This document shows positions 1 to 64,000 of a stretch of 64,000 bases of DNA, piece by piece. Within the stretch, counting starts at the first letter, position 1. Each line of letters starts with the position of its first letter. The stretch is from a bacterium (GTDB lineage Bacteria; Electryoneota; Electryoneia; Electryoneales; Electryoneaceae), in assembly GCA_963675295.2 (NCBI GenBank), contig CAXXKJ010000002.1:2368001-2432000 (forward strand), in the 5' to 3' direction. Below the pieces are notes generated by a model, which saw nothing but the letters and a program-made list of their open reading frames with translations, had not been told where the DNA came from and made no database searches. Made by a program: the position numbers and the translations under genes.

Positions 1-2492
1 CCGATGTGCAGGTGGAGGCGGATGAACGTGTCCGTGTCGACTTGCAGCTTGAGCCGACGGTGCTGGCGCTGGGTGAGGAAATAGTCATCATCGGCGAGAA
101 GCCGCTGCTGGACGTTGAAGAGACCTCGACGACGCGTATCATCGGTGCCGATGATATCAGCGAATTGGCGGTGGAAAACCTGGATGACGTGCTCGAGCAG
201 CAGGTGGGTATTGTTCGTGAGAACAACGATATCCACATTCGCGGCGGCCGTGCGGACGAGAACCTGTACATCATCGACAACGTGTCGGTGAAAGACCCGA
301 TCTCGGGGCAGGGGCTGGGGATTTACCTCTCGGCGGAATCGATCAAGCAGCTCGAGGTGATCACCGGCGGGTTCAACGCCGAGTATGGCCAGGCGATGTC
401 GGGGCTGGTCAACGTCGAGACCAAGGAGGGTGGCGACACCTGGTCCGGGACGTTCTCGACAAAGACAGACAATCTCGCTGATTGGCCGGACGGCAACCAG
501 AACACGAACAACGTCGAGTTCTCGCTCGGTGGGCCGGACCCGATCACCCGTGACCTGCTGCCGTCAGTCGGGGTCAACATCAAGGGCAAGTCGAGCCTGT
601 TCCTGAACGGGTACGGCTACATCAGCGACACGCACCTGCCCGCCGCGGCTACCGAGTTGGTTCCCCGTGACGAAGGGATGGAACCCTTTTCGCTGCGTGA
701 AGAGAACAACTACTCGATCCTCGGCAAGTACACGTACAACCCGACGCCAACGCTGAAGTTCGCCTACAGTTACGGCCGCAGCCTGCAGATCAACCAGGCG
801 TATTTTGACGCGATTGTCGAAGACCGTACCTACTTCCCGCTGGAATATTTGCTGATCCTGGACGATTACAACACGGTTACCCGCGAGGGGTTGCAGCAGT
901 CGTTCCACGTCAAGCAGACGTTGAACAACACGACGTGGTACGAGTTGACGCTGGGTAATTTCTTCAATCGGGTGCATTCGGCGGCGGAGGGCAAGCACTG
1001 GTCGGAGTATCAGCAGCCGGTTGATCTTGAGCCGGTACTGTATGAGATCGGTCCATCCGGCGATGTGACAGTCAAGTACGGCGACGGCTTGTGGGATGCG
1101 GGCAACGGCGACACGTGGCACGACCACTACAACGACACGTGGCAGCTGCGCGGCAACATCACCAGCCACCTCAGCGATCGCAACACGTTGAAAGCCGGCC
1201 TCGAGTACGAGCAGACCAAACTGCAGCTGTTGAGCATTCACGATCCGTGGATTGCGTCCACCGATTTCGGCGGCGACTTCGACATGTACCATGCCGTCAG
1301 CGAGGCGGGCGCGTTCTTCGTGCAGGACAAGATCGAGTTCAAGGGCTTGATCGCGAACGTCGGCATGCGTCTCGACTGGTGGCGGCCGGGCGAATACGTC
1401 GAGGACGCAATTGAGGACCAGGACATCATCACGCTGAGTAACGAAGCCCGGCAGCTGTTCTATGATGAGACGTACGACATCTTCGACCGGCGCATCAAGA
1501 TGCACCTCAGCCCGCGCCTGGGCATCAGCCACCCGGTGACGGACAACGACGTGCTGTTCTTCAGCTACGGTCACTTCAGCCAGCGGCCGAAGTATGCGTA
1601 CGTGTTCGCCAAGCTGCGGTCCTACAGCCCGAGCACGTACCAGCTCTTCGGCAACCCGAATTTGAATCCGCAGACGACGGTCGCCTACGAGCTAGGCCTG
1701 AAACACCGTTTCACCGGTGACCAGGTGATTGAGGTGGTGGCGTTCAACAAGGACCTGTTCGACTACGCGACCAGCTTCAACGTCAAGAGCACCAACCCGC
1801 GTCTCGGAAATATCTCCTACTTCCAGTACTTCAACATCGACTACGCGCGTGTGCGTGGTGTTGAGTTCCGCTTCCGGGCACGGCAGGGCCGTTACCTGAC
1901 CGGCAACTTTGATTTCTCGTACCAGATCGCGACCGGCAAGAGTTCGAGCGCGAACGCGGAAATCCAGGCGGCGGCGAACACCAGCATCGCGGAGAAGACG
2001 CTGGGTGAGGAATACCTGGCGTGGGACCGTCCGTTCAACGCCAGCTTCACGCTGTGGTTGCGTGTCCCGCAGGACGATTCGCCGGACTGGTTCGGCTGGA
2101 GCGGTTGGCCGACGAACTGGGGTGGCAGCATCCGCTGGGAAGGTGGCAGCGGCAAGCGGTACACCGAGTCGGTCCTGAGCAGCAACGGGCAGGACATCCA
2201 GGAAATCGGCCAGCGGTATGGGCTGGTGTCCGACTTCTGGAATACGGTGGATATCCGTCTGTGGAAGGAATGGCAACTGACCCGGGCGGCGAGTTTCCGC
2301 GTGTTCGGTGAAGTGCTGAACATGTTCGACTACAAGAAACCGACCCAGATCAACCCGTTAACCGGGCGGCCGTATGAGTATGGCGACCCGGCACCACGAT
2401 CCTGGGAGAATGCGTTCGGGAACATCATCGTCGATCCGAGCCGGTATTCGGCGCCACGGCAAGTGTTCCTCGGCGTGTCGATGAGGTTCTAG
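1..2492 (+). CDS. TonB-dependent outer-membrane receptor (5' truncated)
   Basis: Plug motifs IHIRGGR..ENLYIIDN and LEVITGGFNAEYGQAMSG, barrel motifs SPRLG and GNPNLNPQTT..YELG, C-terminal Phe; the frame is open from the window start. Confidence 0.9.
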   Translation, partial: DVQVEADERVRVDLQLEPTVLALGEEIVIIGEKPLLDVEETSTTRIIGADDISELAVENLDDVLEQQVGIVRENNDIHIRGGRADENLYIIDNVSVKDPISGQGLGIYLSAESIKQLEVITGGFNAEYGQAMSGLVNVETKEGGDTWSGTFSTKTDNLADWPDGNQNTNNVEFSLGGPDPITRDLLPSVGVNIKGKSSLFLNGYGYISDTHLPAAATELVPRDEGMEPFSLREENNYSILGKYTYNPTPTLKFAYSYGRSLQINQAYFDAIVEDRTYFPLEYLLILDDYNTVTREGLQQSFHVKQTLNNTTWYELTLGNFFNRVHSAAEGKHWSEYQQPVDLEPVLYEIGPSGDVTVKYGDGLWDAGNGDTWHDHYNDTWQLRGNITSHLSDRNTLKAGLEYEQTKLQLLSIHDPWIASTDFGGDFDMYHAVSEAGAFFVQDKIEFKGLIANVGMRLDWWRPGEYVEDAIEDQDIITLSNEARQLFYDETYDIFDRRIKMHLSPRLGISHPVTDNDVLFFSYGHFSQRPKYAYVFAKLRSYSPSTYQLFGNPNLNPQTTVAYELGLKHRFTGDQVIEVVAFNKDLFDYATSFNVKSTNPRLGNISYFQYFNIDYARVRGVEFRFRARQGRYLTGNFDFSYQIATGKSSSANAEIQAAANTSIAEKTLGEEYLAWDRPFNASFTLWLRVPQDDSPDWFGWSGWPTNWGGSIRWEGGSGKRYTESVLSSNGQDIQEIGQRYGLVSDFWNTVDIRLWKEWQLTRAASFRVFGEVLNMFDYKKPTQINPLTGRPYEYGDPAPRSWENAFGNIIVDPSRYSAPRQVFLGVSMRF

Positions 2493-2500
2493 GACAGAAC

Positions 2501-2549
2501 AGTGATGAGTTGTGAGTTGTGAGTGGTGAGTAAAAACAACTGACAACAC
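2501..2549. repeat. Heptamer tandem array A with inverted arm
   Basis: AGTGATG AGTTGTG AGTTGTG AGTGGTG AGTAAAA, then ACAACTG ACAAC, which is complementary to the left arm. Confidence 0.75.
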
Positions 2550-2600
2550 CCTTGGATTGGTCGTGAGATCCGTTAACTGGTTTTGGTTACGTGAAGCGAA

Positions 2601-3695
2601 GTGATGCGTAAACACACGAAAATACTGGTTGCCGTTGCGTTTCTGGTCGCACTCGTTCCGTTTGCAGAGGGGCAGGAGCTGTTCCAGATTCTCGGCGGGC
2701 AACGTGTCGGCACCTCGGCGATGACGTTCCTCAAGATTCCGGTCGGTGCTCGTGCGGAAGCGATGGGCGGTGCGTATGTCGCGGTGGCGAACGATCCGTT
2801 CGCGGTGTTCTGGAATCCAGCCGGGATTGCACAGATCGGCACGCGTTGGCAGGGCAAGTACGTCGTCGATCCGAACAAGGCGCCGGAAGGGGTGAAAGCC
2901 CCGCCGAGCACGCTGCAGCGGCTGTTCACCGGCGACCGTGCGATCGGCATGGTGCGGAACAACTGGATCGCGGAGATCAGTTACGACGCGCTGGCGTACA
3001 CCCAGCCGTTACCAATTGGTACCCTCGGCATCATGGCGGCCAGCCTGACCACGGCCGACATGGAGATCACCACTGAGTACCATCCGGACGGTACCGGTGA
3101 GTATTTCAGCTACAGCGACATGCTGCTCGGCGTCGGGTACGGTCTCGCGATGACGGACAACTTCAGCTTCGGTGTCACCGCGAAGTATGCTCGTGAAGTG
3201 TTGGCCGATACGCAGATGGAAAACGTGATGCTCGACCTCGGGACCTACTACTGGACCGGGTGGCGGGATCTGCGACTGGCGGTGGCGTTGATGAACTTCG
3301 GCCCGAACACGAAGCCGGATGGTACGTACATCACGACGGATGCCGAAGGCGATGAACTCGAGAAGAGCTTCAAGGCCTACAGTCCGCCGGTTGAGTTTCG
3401 TCTCGGCGCGGCGTATTCGCCGATTGCGATCGACCAGCACAAGCTGCTTGTATCGATGCAGCTGAACCACCCGATCGACAACGCGGAGAACCTGAAGCTC
3501 GGCGCGGAGTATGGATTTGCCGGGATGTTGTTCCTGCGTGGCGGGTACAAGATCAACACGGATGAAGACCGTTACACGATCGGCGCGGGTGTCCGTGTGC
3601 CGGTGGGCAATGTCGCCCTGAGCGCGGATTACAGCTACACCGACTTCGGCATTCTCGACCAGAGCCAGCGTTTCAGCCTGGGCCTGACGTTCTGA
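2601..3695 (+). CDS. PorV/PorQ-family (UPF0164-like) outer-membrane beta-barrel
   Basis: Signal peptide, FLKIPVGARAEAMGGAYVAVANDPFAVFWNPAG motif, C-terminal FSLGLTF. Confidence 0.85.
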   Translation: MMRKHTKILVAVAFLVALVPFAEGQELFQILGGQRVGTSAMTFLKIPVGARAEAMGGAYVAVANDPFAVFWNPAGIAQIGTRWQGKYVVDPNKAPEGVKAPPSTLQRLFTGDRAIGMVRNNWIAEISYDALAYTQPLPIGTLGIMAASLTTADMEITTEYHPDGTGEYFSYSDMLLGVGYGLAMTDNFSFGVTAKYAREVLADTQMENVMLDLGTYYWTGWRDLRLAVALMNFGPNTKPDGTYITTDAEGDELEKSFKAYSPPVEFRLGAAYSPIAIDQHKLLVSMQLNHPIDNAENLKLGAEYGFAGMLFLRGGYKINTDEDRYTIGAGVRVPVGNVALSADYSYTDFGILDQSQRFSLGLTF

Positions 3696-5284
3696 TGGAA
3701 TCGAACATGAACCACCTCTTGAAGTTTTCGACTCTGACGTTGCTTCTCGCCAGCCTGATGCTGTCTGGTTGCGTGGATGAACCGGACCTGCCGACGAGCA
3801 TCAACAACTCGGATGATTTCGGCGCCAACGACACATCGTTTGTCCGTGTCGCACCGGACTGGAGCAACGGGCAGGGCTACGACTGGGACAATCCGGGCGA
3901 AATCCACATCGCGCGTGACGGGTACATGTACATCGCGGACGAGAAGGACGGCGGCCGTGTGACTCAGTTGAAACTTGACGGATCGATTGTTGACCGGTCA
4001 CTGTTCCAGGAAGTGATCGACACGACCGGGCGTGCGCCGGTGGGATTGGGTCAGTGCTCGAAGCTGAATTTGTACATGGTGGACGGGTCCAACATCATCT
4101 ATGCCCGCAACACTGCGGTGGAATACTTCGGGATCGACGAGGTGATTGTTTCGTTTGAAATGATCGATCTGCGGACTGGCGACCGTTACACCATCGACAA
4201 CAGCCGGCCGGTGTTTGAACAGTTACTGGACCTGGTGAATGATGGTATCGACAGCCTGGCGACGGATTACAACACAGTCGTGACCACGTCGGACCCGGAC
4301 ACGCTGGCGCGCTATGAACGCGAGTATGTTTTCCTCGCGGATACCACCGGCGAACACCCGAGTGAATTCACCGATATCGACGGTGGTCCTGCCGGTGAAG
4401 AGGTTGTGTACCTTGCGGATCAGGGGAATGACCGGATCGCCACGTTCCTGATCGCGACATCGCGTGTGCTGTTCCTGAAGGATGGCAGTGTCGCCTACGC
4501 GTACGCCGGCTTGCACCTCAACGACACGGTGGAATTCGGGTCGGGGCAGGTGTCGACGAACAACCCGACGAGTATTGTCACCACCGGCAGTGGCACGAGC
4601 ACACGGCTGTATTTCACGCAGGTGGACGGCAACTTCCTGTTCCAGCGGCTGCGGCCGTCCGGGGACTCGTGGCAGTTTGATGTTGCGGCGAGCGGTGACG
4701 GGCCGCCATTGATTGAGCTGGACTATTTCGGCGCACCGGTTGGAGTCGCGGTTGGCGAGAGCGACGAGTACGGCCTCGGCTTGATCTATGTCGCGGATTC
4801 GTTGCAGAACCGTGTGACAGCGTTTTATTCTGGCGGCGCGACGTTCCGTCATGTCGCCGCGGAAACCGAGCTGGTCGATCTCGAGCCGGGCGAATACATC
4901 GTGGATGCGCTCGACGCGTTGGGGATTGAGTGGTATCCAGACATCAACCAGGAGCTGATCGGGTACTATTCTGGTGAGACGGTTGATGTGGAAGTTTCGG
5001 AAGGCCAGACGATCTCGGAAGCGGTTGCGGCGGCGGGCTATGAGTTCGATCCGCTGCTGAATCCGGACCTCAACCCGGACGCGACGGTCGCGGAGGCGAC
5101 GGTGATCAGTGTCCGAATCCCGATTGCGACCACGGTCGAGGTGTCGCTGCCAACGCTGGACAAGCCGCGCGGGGTGGCGACGCGGGACGGTGTTGTCTAC
5201 ATCACCGACTCCGGTCACAATCGGATTGTGCGGTACAGCCGCAGCGACTCGGACAGCTACATCCCGAATGATCCGAACTATTGA
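3695..5284 (+). CDS. Lipoprotein with NHL-like beta-propeller repeats
   Basis: Lipobox MLSGC; NHL-like motifs VYLADQGNDRI, IYVADSLQNRV, LDKPRGVA..VYITDSGHNRI; start overlaps the porV-like stop. Confidence 0.75.
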   Translation: MESNMNHLLKFSTLTLLLASLMLSGCVDEPDLPTSINNSDDFGANDTSFVRVAPDWSNGQGYDWDNPGEIHIARDGYMYIADEKDGGRVTQLKLDGSIVDRSLFQEVIDTTGRAPVGLGQCSKLNLYMVDGSNIIYARNTAVEYFGIDEVIVSFEMIDLRTGDRYTIDNSRPVFEQLLDLVNDGIDSLATDYNTVVTTSDPDTLARYEREYVFLADTTGEHPSEFTDIDGGPAGEEVVYLADQGNDRIATFLIATSRVLFLKDGSVAYAYAGLHLNDTVEFGSGQVSTNNPTSIVTTGSGTSTRLYFTQVDGNFLFQRLRPSGDSWQFDVAASGDGPPLIELDYFGAPVGVAVGESDEYGLGLIYVADSLQNRVTAFYSGGATFRHVAAETELVDLEPGEYIVDALDALGIEWYPDINQELIGYYSGETVDVEVSEGQTISEAVAAAGYEFDPLLNPDLNPDATVAEATVISVRIPIATTVEVSLPTLDKPRGVATRDGVVYITDSGHNRIVRYSRSDSDSYIPNDPNY

Positions 5285-5290
5285 GTCGGC

Positions 5291-5344
5291 AAGTACAAAG
5301 TCGAAAGTCGACTGAGCACTGACCACTGACGACTGATCACAGTC
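5291..5344. repeat. Heptamer tandem array B
   Basis: AAGTACA AAGTCGA AAGTCGA CTGAGCA CTGACCA CTGACGA CTGATCA in one continuous 7-nt register. Confidence 0.75.
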
Positions 5345-5353
5345 TTTTCACCT

Positions 5354-5380
5354 CCCCGGCTTGCGTACAGGCCGGGGTTT
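5354..5380 (+). terminator. Probable intrinsic terminator
   Basis: CCCCGGC...GCCGGGG stem followed by TTTGGTTT. Confidence 0.5.
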
Positions 5381-5401
5381 GGTTTACTTCGGGGAGGTCG
5401 C

Positions 5402-5562
5402 GGGCTCTGGGCTGTAGGATGTTGGCTGCGGACTGCGGGCTACGGTCGGCGGTCACTGACCACAGACCACAGACCACTGAGTACCGAATACCGAATACCG
5501 AGTACCGAGTACCGAGTACCGAGCACCGTTTACCGACAACGTCCCGATCACCAACACTGACC
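5402..5562. repeat. Heptamer tandem array C
   Basis: GGGCTCT/GGGCTGT/GGACTGC/GGTCGGC block, then ACTGACC, ACAGACC x2, ACCGAAT x2, ACCGAGT x3, ACCGAGC, ACCGTTT. Confidence 0.9.
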
Positions 5563-5570
5563 GGACCCAC

Positions 5571-6758
5571 ATGCACGACGCTCTGATCCATTCCGACGCC
5601 GGCATTCTGTTTGTCCTCGCGGCCAACGCTGCGTTGTGGTTCTTCCTCGAAAAACGCACCGGCTGGAAGTTGTTCAACTTCATGCCGCCGTTGATCTTCA
5701 TCTACCTGCTGCCGGCGGTGTTCAGCAACACCGGCCTGATCTCCGGGCATTCGGAGGTGTACGGCTGGATGGGGGACAACATCCTGCCGATGTTCCTCGT
5801 GCTGCTGATGCTGGACGTTGACCTCAAGGCGACGATTCGTGTGATGGGCAAAGGTGTGTGGGTGATGCTGATCGGTACGCTCGGGGTTGTCATCGGCGCG
5901 CCGCTCGGGTTCCTCGCGGTGTCGCACTGGCTGCCGAGCGAAACGTGGATGGGCTACGCGATCCTCAGCGGGTCGTGGATCGGCGGCACGGGCAACATGG
6001 CGGCGGTGCAGAACGCCATCGACCCGACCGGCGAATTGACCGGCGGGCTGTTCGGGCTGGCGGTGATCGCGGACAATGTGGTGTACCTGGTCTGGCTGCC
6101 GTTGCTGCTGAACCTGAAACGTCTCGCGCCGATCTTCCATAAATTTACCGGCGTCACCGACCAGCACCTGGACAAGATGAAGGCGGCGGCGCAGGAGATG
6201 GTGGTCGAGAAGGGCAAGCCGGCGATGCGGGATTACCTCTACCTGATCGCGATCGGGATGGGGGCGACCTGGCTCGCGGCAACCCTGTCGAATTTGCTGC
6301 CGGTGGTCGAACCGGTACTGACGCCGGGCACGTACAAGATCCTGCTGGTGACAACGTTCGGGATCGCGTTGTCGTTCAGCCCGGCGAAGAAGATCCCGGG
6401 GTCGCACGAAATCGCGATGGCGCTGGTGTACCTGTTTGTCAGCCGGATGGGCGCAAAGACTGATGTCAGCGGGCTGGCGGGCATGGCGATTCCGTTTGTG
6501 GCGGGCGCGTACATCTGGATCTTCATCCACGGCGCGTTTATCTTGCTCGCGGCGAAACTGTTCAAGATCGACGTGCACACCAGCGCGATTGCCAGCGCGG
6601 CGAATATTGGCGGTGCGGCGAGCGCGCCGATTGTCGCGTCCTTCCACGACGAACGGCTGGTTCCAGTCTCGATCCTGATGGCGTTGATCGGGTACGCGGT
6701 CGGGAACTACGCGAGTCTGCTGCTGGTCCGGCCGCTGTTGATGCTGGTGGCGGGGTAG
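5571..6758 (+). CDS. DUF819/YjcL-family multi-pass membrane protein
   Basis: About 11 hydrophobic segments; GSWIGGTGNM and SAANIGGAASAPIVA motifs. Confidence 0.85.
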   Translation: MHDALIHSDAGILFVLAANAALWFFLEKRTGWKLFNFMPPLIFIYLLPAVFSNTGLISGHSEVYGWMGDNILPMFLVLLMLDVDLKATIRVMGKGVWVMLIGTLGVVIGAPLGFLAVSHWLPSETWMGYAILSGSWIGGTGNMAAVQNAIDPTGELTGGLFGLAVIADNVVYLVWLPLLLNLKRLAPIFHKFTGVTDQHLDKMKAAAQEMVVEKGKPAMRDYLYLIAIGMGATWLAATLSNLLPVVEPVLTPGTYKILLVTTFGIALSFSPAKKIPGSHEIAMALVYLFVSRMGAKTDVSGLAGMAIPFVAGAYIWIFIHGAFILLAAKLFKIDVHTSAIASAANIGGAASAPIVASFHDERLVPVSILMALIGYAVGNYASLLLVRPLLMLVAG

Positions 6759-6902
6759 CTGCACCTCATCAGATTGGCGGGAAGATGAGGTTTGTTTTAC
6801 CTTAGGGTCAATCGGACTACCGAACAGGAACAGACATCAGGCACGGGCCGCAGGGATGGAGCTGGTTTGAGGCTCTGTCCGGGTAACCATGGATAGGCTG
6901 CC

Positions 6903-7178
6903 ATGCACGACATCGGGGGTTTGTTTATGATGGACTTCATTTTCTGGGGATCGGCGATCCTGCTGGCGTTGGCGTTGTTCTTCTTCGTAATTGCGCCGTT
7001 GATCTTCAGTTCCGCGAAAGTGGTGTCGATGTACGCCGGGCTGCCGTTGCTGGCGTTGGCGTTGATCGTGGTCGGCTACAAGGTCGGCGGACCGGTGGGC
7101 TGGGTGATTGTGATCGCCGGTGTCGGGGTCGGGATCTACTCGTACATCTACTTCAAGGAGAAGTTGTACGAGGAATAG
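6903..7178 (+). CDS. Small hypothetical membrane protein (about 3 TM; alternative start 6927)
   Basis: Three hydrophobic helices; codon usage typical of neighbouring genes. Confidence 0.6.
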   Translation: MHDIGGLFMMDFIFWGSAILLALALFFFVIAPLIFSSAKVVSMYAGLPLLALALIVVGYKVGGPVGWVIVIAGVGVGIYSYIYFKEKLYEE

Positions 7179-7182
7179 GACA

Positions 7183-7434
7183 GTCTCTCGTCTCTAGTCT
7201 CTCGGTGGTTCGCAACAGACGCAACAGACGCAACAGACGCAACAGACGCAAGAGACGCAAGAGACGCAACTGATGCAAAAGAAGTAACAGAAAGTAACAG
7301 AAAGTAAAAGACAGGAAAAGAAAGTAAGAGAAAGCAGAAGAAGCAAAACCACTGACCACTGACCACTGACCACTGACCACTGACCACTGACCACTAATTA
7401 CCGATTACCGATTACCGATTACCGCCAACCGGCC
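7183..7434. repeat. Composite 7/9/10-mer tandem array D
   Basis: GTCTCTM x3, 9-mers CGCAACAGA x4 and CGCAAGAGA x2, 10-mers AGTAACAGAA-like, ACTGACC x6, ACCGATT x3. Confidence 0.95.
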
Positions 7435-7670
7435 TCCTGCAAAGCTCTCCCGAGTTGCGTAACGGCTGTGACAGTCCTACACTTCGCGCATGATCTCCCG
7501 CATGTAACATACCTCGCCGCCTGAGTTCACGACGGCCCAAGCTTCCACGGCGCAGTCCTGCGTCTGTGGGGTTCCTGTTTGCAGTACATTTTCTGGCGAA
7601 TCCGGTGTGTAAAACCGGAGGAACCGTGCTCCATGTGAGCAGATCCATCCATGTTGGGAGAGTTTACATC

Positions 7671-8519
7671 ATGTGTACATCGATAAATGGAGTGATACAG
7701 CATCAGTTCGACGCCTCAACGCTGTGGTCCGGGGCCTTCAAGATTCCGTGGCACGACCGTGAATTCGGACGGCGGATGCTGCGTGAACACCTGAGCCAGG
7801 ACCATCAGCTCGCCAGCAGGAAGGCGGAGATGATCGAAGGTCAGGTGGAGTGGATCGACCAGCATACCGGCGCGGGAACATCGCGCAACCTGCTCGACCT
7901 CGGCTGCGGGCCAGGGCTCTATGCGCGGGCATTCGCGGAACGTGGCTTCGAGTATCATGGCATCGACATCTCGCCGGTGTCGATTGAGTACGCGTGTGAA
8001 CAGTTCGCGGACGCCGGCACGTTTGCGGCGGCGGATATCCGTGACGCCGAGTTCGGGACGGACCGGGACGTGGTCTCGTTCATTTACGGCGAGTTCAACG
8101 TGTTCTCGGAGGCGGATGAGCGGCGGATTCTGCGGAAGGCGTGGGACGCGCTCAAGCCCGGCGGTCATCTGCTGATCGAGGTCCAGACGTACGATGCGGT
8201 GAAGGGCGTTGGCAGCCTGCCGCCATCATGGTATCGTGGCGGGGCAGGGGTAAGCGGCCTGTTTTCGGAGCAGCCGCACCTGGTGCTGATGGAAAATCAC
8301 TGGGTCGAGGAGGCCGAAACCGCAGTGCAGGAGTTTTTCGTGCTGCACGGCGGGTCCGAGTCCGAGATGCAGGTGTACCGGAATACCTCGAGTGCGATCA
8401 CCGATGATGTGATGGCGGCGATGCTACGCGAGTCCGGGTTTGCGGATGTGGCGTTTCCGTCGGATTGGCCGGTGCCGGATGAGGCGCTACGGCTGGTGGT
8501 GGCGCGGAAACAGCGGTAG
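7671..8519 (+). CDS. Class I SAM-dependent methyltransferase
   Basis: LLDLGCGPG, GIDISP, LKPGG motifs; GGGAG RBS before ATG 7671. Confidence 0.9.
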   Translation: MCTSINGVIQHQFDASTLWSGAFKIPWHDREFGRRMLREHLSQDHQLASRKAEMIEGQVEWIDQHTGAGTSRNLLDLGCGPGLYARAFAERGFEYHGIDISPVSIEYACEQFADAGTFAAADIRDAEFGTDRDVVSFIYGEFNVFSEADERRILRKAWDALKPGGHLLIEVQTYDAVKGVGSLPPSWYRGGAGVSGLFSEQPHLVLMENHWVEEAETAVQEFFVLHGGSESEMQVYRNTSSAITDDVMAAMLRESGFADVAFPSDWPVPDEALRLVVARKQR

Positions 8520-8621
8520 TCGGTTGTCGGTAATCGTTGCTCGGTAAACCAGTTGCGGGGACACTTTAGGGACAAAGTGTCCCCGGCTTTGCTCACAGCT
8601 CATCCCTCATCGCTCAAAGCT
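8515..8621. repeat. Heptamer array E enclosing a 12-bp-stem palindrome
   Basis: GGTAGTC GGTTGTC GGTAATC..., then CGGGGACACTTT-AGGGAC-AAAGTGTCCCCG (8556-8585), then GCTCACA GCTCATC CCTCATC GCTCAAA. Confidence 0.7.
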
Positions 8622-8860
8622 GCTTTTCCACTTGTGAATTCCCTCTCAAGGGAGCACTGTCAATCTCGGTGTGAGTTGCCCGTGACAGGCGTTGTTCGTA
8701 CGTTTCGGCAAAATCCCCACCGTGTTCTGTTACCAATCATTCCCGTCCGCGTCAGGCTGTGAGCGGCTTCGGCACAGGGCGATCGTCAAAACGGTCCCTC
8801 AGTGCGTCGAAGCGAGTCATCGTGCGCTCTGCACGTGAACGGGCAAAAGGGAGATGTGAT

Positions 8861-10108
8861 ATGGCGATCGTGAAGCCATTTCCGGGCCTGCGCCCACGCA
8901 AGGATGTCGCCGCGAAGGTGGCAAGTCCGCCGTACGATGTGCTCAACTCTGAAGAAGCGCGTGAGATGGCCGCGGGAAACGAGATCAGTTTCCTGCATGT
9001 GAACAAGCCGGAAATCGACCTTCCGCCAGACACCGATCCCTACGATGACGCGGTCTACGCGCAGGGCCGTACGAACCTGCACAAGTTGATCGATGATGGC
9101 GTGCTCCATCGTGACAGCGAACCGTGCTTCTACCTCTACGCGCAGACTTGGGGCTATCACCGTCAGGTGGGCCTGGTCGCGGCAGCGAGTGTGCAGGAGT
9201 ATATCGACGACAAGATCAAGAAGCATGAGCAGACGCGGGAGAAGAAGGAACGCGACCGAGTCCGTCACATCGAGGCGTTGGGCGCGCAGGTTGGCCCGGT
9301 GTTCCTGACCTACAAAGCGAATCCGGACATCGACACGTTGTTCCGTACGATTCAGCAGGGCGAACCGGATTACGATTTCGAAGCCGATGACGGCATCCGT
9401 CACACGCTTTGGGTGGTCGGCAGCAAGAAGCGGATCGAGGCAATTTCGCAGATGTTCAGCAATGTGCCGCTGCTGTATGTCGCGGACGGTCACCATCGCA
9501 GCGCGGCGGCGACGATTGTCTGCCAGAAGCGTCGTGACGAACGGTCGACGTTCGATCCGATGGAGCCGTGGAACTTCTTCCTCAGCGTGATTTTCCCGCA
9601 TGATCAGATGAAGATCCTGCCGTACAACCGAGTTGTGCGTGACCTGAATGGGTTGTCGGAAACGGCGTTCATGGAAAAGGTGATGGAGAAGTTTGACGTC
9701 ATGGACTCGGCGAAGGGTGTCGAGCCGGAGGCGAACAAGCTGTTCGGGATGTACATGGACGGCAAGTGGTACAAGCTGGCGGCGAAGAAGGGCACGTTCG
9801 ATCCGGACGACGCGGTTAATAGCATCGACTCCGCGATTCTACAGAACAACCTGCTGCAGCCATTGCTCGGCATCGAGAATCCGCGTACCGACGAACGGAT
9901 CGATTTCGTCGGCGGCATCCGTGGCATCAAGGAGCTGGAGAAGCGGGTCAACAGCGGTGAGATGAAGGTGGCGTTCAGCCTGCACGCGACGACCATCGAG
10001 CAATTGATGAATGTCGCGGACGCCGGCAAAAACATGCCGCCGAAGTCGACGTGGTTCGAGCCGAAACTGCGCAGCGGGCTGGTGATTCACGAGATCGGGG
10101 ATCGGTGA
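8861..10108 (+). CDS. DUF1015 family protein (ParB/Srx-like DGHHR motif)
   Basis: SPPYDV, IKKHEQT, YVADGHHRSAAA and MPPKSTWFEPKLRSGL motifs; GGGAG RBS. Confidence 0.9.
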   Translation: MAIVKPFPGLRPRKDVAAKVASPPYDVLNSEEAREMAAGNEISFLHVNKPEIDLPPDTDPYDDAVYAQGRTNLHKLIDDGVLHRDSEPCFYLYAQTWGYHRQVGLVAAASVQEYIDDKIKKHEQTREKKERDRVRHIEALGAQVGPVFLTYKANPDIDTLFRTIQQGEPDYDFEADDGIRHTLWVVGSKKRIEAISQMFSNVPLLYVADGHHRSAAATIVCQKRRDERSTFDPMEPWNFFLSVIFPHDQMKILPYNRVVRDLNGLSETAFMEKVMEKFDVMDSAKGVEPEANKLFGMYMDGKWYKLAAKKGTFDPDDAVNSIDSAILQNNLLQPLLGIENPRTDERIDFVGGIRGIKELEKRVNSGEMKVAFSLHATTIEQLMNVADAGKNMPPKSTWFEPKLRSGLVIHEIGDR

Positions 10109-10116
10109 GGGAAAGA

Positions 10117-10284
10117 CAGTCTTCAGTAGTCAGTTCTCAGTGCTCAGTGAAAGACAGAAAAAGACAGTTCTGAGTGATGAGTAGTGAGTGGTGAGTAAAG
10201 ACGAAAGACGAAAGACAGTCCTGAGTCTTGAGTCCTGAGTCCTGAGCAGAAGACAAAGGACGAAAGACGAGCGACGAGAGACGG
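10117..10284. repeat. Heptamer tandem array F
   Basis: CAGTNNT x4, GAGTRRT x3, GACGAAA x2, GAGTCYT x3, GACGANN block. Confidence 0.9.
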
Positions 10285-10365
10285 TTGTACGTCTTTGATG
10301 TTGACGGAAACCCAACGCAACGAAACGTAAGAGTTCGCATAAACCCCACAAATCGGGAGGCGGAG

Positions 10366-11463
10366 ATGGGCCTGAAATTTGATCGCGTGCACAACTACAA
10401 CGCGGGTCCGGCGGCGGTACCGCTGGAAGTGTTGGAACGTGTCAACGAGCAGTGGTTCAACTACCACGGCGCGGGCATGAACGTGATGGAAATGTCGCAC
10501 CGTTCGAAGGAATTCGACAAGATCCACAACGACACCATCTCGAAGGTACGTCAGCTGCTGAACATCGGCGAGGACTACCACGTGCTGTTCCTGCAGGGTG
10601 GCGCGAGCACGCAGTTCGGCATGATCCCGATGAACTTCCTCGGCGAAGGCGACACGGCGGATTACATCAACACCGGCACCTGGTCGACCAAGGCGATCAA
10701 GGAAGCGAAGCTGTTCGGCGACGTGAATGTGGCGTTCGACGGTAGCGAAGTCGACTTCATGAAGCTTCCGACGCAGGATGAGCTGAAGCTGACCGACGGC
10801 GCGCGGTATGTCCACATCACCAGCAACAACACGATCAAGGGCACGCAGTTCCGTGAGTTCCCGGACACGAACGGCGTTCCGCTGGTCTGCGACATGAGCT
10901 CGGACATCATGAGCCACCCGCTCGACATGAAGCCGTTCGGCATGATCTACGCCGGCGCGCAGAAGAACCTCGGCCCGTCCGGAGTGACGCTGGTCGTGAT
11001 GCGTGACGATTTCGCGAAGGGCGCGAATGAGGGTCTGACGACGATGCTGAAGTACCAGACCCACATCGACAAGAACTCGTTGTTCAACACCCCGCCGACC
11101 TTCGCCATCTACCTGATGGGTGAGGTGCTGCAGTGGGTGATCGACAATGGTGGTCTTGAGGGTATGGCGGCGCGTAACCAGAAGAAGGCCGACATGCTGT
11201 ACGGTTTCTTCAACGAGCACCCAGACTACTTCAAGTGCCCGGTCGCGGAAGACAGCCGCAGCTGGATGAATGTCTGCTTCCGTCTGCCGAACGAAGACCT
11301 CGAGGGCAAGATGATCGCCGAGGCGACGCGGAACGGCTTCGTCGGCATGAAGGGTCACCGTAGCGTCGGTGGTTTGCGCATCTCGATGTACAACGCGGCC
11401 CCGCCGGAGAGCATCGAAGCGGTGATCGCGTTCATGAAGGACTTCATGACGCATAACGGATAA
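10366..11463 (+). CDS. serC: Phosphoserine aminotransferase
   Basis: NYNAGPA, MEMSHRS, FLQGGAS, CDMSSD, AGAQKNLGPSG (PLP lysine), GHRSVGGLRISMYNA. Confidence 0.97.
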   Translation: MGLKFDRVHNYNAGPAAVPLEVLERVNEQWFNYHGAGMNVMEMSHRSKEFDKIHNDTISKVRQLLNIGEDYHVLFLQGGASTQFGMIPMNFLGEGDTADYINTGTWSTKAIKEAKLFGDVNVAFDGSEVDFMKLPTQDELKLTDGARYVHITSNNTIKGTQFREFPDTNGVPLVCDMSSDIMSHPLDMKPFGMIYAGAQKNLGPSGVTLVVMRDDFAKGANEGLTTMLKYQTHIDKNSLFNTPPTFAIYLMGEVLQWVIDNGGLEGMAARNQKKADMLYGFFNEHPDYFKCPVAEDSRSWMNVCFRLPNEDLEGKMIAEATRNGFVGMKGHRSVGGLRISMYNAAPPESIEAVIAFMKDFMTHNG

Positions 11464-11468
11464 AAAGC

Positions 11469-11559
11469 GGGCTATGGGCTGTAGGCTATAGGCTATGGGC
11501 TGTAGGCTATGGGCTATGGGCTGTAGGCTATGGGCAACTGGCTGTGGGCCATAGGCTTG
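11469..11559. repeat. Heptamer tandem array G (RGGCTRT, 13 units)
   Basis: GGGCTAT GGGCTGT AGGCTAT AGGCTAT GGGCTGT... in an unbroken 7-nt register. Confidence 0.95.
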
Positions 11560-11580
11560 ACCGCTGGTAGACAACAGATT

Positions 11581-11607
11581 GTCATCCTGAACGCAGTGAA
11601 GGATCTC
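11581..11607. repeat. REP-like palindromic element (GTCAT-type)
   Basis: GTCATCCTGAACGCAGTGAAGGATCTC; shares the GTCAT end with the elements at 41576, 41678 and 47696. Confidence 0.5.
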
Positions 11608-11647
11608 GGTGTTCGGGATGATGCAAGATGATAGAGGAGTGGAAACG

Positions 11648-12562
11648 ATGGCGAAGATTCTCGTCAACGACGGCATTTCGAAGCAGGGCGAGCAGATCCT
11701 GCGTGACGGTGGCCACGAGGTCGAAATGACCAAGGTCGAGCAGGATAATCTGCTGGCCGAGCTTCCGAATTTCGACGCGATCCTGGTGCGTAGCGCGACC
11801 AAGGTCCGCACCGAGCACATTGATGCGTCCCCGAACCTGAAGCTGATCGGCCGTGGCGGCGTCGGCCTCGACAACATCGATGTCGATCACGCCAAGTCGA
11901 AGGGTATTGAAGTTGTGAACACCCCGGCGGCATCGTCGGACAGTGTCGCCGAGCTGGTGCTGATGCACATGTTCAACCTTGCGCGTTTCGGCCATGCGGC
12001 GAACGTGACTCTCCGCAAGGGCGAGTGGAACAAGAAGCAGTACAAGGGCATCGAGCTGGCCGGCCGTACGCTCGGCATCGTCGGTTTCGGCCGTATTGGC
12101 CAGAGCCTCGGCCGCAAGGCGGTGGCGTTGGGTATGAAGGTTGTCGCGTACGATGTGGTCGATGTCAAGGTTGATTATGATGCTACGATCACGACGTCGA
12201 TGGACGACGTGCTGGCGGCGGCGGACTTTGTCAGCGTGCACGTGCCGAACAAGAACTTCCTCGAGATGAAGGCGGAGCACTTCAACAAGATGAAGGACGG
12301 CGCGTACATCATCAATTGCGCCCGTGGTGGCGTGTTGAACGAGGCGGACCTGCTTACGGCGTTGAACAGCGGCAAGCTGGCCGGTGCCGGTCTCGACACG
12401 TACGACAACGAACCGACCCCGAACGCCGACCTGCTGAATCACCCGAATGTGTCCTGCACGCCGCATATCGGTGCGGCGACGACGGACGCTCAGGGTCGAG
12501 TCGGGCTCGAGTTGGCGACGAAGGTGGTCAATTTTTTCGCCGGTAAGGGTGCTGTTGCGTGA
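11648..12562 (+). CDS. serA: D-3-phosphoglycerate dehydrogenase, short form without ACT domain
   Basis: VRSATKV, GVGLDNID, GIVGFGRIG, INCARGG, TPHIGAAT; directly follows serC. Confidence 0.9.
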   Translation: MAKILVNDGISKQGEQILRDGGHEVEMTKVEQDNLLAELPNFDAILVRSATKVRTEHIDASPNLKLIGRGGVGLDNIDVDHAKSKGIEVVNTPAASSDSVAELVLMHMFNLARFGHAANVTLRKGEWNKKQYKGIELAGRTLGIVGFGRIGQSLGRKAVALGMKVVAYDVVDVKVDYDATITTSMDDVLAAADFVSVHVPNKNFLEMKAEHFNKMKDGAYIINCARGGVLNEADLLTALNSGKLAGAGLDTYDNEPTPNADLLNHPNVSCTPHIGAATTDAQGRVGLELATKVVNFFAGKGAVA

Positions 12563-12589
12563 TGAAGTGGCGCGTAAGTAGATGAAAAC

Positions 12590-12626
12590 AAAGCACGTAG
12601 GGGTTGTAACTCCTGCGTGCTTTTTT
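12590..12626 (+). terminator. Intrinsic terminator of the ser operon
   Basis: AAAGCACGTAGGGGTTGTAACTCCTGCGTGCTTTTTT hairpin with U-tract. Confidence 0.8.
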
Positions 12627-12748
12627 GGTTTCGAGGAGAGGCAAAAATTTTCAAGATGTGACTTGGATAACACGCAAATCAGAAATGTAAGTCTTACCTT
12701 ACCCGCGGGTGTGTTAACAAACAGGTCATGAAACTGGAGTACGGAACT

Positions 12749-14962
12749 GTGAAGAAATTTGTCATTGCATCACTGCTCCTGCTGCTCGCTGTTGGAATGG
12801 CGTACAGCGAGGACGTAACGGATTACGCGAAACTGGAACAGCTGCGGGCGGAATTTGAAGCTCGTTATGAATCCTGGCGTGGTCCTGCATGGGAAGCCGC
12901 ACGGCAAGCGACCACTGGTTTTTACGGCGAGATCAACGCCAACCCGGATGCTGAGTTGATCGGTATCGACGAAGCCGGCAACCCGATCATTTACTACACC
13001 GACAACTACAACGCGGGGTTGAGCACCCGCACCAACCGTGTGCAGCCGGGCGGATCGTCAGGTTTTGATTTGAACGGTTCAACGATTAGCCGTCTATACC
13101 ACTGGGACAGCAGCACCGCGAACTCCGGCCATCCGGAATTCAGCGGCCGGATTGTCAACGTGGACGGTGGCAGCAGCACGCAGAACCACGCGAACCACAC
13201 CGCCGGCACGATGATGGCGTCCGGCGTGAACGGTTCGGCGAAGGGCATGTCGATCGGCGCGACGTTGTACACCTGCAACTGGAACAACGACGAATCCGAA
13301 ATGTCGACGGCTGGCGCGAACGGCGCGAAGGTGTCTTCGCACTCGTACCACTCCGGCAGCGGCTACGGCGGTTACCTGCAGCGCGCGCGTGACTACGACC
13401 TCGTGGCGAATGCCGCTCCGTACTACCTGATTTTCCTCTCCGCGGGTAACGCGGGTTCTGGTTGGGATTCGATCAACAGCAGCAACTCGGCCAAGAACGC
13501 GGTGGTTTGCGGTGCGGCGAACGACGTGCCGAACTACACCGGTCCCGGCAGCGTGTCGATCGCGAGCTTCAGCTCGGTCGGTCCGTGCGACGATGATCGC
13601 ATCAAGCCGGACATCGTCGGTAACGGCGTTGATGTCTACAGCTGCTCCTACACGTCCTACACCACCATGTCCGGTACCTCGATGTCGACTCCGAACTGCT
13701 CGGGCTCGGCGTTCCTGATCTACGAACAGTATTACCAGACGCACGGCAACACGTATCCGTGGGCGTCCACGGTCAAGGCCACGATCATTCACACCGCGCT
13801 CGAGTGCGGTAGCTGGGATGGTCCGGACTATCGTTTCGGTTGGGGCCTGATGGATACCGAAGGCGCTTGTGAACTGGTCGAATACGATGGTACGATCGAT
13901 GATGGCGCGATCACCGAACGTTACCTGATCAACAGCCAGACGTACGAAGAAGTTCTCAACGCGACCGGCGGCGAGCCGCTGCGTGTGACGATTGTCTGGA
14001 ACGATCCGGCGGCACCGGCCAATGCGGGTACGACGCTGATCAACGACCTCGACATTCGTTTGACGAACCTGAACACGAATGAAGTCGAGATGCCGTGGGT
14101 GCTGAATGGTAGCACCTCGAACCCGGCGTCCCAGGGCGACAACACCGCGGACAACGTGGAGCAGATTTACATCGCGTCCCCGACGGCCAATACGCCCTAC
14201 CAGTTGGTCGTTTCGCACAAGAACAACCTTCAGGGTGCGGACCAGGCGTACAGCTTGATCATCACCGGCGCGACCACAGGTGAGATGCCGGAAGCAACTC
14301 TGGCGTTGGATCCGGTGTTCTGGTACATCGCTCCGCAGGGCGGTCCGCTGCGCTACAACGTGGACTTCGCATATTACGGCGACAACCCGGTTCCGGGTTC
14401 GTCCTATTGGGTGGACGTGGTTCTGCCGAATGGCAACAACTACGGTCCGTTGTTCCAGTACAACTTCACGCTGCAGCCGGGTCAGACGATCTCGACCACG
14501 CTGACGCACCAGATTCCGGGTTATGCTCCGACCGGTAGCTATGACATCATCGGCAAGGTTGGCACATATCCGGGTACGGTGATCGTGTCGGATCAGTTCG
14601 AGATGATCAAGCTCGGTAACGGCCCGGATCAGGGTGACGGCTCGTGGCCGGAGGATGCGGAAGTGATGACGACCGGCAGCTTCGAACAGCTTCCGGACAC
14701 GTATCAGTTGAGCTCCGTGTATCCGAACCCGTTCAACCCGACCACGTCATTCTCGCTGCAGCTGCCGGAAGCGGCTCAGGTTTCGATCCAGGTCTACAAC
14801 GTGCGCGGCCAGCTGGTCAGCACGATTGCGGACGGACAGATCTCGGCGGGCAACCATCAGTTCACGTTCGATGGCGCGAACCTTTCGGCGGGTGTGTATT
14901 TCCTGCGCGCGAGTGTTCCGGGCCAGATGAACGAGTTCCGCAAGATGGCGCTGGTGAAGTAA
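12749..14962 (+). CDS. Secreted S8 subtilisin-like serine peptidase with T9SS-type C-terminal sorting domain
   Basis: Signal peptide; triad D (HWDSS), H (NHANHTAG), S (SGTSMSTP); KPDIVGNG; CTD YPNPFNPTT...KMALVK; GGAG before GTG 12749 (ORF open from 12728). Confidence 0.92.
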   Translation: MKKFVIASLLLLLAVGMAYSEDVTDYAKLEQLRAEFEARYESWRGPAWEAARQATTGFYGEINANPDAELIGIDEAGNPIIYYTDNYNAGLSTRTNRVQPGGSSGFDLNGSTISRLYHWDSSTANSGHPEFSGRIVNVDGGSSTQNHANHTAGTMMASGVNGSAKGMSIGATLYTCNWNNDESEMSTAGANGAKVSSHSYHSGSGYGGYLQRARDYDLVANAAPYYLIFLSAGNAGSGWDSINSSNSAKNAVVCGAANDVPNYTGPGSVSIASFSSVGPCDDDRIKPDIVGNGVDVYSCSYTSYTTMSGTSMSTPNCSGSAFLIYEQYYQTHGNTYPWASTVKATIIHTALECGSWDGPDYRFGWGLMDTEGACELVEYDGTIDDGAITERYLINSQTYEEVLNATGGEPLRVTIVWNDPAAPANAGTTLINDLDIRLTNLNTNEVEMPWVLNGSTSNPASQGDNTADNVEQIYIASPTANTPYQLVVSHKNNLQGADQAYSLIITGATTGEMPEATLALDPVFWYIAPQGGPLRYNVDFAYYGDNPVPGSSYWVDVVLPNGNNYGPLFQYNFTLQPGQTISTTLTHQIPGYAPTGSYDIIGKVGTYPGTVIVSDQFEMIKLGNGPDQGDGSWPEDAEVMTTGSFEQLPDTYQLSSVYPNPFNPTTSFSLQLPEAAQVSIQVYNVRGQLVSTIADGQISAGNHQFTFDGANLSAGVYFLRASVPGQMNEFRKMALVK

Positions 14963-14964
14963 AG

Positions 14965-15041
14965 CAGTCTTGAGTCTTGAGTCCTGAGTCTTGAGTAAAA
15001 GACAAGAGACGAAAGACGGAAGACGACACAACGAAACACGG
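14965..15041. repeat. Heptamer tandem array H
   Basis: CAGTCTT GAGTCTT GAGTCCT GAGTCTT GAGTAAAA GACAAGA GACGAAA GACGGAA. Confidence 0.85.
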
Positions 15042-15077
15042 TCATTGACTCAGACATGAGTCTTTGCGTGGAATGAT

Positions 15078-15111
15078 AGCCCGGCGAGGCGTTGCTTCGC
15101 CGGGCTTTTTT
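15078..15111 (+). terminator. Intrinsic terminator
   Basis: AGCCCGGCGAGGC-GTT-GCTTCGCCGGGCT followed by TTTTT. Confidence 0.85.
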
Positions 15112-15286
15112 GCGTATAGTTGTCGCCTGTTCGAGCCGGATTGGTGCCGGTCTCGCTTGGTCCCTTGATCTCTTGACAGTCGATTCCGGTTCCACGTACC
15201 TTCGGGTCTGTGCGTACCTGCGGCCTTGGTTTTCGGGGCTGCGTTTTTTGTGGCATCTTGAGTCCCGGGTGACGCATGGAGGTTTG

Positions 15287-15360
15287 CGGGGCGTGGCGCA
15301 GTCCGGTAGCGCACCTGCTTTGGGAGCAGGGGGTCGCTGGTTCGAATCCAGTCGCCCCGA
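15287..15360 (+). tRNA. tRNA-Pro(TGG)
   Basis: Cloverleaf; anticodon arm CCTGC-TTTGGGA-GCAGG; GTTCGAATC T-loop. Confidence 0.97.
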
Positions 15361-15423
15361 CCGGGTGCGGCGGGAGCTGGTGACCGTCGGCCAAGACAAG
15401 CGCGGCGCGACCCGCGGCGGAAT

Positions 15424-15497
15424 GCGCCAGTAGCTCAACTGGATAGAGCACCGGCCTTCTAAGCCGGCGGTTCGGGGTTCAAGTCCCTGCTGGCGTA
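15424..15497 (+). tRNA. tRNA-Arg(TCT)
   Basis: Anticodon arm CCGGC-CTTCTAA-GCCGG; GTTCAAGTC T-loop. Confidence 0.97.
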
Positions 15498-15562
15498 CGA
15501 GGCAGGGGGACATCGATCCCAACTGCGCAAACTGGGAACGTTGTTCCCGGCAAGACAAGCAT

Positions 15563-15637
15563 GGTCCGAGTAGTTCAGTTGGTTAGAACGCCTGACTGTG
15601 GCTCAGGAGGTCGTGGGTTCAAATCCCATCTCGGACC
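15563..15637 (+). tRNA. tRNA-His(GTG)
   Basis: G-1/C73 pair; anticodon arm CCTGA-CTGTGGC-TCAGG. Confidence 0.97.
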
Positions 15638-15711
15638 CAACAACATCCTGAAACAGGGTGTGAACCACCTTCGGGTGGGATAGAGTTTGCGTGCGAAAGC
15701 GCGCATCATGT

Positions 15712-15783
15712 GGCCCCTTCGTCTAGTGGTTAAGACACCAGGTTTTCATCCTGGCAACAGGGGTTCGATTCCCCTAGGGGTCA
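15712..15783 (+). tRNA. tRNA-Glu(TTC)
   Basis: Anticodon arm CCAGG-TTTTCAT-CCTGG; GTTCGATTC T-loop. Confidence 0.97.
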
Positions 15784-15788
15784 CAGCC

Positions 15789-15816
15789 GCCCTCGGCATT
15801 TGCCGGGGGCATTTTT
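15789..15816 (+). terminator. Terminator of the tRNA operon
   Basis: GCCCTCGGCA-TT-TGCCGGGGGC followed by ATTTTT. Confidence 0.8.
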
Positions 15817-15928
15817 GTTGTCCGCGCTTTGCGTTTCGCCTCCTCCGGATTACCTTAGACCCGTACCTGTTGTCCTTCGACCAGACATCACATTCGATAA
15901 CCACCCGGCATGTAGTGGAGGAACCCCC

Positions 15929-17404
15929 ATGCGCACTCTCACGCTCAGTCTGATGGTCTTGTTGTTTGCCGTGATGGCATCGTTCGCGATCACGCTTGAG
16001 GAGTTTCAAGCTCAATGGCAGGACGCAGACAGCAAGGAAGCGAAGATCGAGCTGACGCGTCAGGCGTTGGCCCAGATCGAGGATCTGGACCTGATCCGGA
16101 AAATTCAGGACAAGTGGTCGGATTATGACCGTGCGTCGGCGGAAACGTATTTCACCGAGCGGTTGGCGGGTGACGAAAGCGCGACGAACCTTTACCTGAT
16201 GGGCCGTTTGCAGACGACACCGATGGCGAAGATCGATTACGCCCGCCGTGCGATTGCGAAGGACCCGATGTTTATTTACGGCTACCGGTTGCTGGCGGTG
16301 CCGTACATGAACGGACTGTTCGACGCGGAGGAGGGGGACGAATACTACACTGAGCTCGCCGCGAGTTTCCCGAAGGATTACCCGTTACTGAAGGGCGCGA
16401 CGGAAAAGTTGCCCGAGGACGGCGACGCGTGGCAATTCCTCTACGAATCGCAGGTGCACATGGACGATTACGCCGCGCAGCTGGAAACGTTGAACCGTGG
16501 CAAGGAGATGGGCGCACGTTGGGCGGGCACACAGGGCTTTGTCAACGCCTATGTCGGCATGGGCGACTATGAGCTGGCGCAGGAACAGGCGGCGGTGCTG
16601 GTGGATGAACGGATCGCGAACGGCCGACTCGAGCCGGAATACCGTGACGAGATGATTTTCTACCGCTATTCGAACGCGTTGGACGCGACGAACTCACTGG
16701 ATGAGGCGGTACGGTATTTCTCAAGCGTCGAGGGTGATCTGGCGGCGACGGCCCGCGTGTACCTGGCGGCGACGTGGGTGCGCAAGGGAAGCGAAAAAAA
16801 GGCGTGGAAGGCGCTGAACGAGGCCATCGAGCTGGGGTATGACACTCCGGGTGAATTGCAGCAGGTCGAGGAGCTCGATCCGCTGCATGGCACAAAGAAG
16901 TGGGAGAAGGCGCTCAAGGCGGTGCAGCAGAACCGGATCGATAGCGCGCCGGAACGCCGCGCGGAAGTGTTGGCTGGGAAAATGGATCTCGCCGCGCCGG
17001 AGTTGGCGATGGTAGATGTGAACGGTGATGCGGTCACGTTGGCGGATTTGCGTGGCAAGGTGGTGGTGATTGACTTCTGGGCGACGTGGTGCGGCCCGTG
17101 CCGGATGGCGATGCCGGAGATCAACGAGTTTACCCGTGACTACGCGGACAAGGATGTCGTGGTGATTTCGCTGAACGTGTGGGAAGACGCCGCGGAGAAG
17201 GCGAAGAAGTTCATGGTCGACAAGGAGTACGCGATGCGTCTGATGTGGGCCACCGGAGAGGAACAGCCGACGGACCAGTTCGAGGTGAGCGGCATCCCGA
17301 CGTTGGTAGTGATTGACAAGGAGGGCGTCATCCGGTTCAAGGAAGTCGGCTACGAAGAAGGGCTGCGTGAAAAACTCGGCTGGTTCGCGGACGATTTGTT
17401 GTAG
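15929..17404 (+). CDS. Exported TPR-like protein with C-terminal TlpA/ResA thioredoxin domain
   Basis: Signal peptide, helical repeats, IDFWATWCGPC, GIPTLVVIDKEG; GGAGGA RBS. Confidence 0.88.
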   Translation: MRTLTLSLMVLLFAVMASFAITLEEFQAQWQDADSKEAKIELTRQALAQIEDLDLIRKIQDKWSDYDRASAETYFTERLAGDESATNLYLMGRLQTTPMAKIDYARRAIAKDPMFIYGYRLLAVPYMNGLFDAEEGDEYYTELAASFPKDYPLLKGATEKLPEDGDAWQFLYESQVHMDDYAAQLETLNRGKEMGARWAGTQGFVNAYVGMGDYELAQEQAAVLVDERIANGRLEPEYRDEMIFYRYSNALDATNSLDEAVRYFSSVEGDLAATARVYLAATWVRKGSEKKAWKALNEAIELGYDTPGELQQVEELDPLHGTKKWEKALKAVQQNRIDSAPERRAEVLAGKMDLAAPELAMVDVNGDAVTLADLRGKVVVIDFWATWCGPCRMAMPEINEFTRDYADKDVVVISLNVWEDAAEKAKKFMVDKEYAMRLMWATGEEQPTDQFEVSGIPTLVVIDKEGVIRFKEVGYEEGLREKLGWFADDLL

Positions 17405-17604
17405 GGTCGGCTACGGTCGGCGGACTGGTGGCAGTCTATTCCCCTGTGAACCAGGTTTAGTCTGGACGAAAAATGCCTCTCCAGATCCCTTAAAACACGG
17501 AATCATTTTGTGTTGAACGGGAGGTTGCAGTTGAGCTGGGGAGTGTCTGTAGATATCTTACTGGATCATTGTTTAAAACCTCCCATAAAGGGTCCGGAGG
17601 CTTC

Positions 17605-20154
17605 ATGCGCACGCGTTACCTCGTACTGTCACTGTTACTTGGACTTCTGATTGTTGGCTTGGCAGTCGCCGAAGAGCTGCATCCGTTGGGTGCGATTTAT
17701 TCAGAGCAGCCGGATTGGGTGCTTGACTCGCCGGAAATCATCCTGAACAACGGTCTCGAAGAGCTCGACGAGTTTGTCGACAACTCGGCGGGTTTGCCAC
17801 CGGTCGGGAACCAGGGATCGCAGGGTAGCTGCACCGCGTGGGCGTGCGCGTACTACTACCTGACTTACACGCAGGGCCAGGATTACGGTTGGGACCTGAC
17901 TGACCGGGCGCACCAGATGAGCCCGGCGTTCACGTACAACCTGATCAACGGTGGTGGAGATAATGGCTCAAACCCGTACGACGCGTTCGAGGTGTTCGAA
18001 ACGCTTGGCAGCGCGACGTATGAGGACATGCCGTACACGCAGAGCAACTGCACGAATTTCCCGCCTGGAGAAGGGTTCCGCAACGGCCTGAAGTTCCGTA
18101 CCTCGGCGACGTATTCGATCAACGTCGGGTCGCAGTATGGTGTTAACCAGCTGAAGACGCACCTCGCGAACGGCAACATTTCGATGATCGCGATTACGGT
18201 GTGGCCGAACTTCGACAACATCAGCAGCTACAACTACAACTACTGCGTGAATGACATCTACGGCGAAATTCGTGGCGGTCACGCGGTGACGGTTGTCGGG
18301 TATGACGATTCGCGTGTCACCAGCGACGGTGTCGGCGCATTCAAAATGGTCAACTCGTGGGGCCCGAACTGGGGACAGCAGGGATTCTGGTGGATGTCGT
18401 ACGAAGCGTTCATGGATGATATCATCTGCTGGGGCTACGCTCTATACGCCGACGATATCCCGCAGTACGAACCGACCCTTGTTGCGCGTGTTGAGCCGAC
18501 TCACAGCCACTGGTATTCGCTGGAATACGTACTCGGTTCGGGAACGTGTGACCAACCGACGGCCAGCGGCCGTTACTTCGATTTCAGCAACAACGGCGTG
18601 CATGCGTATCCGGACAATGCGTATTTCTACATCGACCTGACCGAGTACGCGGGCGGCTTGTCGTTAACCGAACCGAACTACTTCTTCATCAAGGGCGATG
18701 ATCAGCGGGCGTACGATGGTCACGGCGGCACGATTAATCACGTGATGATCGAGGATCTGGTCAACGAGCATTACGCGACGTGCTACAGCACGCCGGTGCC
18801 GATTCCGGACAACCAGAACGATGCGGAAATCGATGTCGTCCTGTATCACGCGGCAGTACCACCGGCGAGCCTGGACGCGGCGATCGACCTCAGTGACGGA
18901 TCTATTGATCTGACGTGGCCGGCGGTGACCGGCGGGTCCGATTTCCTCGGTTATAACGTCTACCGTGACGGCGAGATGATCGCGTTCACGGAAAACACGT
19001 ACTATACGGATTCGCTGCCAGATTTCGGTGAATACGATTACAGGGTATCGTCTGTCTGGGAACCGTGCCAATCATGGCCGACGGACGACGCGCATGTGAA
19101 CTGGTGGACGCCGGTGAATTCGTCCTACCCGGAAGTCCCGGCGCTGGACGGCGCGACAGGCGACTTCACCCTCAGCTGGGAACAGCTTCGGTACTACGAT
19201 GTGCAGTATGACGACGGCACCTGTGAACAGGAGCTGGTTTTCAGTGCGGCGGCTCAGCATGGCGCGATGATGGCGCAGCGCTTTTACGCCCAGCACGACG
19301 GCAAGTTGACGAAGGTGAATTTGTTCTTCCCGGACTGTGATTATCCGATGGGGAACGTGAAGCTGAAGGTGTTCAGCCAGGATGGTGACGGCATGCCTGA
19401 CGTGGAGCTTGCGAGCACGGTTGGTTTCACGCCGGTGGCCGGTGAGTGGAACATGATCGATCTCGAGGCGAAGCGCGTCGTGGTGACTGATGGTGACCCA
19501 CTGTGGATCGCCGTTTGGTATTCGAGCGTTGGAACCTCCGCAATCGGTCTCGACATCAATTCGAACAACGATGGCCGCATGCTCAGTCCGGATGGTGCCA
19601 ACTGGATGTCGATGGGCGGTGGCGGTGCTTTGATGATGCGTGCCGAATTCGGGGAAGAGGAACTGATTGACGGCATGACCGGCCTGCTCGGGTTCAAGGT
19701 TTACCAGGACAACGAGCTGCTCGGCGAGGTGAACAACAACCTGCACGAAATCGACGGCACGTTGCCGGGCGCGGGGACGTACACCTTCCGCGTGGATGCG
19801 ATTTATCAGCAGGGTGTGTGGACCGGTGAGGACATGGAGTTGACGTGGGACGGATTCACCAAGGTTGCGGAGAACGATCTGCTGCCGAAGGAATTCGCCG
19901 TTTCCAATGCCTACCCGAACCCGTTCAACCCGGTGACCTCGTTCAACGTGACGCTGCCGCAGGCGGCGGAGCTGAACGTGACGGTGTACAACATGCTTGG
20001 CCAGCAGGTCGCGCGGCTGGCGAACGGTAAGTTCGTCGCGGGTGAGCATCGGCTGCAGTTCGATGCGAACGGGCTGTCCAGCGGTCTGTACCTGGTGCGG
20101 GTGAGTGTGCCGGGTGAGCTGAACAACGTGATGAAGGTGATGTACCTGCAGTAG
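17605..20154 (+). CDS. Secreted C1A papain-like cysteine peptidase with FN3-like domains and T9SS-type CTD
   Basis: QGSQGSCTAWA, GGHAVTVVGYDD, VNSWG; GYNVYRDG (FN3-like); YPNPFNP...KVMYLQ. Confidence 0.9.
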   Translation: MRTRYLVLSLLLGLLIVGLAVAEELHPLGAIYSEQPDWVLDSPEIILNNGLEELDEFVDNSAGLPPVGNQGSQGSCTAWACAYYYLTYTQGQDYGWDLTDRAHQMSPAFTYNLINGGGDNGSNPYDAFEVFETLGSATYEDMPYTQSNCTNFPPGEGFRNGLKFRTSATYSINVGSQYGVNQLKTHLANGNISMIAITVWPNFDNISSYNYNYCVNDIYGEIRGGHAVTVVGYDDSRVTSDGVGAFKMVNSWGPNWGQQGFWWMSYEAFMDDIICWGYALYADDIPQYEPTLVARVEPTHSHWYSLEYVLGSGTCDQPTASGRYFDFSNNGVHAYPDNAYFYIDLTEYAGGLSLTEPNYFFIKGDDQRAYDGHGGTINHVMIEDLVNEHYATCYSTPVPIPDNQNDAEIDVVLYHAAVPPASLDAAIDLSDGSIDLTWPAVTGGSDFLGYNVYRDGEMIAFTENTYYTDSLPDFGEYDYRVSSVWEPCQSWPTDDAHVNWWTPVNSSYPEVPALDGATGDFTLSWEQLRYYDVQYDDGTCEQELVFSAAAQHGAMMAQRFYAQHDGKLTKVNLFFPDCDYPMGNVKLKVFSQDGDGMPDVELASTVGFTPVAGEWNMIDLEAKRVVVTDGDPLWIAVWYSSVGTSAIGLDINSNNDGRMLSPDGANWMSMGGGGALMMRAEFGEEELIDGMTGLLGFKVYQDNELLGEVNNNLHEIDGTLPGAGTYTFRVDAIYQQGVWTGEDMELTWDGFTKVAENDLLPKEFAVSNAYPNPFNPVTSFNVTLPQAAELNVTVYNMLGQQVARLANGKFVAGEHRLQFDANGLSSGLYLVRVSVPGELNNVMKVMYLQ

Positions 20155-20278
20155 GCGCAGCGAATGACGCGAGACGCTGTCTCGCTTGGTGATTCTCCAA
20201 TCGTGAGACGTGGCGAGGCTCTCTTCTAAAAGGGAGCCTTTTCACGTATATTATACTCACTTTGCAAAGGAATTCAGG

Positions 20279-21196
20279 TTGGAACGATTGGAACGCATCA
20301 CAACCAGCAAGAGCACCTCGTTACGGCGTAGCCAGGTGATCAAGCGGTTACGGGAAAACAACAATCTGCCGGTGTTTCCGGACATTCTCCATCGTCTCGA
20401 GTCGATTCTGGAGGATACCACCCGGGTCAACATCAACCAGGTTGCTGAACTGATTGAGAGTGAACCGGTGATTGCCGGGCGGGTGATCAAGCTTGCCAAC
20501 AGCGCGTATTATGGCGGTGGCCGGCGGACTCTCGACAGCATCCCGCTCGCGGTCAACCGGCTTGGGTATCACACCCTGCGAACCCTCGTGTATTCCTGTG
20601 TTCTTCCCGAAATGTTCCTGGATGTGAAGGGCTTCGACCACTTGCAGTTCTGGCGGCATTCATTGATCGTCGCGTTGCTCTCGCGTGACCTGATGACGCG
20701 TTCAGTGGAACGCACGCTGAAGACAATCGATCAGGCGTATCTGGCGGGTTTGATGCACGGCGTCGGGGTGCTGGTGTTCATGACGCTCGTACCGCATGAA
20801 TACAGGCAGGCGTTGCAGACGTCGAAGGAGTCCGGCACCATGCTGTCGGCGGTGGAGAAGGAGATGTTCGGTATTGATCACGCCGAACTGGGATCCCTGC
20901 TGCTGGAGAGCGAATGGAACATGGACGATGTGGTTGTAGAGGCAGTCCGCAATCAGTATGTAGCGCCGGAAGCGAAGCCGCCGCGTAATGTGCGGGAAAC
21001 GTTGTACGTCGCGAACGCGGTGTGCCTCGTGTACGGCATCTCCAACGGGACCGGGATGAACTACGAGAGCCAGCATCTCGATTTACTGGCGAACATCGGG
21101 CGTCTCAAATATGACAAGGAGACGATCGAACGGTTGCTGGAGTTGGCGCAGGACGAAGTATCGACGATCGAGGATTTTCTGCACTTCCATCCGTAA
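20279..21196 (+). CDS. HDOD domain protein
   Basis: LPVFP, VIKLANSAYY, AVNRLG, FWRHS, AGLMHGVG, FGIDHAELG; TTG start inferred after AAAGGAA. Confidence 0.9.
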   Translation: MERLERITTSKSTSLRRSQVIKRLRENNNLPVFPDILHRLESILEDTTRVNINQVAELIESEPVIAGRVIKLANSAYYGGGRRTLDSIPLAVNRLGYHTLRTLVYSCVLPEMFLDVKGFDHLQFWRHSLIVALLSRDLMTRSVERTLKTIDQAYLAGLMHGVGVLVFMTLVPHEYRQALQTSKESGTMLSAVEKEMFGIDHAELGSLLLESEWNMDDVVVEAVRNQYVAPEAKPPRNVRETLYVANAVCLVYGISNGTGMNYESQHLDLLANIGRLKYDKETIERLLELAQDEVSTIEDFLHFHP

Positions 21197-21214
21197 GGAT
21201 TGGACACAGTCAAC

Positions 21215-21499
21215 TGACTACGGACTACGGTCGGTGGTTGGCGGATTACGGACTGCGAACATACAAGGTACGGATTGAGATTGACCACCTGATGACCCCA
21301 GACATGAATGTCTGGGGCATTTTGGTAGATGTGAGATTTGAGACGTGAGATTTGAGATTTTAGATGTGAGATGTGAGATGTGAGATGTGAGACTAAAGAT
21401 CAGAGATGTAAGACCACAGGCCAAACTCGGCCACTGATCACTTACACTCACGCCGACCGCTGAAAACCGTTTACCGGCTACTGATAACCGTTTACAGCA
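21215..21499. repeat. Heptamer array I enclosing a palindrome
   Basis: GGACTAC/GGTCGGT block, CCCCAGACAT-GA-ATGTCTGGGG (21296-21317), about 14 AGATGTG-type units, ACCGTTT block. Confidence 0.9.
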
Positions 21500-23422
21500 T
21501 CATGCTCCGCCGTGAAGCCGGTCACGCAATTCACGGCGCAACACGTACCCACTTGAGCTGCGCGGGATGGCGTCAGCCTTCATGTACAGCGTCGGGACTT
21601 TGTATTTCGGCAGGTTTCTCGCGGTGCAGAACTCCAGCAGCTCGTTCTCGTCTGGCACGTAATCCCGTTTCGGCACAACGAACGCGACCACTTCCTGCCC
21701 GAGGTTGGAATCGGGACGGGCAACCACCGCGACGTCCTCGAATTCTTCGTGTTCGATCAGCACGGCTTCAACCTCCTGCGGATAGATGGCGAAGCCGCCA
21801 CGCACGATGCGGTCCTCCTTGCGGGAGGTGAGGTACAGCCAGTGGTTATCGTCGAGGTGGCCGAGGTCGGAGGTCGCGAACCAGCCGTCCTCGTTGAGCT
21901 GGCTCTGACCGTTTTCGTACCCCGCTACCACATTTGGTCCCCGCACCCATATCTCACCGGTTTTTCCGGGGAGTAGCAGGGTACCGTCATCATCCCGGAT
22001 CTCGACTTCCAGACCGGAGATCGGTAGACCGAGCGAATCCGGGTTGCTGGCGTCGAAATGGGTCGGGTTGATGGTGATAATGCCTGCGGATTCGGTGGTG
22101 CCGTAGGCGGTTGCGACCGGGCAGCCGAGGTGATCAGCGAAGCTGCTGAGCACGTTCAGGTCGGAATAGCGTCCCGCGCACAACGCGAAGCGCAGCCGTC
22201 GGATCGGCGAATGCGCACGCAAGGACCGGGTAATATCACCGTTGACCGGACCGAGCGAGGTTTCGTCTTCGTCGTCCGTGTCTTCCTGACCGTTGCCATC
22301 CAGGCTGCCGATCTCGCTGTTGTCCTGATCCGGCTTCGCATCGGTGGGTTCCGGTGTGTCCGGAGCGGTACTGGCTGTGGTTTCCGGCGCATCCGCGGCC
22401 GTGTTTGCCTCTGCTTCCGGCTGGGATGCTTCATCGATCGGAGTATCAACGTCGGCGTCAGTCTGTTCATCAGACTCGGCGGGTGCGGAGGCCTCCTCAG
22501 CGGCTGTTGGTTCCGTATCCGGTTGTTCGACAGCGGTTTCCGTGATAGTTACAGCGCTGGTTTCTGCCGGTGCCGGATGCTGTGCCGCTTCGGCCTCGAG
22601 TTCCTGCTTGGCGAGGGCTTCGAGTTCCGGTTGCAGCTGGGCGAAATGGGCGTAATTACCGATATAGGCGGTGATGTCGCTGTCACGGAGCAGACCGGCG
22701 ACTTCCTGCGCGGACCAGTGCCGGCAGGTTTGCAGCGTGCACGCCGCCCACGCGGGCAGGAGCATCTGGAACAGGAATCCGAACGAATCCCAGAACGGAT
22801 GGGTGCCGTACAATACGCTGGTGGACAGCACCTGCAGGATCTTTCGCACCGATTCGGTTGCGCTGAGCAGGTTGGCGTGTGTCAGCGGCACGAGCTGATG
22901 TTCCTGGCTGACGCCGGAGGTGTGGCGTCGCACGGCGACAGTGTCGAGCTCTCCTTTCGGCTCTTCAGCCCACGGGAAGGCGTCGCGCGGCCACTGGTCA
23001 CCAACGATGAAGCCGGTGTCATCGACGGGGAAGATGGGGAGTTGCATGTCGTGCAGACCCAGCTCCCACTTGAGCTCATCCGCCCGTGACTGCTGCACAA
23101 ACACCGCTGCCGGCACCGGATTGCGCAACAGGCGCGCGAGCTGGTCGTTCGGCAGGGTCGCGTCAATCGGCAGATACACCGCACCGAGCCACGGCGCGGC
23201 GAAGGCGAGGATCGGGTGCAGCGGCAGGTTCGGCAGGATCACGGCGATGTTGTCGCCGGGTTGCACGCCGATCTTATGCAAGGTTCCCGCGATCATGCGG
23301 ACGTCTTTTTCCATCTCCGCCCAGGTCAGCGTGCTCTCGGGGAAGACGAACGCGGGTTCGTCCCGCCGGTTAGACGCGGCGGCGGCGAGGATCAGGTCAC
23401 AGATATGGTTTGGCCGCGTCAT
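21500..23422 (-). CDS. AMP-binding (acyl-CoA ligase-like) protein with degenerate catalytic motifs and an acidic insertion
   Basis: HTSG..LTHANL, YGTTE, GEIWVRGPNV, TSDLG, YPQEVE; P-loop and A10 lysine altered. Confidence 0.8.
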   Translation of the reverse strand: MTRPNHICDLILAAAASNRRDEPAFVFPESTLTWAEMEKDVRMIAGTLHKIGVQPGDNIAVILPNLPLHPILAFAAPWLGAVYLPIDATLPNDQLARLLRNPVPAAVFVQQSRADELKWELGLHDMQLPIFPVDDTGFIVGDQWPRDAFPWAEEPKGELDTVAVRRHTSGVSQEHQLVPLTHANLLSATESVRKILQVLSTSVLYGTHPFWDSFGFLFQMLLPAWAACTLQTCRHWSAQEVAGLLRDSDITAYIGNYAHFAQLQPELEALAKQELEAEAAQHPAPAETSAVTITETAVEQPDTEPTAAEEASAPAESDEQTDADVDTPIDEASQPEAEANTAADAPETTASTAPDTPEPTDAKPDQDNSEIGSLDGNGQEDTDDEDETSLGPVNGDITRSLRAHSPIRRLRFALCAGRYSDLNVLSSFADHLGCPVATAYGTTESAGIITINPTHFDASNPDSLGLPISGLEVEIRDDDGTLLLPGKTGEIWVRGPNVVAGYENGQSQLNEDGWFATSDLGHLDDNHWLYLTSRKEDRIVRGGFAIYPQEVEAVLIEHEEFEDVAVVARPDSNLGQEVVAFVVPKRDYVPDENELLEFCTARNLPKYKVPTLYMKADAIPRSSSGYVLRRELRDRLHGGA

Positions 23423-24951
23423 ACGAAATCCTCGCGGTCCAGTTCACGGAAACTGACGGCTTCGAGCACATCCACCTCGGTAACGTCCTGCCGGCCTTCG
23501 AGGTCGGCAATGGTGCGTGCGACTTTCAACGCCCGCATGTGTGCACGGGCGGAGAGGCCGAGCTGTTCAATCGCCTGACGTAGCGATGTTTCGGCCTTTT
23601 CAGTGATGTTGGCGAGGTTGCGCAGATGTTTCGTCGACATCTCGCCATTGGAGAAGATCGGAACTTCGCTGAAGCGCTGCAATTGCCGCTCGCGTGCCTC
23701 GATGACCCGGGCTCGCACATCCGCGGAAGGCTCTCCTTCTTCCTTCAACGACAATTCTTCCGGTTTGACCGCTGGAACCGGAACATGAAGGTCGATGCGA
23801 TCCAGCAGTGGGCCGGAGATGCGGGATTTGTACGAGCGGATCTGTCCGGCGCTGACCGAGCCTTCGACGAGCTCGCTGCCACGGTAGCGTCCCGGCGTCG
23901 GGTTCATCGCGGCGACGAGCAGGAAGCGGGCGGGAAAACGTGTCGTCGCGGCGACACGGGCGATCACGACCTCGCCGTCCTCCAGCGGTTGCCGCAGCAC
24001 TTCGAGTGTCGCCTTGCGGAATTCCGGCAGCTCGTCAAGGAATAATACGCCACGGTGTGCGAGTGACACTTCGCCGGGGACCGGTACGGTTCCGCCGCCG
24101 ATCAGGCCGGCGTCGCTGATGGTGTGGTGCGGGCTGCGGAACGGGCGTACAGCCATCAGTGCAGCCCCGTTCGGCAGGGTTCCGGCGACGGAGTGAATCT
24201 GTGTCGTCTCGAGGGCTTCGTCCAACGTCGGGTCCGGGAGGATGGTTGGCAGGCGGCGCGCGAGCATCGTCTTGCCCGATCCCGGCGGACCGATCATAAG
24301 AACGTTATGATTGCCGGAGGCGGCGATTTCGAGCGCACGTTTTGCCCGTTGCTGGCCTTTCACCTCGCGGAAATCGACCTCATAGTTGCGTTGCGTCGAA
24401 AACAGTTCCTGGATGTCGAGGGTGTACGGCTCGACGTCATCGACGCCGTTGAGGAAATCGACGACATCGCGGAGAGTTGCCATCGGGTAGATCGGCAGGC
24501 CCTCGGCGACAGCGGCCTCGTCCTGGTTCTCCACCGGCACGACCAGTTTCTTGCCCTTCAGTCCGCGAACGGCGAGCGCGGACGGCAGCACACCTTTGAC
24601 CGCGCGGACGCGACCGTCGAGGCTGAGTTCACCGACGAAGACGTAGTCTTCGATGTTATCGCAATTGATCTGGCCGCTGGCGCTGAGCAGGCCGACCGCG
24701 AGCGCGAGATCGTAGGCCGAGCCTTCCTTGCGCAGGTCGGCGGGGGCGAGGTTGATCGTCACCTTGCGGCGGGGGAAAATGAGTCCGGCATTTTTCATCG
24801 CGGCGGAGACGCGGTCCTTCGCCTCACGCACCGACGCGCCCGCGAGGCCCACAATGGTGAAGTTGAGCAACCCGCCTTCCATCTGCGTTTCGACTTCGAC
24901 GAGCGTGGCGTCAATTCCCTGCAGTGCGACCGACCAGACCCGGCTGAACAT
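23419..24951 (-). CDS. comM: YifB/ComM Mg-chelatase-like AAA+ ATPase
   Basis: INLAPADLRKEGS, GPPGSGKT, PFRSPHHT, LFLDELPEF, SGPLLDRID. Confidence 0.93.
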   Translation of the reverse strand: MFSRVWSVALQGIDATLVEVETQMEGGLLNFTIVGLAGASVREAKDRVSAAMKNAGLIFPRRKVTINLAPADLRKEGSAYDLALAVGLLSASGQINCDNIEDYVFVGELSLDGRVRAVKGVLPSALAVRGLKGKKLVVPVENQDEAAVAEGLPIYPMATLRDVVDFLNGVDDVEPYTLDIQELFSTQRNYEVDFREVKGQQRAKRALEIAASGNHNVLMIGPPGSGKTMLARRLPTILPDPTLDEALETTQIHSVAGTLPNGAALMAVRPFRSPHHTISDAGLIGGGTVPVPGEVSLAHRGVLFLDELPEFRKATLEVLRQPLEDGEVVIARVAATTRFPARFLLVAAMNPTPGRYRGSELVEGSVSAGQIRSYKSRISGPLLDRIDLHVPVPAVKPEELSLKEEGEPSADVRARVIEARERQLQRFSEVPIFSNGEMSTKHLRNLANITEKAETSLRQAIEQLGLSARAHMRALKVARTIADLEGRQDVTEVDVLEAVSFRELDREDFV

Positions 24952-25736
24952 CAGCGTCCCCCCAGACGTACGATGAACGCCGCCATCGGGGCGAAGCTGT
25001 CCCCGTCGCGGCGGTAGGAACTGAGATAGTCGTTATCGTAAGTGCAAATCGATGCGTTTGTGCTGACTGGAATGCCGAACTCGCCGGCGTCGGCTTTCAC
25101 TCCTGCCACGAGGTCGAGGTGCGGCGAGCCGTCGAAGTCGACGACCGCATTCGCGAAGCGGGATTCGACGCGGAATTTTTCCGCGACGTCGTTGCCCACC
25201 TCGTAGTTTGGCGCGCTGATGCCGGGCCCGACCGAGAGGTGCAAGTCGCCCCGGTGTTCCGCGGGGACGGCGTCGATGAGGTTACGGACAATGCCCGCCA
25301 GCAGTCCGCGCCAGCCAACGTGCGCGATGCCAATCCAACCACTTTCCGGCGCGGCAAGCCAGACTGGCAGGCAGTCGGCGTGCGTCGTCATCAGGATCAC
25401 GTTCGGGTCGCGGGTGAGCAGGGCGTCGGTGTCCTGAAAGGCGGTGGACGCTTCGCGTGCGCCCTTGCGCATGTCGGCTTTGGTGACGACCTGGACGTTA
25501 TTCGTGTGCCCGAGGAATGGCGACACCAGTTGATCCAGTTTCAGCTGCCAGAGGCGGAGGAAGTGCAAACGGTTGGCGGCGACATCCCACTCGGGCCGGT
25601 TCTTGTACGACATCGGCCCGAACTCCTTACGTGACAGTGCCCACAGCAGGTGGGAACCATCCGGGAGGTCGGCGTTTCCTTCAATCGCGGCGTGGGCCAC
25701 GTTGACATTTGGAACAGAAAAAAGTGCTCCGGCCAT
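24951..25736 (-). CDS. pgeF: YfiH/PgeF family (laccase-domain purine nucleoside phosphorylase)
   Basis: DALLT, THADCLPV, AHVGWRG, GPGIS, YEVG, SYRRD. Confidence 0.85.
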   Translation of the reverse strand: MAGALFSVPNVNVAHAAIEGNADLPDGSHLLWALSRKEFGPMSYKNRPEWDVAANRLHFLRLWQLKLDQLVSPFLGHTNNVQVVTKADMRKGAREASTAFQDTDALLTRDPNVILMTTHADCLPVWLAAPESGWIGIAHVGWRGLLAGIVRNLIDAVPAEHRGDLHLSVGPGISAPNYEVGNDVAEKFRVESRFANAVVDFDGSPHLDLVAGVKADAGEFGIPVSTNASICTYDNDYLSSYRRDGDSFAPMAAFIVRLGGR

Positions 25737-26511
25737 GTTGAACCAATCTCTCTATGGGTTGACGACAACGCGGGCAGGGTTCGCCGGCGCGGCCGTACAC
25801 GTGCAAGTTGTTTCCGTATTCTCCGGGCTGTCCGCCCGGACGGCGGAAGTCGGAGAAGGTCGTGCCCATCTGGTTGACGGCGTCGCGCAGCACTTTGCGG
25901 ATTGCGCGGTGCAGGCGGCCGATCTGATCGACTTTCAGAGCGCCGGCGGCCAGTTTCGGGCTGACACGCGCCATCCACAGCGCTTCACTGGCGTAAATGT
26001 TGCCGATTCCGGCGATCTTGTCCTGCCGCAGCAGGTACGTTTTGACCGGCGTACGGCTGCCGCCCAGAATGCGGGCAAATTCAGCGCGTGTGAACCGGGA
26101 AGATAACGGTTCAGGGCCGAGCGTGCGAAACCCGTTCGGCTCGGTGCCGTCGACGAGGAAGAACGTGCCGAAGGTGCGCGTGTCCACGAAATGAAGCGCC
26201 GGACCCTCAGCGAGGTACAGGCTCGCGCGAAGATGGGGAGACTGCAGCGCGTTGTCCTCGAACAGCAGCTTTCCGCTCATGCGCAGGTGGATCGCCAGCG
26301 GGGGACGGTTGCCGTCCAAGTGCAGCAGGATGAACTTGCCGCGCCGGGTGACGTCCTGAATGACCGAGCCCTCGACGATACAGCGCATCGCCTTCGGGTG
26401 GCTGTGACGGTACACGCGCGGGTGCAGCAGCTCGAGACGAGTGACCGTGTTTCCCACCAGCCCGGGACGGATCCCCCGGACAACGGTTTCCACCTCAGGC
26501 AACTCAGGCAT
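25681..26511 (-). CDS. mutM: Formamidopyrimidine-DNA glycosylase
   Basis: MPELPEVE, RRGK, HLRMSG, GIGNIYASE, C-terminal CPRC..CSKCQ zinc finger. Confidence 0.96.
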   Translation of the reverse strand: MPELPEVETVVRGIRPGLVGNTVTRLELLHPRVYRHSHPKAMRCIVEGSVIQDVTRRGKFILLHLDGNRPPLAIHLRMSGKLLFEDNALQSPHLRASLYLAEGPALHFVDTRTFGTFFLVDGTEPNGFRTLGPEPLSSRFTRAEFARILGGSRTPVKTYLLRQDKIAGIGNIYASEALWMARVSPKLAAGALKVDQIGRLHRAIRKVLRDAVNQMGTTFSDFRRPGGQPGEYGNNLHVYGRAGEPCPRCRQPIERLVQHGRSTFFCSKCQRGPRRD

Positions 26512-27061
26512 CGCCGGTCAGTCCGCTTTGCAGCCGGTTTGCGATTGCCGCCGCCAGCCGTTCCAGCTCTTCGCGGTCCTCGTCGGTGTACGCGCCCGCC
26601 TTGTCGCCGTCGATGTCGATCTCGCCGATGGCGTGACCGTTGAGCAGGATCGGCACCACGATTTCGCTGCGCGTATTCGGGAAGCAGGCGAGGTAGTCGG
26701 ACCGGGCGTTGACGTCGTCCACGATGACAGTTTCCTTCGTCCTTGCCGCCAGGCCGCAGATGCCGTCTCCGACAGGGATTTTGACGTGTTCCGTCGCCTC
26801 CGGACCACTCCACGCGCCGAGGTAGAGGAACTCGTCGATCACCCAGTACAGTCCGACCCAGGAATAGCGGTCGACCTTGTGCCGCAGCCGGGTGACGATC
26901 CGCAGCTCCCAGTCCTCGAAGCTGAGTTCCTCGCCGGACTTGATCAAATCACTGACGATTTGTGCCAGGGACAAGGGGAAGTCGTCCGCCGGACGGTTTT
27001 CCGTCGCTTTTATCGTCTTGCTGCGTTCGATGAACGCGTCGAGTATCGTCGGGTAATCCAT
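26504..27061 (-). CDS. msrC: GAF-domain free methionine-(R)-sulfoxide reductase-like protein
   Basis: WVGLY, GDGICG, YLAC...SEIVVP, GEIDID. Confidence 0.75.
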   Translation of the reverse strand: MDYPTILDAFIERSKTIKATENRPADDFPLSLAQIVSDLIKSGEELSFEDWELRIVTRLRHKVDRYSWVGLYWVIDEFLYLGAWSGPEATEHVKIPVGDGICGLAARTKETVIVDDVNARSDYLACFPNTRSEIVVPILLNGHAIGEIDIDGDKAGAYTDEDREELERLAAAIANRLQSGLTGDA

Positions 27062-27165
27062 GGGGCGCTCCGTGTTTGTCAGTGTGGTAAGTGTACGACA
27101 TTGGGGCGGGGAGTGGACACATGTTCAGCGTGAATGAACAAAAAGGTGGAGACACATTAGAACAA

Positions 27166-27221
27166 GGTAGTCGGTAATCGGTAATCGGTGATCGGGTTCC
27201 GATTGTCGGTAATCGGTGATG
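27166..27221. repeat. Heptamer tandem array J (GGTAATC-type)
   Basis: GGTAGTC GGTAATC GGTAATC GGTGATC GGGTTCC GATTGTC GGTAATC GGTGATG. Confidence 0.85.
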
Positions 27222-27224
27222 TTC

Positions 27225-27386
27225 TTACCACGGACTGAAGTCCGTGGTAATCGACGGCGTGTGATGGCGTGTATTACGATGGCGTGTTTTTCGATGGCGC
27301 GGGGACCCTGTAGATTTCTTACCACGGACTTTAGTCCGTGGTAAGGGATTGAGATGAAAATGCCACGCACCGAAGTCCGTGGCATT
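27225..27386. repeat. Cluster of three REP-like palindromes
   Basis: TTACCACGGACTGAAGTCCGTGGTAA (27225-27250), TTACCACGGACTTTAGTCCGTGGTAA (27319-27344), AATGCCACGCACCGAAGTCCGTGGCATT (27359-27386). Confidence 0.85.
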
Positions 27387-27444
27387 GTTAAATCAGATGT
27401 CCGCGCAGCAATAATACTGGCGTGATGGACAGCCAGACAGCAGT

Positions 27445-28704
27445 TTACTTCTTCGTCCAACCCTCGGCGAGGTGCAAGATGACTTCCACCGCCTTGAGCA
27501 GGCTGGATTCGGCGACCCATTCCTTGCGGCTGTGGAAGAGCAGGCCGCCGGCGAAAATGTTCGGCGTCGGGTGGCCGAGCTGGGTCAGGCGCGCTCCGTC
27601 GGTGCCGCCACGGATCGCCTTGCGATGCACCGTGAGGCCGGTCTTTTCGATCGCTTCATGGGCGATGTCGACCACTTCCGGGGTTTCGCGCACGATGTCG
27701 CGCATGTTCTGGTACTGGTGCTTCACCTCGAGCTTGATTTCGAGGCCGGGGTGACGCGCTTCGAACAGCTTCGCGAGCTGTTCCATGTACTCGACACGCT
27801 TTTTGTTGCCCTCTTCCTCGAAGTCACGGACGATGAAGTAGGCCGACGCGTTCTCGAAGTCGCCCTTGACGCTGACAGTGTGGATAAAGCCTTCGCGCAG
27901 CTCAGTGTGTTCCGGGGTTTCCCATTCCGGCAGGGCGGCGACGTAGCGTGCGGCGGTCGCGGCGGCGTTGATCATCTTGTTCTTCGCGTAGCCGGGGTGC
28001 ACGCCGACACCCTTGACGACCACGTTCACGCCCCACGCGTCAAAGTTTTCGTCCTCGAGCTCACCCGGGTAGCCGCCATCGAAGGTGTAGCAGAACTTCG
28101 GCAGCCAGTCCTCGTCGATCTTGACTGTGCCGCGGCCGATCTCTTCGTCCGGCGTGAAGCAGACCTTGATTTCACCGTGCGGGAGGTCCGGGAATTTCTT
28201 GAAGGTGGCCATCGCGGCCATGATCTCGGCGACACCGGCCTTGTCGTCCGCGGACAGCAGCGTCTTGCCGGAGGCGGTGATGATCGTATCGCCGATGAAT
28301 TCCTTCAATTCCGGAGAGTCGGCCTGGCTGAGGGTCAGTTCCGGATCGTCCGGGTAGGTGATGGTCCCGCCGTCGTAATTCTCGATCCGTCGCGGCTTCA
28401 CATTGTCGCCCGGTTGATCCGGGGACGCGTCCACATGCGCAAGCAGGCCGAAGACCGGCGCGTTCTTGCCGGCGTCATTGGCGGGCAGGGTGGCGTACAC
28501 GTAGCAGTGTTCGCTGAGGTGAACATCCGCCATGCCGAGGTCACGGCACTCCTTTTCGAGCATGCGGGCGAGATCCCACTGGCGCTCGGTGGACGGGGTG
28601 TCCGTTTCATTCTCCGGATCGGAAGTGGTCCAGACCTGCACATAGCGGAGGAAGTTTTCGCGCACCTGGTCCATCATGAACCGGCGCATCTCATCGGTAA
28701 TCAT
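27445..28704 (-). CDS. pepT: Peptidase T (M20B tripeptidase)
   Basis: AHVD, LLSADDKAG, FTPDEEIGRG, HPGYAKNKMINA, IRGGTDG. Confidence 0.96.
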   Translation of the reverse strand: MITDEMRRFMMDQVRENFLRYVQVWTTSDPENETDTPSTERQWDLARMLEKECRDLGMADVHLSEHCYVYATLPANDAGKNAPVFGLLAHVDASPDQPGDNVKPRRIENYDGGTITYPDDPELTLSQADSPELKEFIGDTIITASGKTLLSADDKAGVAEIMAAMATFKKFPDLPHGEIKVCFTPDEEIGRGTVKIDEDWLPKFCYTFDGGYPGELEDENFDAWGVNVVVKGVGVHPGYAKNKMINAAATAARYVAALPEWETPEHTELREGFIHTVSVKGDFENASAYFIVRDFEEEGNKKRVEYMEQLAKLFEARHPGLEIKLEVKHQYQNMRDIVRETPEVVDIAHEAIEKTGLTVHRKAIRGGTDGARLTQLGHPTPNIFAGGLLFHSRKEWVAESSLLKAVEVILHLAEGWTKK

Positions 28705-28836
28705 CGTTCAGCTCCCAAGTCTCAGGAATGTTGGTAAGAGTCATGAAGATAGGGGGGAGAACGGGGGGCGGCAAGCTCAGGGAAACCCCTCTCAAGGTAG
28801 GAGAATCCATCAGCAGCCAAAGTCTAAGCGGTTCGT

Positions 28837-29034
28837 TCAGTTGCGAATCCTGTTGCGCAGGATGATGGTGGCAATCAGGACAAGCGCGGCGAAGATGATC
28901 CAGCGGACGGCAATAAGCGGTAGGGCGGATGCGTTCTGCACTGCGGGGATCATGGTGATCACGTCTGCCAGAAACATGCAGACCAAACCGACAAGCAGGC
29001 CGGTCCAGATTCCGCGTTTGGCTTGAGGGTTCAT
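28837..29034 (-). CDS. Small hypothetical membrane protein (2 TM)
   Basis: Two hydrophobic helices; GAGG RBS; follows mgtE. Confidence 0.55.
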   Translation of the reverse strand: MNPQAKRGIWTGLLVGLVCMFLADVITMIPAVQNASALPLIAVRWIIFAALVLIATIILRNRIRN

Positions 29035-29068
29035 CAGTAGCCTCATGTATGATAACTCAGTGGTCGTA

Positions 29069-30451
29069 TTACCCCGCCAGCATCGCGCTGGTGATGAGCA
29101 GGTAGATGGTGAGGCCGACGACATCGTTTGTCATGGTGATGAAGGGACCGGCGGCCAATGCGGGGTCCTGGTTCAGTTTTTTCAGGACGAATGGAGTAAA
29201 CGATCCGACGAGGGCGGAGACGATCACCACCGAAATCAGCGACAGGGAAATGGCAATTCCGGTAATCCAGACACCCTTCCAGAAGAACACCATCAGCAGC
29301 AGCAGCAGTGCCAGCACGAGCCCGTTCATGGCGGCGACGAGCACCTCACGGCCGACACGTCCGAACGCCCGGCTGGCGTTGATCTCACCAGTTGCAAGAC
29401 CACGCACGACGATGGTTGATGACTGAATCCCGACGTTGCCGGCGACGGCGATGATCACCGGGATGAAGAAGGCGATGATGATAATGCTCGCGAGGGATTC
29501 CTCGAAGCGTGAGATCACAAGCGCGCCGAACAGCTCACCGATGAATGCGATCACCAGCCACGGCAGGCGTGCTTTCAACGCGTTGAACAGGTTACGCTCG
29601 AGGACTTCTTCCTCGCCCGTACCGGCCATGTAGGCGATGTCTTCCTCGGCCTCTTCCTGCATGACATCGACGATATCGTCAATCGTGATGCGCCCGATGA
29701 GGCGGTGTTCCTCATCGACAACCGGTGCGGAGATGAGGTCGTAGCGGCTGAAGACCTGGGCGACTTCTTCCTGGTCGGTGTCGCGCTGGATGACGATCAT
29801 CTCTTCGTCGAGGATCTCGAGCACTGACTGGTTGCGTGGCGCGAGCATCAGGTCGATCAGCGGGATCCGTCCCTTGAGGACTCTCTGCCGGTCGATGACG
29901 TAGATGTAGTGAATGTTATCGAGGCCGCGGATTCTGGCGGTGCGGACCATCTCGACGGCATCGTACGCGGTCTTGTTGGCGAAGACGGTGACGACTTCCA
30001 GCGCCATCAAGCCACCGGCGGTGTCCTCTTCGTACGCGAGCAGCTCTTCCAGCTCCTCACGGTCTTTCTTCGCCGAGGCTTCGAGGACACGTTCCCGGGT
30101 GGTTTCGTCGAGTAGCGCGATGATGTCGGTCGCATCGTCCGATTCGAGGTTGTGCAGCACCTCGATGATGCGTTCATCCTCGAGCCGTTCGAGCACCCGT
30201 TCCTGGTCCGGTTCTTCGAGTTCGATGATAACGTCGTGCTGTTCTTCCGGCGATACCATATCGAACACGAAGTTCCGCTCCGTCGAATTCAGCCCGTTCA
30301 TCAGGGCGGCGATTTCGGCGGGGTGGAGCGTACTGAGCAGAGTCCGGACCGGTTCGAAGTTTTCCTCATGCAGGTAGCCGGCGACGACCTTCTGCAGATC
30401 TTCGAGATTCGGGATTGGACCTTTCAGCTGTGCATCCATACCGGAACTCAT
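29069..30451 (-). CDS. mgtE: Magnesium transporter MgtE
   Basis: N-domain, CBS pair (TAGGLM, GRITIDD), RLPWL, AGNVGIQS, DPALAAGPFIT. Confidence 0.95.
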   Translation of the reverse strand: MSSGMDAQLKGPIPNLEDLQKVVAGYLHEENFEPVRTLLSTLHPAEIAALMNGLNSTERNFVFDMVSPEEQHDVIIELEEPDQERVLERLEDERIIEVLHNLESDDATDIIALLDETTRERVLEASAKKDREELEELLAYEEDTAGGLMALEVVTVFANKTAYDAVEMVRTARIRGLDNIHYIYVIDRQRVLKGRIPLIDLMLAPRNQSVLEILDEEMIVIQRDTDQEEVAQVFSRYDLISAPVVDEEHRLIGRITIDDIVDVMQEEAEEDIAYMAGTGEEEVLERNLFNALKARLPWLVIAFIGELFGALVISRFEESLASIIIIAFFIPVIIAVAGNVGIQSSTIVVRGLATGEINASRAFGRVGREVLVAAMNGLVLALLLLLMVFFWKGVWITGIAISLSLISVVIVSALVGSFTPFVLKKLNQDPALAAGPFITMTNDVVGLTIYLLITSAMLAG

Positions 30452-30521
30452 GGGTTAACGTGACGGAACGGGGGAATGTAGCTCGCGAAATGGGCTCAAG
30501 TGCAGAGCCACGTTGAGCAAA

Positions 30522-31556
30522 CTAGCGCTCGTGTTTCGGAGCCAATTGACCGGCGAGCCATGCATAGTCGGCGGCGGACAGGGTTTGAGGGCGGCGTGTC
30601 CAGTCGAACTCGATCCCTTCGATGGGACGCAGGCCGGCGATGCCGGGTACGCTGTTGCGAAGCATCTTGCGGCGTTTCGCGAAGGTGCCTTTGACCAGCC
30701 GCAACAGGGTCGGCCAGTGGTCGACGGGGTGCAGCGGTTCAGGGCTGATGCCCATCGCCAGCAGGCCGGCGTCCACCTTCGGCATCGGCTGAAATACCTC
30801 TTTCGGCACCTGCAACGCCAGTTCCGGCTCACCCCAATAGCGCAGCAGCAGCGACAGGACGCTGGCTTCGCTCGCGCCGGGCTCGGCGGTCAGACGCAGG
30901 GCAACCTCATACTGTAGCAGGATGACAATTCGGCTGATAAGAGCAGGATGAGTGCGAAATTCCTCGAGAAACTTGAAGATAAGCGAGGAAGTAATGTTAT
31001 AGGGAAGATTTCCGACGACGCGAAATGACTCGCCATTCGTGATTTCGGACAGTTTGGTTTTCATCACGTCAGCGTGAATGACCGTCAGCCGGTCATGGTC
31101 GGGCCAGCGTTCAGCGAGCAGGTCGACCATGCGGCGGTCGATTTCGAGGGCGACGACACGGTAACCGTTGTCGAGCAGGACCTCGGTCAGTGCGCCGGTG
31201 CCGGGTCCGATTTCGACGACAAGATCGCCCTCGGAGGCACGCAGGGCTGCTGCGATCGCGCGGGTGGTGTCGGGATCAACGAGCCAGTTCTGGCCGAGCG
31301 ACTTTTTCGTCGGAGGCAGGCCGCCGTGTTTACGGGTGTAGCCGATCGGGGAGGCGAGGCGTTCACGCGGATCTTCCTCTTCGATCGCGCTGCCGGCGGT
31401 GCGCATCCCGGCGAGCACGCGTTCCAGTTCTTCCGGCGACATGACGGATTCGCCTTCTGGTTCGGGAGATCCGCCGAAATCGCCGTGATCCTTGCCCGGA
31501 TCAGGCTTGCTTGAGCGGGACGGCTTCCCGGGATTCTGGTTTCTTGTGGCTGCCAT
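30522..31556 (-). CDS. rsmA: 16S rRNA adenine dimethyltransferase with N-terminal extension
   Basis: KKSLGQNWL, EIGPGTGALT, VGNLPYNI, RRKMLRN; start uncertain. Confidence 0.93.
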   Translation of the reverse strand: MAATRNQNPGKPSRSSKPDPGKDHGDFGGSPEPEGESVMSPEELERVLAGMRTAGSAIEEEDPRERLASPIGYTRKHGGLPPTKKSLGQNWLVDPDTTRAIAAALRASEGDLVVEIGPGTGALTEVLLDNGYRVVALEIDRRMVDLLAERWPDHDRLTVIHADVMKTKLSEITNGESFRVVGNLPYNITSSLIFKFLEEFRTHPALISRIVILLQYEVALRLTAEPGASEASVLSLLLRYWGEPELALQVPKEVFQPMPKVDAGLLAMGISPEPLHPVDHWPTLLRLVKGTFAKRRKMLRNSVPGIAGLRPIEGIEFDWTRRPQTLSAADYAWLAGQLAPKHER

Positions 31557-31646
31557 GGCGGGGAAGATACCGGCGGGCACGCTTTGGGTCAAGGAATGAT
31601 TGATGTGTGGGGAATTGAACAGGGGTACGGATTTGGAGTTTAAGGC

Positions 31647-31675
31647 TTGACATTGTGAATGGACCTGACTAGTTT
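31647..31675 (+). promoter_or_regulatory. Sigma70-like promoter for rho
   Basis: TTGACA-17 nt-TAGTTT about 300 nt upstream of rho. Confidence 0.6.
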
Positions 31676-31977
31676 CCTTGCAGAACGGGCGCTGCACGTT
31701 GTTTCGCGTTTTCCCCTCAGGGCCAGTTCACCTAAACCGTCCCAGGTCAACACGGAATCCGTTACCCACGTACCGTGTATTCTCGATGACGATAAATGCC
31801 CGAACCGGATACGTCCGGTGATCGCTCCGTTTTTGATTGTTCGACTAGATAATATCCCGGTCTACGAACCAGGAAACAACATGCTGGGTCCGTATCCAAT
31901 CGGATACAAAACCTGCCTGAACTACTACCCGCTCATGAAGAACAACCGCTGTTCTACCACCTCTGGAGGAGCATCTC

Positions 31978-33234
31978 GTGCCGCTTGAGATCGCTGAGTT
32001 AAACAAAATGAAAATCGAAGAGCTGAATAAACGGGCTCGTGACCTCGGTGTCGAGGGGTACAGCGGGTTTCCGCGGAAGCAGCTCATTTTCAAGATTCTC
32101 GAAAGCCAGGCGCAGAAGGAAGGCCTGATTTTCGGGAGCGGCGTGCTGGAAATTCTGCCTGACGGGTATGGATTCCTGCGCAACGCCTCATCGAACTATG
32201 TGCCGGGGCCGGACGACATTTATGTCAGCCCGTCCCAGATCAAGCGTTTCGGCTTGCGCAAGGGGCACATTGTCGCGGGGCAGATCCGACCGCCGAAGGA
32301 GAACGAGCGTTTCTTCGCGCTGCTCAAGGTGGAGGCGGTGAACTTTGAATCTCCGGAACGAGTTCGCGATTCGATCCTGTTCCAGAACCTGACCCCGCTG
32401 CATCCCGACGAGCGCATCCGTCTCGAGTACAATCCCCGCGATATTTCAACCCGCATCATTGACATGTTCACGCCGGTCGGCAAGGGCCAGCGTGGGTTGA
32501 TCGTCGCGCCGCCACGTACGGGTAAGACGGTTCTATTGCAGGAGATCGCTCACGCGATTGAAGCGAACCATCCGGAGATTTACCTGATCGTGCTACTGAT
32601 CGATGAGCGTCCGGAAGAAGTCACCGACTTCCAGCGGAACATCAAGAGCGAAGTGATTTCGTCCACGTTTGACGAGAAGCCGGAACGCCACATCCAGGTG
32701 TCCAGCATGGTCAGCGAGATGGCGAAGCGGTTGGTCGAACACGGCCGCGACGTGGTCATCCTGCTCGACAGTATCACTCGTCTCGCACGTGCGCACAACA
32801 CCGTCGCCCCGCACTCGGGCCGGATTCTGTCCGGTGGTGTGGACGCGACCGCGTTGCACGAACCGAAGAAATTCTTCGGCGCCGCGCGTAATATTGAAAA
32901 TGGCGGTTCGTTGACCATCCTCGCGACGGCGTTGATCGAGACCGGTTCGCGCATGGATGAAGTCATTTTCGAAGAGTTCAAGGGCACGGGCAACATGGAG
33001 CTGGCGCTCGACCGCAAGCTCAGTGACGCCCGCATCTACCCGGCACTCGACATTAACCGCAGCGGCACGCGCAAGGAAGAGCGCATTCTCGACGAACACG
33101 TGCTCAACCGTGTCTGGATCCTGCGCAACATGCTCAGCGATTACAGCCCAATGGACACGATGAAGTTCCTCCGTGACAAGGTGCGTAACTCCGACAACAA
33201 TGAGGAATTCCTCGGCAGCATGTCGAAGTCGTAA
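31978..33234 (+). CDS. rho: Transcription termination factor Rho
   Basis: [51 protein letters not shown]. Confidence 0.98.
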
Positions 33235-33274
33235 CTCCGATTGCTTTTTCGCCCAGGGAACGGCGTAGCATAAG

Positions 33275-33308
33275 AACAGGCCATTTCAGCGATGAAATGG
33301 CCTGTTTT
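33275..33308. terminator. Intrinsic terminator after rho (likely bidirectional)
   Basis: AACAGGCCATTTCA-GCGA-TGAAATGGCCTGTT followed by TT. Confidence 0.8.
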
Positions 33309-33438
33309 GTATCTGCGAAACTGGGATTCCTACCCGCAAACGGCAGTCATGACACCCGACTTGGAAATACACGCCAAGTCGGGCGAGGCAATCCGTGGAT
33401 TCCCTGGTTCAGAGTGTGGTATCGAGGAGTTTCGCGGT

Positions 33439-34533
33439 TCAGTCGGGTGTTTCGGACGAGGTTTTTGCGGTGCGGACGATATCGCTGAACTTGAGCCGCA
33501 TCGCGAACAGGCTGATCACTCCCCAGAGGGTCAGCGTGAGGTAGTTCATCGCGTGCATCACGGTGGCGAAGATGACGCCCATGCCTTCCGGAACGTCGAA
33601 CCACGACAGGCCGAGCAGGACCGCCGCGTGATAGGTGCCGACACCACCCGGAGCGGAAGGGATCGCAAAGCCGAGCGAGGTGATGACCGTCATCGCTGCC
33701 GCCGGCATCCATGCCTGCCCGGCGAGGGCGGGGTAGGTGCCGTTGGTCAGCTGGAACGCGTCGAGTACGAGTTTCATCGTGGCGATGTAGCAGACCCAGA
33801 GCGCCAGGGTCGACCACAGTACATGGATCATTGCCATCGGCGACTTCAACACTGACAGGCCTTCGACAAGGCTGAGCACCGTTTCGCCGATCTTACGCAC
33901 GACCTTCCCACGTTTTGCGATTGCCTGGTGCCAGCGTGTCAAACGATCCACAGATTTTGCGAGCAAAAGCGATACGACCAGCACGAGCAGCACGCCACCC
34001 GCGAAGCTGAGTCCGACAGTCTGCAGCCAGTCCGGAAACGGGAAGAGGAAGGTGACGACGCCGAACACGATCCCAAGTCCGGCCATGTCAAAGACTCGTT
34101 CGGCGACAACGGTGGTCAAGACTGCCGCGCGGGAGACGCCGGACCGTTGCGCGACAATCACGGCGCGCAGCAGTTCGCCGGCCCGGAGCGGGAGCACGTT
34201 GTTCAGCAGATAGCCGACGTTGACGCCGTGAAACACGGTCCAATACGGTGCCGGGCCGATCTGGTTGATGATCAGTTGCCAGCGCCAGGAGCGCAGAAAC
34301 AGGGTGGCCATCAGCAGCAGGACGCCGAGCAGGGCAGGGGTGAGGTTGAGCGACGACCAGGCGGTGTGCAGGTCGGCGAGACCGATGCGCGAGTCCCCGA
34401 ACAAGGCGTCGAGCAGGCCGAGTTCACCCGTGAAGAATTTCCCAAGATGAGGGCTGAAAAGGACGAGGTAGACGAGGACGATGCTGATCGCGAACCCGAT
34501 CAGCGGTTGCAGTCGCTTCAGCAGACGTTTCAT
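33439..34533 (-). CDS. Lysylphosphatidylglycerol-synthase TM / flippase-like (UPF0104) membrane protein
   Basis: RSWRW, NNVLPLRAGELLR, ERVFD, PSAPGGVGTYH. Confidence 0.87.
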   Translation of the reverse strand: MKRLLKRLQPLIGFAISIVLVYLVLFSPHLGKFFTGELGLLDALFGDSRIGLADLHTAWSSLNLTPALLGVLLLMATLFLRSWRWQLIINQIGPAPYWTVFHGVNVGYLLNNVLPLRAGELLRAVIVAQRSGVSRAAVLTTVVAERVFDMAGLGIVFGVVTFLFPFPDWLQTVGLSFAGGVLLVLVVSLLLAKSVDRLTRWHQAIAKRGKVVRKIGETVLSLVEGLSVLKSPMAMIHVLWSTLALWVCYIATMKLVLDAFQLTNGTYPALAGQAWMPAAAMTVITSLGFAIPSAPGGVGTYHAAVLLGLSWFDVPEGMGVIFATVMHAMNYLTLTLWGVISLFAMRLKFSDIVRTAKTSSETPD

Positions 34534-35186
34534 CGTAAATCAAACACGGTCGCGCTCTCCGGCGGCGTGTACTGAAACCGTGAATCCTCGAGTTGGACGT
34601 TCATTTCGACGTCGGTCAGCTGGTACACGGTCTGGTTGCCGGCATCATCGCGGAACGAGATCCGTTGGGTGATCCAGCGTGTGCCGTCAATGGTGACGGT
34701 GACATCGCTGACACCCAGTCCCTGTTGCTTTGGGGATAAGGTCAGTTCGTAAACATCCTCGCTGGTCTGTTTGACCGCGGCGACGTTGAACTGTTTCGGG
34801 AAATCGAACAGGAAGTCGCGTGGCAGGGAACCGGGATCGGCCTCGGCAGCGTTCTCGACAATCGCCTGGTCGCTGCCGGTGTTGTAGCGCCACAGGGTGT
34901 TGCCGTCGCAGGCAACGACCTGGTGGTCAGTCTGGTAAAGGAAACGGTCATCCCCGGCGAGCAGCATTGAACCTTCGCTGACCTCGGTTTCACCCGCCAG
35001 TCCCCACTGGAATTCCTGCCGGAAGGAGGCGGAGAAGGTGTCCATCTTCTCGTAGGTTTTCTGCACCTTGCGTATGATCTCGTCGCCGGACGGTGGCTTG
35101 GCAACGCTGGAGGAAATCGCGCTGAACGTGGCGAGGGCCACGGCCAGCAGTGTGACGACAACGCGGTGCGCACGTGTGGTTTTCAT
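34530..35186 (-). CDS. lolA: Outer-membrane lipoprotein carrier protein LolA
   Basis: Signal peptide, FSASFRQ, DGNTLWRY, FQYTPP..VFDLR; downstream of ftsK. Confidence 0.85.
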   Translation of the reverse strand: MKTTRAHRVVVTLLAVALATFSAISSSVAKPPSGDEIIRKVQKTYEKMDTFSASFRQEFQWGLAGETEVSEGSMLLAGDDRFLYQTDHQVVACDGNTLWRYNTGSDQAIVENAAEADPGSLPRDFLFDFPKQFNVAAVKQTSEDVYELTLSPKQQGLGVSDVTVTIDGTRWITQRISFRDDAGNQTVYQLTDVEMNVQLEDSRFQYTPPESATVFDLR

Positions 35187-35196
35187 GCCGCCATCC

Positions 35197-37614
35197 TCAC
35201 TCGGATTCGCCTTCCAGATTGATCAGGAACGAATCCACCTGGTCTTCGCTGATGTAGACTTCACGGGCCTTGGAGCCTTCGAACGGGCCGACGACGCCGG
35301 CCATCTCGAGCTGGTCGAGCAGGCGTCCCGCGCGGCTGTAGCCGATCTTCAGCCGACGCTGCAGCAACGATACGGACCCTTGCTGGTGACGCGCTACGAC
35401 TTTCACCCCTTCGGGGAACAAAGGATCCCGGTCGCCGGCGAGGTCGCCTCCGCCGCCGGATCCGCCGCCTTCTTCTTCCGGCGACTTCAGTTCAACCTGC
35501 TTGACGAACGCCGGTTGCTTGCGCACATGCGCGATCAACTTGTGGACTTCATCGGTTGAGATGAATGCCCCGTGGAAGCGGATCGGTGTCGGGGACGCGT
35601 TGGACAGGAACAAACCATCGCCGCTGCCGAGCAGTTTTTCCGCGCCAGCCCGGTCGAGGATGGTGCGGCTGTCGATCTTGGACGCGACCATGAACGCGAT
35701 CCGTGCCGGGAAATTGGCTTTGATCACGCCGGTGATGACGTCCACGGATGGGCGTTGCGTCGCGACGATCAGGTGTATCCCGACGGCGCGTGCCATCTGC
35801 GCAAGACGGGCGATCGGTTCCTCGACCTCGCGCGCGGCGACGATCATCAGGTCGGCGAGTTCGTCGATGATGACCACGATGTGCGGCAGCGGCTTCAACG
35901 GTTCGTTGTCGCCATTTCCGTTACCGTTGCCGTCGTCGCCATTCCCATTGTCCTTCGCTTCCTTGAGCCGGTCCTGCACGATCTTGTTGAACTCTTTCAG
36001 GTTGCGCGCGCCGGTTTCGGCGAGCAGATCGTAGCGGCGTTCCATCTCGAGCACGACGGATTGCAGCAACGCGACGGCGTTCTTCGGCTCGGTGGCGATG
36101 ACCTCGTTCAACGCTTCGAGGAACAGCAGGTGATGGCGTCGAAGCTCGGAATAGGCGCTGAGTTCGATCTTCTTCGGGTCGATCATCACCAGCTGGACTT
36201 CGTCCGGCCGGTTGCGCATCAGAATGCTGGCGATAACGGTGTTGATGCAGACCGATTTACCGGAACCGGTGGTCCCGGCGATCATCAGGTGCGGCATTTT
36301 GCCGAGGTCGACGATGAGTTCGTCCCCCTGCGCCGTCTTGCCGAGGGCGATGGAGAGGGGACGGCGTGTCGAGGCCCACTCGGCGGACTCGATGATGTCT
36401 CGCAGGTAGACGACGTCTGCGCTCTCGTTCGGGACTTCGATCCCGACCGCGCCTGCGCCGGGTATGGGTGCGATGATGCGGACCGCGACGGCGGAGAGGC
36501 TCATCGCGAGGTCGTCCGCGAGGTTCGAGATGCGGCTGACTTTAACGCCCTTGGACGGCCGCAGGTCATAGCGTGTGATGACTGGGCCGGGGTGGATCGC
36601 GACGACATTGGCCGCGACGCCGTAATCGCTGAGGCGTTCCTCGAGTTCCTTTGCCCGGCTGCGGAGCTCGTTCTCGTCCCACTCGACTTCGCCCGTGTCT
36701 TCCGAGGCAACCAGCAGCTCGGAGGAGGGGAGGACAAAGTCCTCGGGACGGGCCTTCGGGTCGCCATTCAAATCCTTCGGACCGGTCTTTTTGTCGGATT
36801 CTGCTGGTGTTCGCACGATCTCCGGCATGCCCGACTTGAATTCGTCCCAGTCGGCTTCGTCGTCGTCCAGGTCAAGGTCGAGATTGTCCGATGGAGGCGG
36901 ATCGGGCGGAGATTTCTTGCCGGGTGCGACCTTGGGTTCCGGTTTCGGACGGATCTTCGGTTTCGGTTTGCGTTCCGGCAGCTTGATCATGCTCGCGAGC
37001 GCGGCGAGGCCGGCGCCGGTAACATGCAGGATGTCGCCCCAGCTGATGCGGAGCACGAGGGTGATGTGGATCAGTGTCAACGCCGCCAGCAGCAGCGCCG
37101 CGCCGGTGATGCCGAGGAAATTGACCAGCAGGGTTTGCAGCCCGATCCCGATCAGGCCGGTCATCTCGGAGGAGTCGGGCATGCCCTGTACCAGGCGCAC
37201 CCATGACCAGATGGCGACGGCGAGGATGCTCGCGGTGAGGATCGGGAGCAGTTGGCGCTTGAGGATACGCTGCCCTTTGCCGCGCAGCAGATCGAGCCCG
37301 CCGTAGAAAAGGAACAGTGGCAGGATCAGCGACAGGAACCGTCCGAAGGTAAATTCGGAGAGGTAGAAGGCGATGTTCGCTCCGAACGGACCGAGCAGGT
37401 TTTGCACTTCCGATCCGGTGCGGCTACCCTTGGGGAAGTCATGGGCATTGTAGCTGAGCAGCGCGACGGTGATCATCGCCGCGAGAGTGATCAGCACGAT
37501 GCCAAAGACATCCTTGACCCGCGAGCCGTCGGAACCTGATCCCTTTTTGGCTTTCGAGACAGGTTTCTTTTTCGCAGGCTTTCGTTGCGTAGCTTTGGTC
37601 TTCGCTTTCGGCAT
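35197..37614 (-). CDS. ftsK: DNA translocase FtsK
   Basis: 4TM N-domain, PHLMIAGTTGSGKS, IDELADLM, ATQRPS, gamma domain LQRRLKIGYSRA. Confidence 0.97.
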   Translation of the reverse strand: MPKAKTKATQRKPAKKKPVSKAKKGSGSDGSRVKDVFGIVLITLAAMITVALLSYNAHDFPKGSRTGSEVQNLLGPFGANIAFYLSEFTFGRFLSLILPLFLFYGGLDLLRGKGQRILKRQLLPILTASILAVAIWSWVRLVQGMPDSSEMTGLIGIGLQTLLVNFLGITGAALLLAALTLIHITLVLRISWGDILHVTGAGLAALASMIKLPERKPKPKIRPKPEPKVAPGKKSPPDPPPSDNLDLDLDDDEADWDEFKSGMPEIVRTPAESDKKTGPKDLNGDPKARPEDFVLPSSELLVASEDTGEVEWDENELRSRAKELEERLSDYGVAANVVAIHPGPVITRYDLRPSKGVKVSRISNLADDLAMSLSAVAVRIIAPIPGAGAVGIEVPNESADVVYLRDIIESAEWASTRRPLSIALGKTAQGDELIVDLGKMPHLMIAGTTGSGKSVCINTVIASILMRNRPDEVQLVMIDPKKIELSAYSELRRHHLLFLEALNEVIATEPKNAVALLQSVVLEMERRYDLLAETGARNLKEFNKIVQDRLKEAKDNGNGDDGNGNGNGDNEPLKPLPHIVVIIDELADLMIVAAREVEEPIARLAQMARAVGIHLIVATQRPSVDVITGVIKANFPARIAFMVASKIDSRTILDRAGAEKLLGSGDGLFLSNASPTPIRFHGAFISTDEVHKLIAHVRKQPAFVKQVELKSPEEEGGGSGGGGDLAGDRDPLFPEGVKVVARHQQGSVSLLQRRLKIGYSRAGRLLDQLEMAGVVGPFEGSKAREVYISEDQVDSFLINLEGESE

Positions 37615-37743
37615 GGAATCCCAGAGTTGTCCGCGCCTAAGGTAGGGAGACCCTGCTCACCCCGCAAGCAGTGGAACGCTGGTGTGGGTAACCCTGTGAC
37701 AGTCTATATTCCGGACAGGTTTGACGAAACAGAACGTGCACCC

Positions 37744-38328
37744 ATGCGCAGGCATCTGGCAAATGTACTCACATCACTACGGTTCCCGCTGACCGCGTTG
37801 TTCCTGTACGGCTGGCTGCAACCGGAGCCCTACTGGCACCTGACGGCGACGGGAGCGTTTTTCGTTGGCATGCTGACGGACTTCCTCGATGGTCTGATAG
37901 CGCGCCGGATGATGACGGTGAGCAAGGTCGGCAGCTTCCTCGATCCGCTCGCGGACAAGGTGATGGTGGTCGCCGGGTTCTACGCGATCTTCGCGACACC
38001 GGGTTTCGCCTGGGGAGCTTGGAAATTGTGGATCGCGATTGCGCTGGGGCTGATTGTGCTGCGGGAACTGGGGATCACGGTGCTGCGTTCCGTAAAGGTG
38101 CGGTCAGACACGCCGGTTCAAACCTCGTACCTCGGCAAGGTGAAGACGACGGTGCAGATGGTGACATTGATCGTTGCCTTCCTCGGCCTCAACTTGCGTG
38201 AGTTCAGCAGTTTGCAGCTGAGCTGGTTCGAAACCCTGATCGGATTCGGGGTGATTGCGAGTGCCCTGATTGCGACCATCAGCGGCACCATCTACCTGCA
38301 GGGCGCGAAACAGACGAGTACAGTATGA
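37744..38328 (+). CDS. pgsA: CDP-diacylglycerol--glycerol-3-phosphate phosphatidyltransferase
   Basis: TDFLDGLIARR..GSFLDPLADK, GKVKTTVQM. Confidence 0.85.
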   Translation: MRRHLANVLTSLRFPLTALFLYGWLQPEPYWHLTATGAFFVGMLTDFLDGLIARRMMTVSKVGSFLDPLADKVMVVAGFYAIFATPGFAWGAWKLWIAIALGLIVLRELGITVLRSVKVRSDTPVQTSYLGKVKTTVQMVTLIVAFLGLNLREFSSLQLSWFETLIGFGVIASALIATISGTIYLQGAKQTSTV

Positions 38329-38384
38329 CGGTTCACAGAGCTGGACTTCCCACCTGGTTGGTCTCCTTCGTACAAAAATCGAGC

Positions 38385-41318
38385 ATGGTTCGTGGTCTCC
38401 TGGCGGCAGCGCTTGTGATGCTTATTGCCGGTCAGGCGAGCGCACGACTCTATCCCTCAGAGTTTCGCTGGATGGAATTCCGTTCCGGCAATGTGCTGGT
38501 CTATTACCCGCAGGGGTATGACTCGCATGCGAAGATGCTTGCGCTCAGCGGGCATACGTGGCTCGACAGCCTCGATTCGTGGTACGAGACCCGTCCGAAC
38601 TACGCGCGCATCGTGCTCAATCCGGAGAAGGACCGCAGCGAGGCGATGGCGGTGATCAACCCGACCCGGATCGAGTTGCCGATCGCGCCGGTGCTGGACA
38701 AGGGGATTCGTCCACAGGGCTCGCTGTACCTCGATCGTGTCACCGCGCACGAGTTGACGCATGTGTACCAGATGGGGCTGCGTACCGGAATCAGCCGCTA
38801 CTTGTGGCCAGTGTTCGGCGAGGCGATTGCTCCGGCGGCGCTGGCACCGGACTGGTTGCTTGAGGGGCAGGCGATCTGGACGGAATCGGTGGATGGCGGT
38901 GGACGGCTCCATTCGTCGTACCAGAGCATGATCATGCGTACGCAACTGGCGCAGCATGGCAAATTCTGGCCATTAGACCGCAATGCCGCAGCCGGACGAG
39001 TGAACCCGCCATTGAACCGGGCGTACACGGGCGGCGCGTTCCTGTACGGGTCGATGGCGTCCGAGTACCTCGGGTACCGTCACATCAACGATCTGATGGC
39101 GGAGCAGGCAGCGTGGCCCGGGTTGATGGATTGGAACTTCCGCCGCGCCTACATCGGCCGTACGGTCAGCGATCACTGGACCGCGATGGAGCGGGCGTGG
39201 CGTGACCAGCTTCGTCCCCGGATGCAGCGGCTGTATCAGTTGGGGTATGCGGTCGGGACACGATTGCTCGAGGCTCCGCGTACGTCCTACCGCCACCCGC
39301 AATGGACGGTCGAAGGCGAACTGGTGGTAAGCGAGGATTCATATGATCGCCCTAACCGTGTGGTGATGCTGTCGCAGGGGCCGGACTATGCTGAACGGCC
39401 GGTCGCGTGGACGGGATATTCGGCGCATGAGGGCGTGTCGCCGTTCCTCGAAGGGGTGATCGTGTCGGAGATCCGGCGTGACCTGTGGACGGCGGAGAAA
39501 ACGGAATCGGTGCTGGTGCTGGTGACCCGGGATGGACGTGTCAGCGACATGGCGGAGGGTGGCCTCAACGGTTGGGCGCCGGCGTTTCACACCGAATCGA
39601 TGCGATTGGCCTACGTCGGTCCACTTGAGGGCGGAGGCATGGGGCTGTGGGTCGCACCGCTGGGCATCAACGGCAAGGTGACGGGCGAAGCGGTGCTGCA
39701 CATGAGCACGATCCTCGGCTCAATCAACGACCCGGCGTGGAGCCAGGATGGCAAGCTGCTCGCGTTCGCGGCGGATCTTGGCGAAGGCGAGGCTGTGTAC
39801 GTGCTCGAGCTGGCGAAGCACAAAATGACGCGGGTCCGGATCGAGGGAGCGAATGCAACGTGGGATCCATCGTTCGGGCCGGGACGGAACTTGTGGGTGT
39901 CGGCGGACCGGGACGGCATCTTCAACCTGTACGAAGTCGAGCTGGATTCCGTTAGCGCGACAAAACGCACACGTGTGATCACCGGCGCAATGGAACCGGC
40001 GGTGTCTGCGGATGGCAGCCGTGTCGCGTATTCGCACTATACCAGCGACGGATTCTCGACGGCGTTGCTGGATTCCTCCCGTTGGTTGAACGATCCGGCG
40101 GGTGTGCAGGTGGAAGCGATCTCGGTGGCGGCGTTCGCAGAGCAGGATTCGTTGTTGAATCCCGTCGTGTTCGGGGAAACGTGGACCTATTCACCGCTGT
40201 CGCACCTGAAACCGAACTACGCGATGCCGGTCTACGCCAACGGCGACGAGGCCGGGGTCGGGCTCAGCGTGTACGGACGCGATCCAGTCGGGTTGCTGTC
40301 GTGGAGTGTGACGAGCCGGTTGGGCCTGGAATCTTCCCAACCGGATCTTGCTGCGACGGTCACCTATCGCGACCTGCCGGTGGATGTGTCGTTAAGCGTG
40401 ATTAACTACCCCGATGAATATCCGGAGTGGTCGCGGGCGACGGACGGAAACGGAAACCCGGTCGCGGTGCGGGACTATGTCTGGAAACGGCAGTGGGATT
40501 CCGGGTTGACCGCGTATCAGCCAATGTACTTCGACCACGGCCCGTGGCGAACCTCGGCGGTCCCGTTCGCCGGGCTGACCCATCGCATGCGCTACATCCA
40601 GACATCGCTCGATAAGGGCCTGGAAACGGCCGGGTATCTCGGAATCCGGCTGGGTGGAACGGTGACGCGGTATTTCTCGGCGTTACGAGATCCGGTACCG
40701 AGCCACCTGGAGTCGTTCCGGGTGATGGCGGAGGGCAATCTGCCCGGCCCGGAGCTTGAGGCGGAACTGCTGGAACTCAGCGCGCGCAAGCATGTGCCGG
40801 GACCGTTCACGAGCACGGTGTTCTCGTTCCGGGCGGCGGCGCAGATCCGGAATGGAGACCTGGACTTTTCGCGCTCGAGCGTGCGTCCGCGCGGCTACAG
40901 CGACGATAGCCTGCCGACGGCGTTGAAGGCCAACGGACGGATGGCGCTGGCCGGTGCGGAGTTTCATTTCCCGCTGTTGTATGTCGATCGTGGCTGGCCG
41001 GGATCGGGAACCATCTTTGTCGAACGGTTGACCGGATCGGTGTTCGCGGACGGCGCTACCGGCTGGGGCGGGGATTTGTCGATACCGGACTGGGCGGATG
41101 AGTATGGTGTTGCATCGTTTGGCGCAACGGTCGGCTTGCGCGGCTACCTGCTGTTCCAGGCGGAAACGCAGGTCGATGTGGGGGTTGCGTGGCGCACCGA
41201 ATACCAGAACGCGGCGGTGTTTGTCAACCTCAGCTTCCCGGAATTGTTTGCATTTGTCAACGATGCGCCTGACTGGCGGGATCTGACCCGTCGTCCCGCA
41301 CGGGGAGTGGGGCATTGA
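38385..41318 (+). CDS. Exported multidomain protein: zincin-like (HExxH) + TolB/PD40 propeller + Omp85-like barrel
   Basis: Signal peptide; AHELTH and WLLEGQA; PAWSQDGK, PSFGP, PAVSADG; C-terminal amphipathic strands with PRGY; ORF open from 38325. Confidence 0.7.
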   Translation: MVRGLLAAALVMLIAGQASARLYPSEFRWMEFRSGNVLVYYPQGYDSHAKMLALSGHTWLDSLDSWYETRPNYARIVLNPEKDRSEAMAVINPTRIELPIAPVLDKGIRPQGSLYLDRVTAHELTHVYQMGLRTGISRYLWPVFGEAIAPAALAPDWLLEGQAIWTESVDGGGRLHSSYQSMIMRTQLAQHGKFWPLDRNAAAGRVNPPLNRAYTGGAFLYGSMASEYLGYRHINDLMAEQAAWPGLMDWNFRRAYIGRTVSDHWTAMERAWRDQLRPRMQRLYQLGYAVGTRLLEAPRTSYRHPQWTVEGELVVSEDSYDRPNRVVMLSQGPDYAERPVAWTGYSAHEGVSPFLEGVIVSEIRRDLWTAEKTESVLVLVTRDGRVSDMAEGGLNGWAPAFHTESMRLAYVGPLEGGGMGLWVAPLGINGKVTGEAVLHMSTILGSINDPAWSQDGKLLAFAADLGEGEAVYVLELAKHKMTRVRIEGANATWDPSFGPGRNLWVSADRDGIFNLYEVELDSVSATKRTRVITGAMEPAVSADGSRVAYSHYTSDGFSTALLDSSRWLNDPAGVQVEAISVAAFAEQDSLLNPVVFGETWTYSPLSHLKPNYAMPVYANGDEAGVGLSVYGRDPVGLLSWSVTSRLGLESSQPDLAATVTYRDLPVDVSLSVINYPDEYPEWSRATDGNGNPVAVRDYVWKRQWDSGLTAYQPMYFDHGPWRTSAVPFAGLTHRMRYIQTSLDKGLETAGYLGIRLGGTVTRYFSALRDPVPSHLESFRVMAEGNLPGPELEAELLELSARKHVPGPFTSTVFSFRAAAQIRNGDLDFSRSSVRPRGYSDDSLPTALKANGRMALAGAEFHFPLLYVDRGWPGSGTIFVERLTGSVFADGATGWGGDLSIPDWADEYGVASFGATVGLRGYLLFQAETQVDVGVAWRTEYQNAAVFVNLSFPELFAFVNDAPDWRDLTRRPARGVGH

Positions 41319-41329
41319 ACGGCAGGTGT

Positions 41330-41492
41330 GAGTGATGAGTGGTGAGTAAAAGACAGTCTTGAGTCCTGAGTCTTGAGTCTTGAGAAAAAACGAAAGACAA
41401 TGACCACAGACTACAGGCCACAGGCCACAGGCCACAGACCACAGACCAAAGACCAAAGACCAAAGACCAAAGACCAAAGACCAAAGATAAAA
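41330..41492. repeat. Heptamer tandem array K
   Basis: GAGTGRT x2, GAGTCYT x3, GRCYACA x6, GACCAAA x6. Confidence 0.95.
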
Positions 41493-41575
41493 CCACCATT
41501 CCGGGGTGAGTTGGACGGGTTTCAGACTGCGAATCGTATCGTAATCCCCGGAGATTAGACGATGATGCCAACCGG

Positions 41576-41716
41576 GTCATTCTGACGCCGCGTCTGTGTT
41601 CGGCGGAAGAAGAGCCAGCTTATCAACCAGCAGGCCTGATAATCGCAGATGACCATTCAGTCCACCTGAGCGAATCAGGCTCTTCCTCACGTCGCTTCGT
41701 TCCGTTCGGAATGACG
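41576..41716. repeat. Inverted pair of GTCATTC-ended REP/MITE-like arms
   Basis: Left arm GTCATTCTGA...GAAGAGCC (41576-41616); right arm GGCTCTTC...TCGGAATGACG (41678-41716). Confidence 0.7.
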
Positions 41717-41808
41717 CATCCAGGAATCAACCACTTGTCTGGAAACGAAATGCCGCGCTTGCAGATTGCGAGCACGGCACAATACTCCCTGGATTGATAA
41801 CCCAAGCC

Positions 41809-42705
41809 TCATCCACCAGCCTGCCGTCTCCGGCTGTCGAGCATCAGCAGCAGCAGGGCGCGAACCAGACGGGCGGCGAGCACGGTGCTGCGTCCGGTGA
41901 GGTCGGCGTCCGGCAGCAGCTCGACGACATCCGCCGCGGCAATGTGTTTGTCCTTTAGCAGCGTCAGCCAGCGCGAAACATCTTTCCACGCCATCCCGCC
42001 TGCTTCCGGTGTGCCGGTGCCCGGGGCTTCCGCCGGGTCGAACCCGTCAAAGTCGAATGTGAGGTAGATCGGCCGGTCGCCGAGTTTGGCCAACGCGGCG
42101 TTGAAACCGTCATCGGTAGCGTCGAAGAGCAGGTTGCCCTGTTTCGCCAGCTCGAACTCGTCCTTCATGCCGGAACGGATGCCGACCATCGCGATCTTGT
42201 CCGGGCCGATGAGGTCGTAAATGCGGCGGGTGACGCAGGCGTGTGAATACTGCGTGCCGCCGTACATATCGCGCAGGTCGGTGTGGGCGTCGAAGACGAG
42301 CAGACCGAGGTCGGGTTCACGTTTCAGTGCGTGCTCGAACAACGGAAGCGTGACGGTGTGCTCACCACCAAGGCCGAAGACGGGGACATGAGCTGGGAGC
42401 GTGGCTAGTCCAAGCCGGGCTTGCTCAACGAACTCGAGGGCGTCCATGCCGAATTCGACGGCGAGGTCGCCAAGGTCGGCGTACTCGCAGGTGTCGAGGT
42501 CGAGATCGAGTGTCGGATCGTAGGTCTCGAGGTTTCCGTCTGATGCGGCGCGGATCTGGTCCGGCGCGAAACGTTGGCCCGAACGGTAGGACGCTGTCCC
42601 ATCGTAGGGCAGGCCGACGATAACGCCAAGAGCGTCCTCCGCGATGGCGGGGGACGCTCCGATATAGCCGAGTCGCTGAAACATGGGAATCGGTTTCGGG
42701 GACAT
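41809..42705 (-). CDS. speB: Agmatinase (ureohydrolase)
   Basis: PYDGTASYRSG, GGEHTVT, DAHTDLR, DFDGFDP..PGTGTPEAGG. Confidence 0.93.
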   Translation of the reverse strand: MSPKPIPMFQRLGYIGASPAIAEDALGVIVGLPYDGTASYRSGQRFAPDQIRAASDGNLETYDPTLDLDLDTCEYADLGDLAVEFGMDALEFVEQARLGLATLPAHVPVFGLGGEHTVTLPLFEHALKREPDLGLLVFDAHTDLRDMYGGTQYSHACVTRRIYDLIGPDKIAMVGIRSGMKDEFELAKQGNLLFDATDDGFNAALAKLGDRPIYLTFDFDGFDPAEAPGTGTPEAGGMAWKDVSRWLTLLKDKHIAAADVVELLPDADLTGRSTVLAARLVRALLLLMLDSRRRQAGG

Positions 42706-42708
42706 GGA

Positions 42709-43584
42709 TTAGAGCAGCTTTCTGCGCAACCAGTTCGGCATGCCGAAGCTGGAGGCATGAGTTTCACGGCTCCAGTGCTTGGAGTCGCGCTCGATGAGCA
42801 GCGCGCGTTCTTCGTTTACCGTATCGAGGTCCGGCCCCTTGCTGACCAGCGCGAAGCCCCAGACGCCGCTGGGGTACATCTGCACCGGGGCGGTGTAGGG
42901 ACGCGCCTGCGGGAAGATCTTCTCCAGGCGCTTGATCACCGTAACGAGGTGGTCGTTGTGGAAAGTCGGGTCGGCGATCTGACTGGCCATGACGCCATCC
43001 TCGGTCAACGCCCGCTTGATGTCGTTGTAGAATGGTTCCTCGAACAGAGGGACGGCAGGTCCGACCGGATCGGTCGAATCAACAAGAATCACATCCCAGC
43101 TGCCCGGTTCGGTGTCGCGGACATACGCCAACCCGTCGCCGATAACCAGGTCCACGCGCGGGTCATCGTACGCTTTCGCCATCGTCGGGAGGTACTCTTT
43201 CGCGATACGTACGACTTCGTCATCGATTTCGACCTGACAGGCGACCTCGACTTCCGGGTGGCGCAGCACCTCGCGAAGCGTGCCGCCGTCCCCACCGCCG
43301 ATAACGAGCACGCGGCGTGGGTTCGGGCTGATCAGCATCGCCGAATGGACGAGAGCGTCATGGTACTGGCTCTCGAAACGTTCGGTGAGCATCACGGCGC
43401 CGTCATGAACGAGCAGTTTGCCGTCGCCCTCGGTTTCGTAAAGGTCGATCTGCTGGTACTCGGTTTTCACCGACTCGAGCATGCGGGTGATCTTCCACGT
43501 CAGGCCAACACCGGTGTCAGACCATTCGGTGAAAGTGTGCCACGCTTCGGTCGGTTCCATCAGGGATGTTTTTTCGTCGCTCAT
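42709..43584 (-). CDS. speE: Spermidine synthase (aminopropyltransferase)
   Basis: VLVIGGGDGGTLREV, VEID, DVILVDSTDP, YPSGVW. Confidence 0.95.
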   Translation of the reverse strand: MSDEKTSLMEPTEAWHTFTEWSDTGVGLTWKITRMLESVKTEYQQIDLYETEGDGKLLVHDGAVMLTERFESQYHDALVHSAMLISPNPRRVLVIGGGDGGTLREVLRHPEVEVACQVEIDDEVVRIAKEYLPTMAKAYDDPRVDLVIGDGLAYVRDTEPGSWDVILVDSTDPVGPAVPLFEEPFYNDIKRALTEDGVMASQIADPTFHNDHLVTVIKRLEKIFPQARPYTAPVQMYPSGVWGFALVSKGPDLDTVNEERALLIERDSKHWSRETHASSFGMPNWLRRKLL

Positions 43585-43606
43585 CGTTACCGGTTGAGGT
43601 TTCAGG

Positions 43607-44086
43607 TCAGTCTTCATCGTAGCCAAAGATGACGGCGGCATAGACCGCGCCTATATTTTCGACGCGATGCTCCACCGAAATCGAGAGAATTTCTTTCAGT
43701 TCACGATCCCGGATTCGGAACGCCTCCGCGGCCATGTCGCGCACGATGGCTTCCGCGTTCTCGGCGTTACCGCGTGCGGAATACTCCATGATCACGCCCG
43801 GCAGGGTATCGTCAACCGGCACCGCGACCGCGACCGCACCGGCGATGACTTCACCGGGGAGGCTGGAGTTCATCGACGCATAGGCCGTGGGAGTCAGCGA
43901 CCCGTACGGTGGCTGGAACGGAGCAACTTGTTCGCAGTTCGGCGGGAGAATGCTCGACAGCTTGACCAGGTTGCAGTCAGCCACGCCGGCCTTTCCAAGC
44001 GCGGCGTCGAATGCGTTCAGCGGGGTATGTCCCTCGGACGCGCCGGCCGCGAGGAAGAATTTCGTCGGAGTCGGAATACTCTTCAT
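43607..44086 (-). CDS. pdaD: Pyruvoyl-dependent arginine decarboxylase
   Basis: LNAFDAAL...NLVKLSSILPP self-cleavage site. Confidence 0.92.
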   Translation of the reverse strand: MKSIPTPTKFFLAAGASEGHTPLNAFDAALGKAGVADCNLVKLSSILPPNCEQVAPFQPPYGSLTPTAYASMNSSLPGEVIAGAVAVAVPVDDTLPGVIMEYSARGNAENAEAIVRDMAAEAFRIRDRELKEILSISVEHRVENIGAVYAAVIFGYDED

Positions 44087-44097
44087 GATCGTATCCC

Positions 44098-44520
44098 TCA
44101 GGCCGCGTGGACGCCGTTGACCATCTGCTCCGGGGCGGGCTTATGCAGCGCGCGTCCGCTCGGATCCGCGAGCAGGCCACGCTTCATCTCGCTGATGGAG
44201 ACGTTGCCAGCGCCGAGGACGGTTTTGAGGTATTCGAAACCCTTGTACGGGTCGACCTCTTCGCCGCAGGTAAACAGATCCACCGCCGCGTAACCGTATT
44301 CCGGCCACGTGTGGATCGCGAGGTGCGACTCGGAGATCACCACCACGCCGCTGACGCCGTGCGGGCTGAAGTGATGGAACACTTTTTCGACCACGGTCGC
44401 GCCGCTGATCAGGGCGGCATCTTCCATCACATGGGAAATCCCGTCCACATCGTTGAGGATGTCGGGATTGCAGTTGTAGAACTCGACCATCAGCTGACGG
44501 CCCAGGGCCTTCGTTTTCAC
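44098..44520 (-). CDS. speD: S-adenosylmethionine decarboxylase proenzyme (SpeH-type)
   Basis: [36 protein letters not shown]; GTG start 9 nt after GGGAGG. Confidence 0.95.
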
Positions 44521-44608
44521 CTCAGTGTACCTCCCGTTGCCGGCGCAAGCGCCGACGGTGTTTGACCTACAGGCCACCCGCCACGAGGGCGGCATGGTTG
44601 TTCAACAG

Positions 44609-45151
44609 CTAGAAGTACGGTGGGCTGGTAACCCAGAGAAACTCCACCGGACGTTTGTTTTTGTTTTCGAGCTCAAGGGTGTGTGTGCCCTCGGCGTAGA
44701 ACGAATCGCCGGCTTTCGCCCGGAATTGCTGTGAACTGACGGACAACCGCAACTCGCCCCGGAGGATGTAGCCGAACTGTTCGCCGCTGAAAGGAGGCAT
44801 CTCGACGGTTTGTCCCTCTTCGAGCAGTACCTTGACCGGCTCCATCGTGCGATTGGCGGCGCCGGAGACGAGGCTTTCGAACTTTTCAACGCCGTCACGT
44901 TCCAGCAGCACCGCATCCTTCGCTTTGAACACGATCTGTTCCTGCTCCTGACGGAAGAAGTCGGAGATGTGTACGTTGAGCGCGTTGAGGATCATCAGCA
45001 GGCTGTCGATGGAAATTGAGGTCTTGCCCCGTTCCACCTGACTGATGAAGCCCGCGGTCAAGTCAGACCGTTCCGCCAGGTCTTCCTGTGTCATCTCCGC
45101 GGCCTTGCGCAGCCTGCGGATACGACTTCCGATTCTCGCCAGTTCTTCCAT
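44609..45151 (-). CDS. XRE-family HTH + cupin transcriptional regulator (PuuR-like)
   Basis: IRRLRK..TQEDLAERSDLTAGFISQVERG; cupin GEQFGYILRG..AGDSFY; WVTSPPYF. Confidence 0.88.
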   Translation of the reverse strand: MEELARIGSRIRRLRKAAEMTQEDLAERSDLTAGFISQVERGKTSISIDSLLMILNALNVHISDFFRQEQEQIVFKAKDAVLLERDGVEKFESLVSGAANRTMEPVKVLLEEGQTVEMPPFSGEQFGYILRGELRLSVSSQQFRAKAGDSFYAEGTHTLELENKNKRPVEFLWVTSPPYF

Positions 45152-45491
45152 GCAGTATACTTAAAAAAAGTTCCTTGTTTACTAGCAGGGCGGAAATGTA
45201 TATCGGTTCTCTAACCCCGGCAAGAGTCAAGTGAACTCTGGGAGTACGCCGATCTTCGGTCATACTCCGGACAGTTCAAATTTCCAGCACTTTCGCTACA
45301 GCGATCATAAAAGAAAACCTGCAGGATGATGCTGAATTTCTTATCAGTGAGGCGTTGGATGCGTTGTACGAGGGAAGGTTGCTCCGGTTCCCGAGACGTT
45401 GCATGGAGCGGGGCATTTGATTGCGTTCTGGATGGTGACTTGGATATCCTGATGCCGGGGGATATCACTCAAACCGCGAGGAGGACAGGGC

Positions 45492-45986
45492 ATGGCGGAG
45501 GTAAACCCGGTTCCGGATGGATTCCACACCGTATCCGCGCACATGGTGATCAAGGGCGCGAAAGAAGCAATTGAGTATTATCAGGAGTTGTTCGAGGCGG
45601 AGGTGCTATTCTCAACGTTAATGCCGGACGGCGAAACGGTGATGAACGCCGAGATCCGCATCGGCGACTCGGTGATCATGATCGCGGATGAGATGCCGAT
45701 GATGAAATACTGGGTTTCACCGACTCAGTTGAACGGCACCACGGTCGGTCTGCATTTGTCGGTAGCGGATGTGGATACGTGGTTCACGCGTGCGGAGGCT
45801 GGCGGTGTCAAGGTGCTGATACCGCCGACGGACATGTTCTGGGGGCACCGGTACTGCCAGTTCATCGACAAGTTCGGGCATGCGTGGTCAATCGCGACGA
45901 AGGTGGAAGACGTGAGCGAAGATGAGATCAATGAACGCGCGCGGCAATGGATGGAGCAGATGGCGCAGCAGGCGAAGCAGGATTGA
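45492..45986 (+). CDS. VOC/glyoxalase (PhnB-like) protein
   Basis: AIEYY..LFEA, IGDSVIMIADE, DMFWGHRY...DKFGHAW. Confidence 0.9.
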   Translation: MAEVNPVPDGFHTVSAHMVIKGAKEAIEYYQELFEAEVLFSTLMPDGETVMNAEIRIGDSVIMIADEMPMMKYWVSPTQLNGTTVGLHLSVADVDTWFTRAEAGGVKVLIPPTDMFWGHRYCQFIDKFGHAWSIATKVEDVSEDEINERARQWMEQMAQQAKQD

Positions 45987-46008
45987 GATTCAGCTGACCC
46001 TGATAAAT

Positions 46009-46038
46009 CAAAGCCCTCCCGGATCGGGGAGGGCTTTG
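46009..46038. terminator. Bidirectional terminator
   Basis: CAAAGCCCTCCC-GGATCG-GGGAGGGCTTTG between convergent genes. Confidence 0.85.
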
Positions 46039-46087
46039 TTGTGAGCAGCTGGTATCGGTGTGCCGCTGGAACAATGATCACGATTGA

Positions 46088-46930
46088 TTAGCCCGCCAGT
46101 TTCTTGCGGAAGCAGATCTGGGTGTAGATGATGTGAAAGCCCATGCGTTCGGCGTTGTGCTGTGATCCGGAGGACTGGCTGGCGTAGATCGTGGCGACTT
46201 CACAGCCGGCTTCCAGTGCGTCGTTGAACCGACGGTTGATCAGCGCGGTCTGGATGCCGCGCCGCCGAAACTGTGGCAGGGTGGACGCGCCGATCATCAA
46301 GCCGATTTCACCGAGCAGCGCGATCACCGCACCGCCGGCAGGTTCGCCGTTGTAGCGGGCGAGATACAATTTCGCTTCGGGCGAACCACGGTAGACCTTC
46401 ATCTGCTCCGGCGTGTCGGTATCCGGATCCTCGGCATCCGCAAGAAATCCCGCCGCAAAGGTTTCGCACCAGAGCTGGAACAGGTTGCTGTCCTCCGGAT
46501 CGACGGTCTCGAGGGAGATGCCGTCCGCTGGAGGGGCGAAGGTTTCGTTCGGGTCGAATGGCCGCAGCAACGCGTTGGTGAATTCCGACACGGTGTAGCC
46601 GCGCCGGATCAGCTGGTTCATCAGGCTGATGTCGGCGAGGGTGTTGAACTCGATGCACGGGTCCAACCCGCGCCGGCTGAACTCGTATTCGAGCGTGTCC
46701 AGATCCTCAGCGGTGATGGCCTGCTTCAGGCCGAGACCGTAGGTTCGGCTCCAGTACGCCGAGTTAGACGCGAAATTCATCACGCCGTCCGCGATCGGGA
46801 CAATCTGCGGGCCGTGGTGCGGGAACAGGCGTTCGCGTTCACGTCCGATCGCGTTGAAAAAGTTCAGGTGAACGGTGTCGAGATGCGCGACATCGTCCCG
46901 CTGCAGTGCGTGAGTGCGAAAGGACGGCAC
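46088..46930 (-). CDS. GNAT-family N-acetyltransferase
   Basis: ASTLPQFRRRGIQTAL (motif A), SQHNAERMGF. Confidence 0.88.
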   Translation of the reverse strand: MPSFRTHALQRDDVAHLDTVHLNFFNAIGRERERLFPHHGPQIVPIADGVMNFASNSAYWSRTYGLGLKQAITAEDLDTLEYEFSRRGLDPCIEFNTLADISLMNQLIRRGYTVSEFTNALLRPFDPNETFAPPADGISLETVDPEDSNLFQLWCETFAAGFLADAEDPDTDTPEQMKVYRGSPEAKLYLARYNGEPAGGAVIALLGEIGLMIGASTLPQFRRRGIQTALINRRFNDALEAGCEVATIYASQSSGSQHNAERMGFHIIYTQICFRKKLAG

Positions 46931-46967
46931 AGTTTCATTCCTTCCTGGTCAGCCGCAAGGCCGAGCC

Positions 46968-47573
46968 TTACTTCCGTGTGTAAATCAGTTCCATCACCTT
47001 GCTGTCGCCGAGACCATAGATCGGGTCGTGGACATCTCCGACGAAATTGTCTTCGTCGATGATGCGTAGGACGTATTTGACCGTCTTGCCGATTTCCCCG
47101 GTCATCGGCTCATCCATCAGGCCGTAGAAAATGTACGTGTTATTCTTTTCATCGAACACACCAGACATGGTTCCGATGGCGGTGGAGGTGTTGCTGATGC
47201 TGCTGCTGGTGTATTGCATCCGGAAGTTGTCGTAGCCGATGTAGCCGATACTCTGATACGGGCTGCCCATGAAGGAGCCGTCCACGGTTTCCTGGATGAA
47301 ACGTTCGCCCATGACCCACTTAAAGTTCGAAGAACCGGGGTAGTCGGCGGCTTCGGTGCCTGGGCCACCCATGAACATGCGGGCGGTGACGTCCCAGTCG
47401 CCGATAAAGTAGCCGAGGCGTTCGTGGTGTTCGCCCGGCGACATCATCTCCATATAGTTCTGCATCATCGCCATGTCTTCTTCGGACATCTGCATTTCGT
47501 CCTGAGCGAACCCGGCGGTTGAAAGCAGCAGCAACGCGAACAGACAGAGACCAAACGTGTGAATCGTATTCAT
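46968..47573 (-). CDS. Exported DUF1579-like protein
   Basis: Signal peptide, PGEHHERL..GDW, GYIGYDN, MELIYTRK. Confidence 0.75.
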   Translation of the reverse strand: MNTIHTFGLCLFALLLLSTAGFAQDEMQMSEEDMAMMQNYMEMMSPGEHHERLGYFIGDWDVTARMFMGGPGTEAADYPGSSNFKWVMGERFIQETVDGSFMGSPYQSIGYIGYDNFRMQYTSSSISNTSTAIGTMSGVFDEKNNTYIFYGLMDEPMTGEIGKTVKYVLRIIDEDNFVGDVHDPIYGLGDSKVMELIYTRK

Positions 47574-47695
47574 GGGGGACCCTTTCACTGAGTGAACATG
47601 TGATCAGAATAGACACGGGAATGTAGGCTCGGAAGGATGGCTGGACAACGGTGAACCGGGAATTGGGGAGAGAAGTCCAGCCGTGAAACTTAGCG

Positions 47696-47734
47696 GGCTC
47701 TTCCTCACTTCACTTCGTTCCGTTCGGAATGACG
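47696..47734. repeat. Second copy of the 39-bp REP-like arm
   Basis: 37/39 identical to 41678-41716. Confidence 0.85.
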
Positions 47735-47742
47735 TGTGGTTC

Positions 47743-48957
47743 TCACTTCAGCTTGATGTCGAGCCAGATCAAGCGGTGGTCGGAGGCGGTTTCGGCCAAC
47801 GCAGCGCCGTCCGCATCAGCGGTGGAGTCCGGCCAGAAGACGCCGCCGTCCACGATCTCGAGATCGGTGCTCGGCATCAGGTGGTCGATGCGCATGCCGT
47901 GATCGCCGAAGCCTGTGGTGTTTCGTTCGAAATGGTTCGGCGGTCCGGCGGGACGTCCCCGCAATGCGCCGGTGCTGGTGAGGAACTCGCCGCAGTCATG
48001 GATGCGGGGATGGGTGAGCAGTTGGTCAATGGCGCGTTGGCCAGTGCTGAGCGTGTCGCCAGTGGGGCCGGCGTTGAGATCGCCCGCGAGGACAAAGCTG
48101 GTAGTTTCCGGCAAGCCGCCACGGACGCCTTGATCATCCACCAGCACGTCGTCATTGTCGAGATAGTGCACCCACATGCGGAGTTCGTCATAGTTGCGGC
48201 GGCCGTTCCGGTCTTCAGGCCCGTCGAACACAGGGGGTGTCGGGTGCGAGACCAGCAGGTGGATCGGATCGCCGTCGATCAGAATGGGAATGTCCCAGTG
48301 TGACTTGCTGGAGAGGCGGAATTTCTGAATTTCCGGGATGGTGTACCAGCGCGGGGGGATGAGGTTGTCCGGTAGATCACGCCAGAGAAATTGCTGGAAG
48401 GTGCGGACCTGCGCGGTGTCGAGCGGCAGGTTCGAGAGCACGGCCATCGAGTACTGGCCGGGGTATTCGCCGTAGCCGAAGCAGTCCCCACCGTACGTGC
48501 GCGTGTGCAGGTCGGAGCTGGTGGCGATGTGGCCGTCATTATCGAAATCCTCGCCGGCAAGGATTCCGGTATTGCACGGTGCGGCGAAGACATGTGCAAA
48601 GGTGTACGCGTCCTCGCCCTGATCGAGATAGCGTTCGATGAACTGGCGTGCGGTCAGGCTCAGATCCTCGCCACGGGCGACAGCGTCGTAATCGTGATCG
48701 ATTTCCTGCAACACCAGCACGTCCGGCCGGATGCGCTGGATGATCTCCGCCGCCGCGACAAGCTGCTCGTCTTGGCCGATGCCGTGGTCGTCCACCTCGT
48801 TGAGCTTCTCCGTGGACAGTTCCCAGACGTTGAACAAGGCAATGCGAACGGTCTCGCCGGCGGGCAGCTCGGGTGTAGTGGAACAGGCGGTTAGCAGCAG
48901 AAGCATGGCCAGCAGGGCCGGGACCAGGACGGTACGCCACGAAGCAGAGGAACGCAT
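47743..48957 (-). CDS. Endonuclease/exonuclease/phosphatase-family lipoprotein
   Basis: Lipobox LTAC; FNV, LQEID, SHPTPPVFDG, GDLN, RIDH, SDH. Confidence 0.87.
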   Translation of the reverse strand: MRSSASWRTVLVPALLAMLLLLTACSTTPELPAGETVRIALFNVWELSTEKLNEVDDHGIGQDEQLVAAAEIIQRIRPDVLVLQEIDHDYDAVARGEDLSLTARQFIERYLDQGEDAYTFAHVFAAPCNTGILAGEDFDNDGHIATSSDLHTRTYGGDCFGYGEYPGQYSMAVLSNLPLDTAQVRTFQQFLWRDLPDNLIPPRWYTIPEIQKFRLSSKSHWDIPILIDGDPIHLLVSHPTPPVFDGPEDRNGRRNYDELRMWVHYLDNDDVLVDDQGVRGGLPETTSFVLAGDLNAGPTGDTLSTGQRAIDQLLTHPRIHDCGEFLTSTGALRGRPAGPPNHFERNTTGFGDHGMRIDHLMPSTDLEIVDGGVFWPDSTADADGAALAETASDHRLIWLDIKLK

Positions 48958-49047
48958 GGGATCGCTCACGGTCTGTGAAACCATTAACGGGTCGGCAGCA
49001 GGTTTGCCGCTACCAATGTACGAGATCGAGGCGGGGTGGAGAGAGCA

Positions 49048-49074
49048 GAAAACCCGCACCGAAGTGCGGGTTTC
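49048..49074 (-). terminator. Terminator after tRNA-Glu(CTC)
   Basis: Minus strand AAACCCGCAC-TTCG-GTGCGGGTTTT. Confidence 0.8.
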
Positions 49075-49080
49075 CCTACG

Positions 49081-49152
49081 TAGCGCGTACGGGACTCGAA
49101 CCCGTGTTACCGGCGTGAGAGGCCGGCGTCCTAACCGCTGAACGAACGCGCC
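49081..49152 (-). tRNA. tRNA-Glu(CTC)
   Basis: Minus strand GGCGCGT...CCGGC-CTCTCAC-GCCGG...GGTTCGAGTCCCGTACGCGCTA. Confidence 0.96.
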
Positions 49153-49239
49153 ATTTTTTCAAACGGCCCACAAAGTAACTCGTGCATCCGGATCACGCAA
49201 GGGGTGCGGAAAGCCCGGAGACACGGTTGAGGGGAACGG

Positions 49240-50196
49240 TCAATTGGACGAAGATTTCTGCTCTTCCTGCGCGACACGATCGGCGAGAGTGATCACCGCA
49301 TCGACATAATCCTCGCTGTGGTTGTAATGCCAGACCGCCTTACGCCGTCGCTTGTCGTTTTCGGCGTCAAAGCGATGGATCGCGAGGTAGTTGGCAACCG
49401 AGGCGATGGCGTCGCTGAGGTTGTCGAGATCGATGTGGTCGTCGCCGTCGCCGTCTTTCGCGTACGCCATGAATGATGACGGCAGGAATTGCGGTATGCC
49501 GTACGCACCCGCCCAGGATCCCCGTTCGTCGAGCGGGTCCATCTGGCCGTTCTGCCGCAGCTCGATCAGGGTTTTAAGTTCGCGGTACGCCCAGTTCGCC
49601 TTGGAGGATCGGCGGCGGTTCGCGGTGCTGATCGCGGCGTCGTGCTCCTCGGCGGGGAGGTCATGCAGGATGCGGTCCCAGAAGTTCGGCGCGTGGGTTT
49701 CGAGCGACTCACTGTTCAGCAGGCTGAGGGTGGCGAATACGTTGAACAGCGGGTACGGTCCCTTGTTCGACCCGAAGTCGCTCTCGATTTTGAGGATCGC
49801 GGCGACCACCTCAGCATTGACCGGCGAGGAGGCGAGTACCGTATCAAAGGTCGCCCTGTTCGCGATCAGGAACCGGTAGGTATCCTGCACGGAGGCGTCA
49901 CCCTTGAACCGTTCATAGGCTCCAGTTGCGTCCGGCTGCTTGATGTTGACCTTGAGCAGTTGCGGCAGCAGTTCGGTACGGGGGTCATCGAACATCTGAT
50001 AGACCAGCGTCGGGTCGATGCCGTCCTCGATGAGACGGTTGGTCAGCTCGTCAAACGCCGACGGCGGCTCGACAATGGAGTCATCCGCGAAGGCGGAGGC
50101 CAAGGTGATGAGCGCGAGCAGCGCGACAGCCAGGGCGGAGTGTGTCCAACGCGCGGCAGAACGGCGCGTGGTATGATGGTGTACAAATCGGGTCAT
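49240..50196 (-). CDS. mltB: MltB-family lytic murein transglycosylase
   Basis: ILKIESDFG, GSWAGAYGIPQFLPSS, DGDGDDHIDL, SVANYL, YNHSEDY. Confidence 0.88.
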   Translation of the reverse strand: MTRFVHHHTTRRSAARWTHSALAVALLALITLASAFADDSIVEPPSAFDELTNRLIEDGIDPTLVYQMFDDPRTELLPQLLKVNIKQPDATGAYERFKGDASVQDTYRFLIANRATFDTVLASSPVNAEVVAAILKIESDFGSNKGPYPLFNVFATLSLLNSESLETHAPNFWDRILHDLPAEEHDAAISTANRRRSSKANWAYRELKTLIELRQNGQMDPLDERGSWAGAYGIPQFLPSSFMAYAKDGDGDDHIDLDNLSDAIASVANYLAIHRFDAENDKRRRKAVWHYNHSEDYVDAVITLADRVAQEEQKSSSN

Positions 50197-50213
50197 GAGG
50201 GGCAAATCCGGTT

Positions 50214-51203
50214 TCAGCTCGTTGCGGAATCAGGGTCAGGCGTTCTCCGGTACTGCATCTCGATCAGGAACATGACCGCCCGGAGGACAATCTGGAACGC
50301 CTTCCGTCCTGAAATTGTGCGTGGAGTGGTCTCCTTCGCAACCCCATGGACGATGAGATTGCGGTAATCGGTGAGCTCGGCGAGGAGTTGCTCGAAGTTG
50401 GCGGGCCAATCTCCCAACCGTTCCTCGAGAAACATCAGTTTGGCACGTTTTTCGTTCATGCCGCGTTTGCGTCCGCGTTTGCGAATCATGGAGAAATCGA
50501 CTCCGACACGATGAAGCATCGCGTCGTAATAGAAGTCGAGCGCCATGGTCAGCATCACGATGGCGGCGAGATCCTCTTCTTGGCGAACGAGGCTGGCACC
50601 GTTCTGCAGGTACTGCAGCCACAACGGTTTTTCCCAATCGCCGGTTTCACCGAGTGCCATCCAGTGGATTTCCGCCGGTTCGGCGGGACGGTTCTTCTCC
50701 AGGATGCGGCTGAAGAGGATAAAGTTTTCCTCGCTGGTAGACAGTGGCAGTAATACCTGGTTGTTCGCGATCCACTGCCGGGCGGAACGGTTGCCATCCA
50801 CGATGAAGAAGACTTCCGGAGGACGGCGGTAACGCATGCCGAAATCGACGATCAACAGGTCATTGGGCGCGGATTGAACGTGTCCGTTGGTGGAAAAACC
50901 GGGCACGAGCGGGATAGCGTGCACCGAGTCAATGAACAGTTCGGGGTACTCGCGGTAATAGAGCAGGTAGCCGTCGACGTAAGGGAAGCGTGTATCACAT
51001 TTCGGGCAGGCGGTTTCCGCTTCCAGTCCTTCGCAGTTGTGTTCGAAATCGTGGAAGCACTTGGGACAGCGGATGGTGCGAATCGGAAGCATGGTCACGG
51101 GTTTCGGCGCGGAATCCGCCGTAGCCGTATGCTCGGCGATCTCATCCATCGCCGGACGGCCCTGTTGGATTGGAATCTGGCGTGACGCGTTCTTCGCTGG
51201 CAT
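50214..51203 (-). CDS. Hypothetical protein: Zn ribbon + beta-rich domain + putative HEPN domain
   Basis: CPKC..CPKC; C-terminal helical region with LTDYRNLIVHG (RxxxxH); start uncertain (51218/51203/51149). Confidence 0.65.
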   Translation of the reverse strand: MPAKNASRQIPIQQGRPAMDEIAEHTATADSAPKPVTMLPIRTIRCPKCFHDFEHNCEGLEAETACPKCDTRFPYVDGYLLYYREYPELFIDSVHAIPLVPGFSTNGHVQSAPNDLLIVDFGMRYRRPPEVFFIVDGNRSARQWIANNQVLLPLSTSEENFILFSRILEKNRPAEPAEIHWMALGETGDWEKPLWLQYLQNGASLVRQEEDLAAIVMLTMALDFYYDAMLHRVGVDFSMIRKRGRKRGMNEKRAKLMFLEERLGDWPANFEQLLAELTDYRNLIVHGVAKETTPRTISGRKAFQIVLRAVMFLIEMQYRRTPDPDSATS

Positions 51204-51315
51204 GTTGTTATCCAACAATCAGGAGTGATGTTTCATTGCACTACGGAAAAGTGTCCCTCGTTCGTCAAGAAGATACGCGCGGAAGGGTGTAGTGTGAACC
51301 CTGGACTCCGCAAAA

Positions 51316-53043
51316 CTACAAAAAGTCACTCCAGTCCAAACCCAGCGAAATCAACGTGTCGGTGGTATCACGGGACGATGAGCCATCTTCGAAGAAACGA
51401 GCGATTCCGCCGCGTACCCAGACCCTCATCCCGGCGATGGGGAACAGATCGACCCGTGCGGACGCGCTGAGCTGTTCGGTTGAGGTGGACCGGAAGGGAA
51501 ACTCGCCGGGTCCGTGGGTCTCGACCACAGTGACGCGCGAACCGGAGTCGTATTGCTTCACCCCGGCGACTGTCGCACCGAATGCGACCCACTGAGCGAG
51601 CTTGCGTTGGGCGTTCAGGCTAAGGCCATGGCCGGACCCGTCATGCTCAAAGGAGGCGGTGTAGCGCGCGCTGGCGAGCACGGTCTCGAACTGACGGGCG
51701 AGGTAGAGGCGGGACGTGTACACGTTTTCCGCCCGACGGGATGCGTCGATGTCACGACGCAGGCGGAACGAGCCGTCAACACTCCATGACGATCGTGAAC
51801 CGGCGAACACTCGAAGAAATAGGGCCTGGCGTTGCTCGGGGTTGGTTTCGCCAGCGTCGGGTTCGCTCCAGTCGGCGGCGAGGCCGGTGGAGAGGGTGAC
51901 GCGTTGGATAGTGTGGACCAGGGCGAGCTGACCGCCGGTGACACCGCCGGGGTCGGTGCCGAAGGCGAGTGTCGGGCGTGCGTGGAAGGTGGAAAAATCC
52001 TGCGTTGCCCGCCAGCCGCTGGCGACGACACGTGTGTAATCCGCTAACCGATTCGTGAACTCGAAACCGCCACCCATCGTACCCGCAGATTGCGTTGCGA
52101 ACTCGCTGTGGAATTCCAGGCCGCGATCGGGGTGCTTGACGTCCCAGCCGATCCCGGCGGTCGAGAACTGATTGTTGGCGAAACGGAAGCGGGCGTTGTC
52201 GACTGCGGGTGAGATGTCTTCGAGGAACTCGGTTGCTGCGCCGGTGAGGCCGAGCTCGCCGAGGTTAAACGGCAGGTGCAACGTGACGTGGCCGCCAGCG
52301 TGCCGTGCGGGAAGCTGCACGATGTCCACGCTGCGATCCTCGGCGTGATCGCCCTGGGTGGCGTACGGGTAAAGGGGAGCGTCGGCGTTGGCTTGAAACG
52401 AGTCGAACTCCTGCAGACCGGCCCAGAGGTCAACGCGTGCCAGCTGCCGGGTCGAACCAGGTCGATCGAAGGTGCTGCTGACCGCCGCGCCTTTCCAGGC
52501 CCAGCCTTCCTCGGCGCTGAGGTTCATGCGGATGCCGTCACGGGGGCGGCGCAGCGCGGCAAAGGCGTCTGTCGTGGAGGACCACGACGGTGTGCCGGAG
52601 ACAGTCCAGCCGAGTCCCTGATCCACCTGGAAATCTCCCGCGATAAGGCGGCTGCGGTGATAGGTGGCGGTGAGGGATGCGCGCCAGAGGTCGAGCACGT
52701 TGCGCTCGCCGCTGTCGCGGTGCATCAGCAGACCGATCATGACCGATTCGCGGTCCATGGTCAGGCGGGCATAATGCGCGGGAAACGGTTCAGTGTCCGG
52801 ATTCAGCACCCGGGCGCGAAACTGAGTGCCGGTGGGTTTCGATTGCAGCCACTGCCACACCGATTCCTGGTTGTTGCCAGCAACGTCCAGCAGGAGGGAG
52901 TATTCATCGCTGGGTTCGACCGGGGTGAACTCGTCCATGATGTAGAGCGAATCCTGTGCGGACGAGGTGCCGGACGCATGGAGCAGGCACAGCGCGAACA
53001 GCAGCGCAAGGACGGTTGGACGGATGGCTGGTGCGTGCGTCAC
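51316..53043 (-). CDS. Hypothetical outer-membrane beta-barrel protein
   Basis: Signal peptide, AGDFQVDQGLG motif, amphipathic strands; start overlaps the upstream stop. Confidence 0.6.
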   Translation of the reverse strand: MTHAPAIRPTVLALLFALCLLHASGTSSAQDSLYIMDEFTPVEPSDEYSLLLDVAGNNQESVWQWLQSKPTGTQFRARVLNPDTEPFPAHYARLTMDRESVMIGLLMHRDSGERNVLDLWRASLTATYHRSRLIAGDFQVDQGLGWTVSGTPSWSSTTDAFAALRRPRDGIRMNLSAEEGWAWKGAAVSSTFDRPGSTRQLARVDLWAGLQEFDSFQANADAPLYPYATQGDHAEDRSVDIVQLPARHAGGHVTLHLPFNLGELGLTGAATEFLEDISPAVDNARFRFANNQFSTAGIGWDVKHPDRGLEFHSEFATQSAGTMGGGFEFTNRLADYTRVVASGWRATQDFSTFHARPTLAFGTDPGGVTGGQLALVHTIQRVTLSTGLAADWSEPDAGETNPEQRQALFLRVFAGSRSSWSVDGSFRLRRDIDASRRAENVYTSRLYLARQFETVLASARYTASFEHDGSGHGLSLNAQRKLAQWVAFGATVAGVKQYDSGSRVTVVETHGPGEFPFRSTSTEQLSASARVDLFPIAGMRVWVRGGIARFFEDGSSSRDTTDTLISLGLDWSDFL

Positions 53044-53930
53044 GGCGCGACCGGGTGTTGCTGCCAGTCGAGGCCGAAGGCGTGACTCCAGCCCAGCCAG
53101 GGGTGGTAATCGTACGCGCCCATGCCGGTCAGTCCCGACCAGCGGAGGGCGAGTCCGAGGTGGATGCGTTCCGGCGCGCTGTCGTATCCAGCACGGATCG
53201 CGAGGGCGTCCAGCATCCAGATCTCAGCTCCGGCGCGGACGGTGAGGTCGCGATGCTCCATCCACTCGATTTCAGCGAGCAGAGTCAGTTTCTCGAGCGG
53301 CGTGTAGCTGCCGGCAAGGTGGAGCATGTGCGGCGGGTGATCGTCGGTAAAGGTCGAGAGCGGAGTGCTCGCCAAGTTCAGCGCAGAGGCACCCACCGAC
53401 CAGCTCCGGGTGGTGTAAAACAGGCCCAGGTCTCCGCTGAACGTGTTGTCGTTGCCGTAGTTCTTCACCTGAACCTGGGTAACCGACAGCCCGGCTCCGA
53501 GTTGCAGGGAACCGGGGAGGGGATACGAAACGTTCAATCCGGCAGTTCGTTCACTGTAGAGCGTTTGCCCGAAGCCGGAGAGCCAGCCGCCGAGGGTGAG
53601 GTCTCCCAGTGGCGCGGCGGCCGCGAGCTTAAACCGATCAAATTCCGGCATGTCAAAGGAACGGGAAAACCCGGCGCTTACGGAATAGCCTGTGATCGTG
53701 GTCCCGGCGGCGGGGTTGAGGATGCGGCTGCCGGCGTGGTACGGATCGGCGACGGGGCTGACGGACGTACCAAGCTGCAGCAGTGACGGCCCACGTTCCT
53801 CGAGCAGGGCGGAGGCTGTGGTTGTCAAGAAGAGCAGAGAAATCGCGGCCAAGACCGTAGTTCGAACGGTTCGGAGAAAATTCGTATATTTTGGAATCAC
53901 ATTCTTGACATGAGCTGACGTTGTGCGCAT
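53040..53930 (-). CDS. PorV-like small outer-membrane beta-barrel
   Basis: Signal peptide, LNPAA, GDLGL, GAEIW..LAIRAGY, YHPWLGWSHAFGL. Confidence 0.6.
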   Translation of the reverse strand: MRTTSAHVKNVIPKYTNFLRTVRTTVLAAISLLFLTTTASALLEERGPSLLQLGTSVSPVADPYHAGSRILNPAAGTTITGYSVSAGFSRSFDMPEFDRFKLAAAAPLGDLTLGGWLSGFGQTLYSERTAGLNVSYPLPGSLQLGAGLSVTQVQVKNYGNDNTFSGDLGLFYTTRSWSVGASALNLASTPLSTFTDDHPPHMLHLAGSYTPLEKLTLLAEIEWMEHRDLTVRAGAEIWMLDALAIRAGYDSAPERIHLGLALRWSGLTGMGAYDYHPWLGWSHAFGLDWQQHPVAP

Positions 53931-54255
53931 GGATGGTTCCAGGCTGATTTGATGGCCAAAAGAAGATAACATGTGGCTGACGGGATCACATGGAACCGAA
54001 CTGGAGCGCGTTCAACGGGCTCTCTTTTGTTTTAGGATACGAATTCCGTGGACGAATCACGGAATAGTGTAACGGCCTGCAACGGGATCAACGTGAGTTA
54101 GATCACAGAAGAACCCTGAAAGTTGCAATTAACCGTTATACGAACGCTATCCTTTTGGTTGATGTAGAACTAATTGGGATTTACGGCGTTTGAAATCTCG
54201 TGACGAGGGTGCGAATCTCTTGACTCAGTGGATTTGAAAGCCGTACGTTTGTGCT

Positions 54256-55722
54256 ATGAATTACCAAAAGTCCAAAACGTTCGCCCGGAACATCATTGGC
54301 GCAGGCGCCCTCGTGCTGCTGATCAGCTGCACGGACGGAACCCGTACGCCCGTGGATCCCAGGCCGGTGGACGTTGACCTGACGGAGATAGCTGCGCGGG
54401 ACACGTTGCGCGTGATTACGCGGAACCACCCGTTGACCTACTATCTCTACAAGGGGACTCGCCGTGGTTTCGACTTCGAGCTGATTCAGAAGTTTGCCGA
54501 CGAGCAGAACCTCGTCTTGGAAGTGGTGCTACCTCCGACGTGGAACGATATGATTCCGTACCTGCTTTCTGGCAAGGGCGATATCATCGCGTCGATGATG
54601 ACGGTGACGCCGGAGCGTGAGGAGCGGATTGACTTCACGCGTCCGTACAAGGATGTGTGGCAGGTTGCCGTTGGCCGCAAGGATGCTCCACCGCCGCGTA
54701 CGAAGGAAGATCTCGCGGGCCGGAGTGTGCTCGTGCGGCAGGGCTCATCGTACGATGAGAACCTGCGTGCGTTGCGGGACAGCCTTGGTGTCGATTTCAG
54801 CATCCAGTACCACGATGAAGTGAACGAAGTGGAAGATCCGGTGCAGCTCGTGGCGAACGGGCAGGCGGCGTTGACGGTGGTTGACAACACGATCGCGCAG
54901 CTGGAGCAGCAGTTCTATCCGGATCTGCGGATCGGTGCGTCGATGAGTGAGCATCAGCAGATTGCGTGGGGCGTGCGTCCCAACGCGCCGGAGCTGCTGG
55001 AAGCGTTAAACGAGTTCCTCGATCGCTATGATCGCAGCGCGTTCTTTAACATCCTCGAGAAGCGGTATTTCGAGAGTCCGCAGCGGTTCCGTATTCATCG
55101 CACCCACCAGATGGCGTTGAACCAGGAAGGCCGCATCAGCCGGTTTGACAACTTCTTCCGTGAAGCGGAATCGGATGTCGGCATCGACTGGCGTCTTCTG
55201 GCGGCGCAATCGTACCACGAAAGCCGGTTCTACCCGGAGCAAGTGTCGTGGGCGGGCGCGGTCGGCCTGATGCAGCTGATGCCGGAGACGGCGGCGACGC
55301 TTGGTGTCACGGACCTGTACGATCCGGAACAGAACATTCTCGGCGGTGCCCGGTATCTGCGCCAGTTGCTGGACATCATGTACGAGAATCTCGGTGAGAA
55401 CTCCGGCGATTTCCGTAACCAGATCAGTTTCGCGCTGGCGGCCTACAACGCCGGTCTCGGACATGTGTTTAACGCGCGCCGGCTGGTGCGCGAGCAGAAC
55501 GGCAACGCGGACAACTGGGAAGAAGTGGCGCAGGCGCTGGTGTTGCTTGAGCAGCCGGAATACTATCGCCGTGACGGGTATGCGTTCGTGCGTGGTGAAC
55601 AGGTCCGGCGCTATGTGTACGACATTTTGCACCGGTACGATATTTTTTGTGACCTGATCGAACGGGAACCGACTGAGAACGATCAGGATCCGGATGAGAC
55701 GCTGGTGTTGACGATGCTGTAG
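54256..55722 (+). CDS. mltF: MltF-type membrane-bound lytic transglycosylase (SBP + SLT domains)
   Basis: Lipobox LISC; LRVITRN..GFDFEL; DWRLLAAQSYHESRF, GAVGLMQLMP, LAAYNAG. Confidence 0.9.
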   Translation: MNYQKSKTFARNIIGAGALVLLISCTDGTRTPVDPRPVDVDLTEIAARDTLRVITRNHPLTYYLYKGTRRGFDFELIQKFADEQNLVLEVVLPPTWNDMIPYLLSGKGDIIASMMTVTPEREERIDFTRPYKDVWQVAVGRKDAPPPRTKEDLAGRSVLVRQGSSYDENLRALRDSLGVDFSIQYHDEVNEVEDPVQLVANGQAALTVVDNTIAQLEQQFYPDLRIGASMSEHQQIAWGVRPNAPELLEALNEFLDRYDRSAFFNILEKRYFESPQRFRIHRTHQMALNQEGRISRFDNFFREAESDVGIDWRLLAAQSYHESRFYPEQVSWAGAVGLMQLMPETAATLGVTDLYDPEQNILGGARYLRQLLDIMYENLGENSGDFRNQISFALAAYNAGLGHVFNARRLVREQNGNADNWEEVAQALVLLEQPEYYRRDGYAFVRGEQVRRYVYDILHRYDIFCDLIEREPTENDQDPDETLVLTML

Positions 55723-55940
55723 GAGAGGACCAATCAGGGTACAACTCTGATACTATTCCCAATTGTATTGCCCCGGCTGGATGACTGGCTGGGGCATTGT
55801 GTTTCTGGCAGGGATGAGTGGCAGTCTGCCTGATTGGCAGATCGCGGCAGAGGTACGTGTGGAGCGAGTCTCGGGTGCGAGTTGCCGTTTCTTCCCGTGT
55901 GCAGTACCTTTCGCCGTCTTTTCCGGCACCGGGGTTGAAA

Positions 55941-55955
55941 TGGCCTTGTGTTTGC
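55941..55955 (+). promoter_or_regulatory. Sigma54-type -24/-12 promoter candidate
   Basis: TGGC-CTTGTGT-TTGC (GG-N10-GC) about 55 nt before the FmdB-family gene. Confidence 0.4.
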
Positions 55956-56008
55956 GATGTGACTGGAAAAAAGAGTTGCACGAACAGTTTGTCCTGGAGG
56001 ATGTGACC

Positions 56009-56371
56009 ATGCCGACGTACACCTACCAATGCACGGAGTGCGGGCATGCCTTTGATCTGTTTCATGGCATCATGGAAAACGGGACGCGTCCGTGCCCGGT
56101 TTGCGGTGCGGAAGCCAAGCGCCGGATCGGTGCGGGAGCCGGCCTGATTTTCAAGGGCAGCGGGTTCTATGAAACCGATTACAAGCGCAAGGGCAAAGGT
56201 TCGGACAACGGCCTGATATCCTCGGTGGGCAGCAACGGTCACGCGCACAGCAACGGCAGCAGCGCGGAGTCCAGCAATGGGACCGCGAGCAGTAATGGAA
56301 CCAGCGCGCCGGCGAGCGAATCGAAGAAGCCGGAGAGCGCGAAGAAAACGGCGGACACGAAAGCCGCCTGA
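56009..56371 (+). CDS. FmdB-family zinc-ribbon protein
   Basis: MPTYTYQCTECGH..CPVCG..FKGSGFYETDY with a low-complexity tail; GGAGGA RBS. Confidence 0.9.
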   Translation: MPTYTYQCTECGHAFDLFHGIMENGTRPCPVCGAEAKRRIGAGAGLIFKGSGFYETDYKRKGKGSDNGLISSVGSNGHAHSNGSSAESSNGTASSNGTSAPASESKKPESAKKTADTKAA

Positions 56372-56392
56372 CCGGATCCGACGAACGTCTCG

Positions 56393-56430
56393 AGCCCTGT
56401 GCCGTCAGCGATCGGTGCAGGGCCTTTTTT
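56393..56430 (+). terminator. Probable intrinsic terminator
   Basis: GCCCTGTGCCG...CGGTGCAGGGC followed by CTTTTTT. Confidence 0.7.
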
Positions 56431-56606
56431 GTCGCTGATAGTACATGATTCGGGAGGTACGTGTTGCCGTCTCCGGCACGCCGTCAGCTGGTTTGACTCC
56501 CATCAGCGGCACTCCTACTTTCCATGCCACGGAAACAACAGACAATTCCGCGATTTACCCGTTGAAAAAGGGTGTGTTCGCGGCATAAACACAGGGAACT
56601 GGAACG

Positions 56607-58127
56607 ATGGATTTTCTGGCAGAACTCGGCATTCAGGATGTAAACAAGGGTGCATGCTACGGTGACGGCGGTTGGATCGGCGGCGAAGGCCGTGACGAGC
56701 TGGTCTCGTACAACCCGGCCAACGGCGAGCCGATCGCCAAGGTGCAGCAGGCGAACGAAGAAGACTACGAAACGGTGATGGCGAAGGCGACAGAAGCCTT
56801 CAAGACGTTCCAGATGGTTCCGGCGCCGGTCCGTGGCGAGATCATCCGTGATCTCGGCAATGCGCTGCGTAGGAAGAAAGAGCCGCTCGGCCGCCTGGTC
56901 AGCCTCGAAATGGGCAAGATCTACCAGGAAGGTCTCGGCGAAGTACAGGAAATGATCGACATCTGCGATTTCGCTGTCGGTCTCTCGCGTCAGCTGTACG
57001 GCTACACGATCAAGTCGGAACGTCCGCGTCACCGGATGATGGAACAGTGGCAGCCGCTCGGCGTGGTCGGCATTGTCACGGCGTTCAACTTCCCGGTTGC
57101 GGTCTGGGCGTGGAACACAGCGCTGGCGACGGTCTGCGGCGATCCGGTTGTCTGGAAGCCGTCCTCGGAAGTGCCGTTGACCGCAGTCGCGGTGCAGAAC
57201 ATCGCGAATGAGGTCGCGAAGAAGCACGGCTATGAAGGCATCTTCAACCTCGTGATCGGCAAGGGCCGAGTGGTCGGCGAACGTCTGATCAAAGACAGCC
57301 GCATCCCGTTGGTCAGCTTCACTGGTTCGACGGCGATGGGCAAGCATGTTGGAGAGGTCGTTGGCCAGCGTCTCGGCAGCACGATCCTCGAGCTCGGCGG
57401 CAACAACGCAGTGATCGTGACGCCGTCCGCGAACCTCAAGATGGCGGTCCGCAGCGTGATGTTTGGCGCGGTTGGGACGGCCGGCCAGCGTTGCACCTCG
57501 ACGCGCCGTGTGATCGTGCACAAGAGTGTGGCGGACAAGTTCATCGCTGATCTGGTCGCGGCGTACAAGCAGGTCAAGATCGGTGATCCGCTGGACGAAT
57601 CGACGTTGATGGGGCCGCTGGTGAACGAGGCCGCGCGTCAGGACATGATCCGTGCGCTGGATACGTTGAAGAGCCAGAACGCGGAGATCGTGTACGGCGG
57701 CAACATGATCGACGGTAAGGGTTTCTTCGTTGAGCCGACCATCGTCAAGGCGAAGCACGACTGGGAAATCGTGCATCACGAAACATTCGCCCCGATTCTC
57801 TACATCCTCGTGTACGAAGATTTCGAGAACGAGGCGCTGGCGTGGCACAACGAAGTCCCGCAGGGCCTGTCCTCCGCAATCTTCACCAACGATGTGGTGG
57901 AAGCGGAAACGTTTGTTTCGCCGATGGGCAGCGATTGCGGCATCGCGAACGTGAACCTCGGTACCTCCGGCGCGGAGATCGGTGGTGCGTTTGGCGGTGA
58001 GAAGGAAACCGGTGGTGGCCGTGAGTCCGGGTCGGATTCGTGGAAGGCGTACATGCGCCGTCAGACGAACACGATCAACTACTCGCATGAGCTTCCGCTC
58101 GCACAGGGCATCAAGTTCGGTGACTAA
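56607..58127 (+). CDS. Aldehyde dehydrogenase family 7 (aminoadipate-semialdehyde / P6C dehydrogenase)
   Basis: PAPVRGE, AFNFPVAVW, LELGGNNA, GTAGQRCT, GAEIGGAFGGEKETGGGRESGSD. Confidence 0.92.
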   Translation: MDFLAELGIQDVNKGACYGDGGWIGGEGRDELVSYNPANGEPIAKVQQANEEDYETVMAKATEAFKTFQMVPAPVRGEIIRDLGNALRRKKEPLGRLVSLEMGKIYQEGLGEVQEMIDICDFAVGLSRQLYGYTIKSERPRHRMMEQWQPLGVVGIVTAFNFPVAVWAWNTALATVCGDPVVWKPSSEVPLTAVAVQNIANEVAKKHGYEGIFNLVIGKGRVVGERLIKDSRIPLVSFTGSTAMGKHVGEVVGQRLGSTILELGGNNAVIVTPSANLKMAVRSVMFGAVGTAGQRCTSTRRVIVHKSVADKFIADLVAAYKQVKIGDPLDESTLMGPLVNEAARQDMIRALDTLKSQNAEIVYGGNMIDGKGFFVEPTIVKAKHDWEIVHHETFAPILYILVYEDFENEALAWHNEVPQGLSSAIFTNDVVEAETFVSPMGSDCGIANVNLGTSGAEIGGAFGGEKETGGGRESGSDSWKAYMRRQTNTINYSHELPLAQGIKFGD

Positions 58128-58232
58128 GTCCCGAACGGGTTGCTACCGCCTTATCTTTGCGACACCTTGAACCACGCGCCGGGAGTTCAGGAATGGACTT
58201 ACCGGCGCTGGTTGTTTACACATGAAAGACCG

Positions 58233-58703
58233 ATGGGTACGACGACTCCAGAGATCAAGAACCGCAAGGCGTTTCACGATTACCATATCGATGATCGCCT
58301 CGAGGCGGGCATCATGCTCAGCGGGACCGAGGTGAAATCGGTTCGGATGGGACGGGTGTCTCTGCGGGACGCGTACGTCGATTTTACCAGCGGCGAGCCG
58401 ATCCTGGTCGGGCTTTCGATTTCGAAGTATGATAATCGCGGGTATTCGGACCATGGTGTCCACCGTCCCCGCAAGCTGTTGATGCATCGCCGGGAGATTA
58501 AACAATGGGCCCGGAAAGTCCTTGAAAAGGGCTACACCGTGGTCCCGTTGCGGTTATATTTCAACGATCGGAATTACGCCAAGTTGGAAATCGGTCTCGC
58601 GCAGGGCAAGCGCCAGTACGACAAGCGCAAGGCGATTGCCGACCGTGAGGCCAAGCGGGATGTTGCGCGGGCAAAGAAGGAGGCGCAATCCTGGAATCGC
58701 TGA
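58233..58703 (+). CDS. smpB: SsrA-binding protein
   Basis: NRKAFHDY, GTEVKSVR, RKLLMHRREI, GKRQYDKR. Confidence 0.97.
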   Translation: MGTTTPEIKNRKAFHDYHIDDRLEAGIMLSGTEVKSVRMGRVSLRDAYVDFTSGEPILVGLSISKYDNRGYSDHGVHRPRKLLMHRREIKQWARKVLEKGYTVVPLRLYFNDRNYAKLEIGLAQGKRQYDKRKAIADREAKRDVARAKKEAQSWNR

Positions 58704-58726
58704 CCAGGGAAAAAGTATCGCCACAA

Positions 58727-59740
58727 GTGGACGTGGGCCGAATCCGGCTGACGGACATTCTTGATCTCATCCGTGACGACAAGAAAGCGTTCCGGAAGCA
58801 GTACAAGTTGATGCTGCGTTCCGGGCTGCCGCTTGTTGACACGGTCGCCGCGCATCTCGTGAAATCTCGCGGCAAGGGGTTGCGTCCCGCGTTGACGTTA
58901 ATGTCGGCGCGAGCGTGCGGGGTGGAAGGACCGTTGCCGGAACGCACGTTGATCGCGGCGATGGTTGTGGAAATGTTGCACACGGCGTCCCTGGTACATG
59001 ACGACGTGGTGGACAAGGCGGACGAGCGGCGTGGCCGTCCGACTCTCAATCTGGTGTACAACAACAAGGTCGCCGTCCTGTTCGGCGATTTTATGCTCGC
59101 ACGTGCGCTGGACGGGATGTTCCAGCAGCGCAGCTTCAAGGTGCTCGACCTGTTCAGCGATTGCGCGGTACGGCTGGCGAAGGGTGAGTTGGTTGAGGCG
59201 ATCCAGGCGCGCAAGCTGACGATGGACAAGACCGATTACTTCCAGATGGTGGCGGACAAGACGGCGAGCCTGATCAGTGCCGCCTGCCAGATGGGTCCGT
59301 TGTCGCTGGAGTATGGCGACGAATACGTCGAACCGTTGGCGAAGTACGGCGAGCTGGTCGGCATCGCGTTCCAGATCCGGGACGATCTGCTTGACCTCGG
59401 CGATGGATCGAAGCGAATCGGCAAGCCGATCGGTCTCGACCTCGGCCAGGCGAAGTTGACGCTGCCGTTGATTCACACGCTGGAACAGCTGAGCGACAGT
59501 CAGCGTAAACAGGTGACAAACCGGCTGCGCAAGGCGAAGAAGCGCGACAAGCGTGGCAAGAGCACCGACCTGCGTGAGATCGTCGAGCTGATTCGTGAGC
59601 AGGGCGGGATTGAATACGCCCGTGATGTCGCTATCGACTACGCGGTCAAGGCGGGCGAAGCGCTGGACTCGTTACCAGATACGGAATACCGCGAAGGGTT
59701 GAAACGCTTCGCGATGTTTGCCGCGGTGCGTGACCGGTAG
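58727..59740 (+). CDS. ispB: Polyprenyl diphosphate synthase
   Basis: GKGLRP, LVHDDVVD..RRG, FQIRDDLLD. Confidence 0.9.
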   Translation: MDVGRIRLTDILDLIRDDKKAFRKQYKLMLRSGLPLVDTVAAHLVKSRGKGLRPALTLMSARACGVEGPLPERTLIAAMVVEMLHTASLVHDDVVDKADERRGRPTLNLVYNNKVAVLFGDFMLARALDGMFQQRSFKVLDLFSDCAVRLAKGELVEAIQARKLTMDKTDYFQMVADKTASLISAACQMGPLSLEYGDEYVEPLAKYGELVGIAFQIRDDLLDLGDGSKRIGKPIGLDLGQAKLTLPLIHTLEQLSDSQRKQVTNRLRKAKKRDKRGKSTDLREIVELIREQGGIEYARDVAIDYAVKAGEALDSLPDTEYREGLKRFAMFAAVRDR

Positions 59741-59791
59741 CCGATGCTGATCGGTTCATCTTTTTTTCCAGCCGGAACGATGATGGTTTCC

Positions 59792-60817
59792 ATGAAGCAA
59801 GTGCCTCGCATTTTCCTGATGCTGCTGCCGGTATTGCTGCTGGTAGTGGGATGCAGCAAGCTCCCGATGGAAGAAACCCGTTCCCTGATGGGGACGCAGG
59901 TAATCATTACCGTCCAGGATTACGACCGCGACCGTTTGAACAGCGATCAGGCGGAAACGGTGATCGATCGTGCGTTTGAGGAAATCAATCGCATCGAAAA
60001 CCTGTGCCGCTGGAGAGAACTGAAGAAGCTCAATTCCTGGGCAGGATTCCAGCCCAGCGCGGCGGGCAGTGAATTGATCGCGTTGATTGACCATGCGTAC
60101 CTGCTGGCCGAAGACACTGGCGGAGCATTCCGTCCGGATTTGGGCCCGTTGACCCGGTTGTGGTCGGTTGGCACGGATAGCGCGCGTATCCCGTTGTATT
60201 GGGAGATCGAGGACGCGCTGGACATCATCCGCCGAACCGAGTTCACCGTGATCGACACGTCAATGGCGCGATTGGATCCGAAAGGCGCGGCATTGGATCT
60301 CGGCGGTGTGGCGAAAGGATATGCGGTCGACCGGGCGTGCGAGGTGTTGAAGCAGAACGGCATCACCGCCGCGATGGTGTGGGCGGGCGGCGACCTGAAG
60401 GTGTTTGGCGACAAGCCGGACGGTGAACCGTGGCGGATCGCGGTGCGTCACCCGCGTAACCCGGAAGAATTCGCTGCCGTGCTGGAGCTGCATGATGACA
60501 TGGCGGTTGCCACATCCGGCGATTATGAGCGCTACTTCGAGATCGACGGCGGCCGGTACCACCATATCCTCGACCCCGAAACCGGCTATCCTGGGATCAA
60601 CTCGATCTCGGCAACCGTGGTGACTGAAAACTGTGTCGATGCCGACGCGTACGCCACAGCGCTGTTCATCATCGGGCCGGAACAGGGGCTGCTTTTTGCC
60701 GAATCGTTCGGCCTCGCCGCGATGATCATGAACGAAGAGGGCGGAGATATCGGCGAGGTGCAGACGGGTTCGTTCAGCCGTCTGCGGTCGGCGAACGAGG
60801 CGGCGGTCGCACCGTGA
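59792..60817 (+). CDS. apbE: FAD:protein FMN transferase lipoprotein
   Basis: Lipobox VVGC; MGT, DLGGVAKGY, ATSGDYERY, HHILDP; ORF open from 59744. Confidence 0.93.
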   Translation: MKQVPRIFLMLLPVLLLVVGCSKLPMEETRSLMGTQVIITVQDYDRDRLNSDQAETVIDRAFEEINRIENLCRWRELKKLNSWAGFQPSAAGSELIALIDHAYLLAEDTGGAFRPDLGPLTRLWSVGTDSARIPLYWEIEDALDIIRRTEFTVIDTSMARLDPKGAALDLGGVAKGYAVDRACEVLKQNGITAAMVWAGGDLKVFGDKPDGEPWRIAVRHPRNPEEFAAVLELHDDMAVATSGDYERYFEIDGGRYHHILDPETGYPGINSISATVVTENCVDADAYATALFIIGPEQGLLFAESFGLAAMIMNEEGGDIGEVQTGSFSRLRSANEAAVAP

Positions 60818-61821
60818 GTGACGGGCCGGAACGCATCGCCGTCATCCGCTTCAGTTCTCTCGGCGACATTGTCACCACCGGACCGGCCGTCCGTGCATTG
60901 AAGGCTCGTTTTCCTGATTCCCACCTGGTTTACGTCACCACAACACCCTACAAGGATCTTGCCGCAGCTCTTCCGGGCGTGGACGAGGTTGCCGCTCTGC
61001 GTCGCCGGGGGGACGGGTTTCGCGAGGATGCGGCGCGGCTGGTTGAGATGGGACCGTGGTCACGGGTGGCGGACCTGCAGGGCTCATCACGCAGCGCGAA
61101 ACTGGTCACGTTGATGAATGCGCAAGAGGTGGTGACCGACAAACCGCCGCGAGTGCGACGCTCGTTGTTGTTGCTGACACGCATCCGTTTTGGCCAGTTC
61201 CCGGCCGTGCCGGATCGCATGATCGGGCGGCTGGCGCCGTGGGGAGTGACGGGGGACGGCGGCTCGTTGCGACTTGATATTCCGGATGAAGTGACGGCTG
61301 AGGTCGAACAGCGCTGGGGCGATCAGGTTCGCGAAGCGATCGTGCTGGTGACCGGCGCGAAACACGAAACGAAGCGTTGGCCGGACACCTACTGGCGGGA
61401 GCTGCTGGATTTGCTGCCGTTGGAGAAACCGGTGGTGGTGCTCGGCGGCAAGGGTGAATTTCCCGCCAGTTTCGCCGGTCTCGCGGGAGAGCGCGTGCTT
61501 GACTTGACCGGCGCGACGGGCATTCTTCAAGCCGCTGCCATTTTGAAGCTGGCGTCGCTGGTGATTTCCGGTGATACCGGCCCGATGCACATGGCGGTTG
61601 CGGCCGGGACGCCGTTGGTTGCGCTGTACGGCCCGACGGTGCGCGAGTTCGGCTTTTACCCGTACAAACACGACCGGTCGGTGGTGCTGGAACGCAGGCT
61701 GATGTGCCGGCCCTGCTCGGCTCACGGTTCGGCGCGTTGCCCGTTGGGGCATCACAAGTGTATGCGGGAGATCACTCCGCGCATGGTATCCGACGCCGCC
61801 GCGGATTTGAACCACTGGTAA
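60814..61821 (+). CDS. GT9 LPS heptosyltransferase
   Basis: RFSSLGDIV, KRWP, GDTGPMHMA, LYGPT, CRPC..C..HKCM. Confidence 0.9.
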   Translation: MSDGPERIAVIRFSSLGDIVTTGPAVRALKARFPDSHLVYVTTTPYKDLAAALPGVDEVAALRRRGDGFREDAARLVEMGPWSRVADLQGSSRSAKLVTLMNAQEVVTDKPPRVRRSLLLLTRIRFGQFPAVPDRMIGRLAPWGVTGDGGSLRLDIPDEVTAEVEQRWGDQVREAIVLVTGAKHETKRWPDTYWRELLDLLPLEKPVVVLGGKGEFPASFAGLAGERVLDLTGATGILQAAAILKLASLVISGDTGPMHMAVAAGTPLVALYGPTVREFGFYPYKHDRSVVLERRLMCRPCSAHGSARCPLGHHKCMREITPRMVSDAAADLNHW

Positions 61822-61842
61822 TTCTTAACCATCTTCGCCTCC

Positions 61843-63123
61843 ATGATCTGGAGAATCCTCTACAATATCCTCGCCGCGCCGGCGCTGAAGCTCGTTTTGC
61901 TGATCGCCGGGCTGTTCAGCGAAAAGGTGCGCCGTGGCATCAAAGGCCGGATGGGCGAGGGCGACCGCCTGCGTGGCGCGCGTGCCCGTTGCCAGGAGGG
62001 TTCGCCGCGTGTGCTGGTGCATTGCGCCTCGGCGGGGGAGTTGGAGAGCGCGATCCCGATTATTCGTGAGATGAAGCGCCAGAGTGACGTCTGCATCATC
62101 CTCAGCTACTATTCCCCCAGCGCAGTCAACCGTGTCGCCGGGGTGGACGAGATCTCAGACCACATTTACCTGCCATTTGACTCACCGCGCCGTGTCCGGC
62201 GTTTGTTGGATATCATCGACCCGTCACTGATTCTCGTGATCAAGCATGACCTGTGGCCGAACCTGGTGTGGCAGGCGAAAAAGCGGAACGTTCCGGTGGT
62301 TCTGGCGAACGCGTACAGCCGCCGTGACTCGATGCTGCTGCGGCAACGGATGCTGATCCCGTTCTCGCGGGAGCTGAACGGGTCGCTCGCCGAAATTCAC
62401 GCGGTTACCGAAAGCGACGCCAGCCGCTGGCGGTTTCTATCGGGACGCAAGGTGGACGTGCTCGCGACCGGCGACACGCGTTTCGACCGGGTCCGTGAAC
62501 GTGCGCTCAACAGCGCCGGGGACCAGGGCGAGCTGAAGCGCCGGTTGTCAGGGATGAAGGTGTTTGTCGCGGGCAGTACGTGGCCGGTGGACGAAAAGAT
62601 GTTCCACGACGCGTGGCAGGAGCTGAGCGTGGAAGGCCGGCTGTTGATGCTGGTTCCGCATGAGATTGGCGAGGAACACCTGAGCCAGATCGAGCAGGAC
62701 TTCGCTGAGTTCGGTGTCGTGCGCCTGTCGCAGCTCAAGCCGGACAACCGTGAGACGGTGCTGCTGGTTGACCAGATGGGCATCCTGGCGGGCCTGTACG
62801 GGCTTGGGGTCGGTGCGTATGTTGGCGGCGGGTTCGGCGTCGGGGTGCACTCGGTGATCGAACCGGCGGTGTTCGGCATTCCGGTCTCGTTTGGCCCGAA
62901 GTACGAGATGAGCCCGGAAGCAAAAGAGCTGAAGCGGCGCAAGGGCGCGGAACTGATTGAGGACGGAGACGCGTTGAAACAGTTCATGGCCGCGTGCCTT
63001 GAAGGCCAACCGTCGCACCTGGACATCGGCAAATGTGCCGGCGAGTTCGTCGAAGAGAAGGCCGGTGTCACCCGCAATCTGGTCACGCACCTCACCCAGC
63101 GTTACCTCACCATCTCCGGCTGA
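61843..63123 (+). CDS. waaA: Kdo transferase
   Basis: HCASAGELE, YLPFD, GDTRFDRV, AGSTW, VPHE, VGGGF..HSVIEPA. Confidence 0.92.
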   Translation: MIWRILYNILAAPALKLVLLIAGLFSEKVRRGIKGRMGEGDRLRGARARCQEGSPRVLVHCASAGELESAIPIIREMKRQSDVCIILSYYSPSAVNRVAGVDEISDHIYLPFDSPRRVRRLLDIIDPSLILVIKHDLWPNLVWQAKKRNVPVVLANAYSRRDSMLLRQRMLIPFSRELNGSLAEIHAVTESDASRWRFLSGRKVDVLATGDTRFDRVRERALNSAGDQGELKRRLSGMKVFVAGSTWPVDEKMFHDAWQELSVEGRLLMLVPHEIGEEHLSQIEQDFAEFGVVRLSQLKPDNRETVLLVDQMGILAGLYGLGVGAYVGGGFGVGVHSVIEPAVFGIPVSFGPKYEMSPEAKELKRRKGAELIEDGDALKQFMAACLEGQPSHLDIGKCAGEFVEEKAGVTRNLVTHLTQRYLTISG

Positions 63124-63151
63124 CCGGACCCAACCCCGGGACAACCCAGCC

Positions 63152-64000
63152 ATGAACCCATCCGCAGAACCGGCCCCGTTGCTTGCCCTGGACGACGTTT
63201 CGTACAGCGTGAAAGGCGAGCCGATTCTGGAGCGGTTACGTTTCTCCGTGCGGAAAGGCGAACTGGTTGTGATCGCGGGCCGCAGCGGCTCGGGTAAGAC
63301 GACGCTGCTGAAGCTCGCCGCCGGACTGATCCATCCCGATCGCGGACGTGTGCAGGCACCCGTTCCGGGCGACGATAACGGCAACGGCAATGGGAACGGA
63401 AAACGCAGCCTGCCACGGATCGCGTTTGTCCGTCAGCAACCGGAAAACCAGCTTGTCGCGGGCACGGTGGAGGAGGAAGTGGCGTTCGCGCTGGGGTTGA
63501 CCGAGATGCCGCGCGCTACGGTCGAGAATAAGGTGGAAGCCGCCCTGCGTGCGACCGGTCTGCTTGACATCCGCAAGCAGCCGCCGCACACCCTCTCCGG
63601 CGGAATGATGCAACGTCTCGCGATTGCCGCTGCCCTCGCGATGAAACCCAGCCTGTGGTTGTTCGACGAGCCGACCTCGTACCTCGATCCACCGTCGCGG
63701 AAGCAGGTTCATGATCTCGCCCGGCGCGAGGCGAAGCAGAGCGCGGTGGTGTATGTCGCGTCCGACCCGCGTGAATGGCGGTTGGGCAACCGGCTGATCG
63801 TGGTAAGCCAGGGGCGGATTGTCGCCGACGGCAAGCCGGACGAGGTGCTCGCCTGTGATGAGGTGCGGGAAACCGGGCTGATTGAACCAGACACGCCGGC
63901 GGTGTGGGAGCGATTGTTCAACGGGGGATCGCCCACGCAGACGAAGAAATCCGGGAAACGGGACAACCTCCCAGAGTCGCAGATGTCTCTGTCGCTCGCC
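63152..64000 (+). CDS. ECF-type ABC ATPase (EcfA-like), 3' truncated
   Basis: Translated by hand (absent from the ORF track): GRSGSGKT, QQPENQL..TVEEEVAF, LSGGMMQR, LFDEPTSYLD. Confidence 0.88.
   Translation, partial: MNPSAEPAPLLALDDVSYSVKGEPILERLRFSVRKGELVVIAGRSGSGKTTLLKLAAGLIHPDRGRVQAPVPGDDNGNGNGNGKRSLPRIAFVRQQPENQLVAGTVEEEVAFALGLTEMPRATVENKVEAALRATGLLDIRKQPPHTLSGGMMQRLAIAAALAMKPSLWLFDEPTSYLDPPSRKQVHDLARREAKQSAVVYVASDPREWRLGNRLIVVSQGRIVADGKPDEVLACDEVRETGLIEPDTPAVWERLFNGGSPTQTKKSGKRDNLPESQMSLSLA

Follow-up and report, generated by a model that had tools for sequence, protein, structure and literature searches.

Heptanucleotide arrays sharing one register and a four-core module at gene ends in an uncultured bacterium

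The window analyzed here is a stretch of 64,000 nucleotides from an uncultured deep-branching bacterium of the Bacteroidota/Ignavibacteria group, whose genome also contains type IX secretion genes, and its intergenic spaces raise the question of what the tandem 7-nt units found there are and why they take the form they do. All 11 tracts listed in the initial annotation gave arrays of period 7 (or 14/21) with Tandem Repeats Finder (TRF), at 2506-2531, 5297-5340, 5424-5536, 7183-7204 (plus 7348-7431), 8514-8547, 10130-10283, 11469-11557, 14966-15026, 21216-21230 (plus 21327-21413), 27166-27195, and 41329-41487. Over the whole genome (4.81 Mb), 7 was the commonest TRF period (630 of 2910 rows), and our own autocorrelation detector found 386 period-7 blocks versus 8 after local shuffling, whereas periods 5, 8, and 11 were at the shuffle level or only modestly above it (5 versus 13, 8 versus 12, and 17 versus 6, real versus shuffled). 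The claims that the tracts avoid genes and that their units recur at distant loci were borne out: 354 of the 386 blocks were mostly intergenic by a crude gene call made within this analysis (coding fraction 0.81-0.86), and they contained 96 strand-independent units, the commonest found at 10 to 24 loci and 44 occurring once. Perfect arrays reach 31 copies, and the long ones resemble ordinary simple-sequence repeats (SSRs) in behavior. The arrays are not assembly artifacts, a possibility that had been named earlier, because contigs of four public runs span 5291-5540, 11469-11557, and 14966-15026 with 0 differences, the runs coming from two samples of one study, one of which may itself be the source of the assembly. 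As a class, the arrays are a known kind of feature, STRR-like heptanucleotide long SSRs (Rehm 2015; MacGregor 2015), and in this genome they form a lineage-specific bloom of that kind.

The arrays fill untranslated DNA beside gene ends, mostly lying between stop codon and hairpin. They occupy 97 of 392 convergent, 140 of 1848 tandem, and 15 of 393 divergent spacers, and in the tandem spacers the first block follows the stop by a median of 9.5 nt, lying at or before +10 in 75 of the 140, in agreement with the earlier remark that tracts begin near stop codons. In the window, GTCTCTC x3 (7183..7204, plus strand) begins 5 nt past the stop at 7178, RGGCTRT x12.7 (11469..11557, plus) begins 6 nt past that at 11463, a CGGTAGT/CGGTTGT/CGGTAAT array (8514..8547, plus; TRF, Pfam) overlaps the methyltransferase gene stop at 8519, and past the stop at 21196 GACTACG x2.1 is followed by a hairpin (21296-21317) and GAGATGT arrays, which make up two four-core runs (21216..21413, plus). 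Blocks within 25 nt of a stop have more G than C in the sense strand in 145 cases, more C than G in 12, and neither in 3. This sense-G rule held in all four classes of replication arm and gene strand (25/6, 37/6, 33/3, and 47/0), so that array orientation tracks the gene and not the direction of replication. The placement of G-led units on the left and C-led units on the right, noted from the window, holds as a rule once the nearest gene end is taken as the reference; it does not derive from a two-ended element because the G-rich strand of each array runs 5' to 3' away from the nearest gene. Upstream of genes, CACAGAC x3.4 and GAGTACC x8.3 (5454..5536, minus; TRF, sequence) carry TCGG/TCAG x7 on the minus strand 35 nt before the start at 5571, and GGTAATC x4.3 (27166..27195, plus) carries TCGG x4 upstream of the start of a minus-strand gene and antisense to it. 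An exception to the sense-G rule is AAAGTCG x2 followed by ACTGACC x4 (5297..5340, minus), directly past the stop at 5284, with TCAG x4 on the minus strand (5312-5336). Other arrays are a degenerate GGGCTNN array (5402..5452, plus; TRF, sequence) and ACCACTG x6.9 with ATTACCG x4 (7348..7431, minus), which carry TCAG x6 and TCGG x3 on the minus strand, while the purine-rich arrays at 7211..7348 (plus; TRF, sequence) have periods 9 and 10 and are not heptamers.

The main rival to a functional explanation is that the arrays are by-products of transcription-linked slippage, a possibility that we take seriously but consider somewhat less likely. Heptamer SSRs would slip and expand in unconstrained DNA, and transcription-linked bias would orient them without any function: no ribosomes cover the nascent RNA past the stop, RNA-DNA hybrids and slipped structures are favored by a G-rich non-template strand, and G-sense arrays would consequently expand after stops. 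The sharp start at the stop, the orientation set by the gene and not by replication, and the absence of gene-class bias among array-bearing genes in crude tests are all consistent with this, and polymerase slippage is the cause named for the heptamer excess by Mrazek 2007, as quoted in excerpts of PMC4692102 and PMC4679880.

The unit vocabulary is harder to reconcile with such an origin. Read on the strand running 5' to 3' away from the nearest gene, which after a stop is the mRNA-sense strand, it reduces to a single register, NN-T-S-R-G-N, in which two positions are hypervariable. Stop-adjacent units (n = 164) align to N-S-T-S-R-G-N with T at 95% and G at 89%, and the alignment holds 5.18 bits of information versus 3.54 for shuffled units. 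Among 1002 pairs of neighboring units, differences amount to 26% and 37% at the two variable positions and to 3-6% at the other five, and in a register-free test one adjacent phase pair holds 76% of the mismatches versus the 58% expected from a uniform null; this division into five stable positions and two hypervariable ones speaks against the by-product explanation. The first core peaks at +9 from the stop (27 of 153), and its offset modulo 7 is nonuniform (p = 4e-5).

The commonest form is a discrete module composed of an A-rich stretch, CAG, four TGAG cores 7 nt apart, and an A-rich tail. Exact TGAG runs with three, four, and five cores number 62, 99, and 13 in this genome and 9, 24, and 1 in 851 kb from the relative G001, counts that are compatible alike with selection and with position-specific mutation. 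In the logo of the 99 four-core modules the leader is C 66%, A 88%, and G 98%, and the tail A 83%; spacers within modules are identical in 50 of 297 adjacent and 66 of 198 next-but-one comparisons, although, because the modules were chosen for having intact cores, core conservation is built into both the logo and these spacer counts. An example is the TGAGTTG-type module at 2506..2531 (plus; TRF, sequence, core run), with its CAG leader and AAAAAC tail, 13 nt past the stop (2492) of a TonB-dependent receptor gene (Pfam). Runs of four TGAG cores also lie in longer arrays: TCAG x4, TGAG x4, AAAGACG x2.9, TGAG x4, and GACGAGA x3.6 (10123..10283, plus, past the stop at 10108); TGAG x3, TGAG x4 (GAGTCYT), and GACCACA x12.3 (41329..41487, plus, past 41318); and TGAG x4 (GAGTCYT) followed by AAAGACG x4.1 (14966..15026, plus, past 14962), whose TGAG and AAAGACG blocks form a periodic hairpin with each other (z = -4.0), with a terminator-like hairpin with a T tract downstream (15078..15106, plus). 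A four-core module also forms the right arm (8592..8616, minus; core run) around a REP-like palindrome of the GGGGACAC...GTGTCCCC family (8556..8585, no strand). A hairpin begins 6-20 nt past the module in 17% of 174 modules, compared with 4% of random intergenic sites; no perfect hairpin lies within 120 nt of 60% of the modules, and 44 of the 99 have no nearby same-strand stop in our own gene calls. Outside the lineage the exact module pattern has at least 115 matches in many phyla, with a chance expectation of about 0.07 by our own estimate; an open frame of at least 50 codons ends within 40 nt upstream at 43 of the 80 such loci examined, and in three other families a long sense ORF ends at the array in only 2 of 13 loci. 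The four-core mode, the specific leader and tail, the hypervariable positions, and the greater likeness of next-but-one than of adjacent units are unexpected under single-unit slippage with uniform mutation and count against the by-product explanation. The earlier argument that slippage alone is insufficient stands, since it leaves orientation, the conserved core, and fixed four-core modules unexplained.

Two other explanations for the modules can be weighed here. One is that four units are preferred because four G-tracts form one G-quadruplex, as has been proposed for Xanthomonas and Nostoc GGGNATC repeats; the G-rich sense strand after stops and the four-unit preference recall those described in the parts of Rehm 2015 (PMC4692102) used here, and GGGCTNN arrays are present in the genome. 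We find this scarcely credible, because the preference lies in TGAG units without a GGG tract, while TGGG runs show no four-core peak (10, 7, and 2 with three, four, and five cores), and runs of the TGGG type make up 41 of 388. Most units cannot form quadruplexes because they have no GGG; the idea is largely refuted for the majority of units and cannot account for the preference for four. The other is that a TGA every 7 nt supplies each of the three frames with a stop inside 21 nt and would catch read-through or frameshifted ribosomes ahead of the terminator. TGAG-type arrays make up 84 of the 153 stop-adjacent arrays, TGA appears in the sense but not the antisense orientation, and seven arrays use the TGA of the gene itself as their first core. 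Such back-up stops nevertheless seem very improbable to us: the core lacks a stop in the other 69 arrays (TCAG, TCGG, and TGGG types), the leader is CAG and not TGA, periods 4, 5, or 8 would serve equally well yet are not enriched, and the selective advantage would presumably be tiny.

Comparison with relatives suggests that the arrays turn over in place. In G001 (~89% identical), arrays lie at the same sites with different units or copy numbers; a stretch of ~50 nt containing a terminator-like hairpin with a T-rich tail (5354..5377, plus) is identical in both. Lengths differ by whole units between conserved flanks, for example 1.5 versus 4.5, and remnants of 1.5-2 units face arrays of 4-17 units, so that the arrays appear to grow and shrink where they stand, in whole 7-nt steps. 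None of the five window sites checked carries an array in G002 or in those family-level relatives examined that aligned; at orthologous genes, arrays are thus not kept beyond the closest relative. Pattern matches number 261-307 in three members of the genus, and 68 in a fourth member; most of the family has none. Whole-unit steps, rapid gain and loss, and blooms scattered patchily over the phylum are all what by-products of slippage would leave behind. Insertion or writing of modules after stops by an enzyme such as a transposase or reverse transcriptase, an origin proposed in the initial annotation, might instead account for their defined ends and fixed size, and for the different unit families at orthologous sites (GGGCTAT here versus CAGTRSY in G001, and GAGTTGT versus GAGGTNT; the RGGCTRT array at 11469..11557 has CAGTRSY units in its place there). 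A 1.2-kb methyltransferase cassette bordered by inverted CGGTAAT arrays is likewise missing from G001, and the genome holds 12 Y1/HUH transposase matches and one reverse-transcriptase gene. The shared and polarized vocabulary on which that proposal rested is real, but the origin drawn from it we judge very unlikely. In the 43 pairs of neighboring blocks each order appeared only once, contrary to the claim of a common block order, and the paired blocks resembled each other, directly or in inverted form, no more than random pairs did; of 82 distinct module sequences, 72 were found a single time; a complementary arm was found near just 2 of 138 TGAG arrays; neither a target duplication nor a clean filled/empty pair came to light; the length differences resemble in-place unit steps; and no arrays adjoin the reverse-transcriptase gene. 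Terminal repeats, shared block order, and complementary arms thus gave no support to a mobile or templated origin.

Our best guess, put forward tentatively, is that the arrays are a functional, terminator-flanking module read in a 7-nt register and not junk; the alternative in the initial annotation, a 3'-UTR element read with a 7-nt footprint, would fit this anatomy. The module would give the sense transcript an unstructured, C-poor G/U tract offering NAG every 7 nt immediately upstream of the terminator hairpin, a spacing that, by analogy, may match the geometry read by oligomeric RNA-binding proteins such as HutP, and the 7-nt unit might likewise correspond to what a single cold-shock domain covers. 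Transcribed from the other side, this DNA would yield a U-tract and then a C-rich, G-poor tract, which could load Rho on polymerases entering the gene end. Slippage would then be the source of variation, with constraint on core, orientation, and number, and the reader could be a protein, Rho, or none. The genome has no HutP or TRAP homologue, RRM proteins occur in none of 16 genomes of the family, and the five CSD genes carry no arrays and showed nothing specific.

The STRR sequences of heterocystous cyanobacteria are short tandemly repeated repetitive heptamers that are, like the arrays here, tandem, dispersed, and intergenic, and in the long SSRs of Mrazek 2007 the heptamer is reportedly the commonest unit in many genomes. 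Neither is described in the excerpts of PMC4692102 and PMC4679880 used here as polarized relative to gene ends, as sharing a core, or as having modules of fixed size. REP and REPIN sequences with their RAYT transposases are also dispersed, extragenic, and often beside gene ends, and this genome has both Y1 transposase genes and REP-like palindromes (the GGGGACAC family and others), which often follow arrays; the arrays, however, are direct repeats and not palindromes, almost always without a complementary partner. HutP, according to the part of PMC2425495 used here, reads NAG triplets 7 nt apart at a terminator, and HutP/TRAP targets share with the modules single-stranded NAG triplets, variable spacers, a fixed register (7 nt for HutP), and a position beside a terminator hairpin. 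There are, however, >100 sites at 3' ends here versus one leader there, and constraint here extends to the U preceding GAG and to the base that follows it.

The nearest relatives are other heptamer SSRs. In the excerpts of MacGregor 2015 (PMC4679880), the arrays of direct TAACTGA repeats found in marine Beggiatoaceae, cyanobacteria, and five Bacteroidetes are likewise intergenic; their distribution over phyla is patchy, they occur together with other heptamers, and a binder with a footprint of 7 nt (Csp, S1, CsrA) was suggested for them. TAACTGA is also found in this genome, and its complement TCAGTTA fits the TSRG core, but in Beggiatoa, where a role in translation was proposed, most copies lie a few nucleotides upstream of start codons in forward orientation, whereas most arrays here abut stops. 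A second group is the G-rich heptamers GGGAATC and GGGGA(C/T)T of Xanthomonas and Nostoc described by Rehm 2015 (PMC4692102), which are intergenic, rare between divergent ORFs, and free of gene-class bias, prefer four units, and are kept at loci between relatives with variable length and sequence. Their G-rich strand is coding up to 50 nt after a stop or non-coding upstream of an ORF, so that the rule of a G-rich strand running away from the gene was already given there for other heptamers, and their units fit the TSRG core (ATCGGGA, ACTGGGG). The present arrays differ in having many unit types instead of one, most without GGG, in a four-unit preference in the TGAG and not the GGG type, and in the CAG leader, A-rich tail, two hypervariable positions, and lineage. 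What is new here is the single register, the strict gene-end orientation, and the discrete four-core TGAG modules, and these stricter rules hint at a role at gene ends.

The heptameric tracts of the window belong to a population that extends over the whole genome under study (G000), and all 11 of those listed by the initial annotation are covered by rows of Tandem Repeats Finder (TRF), which returned 61 rows in the window, 23 with period 7 and 5 with period 14. Genome-wide, 7 is the top TRF period (630 of 2910 rows); exact self-match runs number 274 for period 7, 2 for period 5 and 3 for period 8, and a mismatch-tolerant detector applied to the whole genome found 386 period-7 blocks vs 8 in shuffled sequence, the real and shuffled counts being 5 and 13 for period 5, 8 and 12 for period 8, and 17 and 6 for period 11. 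The blocks are mostly intergenic (354 of 386, with 3122 genes called by an in-house codon-bias caller), and 252 spacers bear arrays. The suspicion that such tracts might be assembly artefacts, raised at the outset, is answered by contigs of four public runs (two samples of one study, one of which may itself be the source of the assembly), because they reproduce three window arrays with zero differences; DNA contigs of the public runs are interrupted at several arrays, as unitigs are at repeats. Since the head-to-tail 7-nt copies are dispersed, over-represented in non-coding DNA and different in length by whole units between relatives, both in alignments and at orthologous 3' ends, the arrays are a heptanucleotide SSR of the known STRR, or long-SSR, kind. 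Heptamers, as Mrazek is said to have reported in 2007, are the most frequent class of long bacterial tandem repeats (also as STRR).

The genome comprises 4.81 Mb in two contigs at 58% G+C, with a completeness of 92.8%. The window encodes, among other proteins, a TonB-dependent receptor, two proteases with type IX secretion tails and a PorV-like protein. Among named relatives, those nearest by FtsK (~50% identity) are metagenome-derived genomes of Calditrichota, Ignavibacteria and Bacteroidetes, which makes the host an uncultured member of this group with a deep branching position. On contig C2, GC skew is ~+0.05 to +0.10 over 0.38-2.46 Mb and ~0 elsewhere, so that cumulative skew shows no downturn; the window (C2:2368001-2432000) is close to the switch at 2.46 Mb, and contig C1 (274 kb) has negative GC skew throughout. 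A search of the window against Rfam 15 gave only tRNAs at the gathering score, and no match at E <= 1 within 2400-15300. The array and terminator at 14966-15106 are closely followed by four tandem tRNA genes (15287-15783) with ~140-nt spacing.

The arrays are tied to gene ends, and their orientation is set by the gene. They occur in 97 of 392 convergent, 140 of 1848 tandem and 15 of 393 divergent spacers, and the early impression that most tracts start near a stop codon was borne out in the 140 tandem spacers, where the median distance from the stop to the first block is 9.5 nt and 75 begin at or before +10; over all 3122 gene ends, 163 have a block start between -12 and +25 nt of the stop. 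For blocks lying no further than 25 nt from a stop, the sense strand carries more G than C in 145, more C than G in 12 and is neutral in 3, and start-adjacent blocks show an opposite, weaker bias (C>G 29, G>C 14, neutral 2). The G-rich strand is directed 5' to 3' away from the nearest gene, which explains why G-led units had been described on the left of most arrays and C-led units on the right. Because the sense-G rule is kept on either gene strand, whichever skew-defined half of the chromosome is considered (25/6, 37/6, 33/3 and 47/0), the polarity follows the gene and not replication, and the published idea of replication slippage, which alone cannot account for the orientation, is weakened. 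A post-stop seed motif, sought in genes lacking arrays, was not found, and no class bias of array genes emerged from a crude signal-peptide rule, T9SS-like C-termini, C-terminal F or protein length. Phase-variation SSRs were rejected as a model, given that the arrays lie mostly after stops, not in promoters or 5' coding sequence, and that the crude tests gave no surface or secreted bias.

The vocabulary is large, with 96 strand-independent units among the 386 blocks, 44 of which are used once, and the commonest being CTCTCGT (24 blocks), CCTGAGT (22), CAGTGGT (19), GAGGTGT (18) and GAGCTGT (16). The arrays have one core in common all the same, and they change by unit steps. Read in gene sense, with the rotation of each unit chosen by EM, 164 stop-adjacent units share a single register, N-S-T-S-R-G-N (T 95%, G 89%), whose information is 5.18 bits against 3.54 (maximum 3.64) in ten shuffled-unit sets; the shared vocabulary proposed from the window is supported. 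The register is matched by 346 of 557 non-overlapping TRF arrays. In 1002 pairs of neighbouring units from register-fitting arrays, positions 1 and 2 differ in 26% and 37% and the other five in 3-6%, figures in which the choice of phase by T and G biases the T and G columns and leaves the S, R and last columns unbiased; in a register-free test of 201 arrays, one adjacent phase pair takes 76% of the mismatches vs 58% under a uniform null. We call TSRG the core, TGAG being its commonest type.

The window is syntenic with G001, a close relative of ~89% identity, with array flanks 88-100% identical, and in alignments the same stops carry arrays whose units have changed: GAGTTGT in G000 faces GAGGTNT in G001, ACCACTG faces ACCACAG, and 12.7 copies of RGGCTRT face CAGTRSY; at a further shared stop both genomes have GAGTCYT, with C and T swapped and one block duplicated. 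Among 586 orthologous 3' ends, a comparison in which a few paralogues are mis-paired (flank identity 71-80%) and below-threshold arrays score as absent, 24 carry arrays in both genomes, 27 in G001 only and 13 in G000 only. The best unit match at the 24 shared ends is 7/7 in 4, 6/7 in 9, 5/7 in 4, 4/7 in 5 and 3/7 in 2. Many one-genome-only cases set 1.5-2 units opposite 4-17 units between conserved flanks, which points to whole-unit expansion in place. Empty orthologous sites, for which the initial annotation had advised a search, do exist: each of the five window sites examined lacks an array in G002, another genome compared, and in those family-level relatives examined that aligned.

Other features of these spacers were also noted. 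A stretch of ~50 nt between blocks (5335-5390) is identical in G001, and the arrays on either side of it differ. Purine-rich arrays of period 9 (CGCAACAGA, 9 copies) and period 10 (AAAAGAAAGT, 6.7 copies) lie between heptamer blocks at 7211-7348 and are partly retained in G001, and two members of the family (G008, G004) have, downstream of orthologous stops, purine-rich 7-10-nt repeats in place of the heptamers of G000. An AT-rich insertion of ~1.1 kb with ORFs in G001 (C47, ~35040-36140) is absent from G000 between 6758 and 6834.

A mobile or templated building process had been proposed on the grounds of a shared vocabulary and order, and the order did not hold. In 43 pairs of adjacent blocks no order recurs and neither direct nor inverted likeness is in excess, a complementary arm lies within 114 nt at 2 of 138 TGAG arrays, and the differences between relatives look like in-place unit steps. 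A REP/REPIN or MITE body was rejected because inverted likeness does not rise above random and because of the same 2/138 arm count. The genome contains 12 Y1_Tnp matches, 8 of them identical, and one RT gene, beside which no adjoining array was found. A 1.2-kb segment (7395-8612) is missing at the syntenic G001 site; it contains a SAM-methyltransferase gene (7566-8519) bracketed by inverted heptamer arrays, ATTACCG on one side and CGGTAAT on the other, together with a REP-like hairpin, and from this arrangement its presence or absence could be an array-mediated gain or loss. The bearing of this indel on a mobile or templated origin is suggestive, and we allot such an origin a small share of the probability.

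Within the arrays there is a discrete four-core module. Exact TGAG runs at a 7-nt step comprise three cores in 62 cases, four in 99 and five in 13 in G000, and 9, 24 and 1 in 851 kb of G001, and 11 of the 15 core runs of the window have exactly four. A logo of the 99 four-core modules begins with an A-rich stretch, followed one step before the first TGAG by a pseudo-core CAG (C 66%, A 88%, G 98%), and ends in an A-rich tail with 83% A at the third base past the last core. The base following GAG is invariant within 69 of the 99 modules and the next two bases vary; spacers are identical in 50 of 297 adjacent, 66 of 198 next-but-one and 30 of 99 outermost pairs, and 72 of 82 distinct module sequences were seen once. 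The modules are placed 2-10 nt past the stop, the preferred place of the first full core is +9 nt (27 of 153), and the offset of the cores from the stop modulo 7 is non-uniform (p = 4e-5). A role of the arrays as back-up stops is given little weight. The four-core pattern has 261, 307, 292 and 68 matches in the four genomes of the genus, all of which carry arrays, zero in most of the family, and a patchy distribution in other families of the phylum (e.g., 163 in G078).

The number four calls to mind G-quadruplexes, and it arises here in units that cannot form them. TGGG, the only type able to do so, makes up 41 of 388 runs and has no four-core mode (10, 7 and 2 runs of 3, 4 and 5 cores), and quadruplex heptamers of the kind described by Rehm et al. 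were rejected for want of a GGG in each unit. Because the four-core mode belongs to TGAG units free of GGG, quadruplexes cannot explain the four-unit preference in this genome; the published quadruplex idea is thereby weakened, and we regard it as improbable for these arrays.

Some modules stand beside hairpins. A perfect GC-rich hairpin begins 6-20 nt past 17% of 174 modules vs 4% of random intergenic points, and 60% of the 174 have no perfect hairpin within 120 nt. The order of stop, array and terminator-like hairpin is seen in the window with stop and hairpin at 5284 and 5354, 14962 and 15078, and 21196 and 21296. The hairpins that follow arrays belong to REP-like families, among which the GGGGACAC type is largest. 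Several such palindrome families occur in the genome (e.g., window 8556-8585), the largest having the form GGGGACAC...GTGTCCCC, and of 917 perfect hairpins with a stem of at least 9 bp, 707 are intergenic. The terminator-like hairpin at 5354-5377, which has no Rfam match, sits inside an outer CCTCCCCG/CGGGGAGG pairing. Neighbouring blocks fold better than shuffles at 14960-15035 (z = -4.0) and 11464-11580 (z = -3.25), marginally at 8517-8600 (z = -2.28) owing to its own REP palindrome, and no better than shuffles in three other sets in the window; as a general feature the neighbouring-block hairpin was rejected, there being no genome-wide excess of inverted likeness.

A by-product of transcription-biased slippage seems to us a rather doubtful account of the arrays. 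Slippage alone poorly accommodates the fixed number of four cores, modules with definite boundaries, spacers that vary freely around a stable core, and the stop phase. These properties would be hard to obtain in that way, and suggest a constraint exerted on transcripts, or on the DNA being transcribed, in the neighbourhood of terminators; the counts fit selection or position-specific mutation alike. Our tentative preference, which we hold to be quite possible, is that the arrays form a functional terminator-flank module, whose reader might be a heptad-register protein, or Rho acting on the C-rich antisense strand.

As to the reader, RRM proteins were rejected because they are encoded in none of 16 genomes of the family, G000 included; across the phylum, 53 of 79 genomes do encode RRM_1 RNA-binding proteins. 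Homologues of HutP and TRAP (PF09021 and PF02081, E <= 0.1) were not found in the genome, which is 92.8% complete. Five cold-shock-domain genes and Rho (31978-33234) are encoded, and no arrays adjoin the five csp genes; cold-shock proteins, RT and Rho are thus present, but nothing ties any of them to the arrays. One heptamer is bound by one CspB according to MacGregor 2015 (PMC4679880).

The module is not confined to this lineage. Its exact pattern (CAG, four TGAG cores, NAAA) has at least 115 matches in a species collection, where by our own estimate ~0.07 would be expected by chance, and the matches listed come from Nostoc, Calothrix, Anabaena, Acidobacteriota, Nitrospira, Planctomycetota, Chloroflexota, Bacteroidota, Gemmatimonas, Chlamydiae and proteobacteria. 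Among the matches listed, 43 of 80 loci (L186-L265) lie no more than 40 nt downstream of the end of an open frame of at least 50 codons, most often 2-5 nt, and of 74 loci outside the lineage a second complementary arm is present in 33 at >=20/25 and in 26 at >=25/31. At the paired-arm loci listed, the flanks are A-rich (0.42) before the first arm and T-rich (0.40) past the second, and from their sequence these loci look like ~30-bp heptamer-built hairpins shaped like bidirectional terminators; in G000 each arm stands alone, and the centre is often taken by a distinct REP-like hairpin. Elhai reportedly described small dispersed repeats in cyanobacteria in 2008, which may bear on the paired-arm elements of Nostoc. 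In three other families a long sense ORF ends at the array in 2 of 13 loci by a crude test on 3-kb loci. Three TGAG arrays of G037, from another family (L157, L169, L184), share a conserved upstream flank of ~30 nt and are thus part of a larger dispersed repeat.

To our knowledge, no function or cause has been established for heptamer repeats in bacteria. The explanations on offer, as far as the available text of two papers goes, are polymerase slippage, G-quadruplexes and an unnamed binder (Rehm 2015, PMC4692102; MacGregor 2015, PMC4679880). The phenomenon, its polarity and the four-unit preference were already published for other units in the former, and patchy heptamers in Bacteroidetes in the latter. 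What is new here is the lineage, the account of many different units by a single register, the pair of adjacent hypervariable positions, the TGAG module of four cores with its leader and tail, the stop phase, the independence from replication and a four-unit preference in units unable to form quadruplexes. None of these features was found described in the literature covered, nor was a common TSRG core. The rules are cleaner than in the published cases, with one core, two free positions, a strand set by the gene and a stop-phased four-core module; they make the open question testable, and the occurrence of the module across many phyla suggests that the answer may be general.

Among known systems, the repeats of Rehm et al. 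are the closest in placement: GGGNATC repeats obey the identical gene-end polarity rule, their G-rich strand being in sense up to 50 nt past the stop or antisense ahead of an ORF (Rehm et al. 2015, PMC4692102), and our arrays resemble them in the sense-strand G after stops (145 vs 12), its reversal at starts (29 vs 14) and the low share of divergent spacers (15/393). Published heptamers also fit the core, GGGAATC when read as ATCGGGA, GGGGAYT as AYTGGGG and the complement of TAACTGA as TCAGTTA, a fit that is only suggestive because about one fifth of heptamers would, by our own estimate, fit by chance. In architecture, the modules are like the RNA targets of HutP and TRAP in having a conserved NAG at a fixed step with variable spacers; HutP binds three NAG triplets 7 nt apart per face, beside a terminator (PMC2425495). 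By analogy, the four-core modules are putative sites, on nascent RNA or displaced DNA, of an oligomeric protein that reads NAG in heptads and sets termination, read-through or 3'-end stability, an idea that we consider unlikely as it stands. Such a HutP-like reader would govern these processes at more than 100 gene ends, and since the module recurs in many phyla, often after ORFs or paired into hairpins, a single reader or constraint of this sort would, if true, explain why heptamers (STRR) dominate the long repeats of bacteria. The difference from HutP and TRAP is that neither cognate protein was found in G000.
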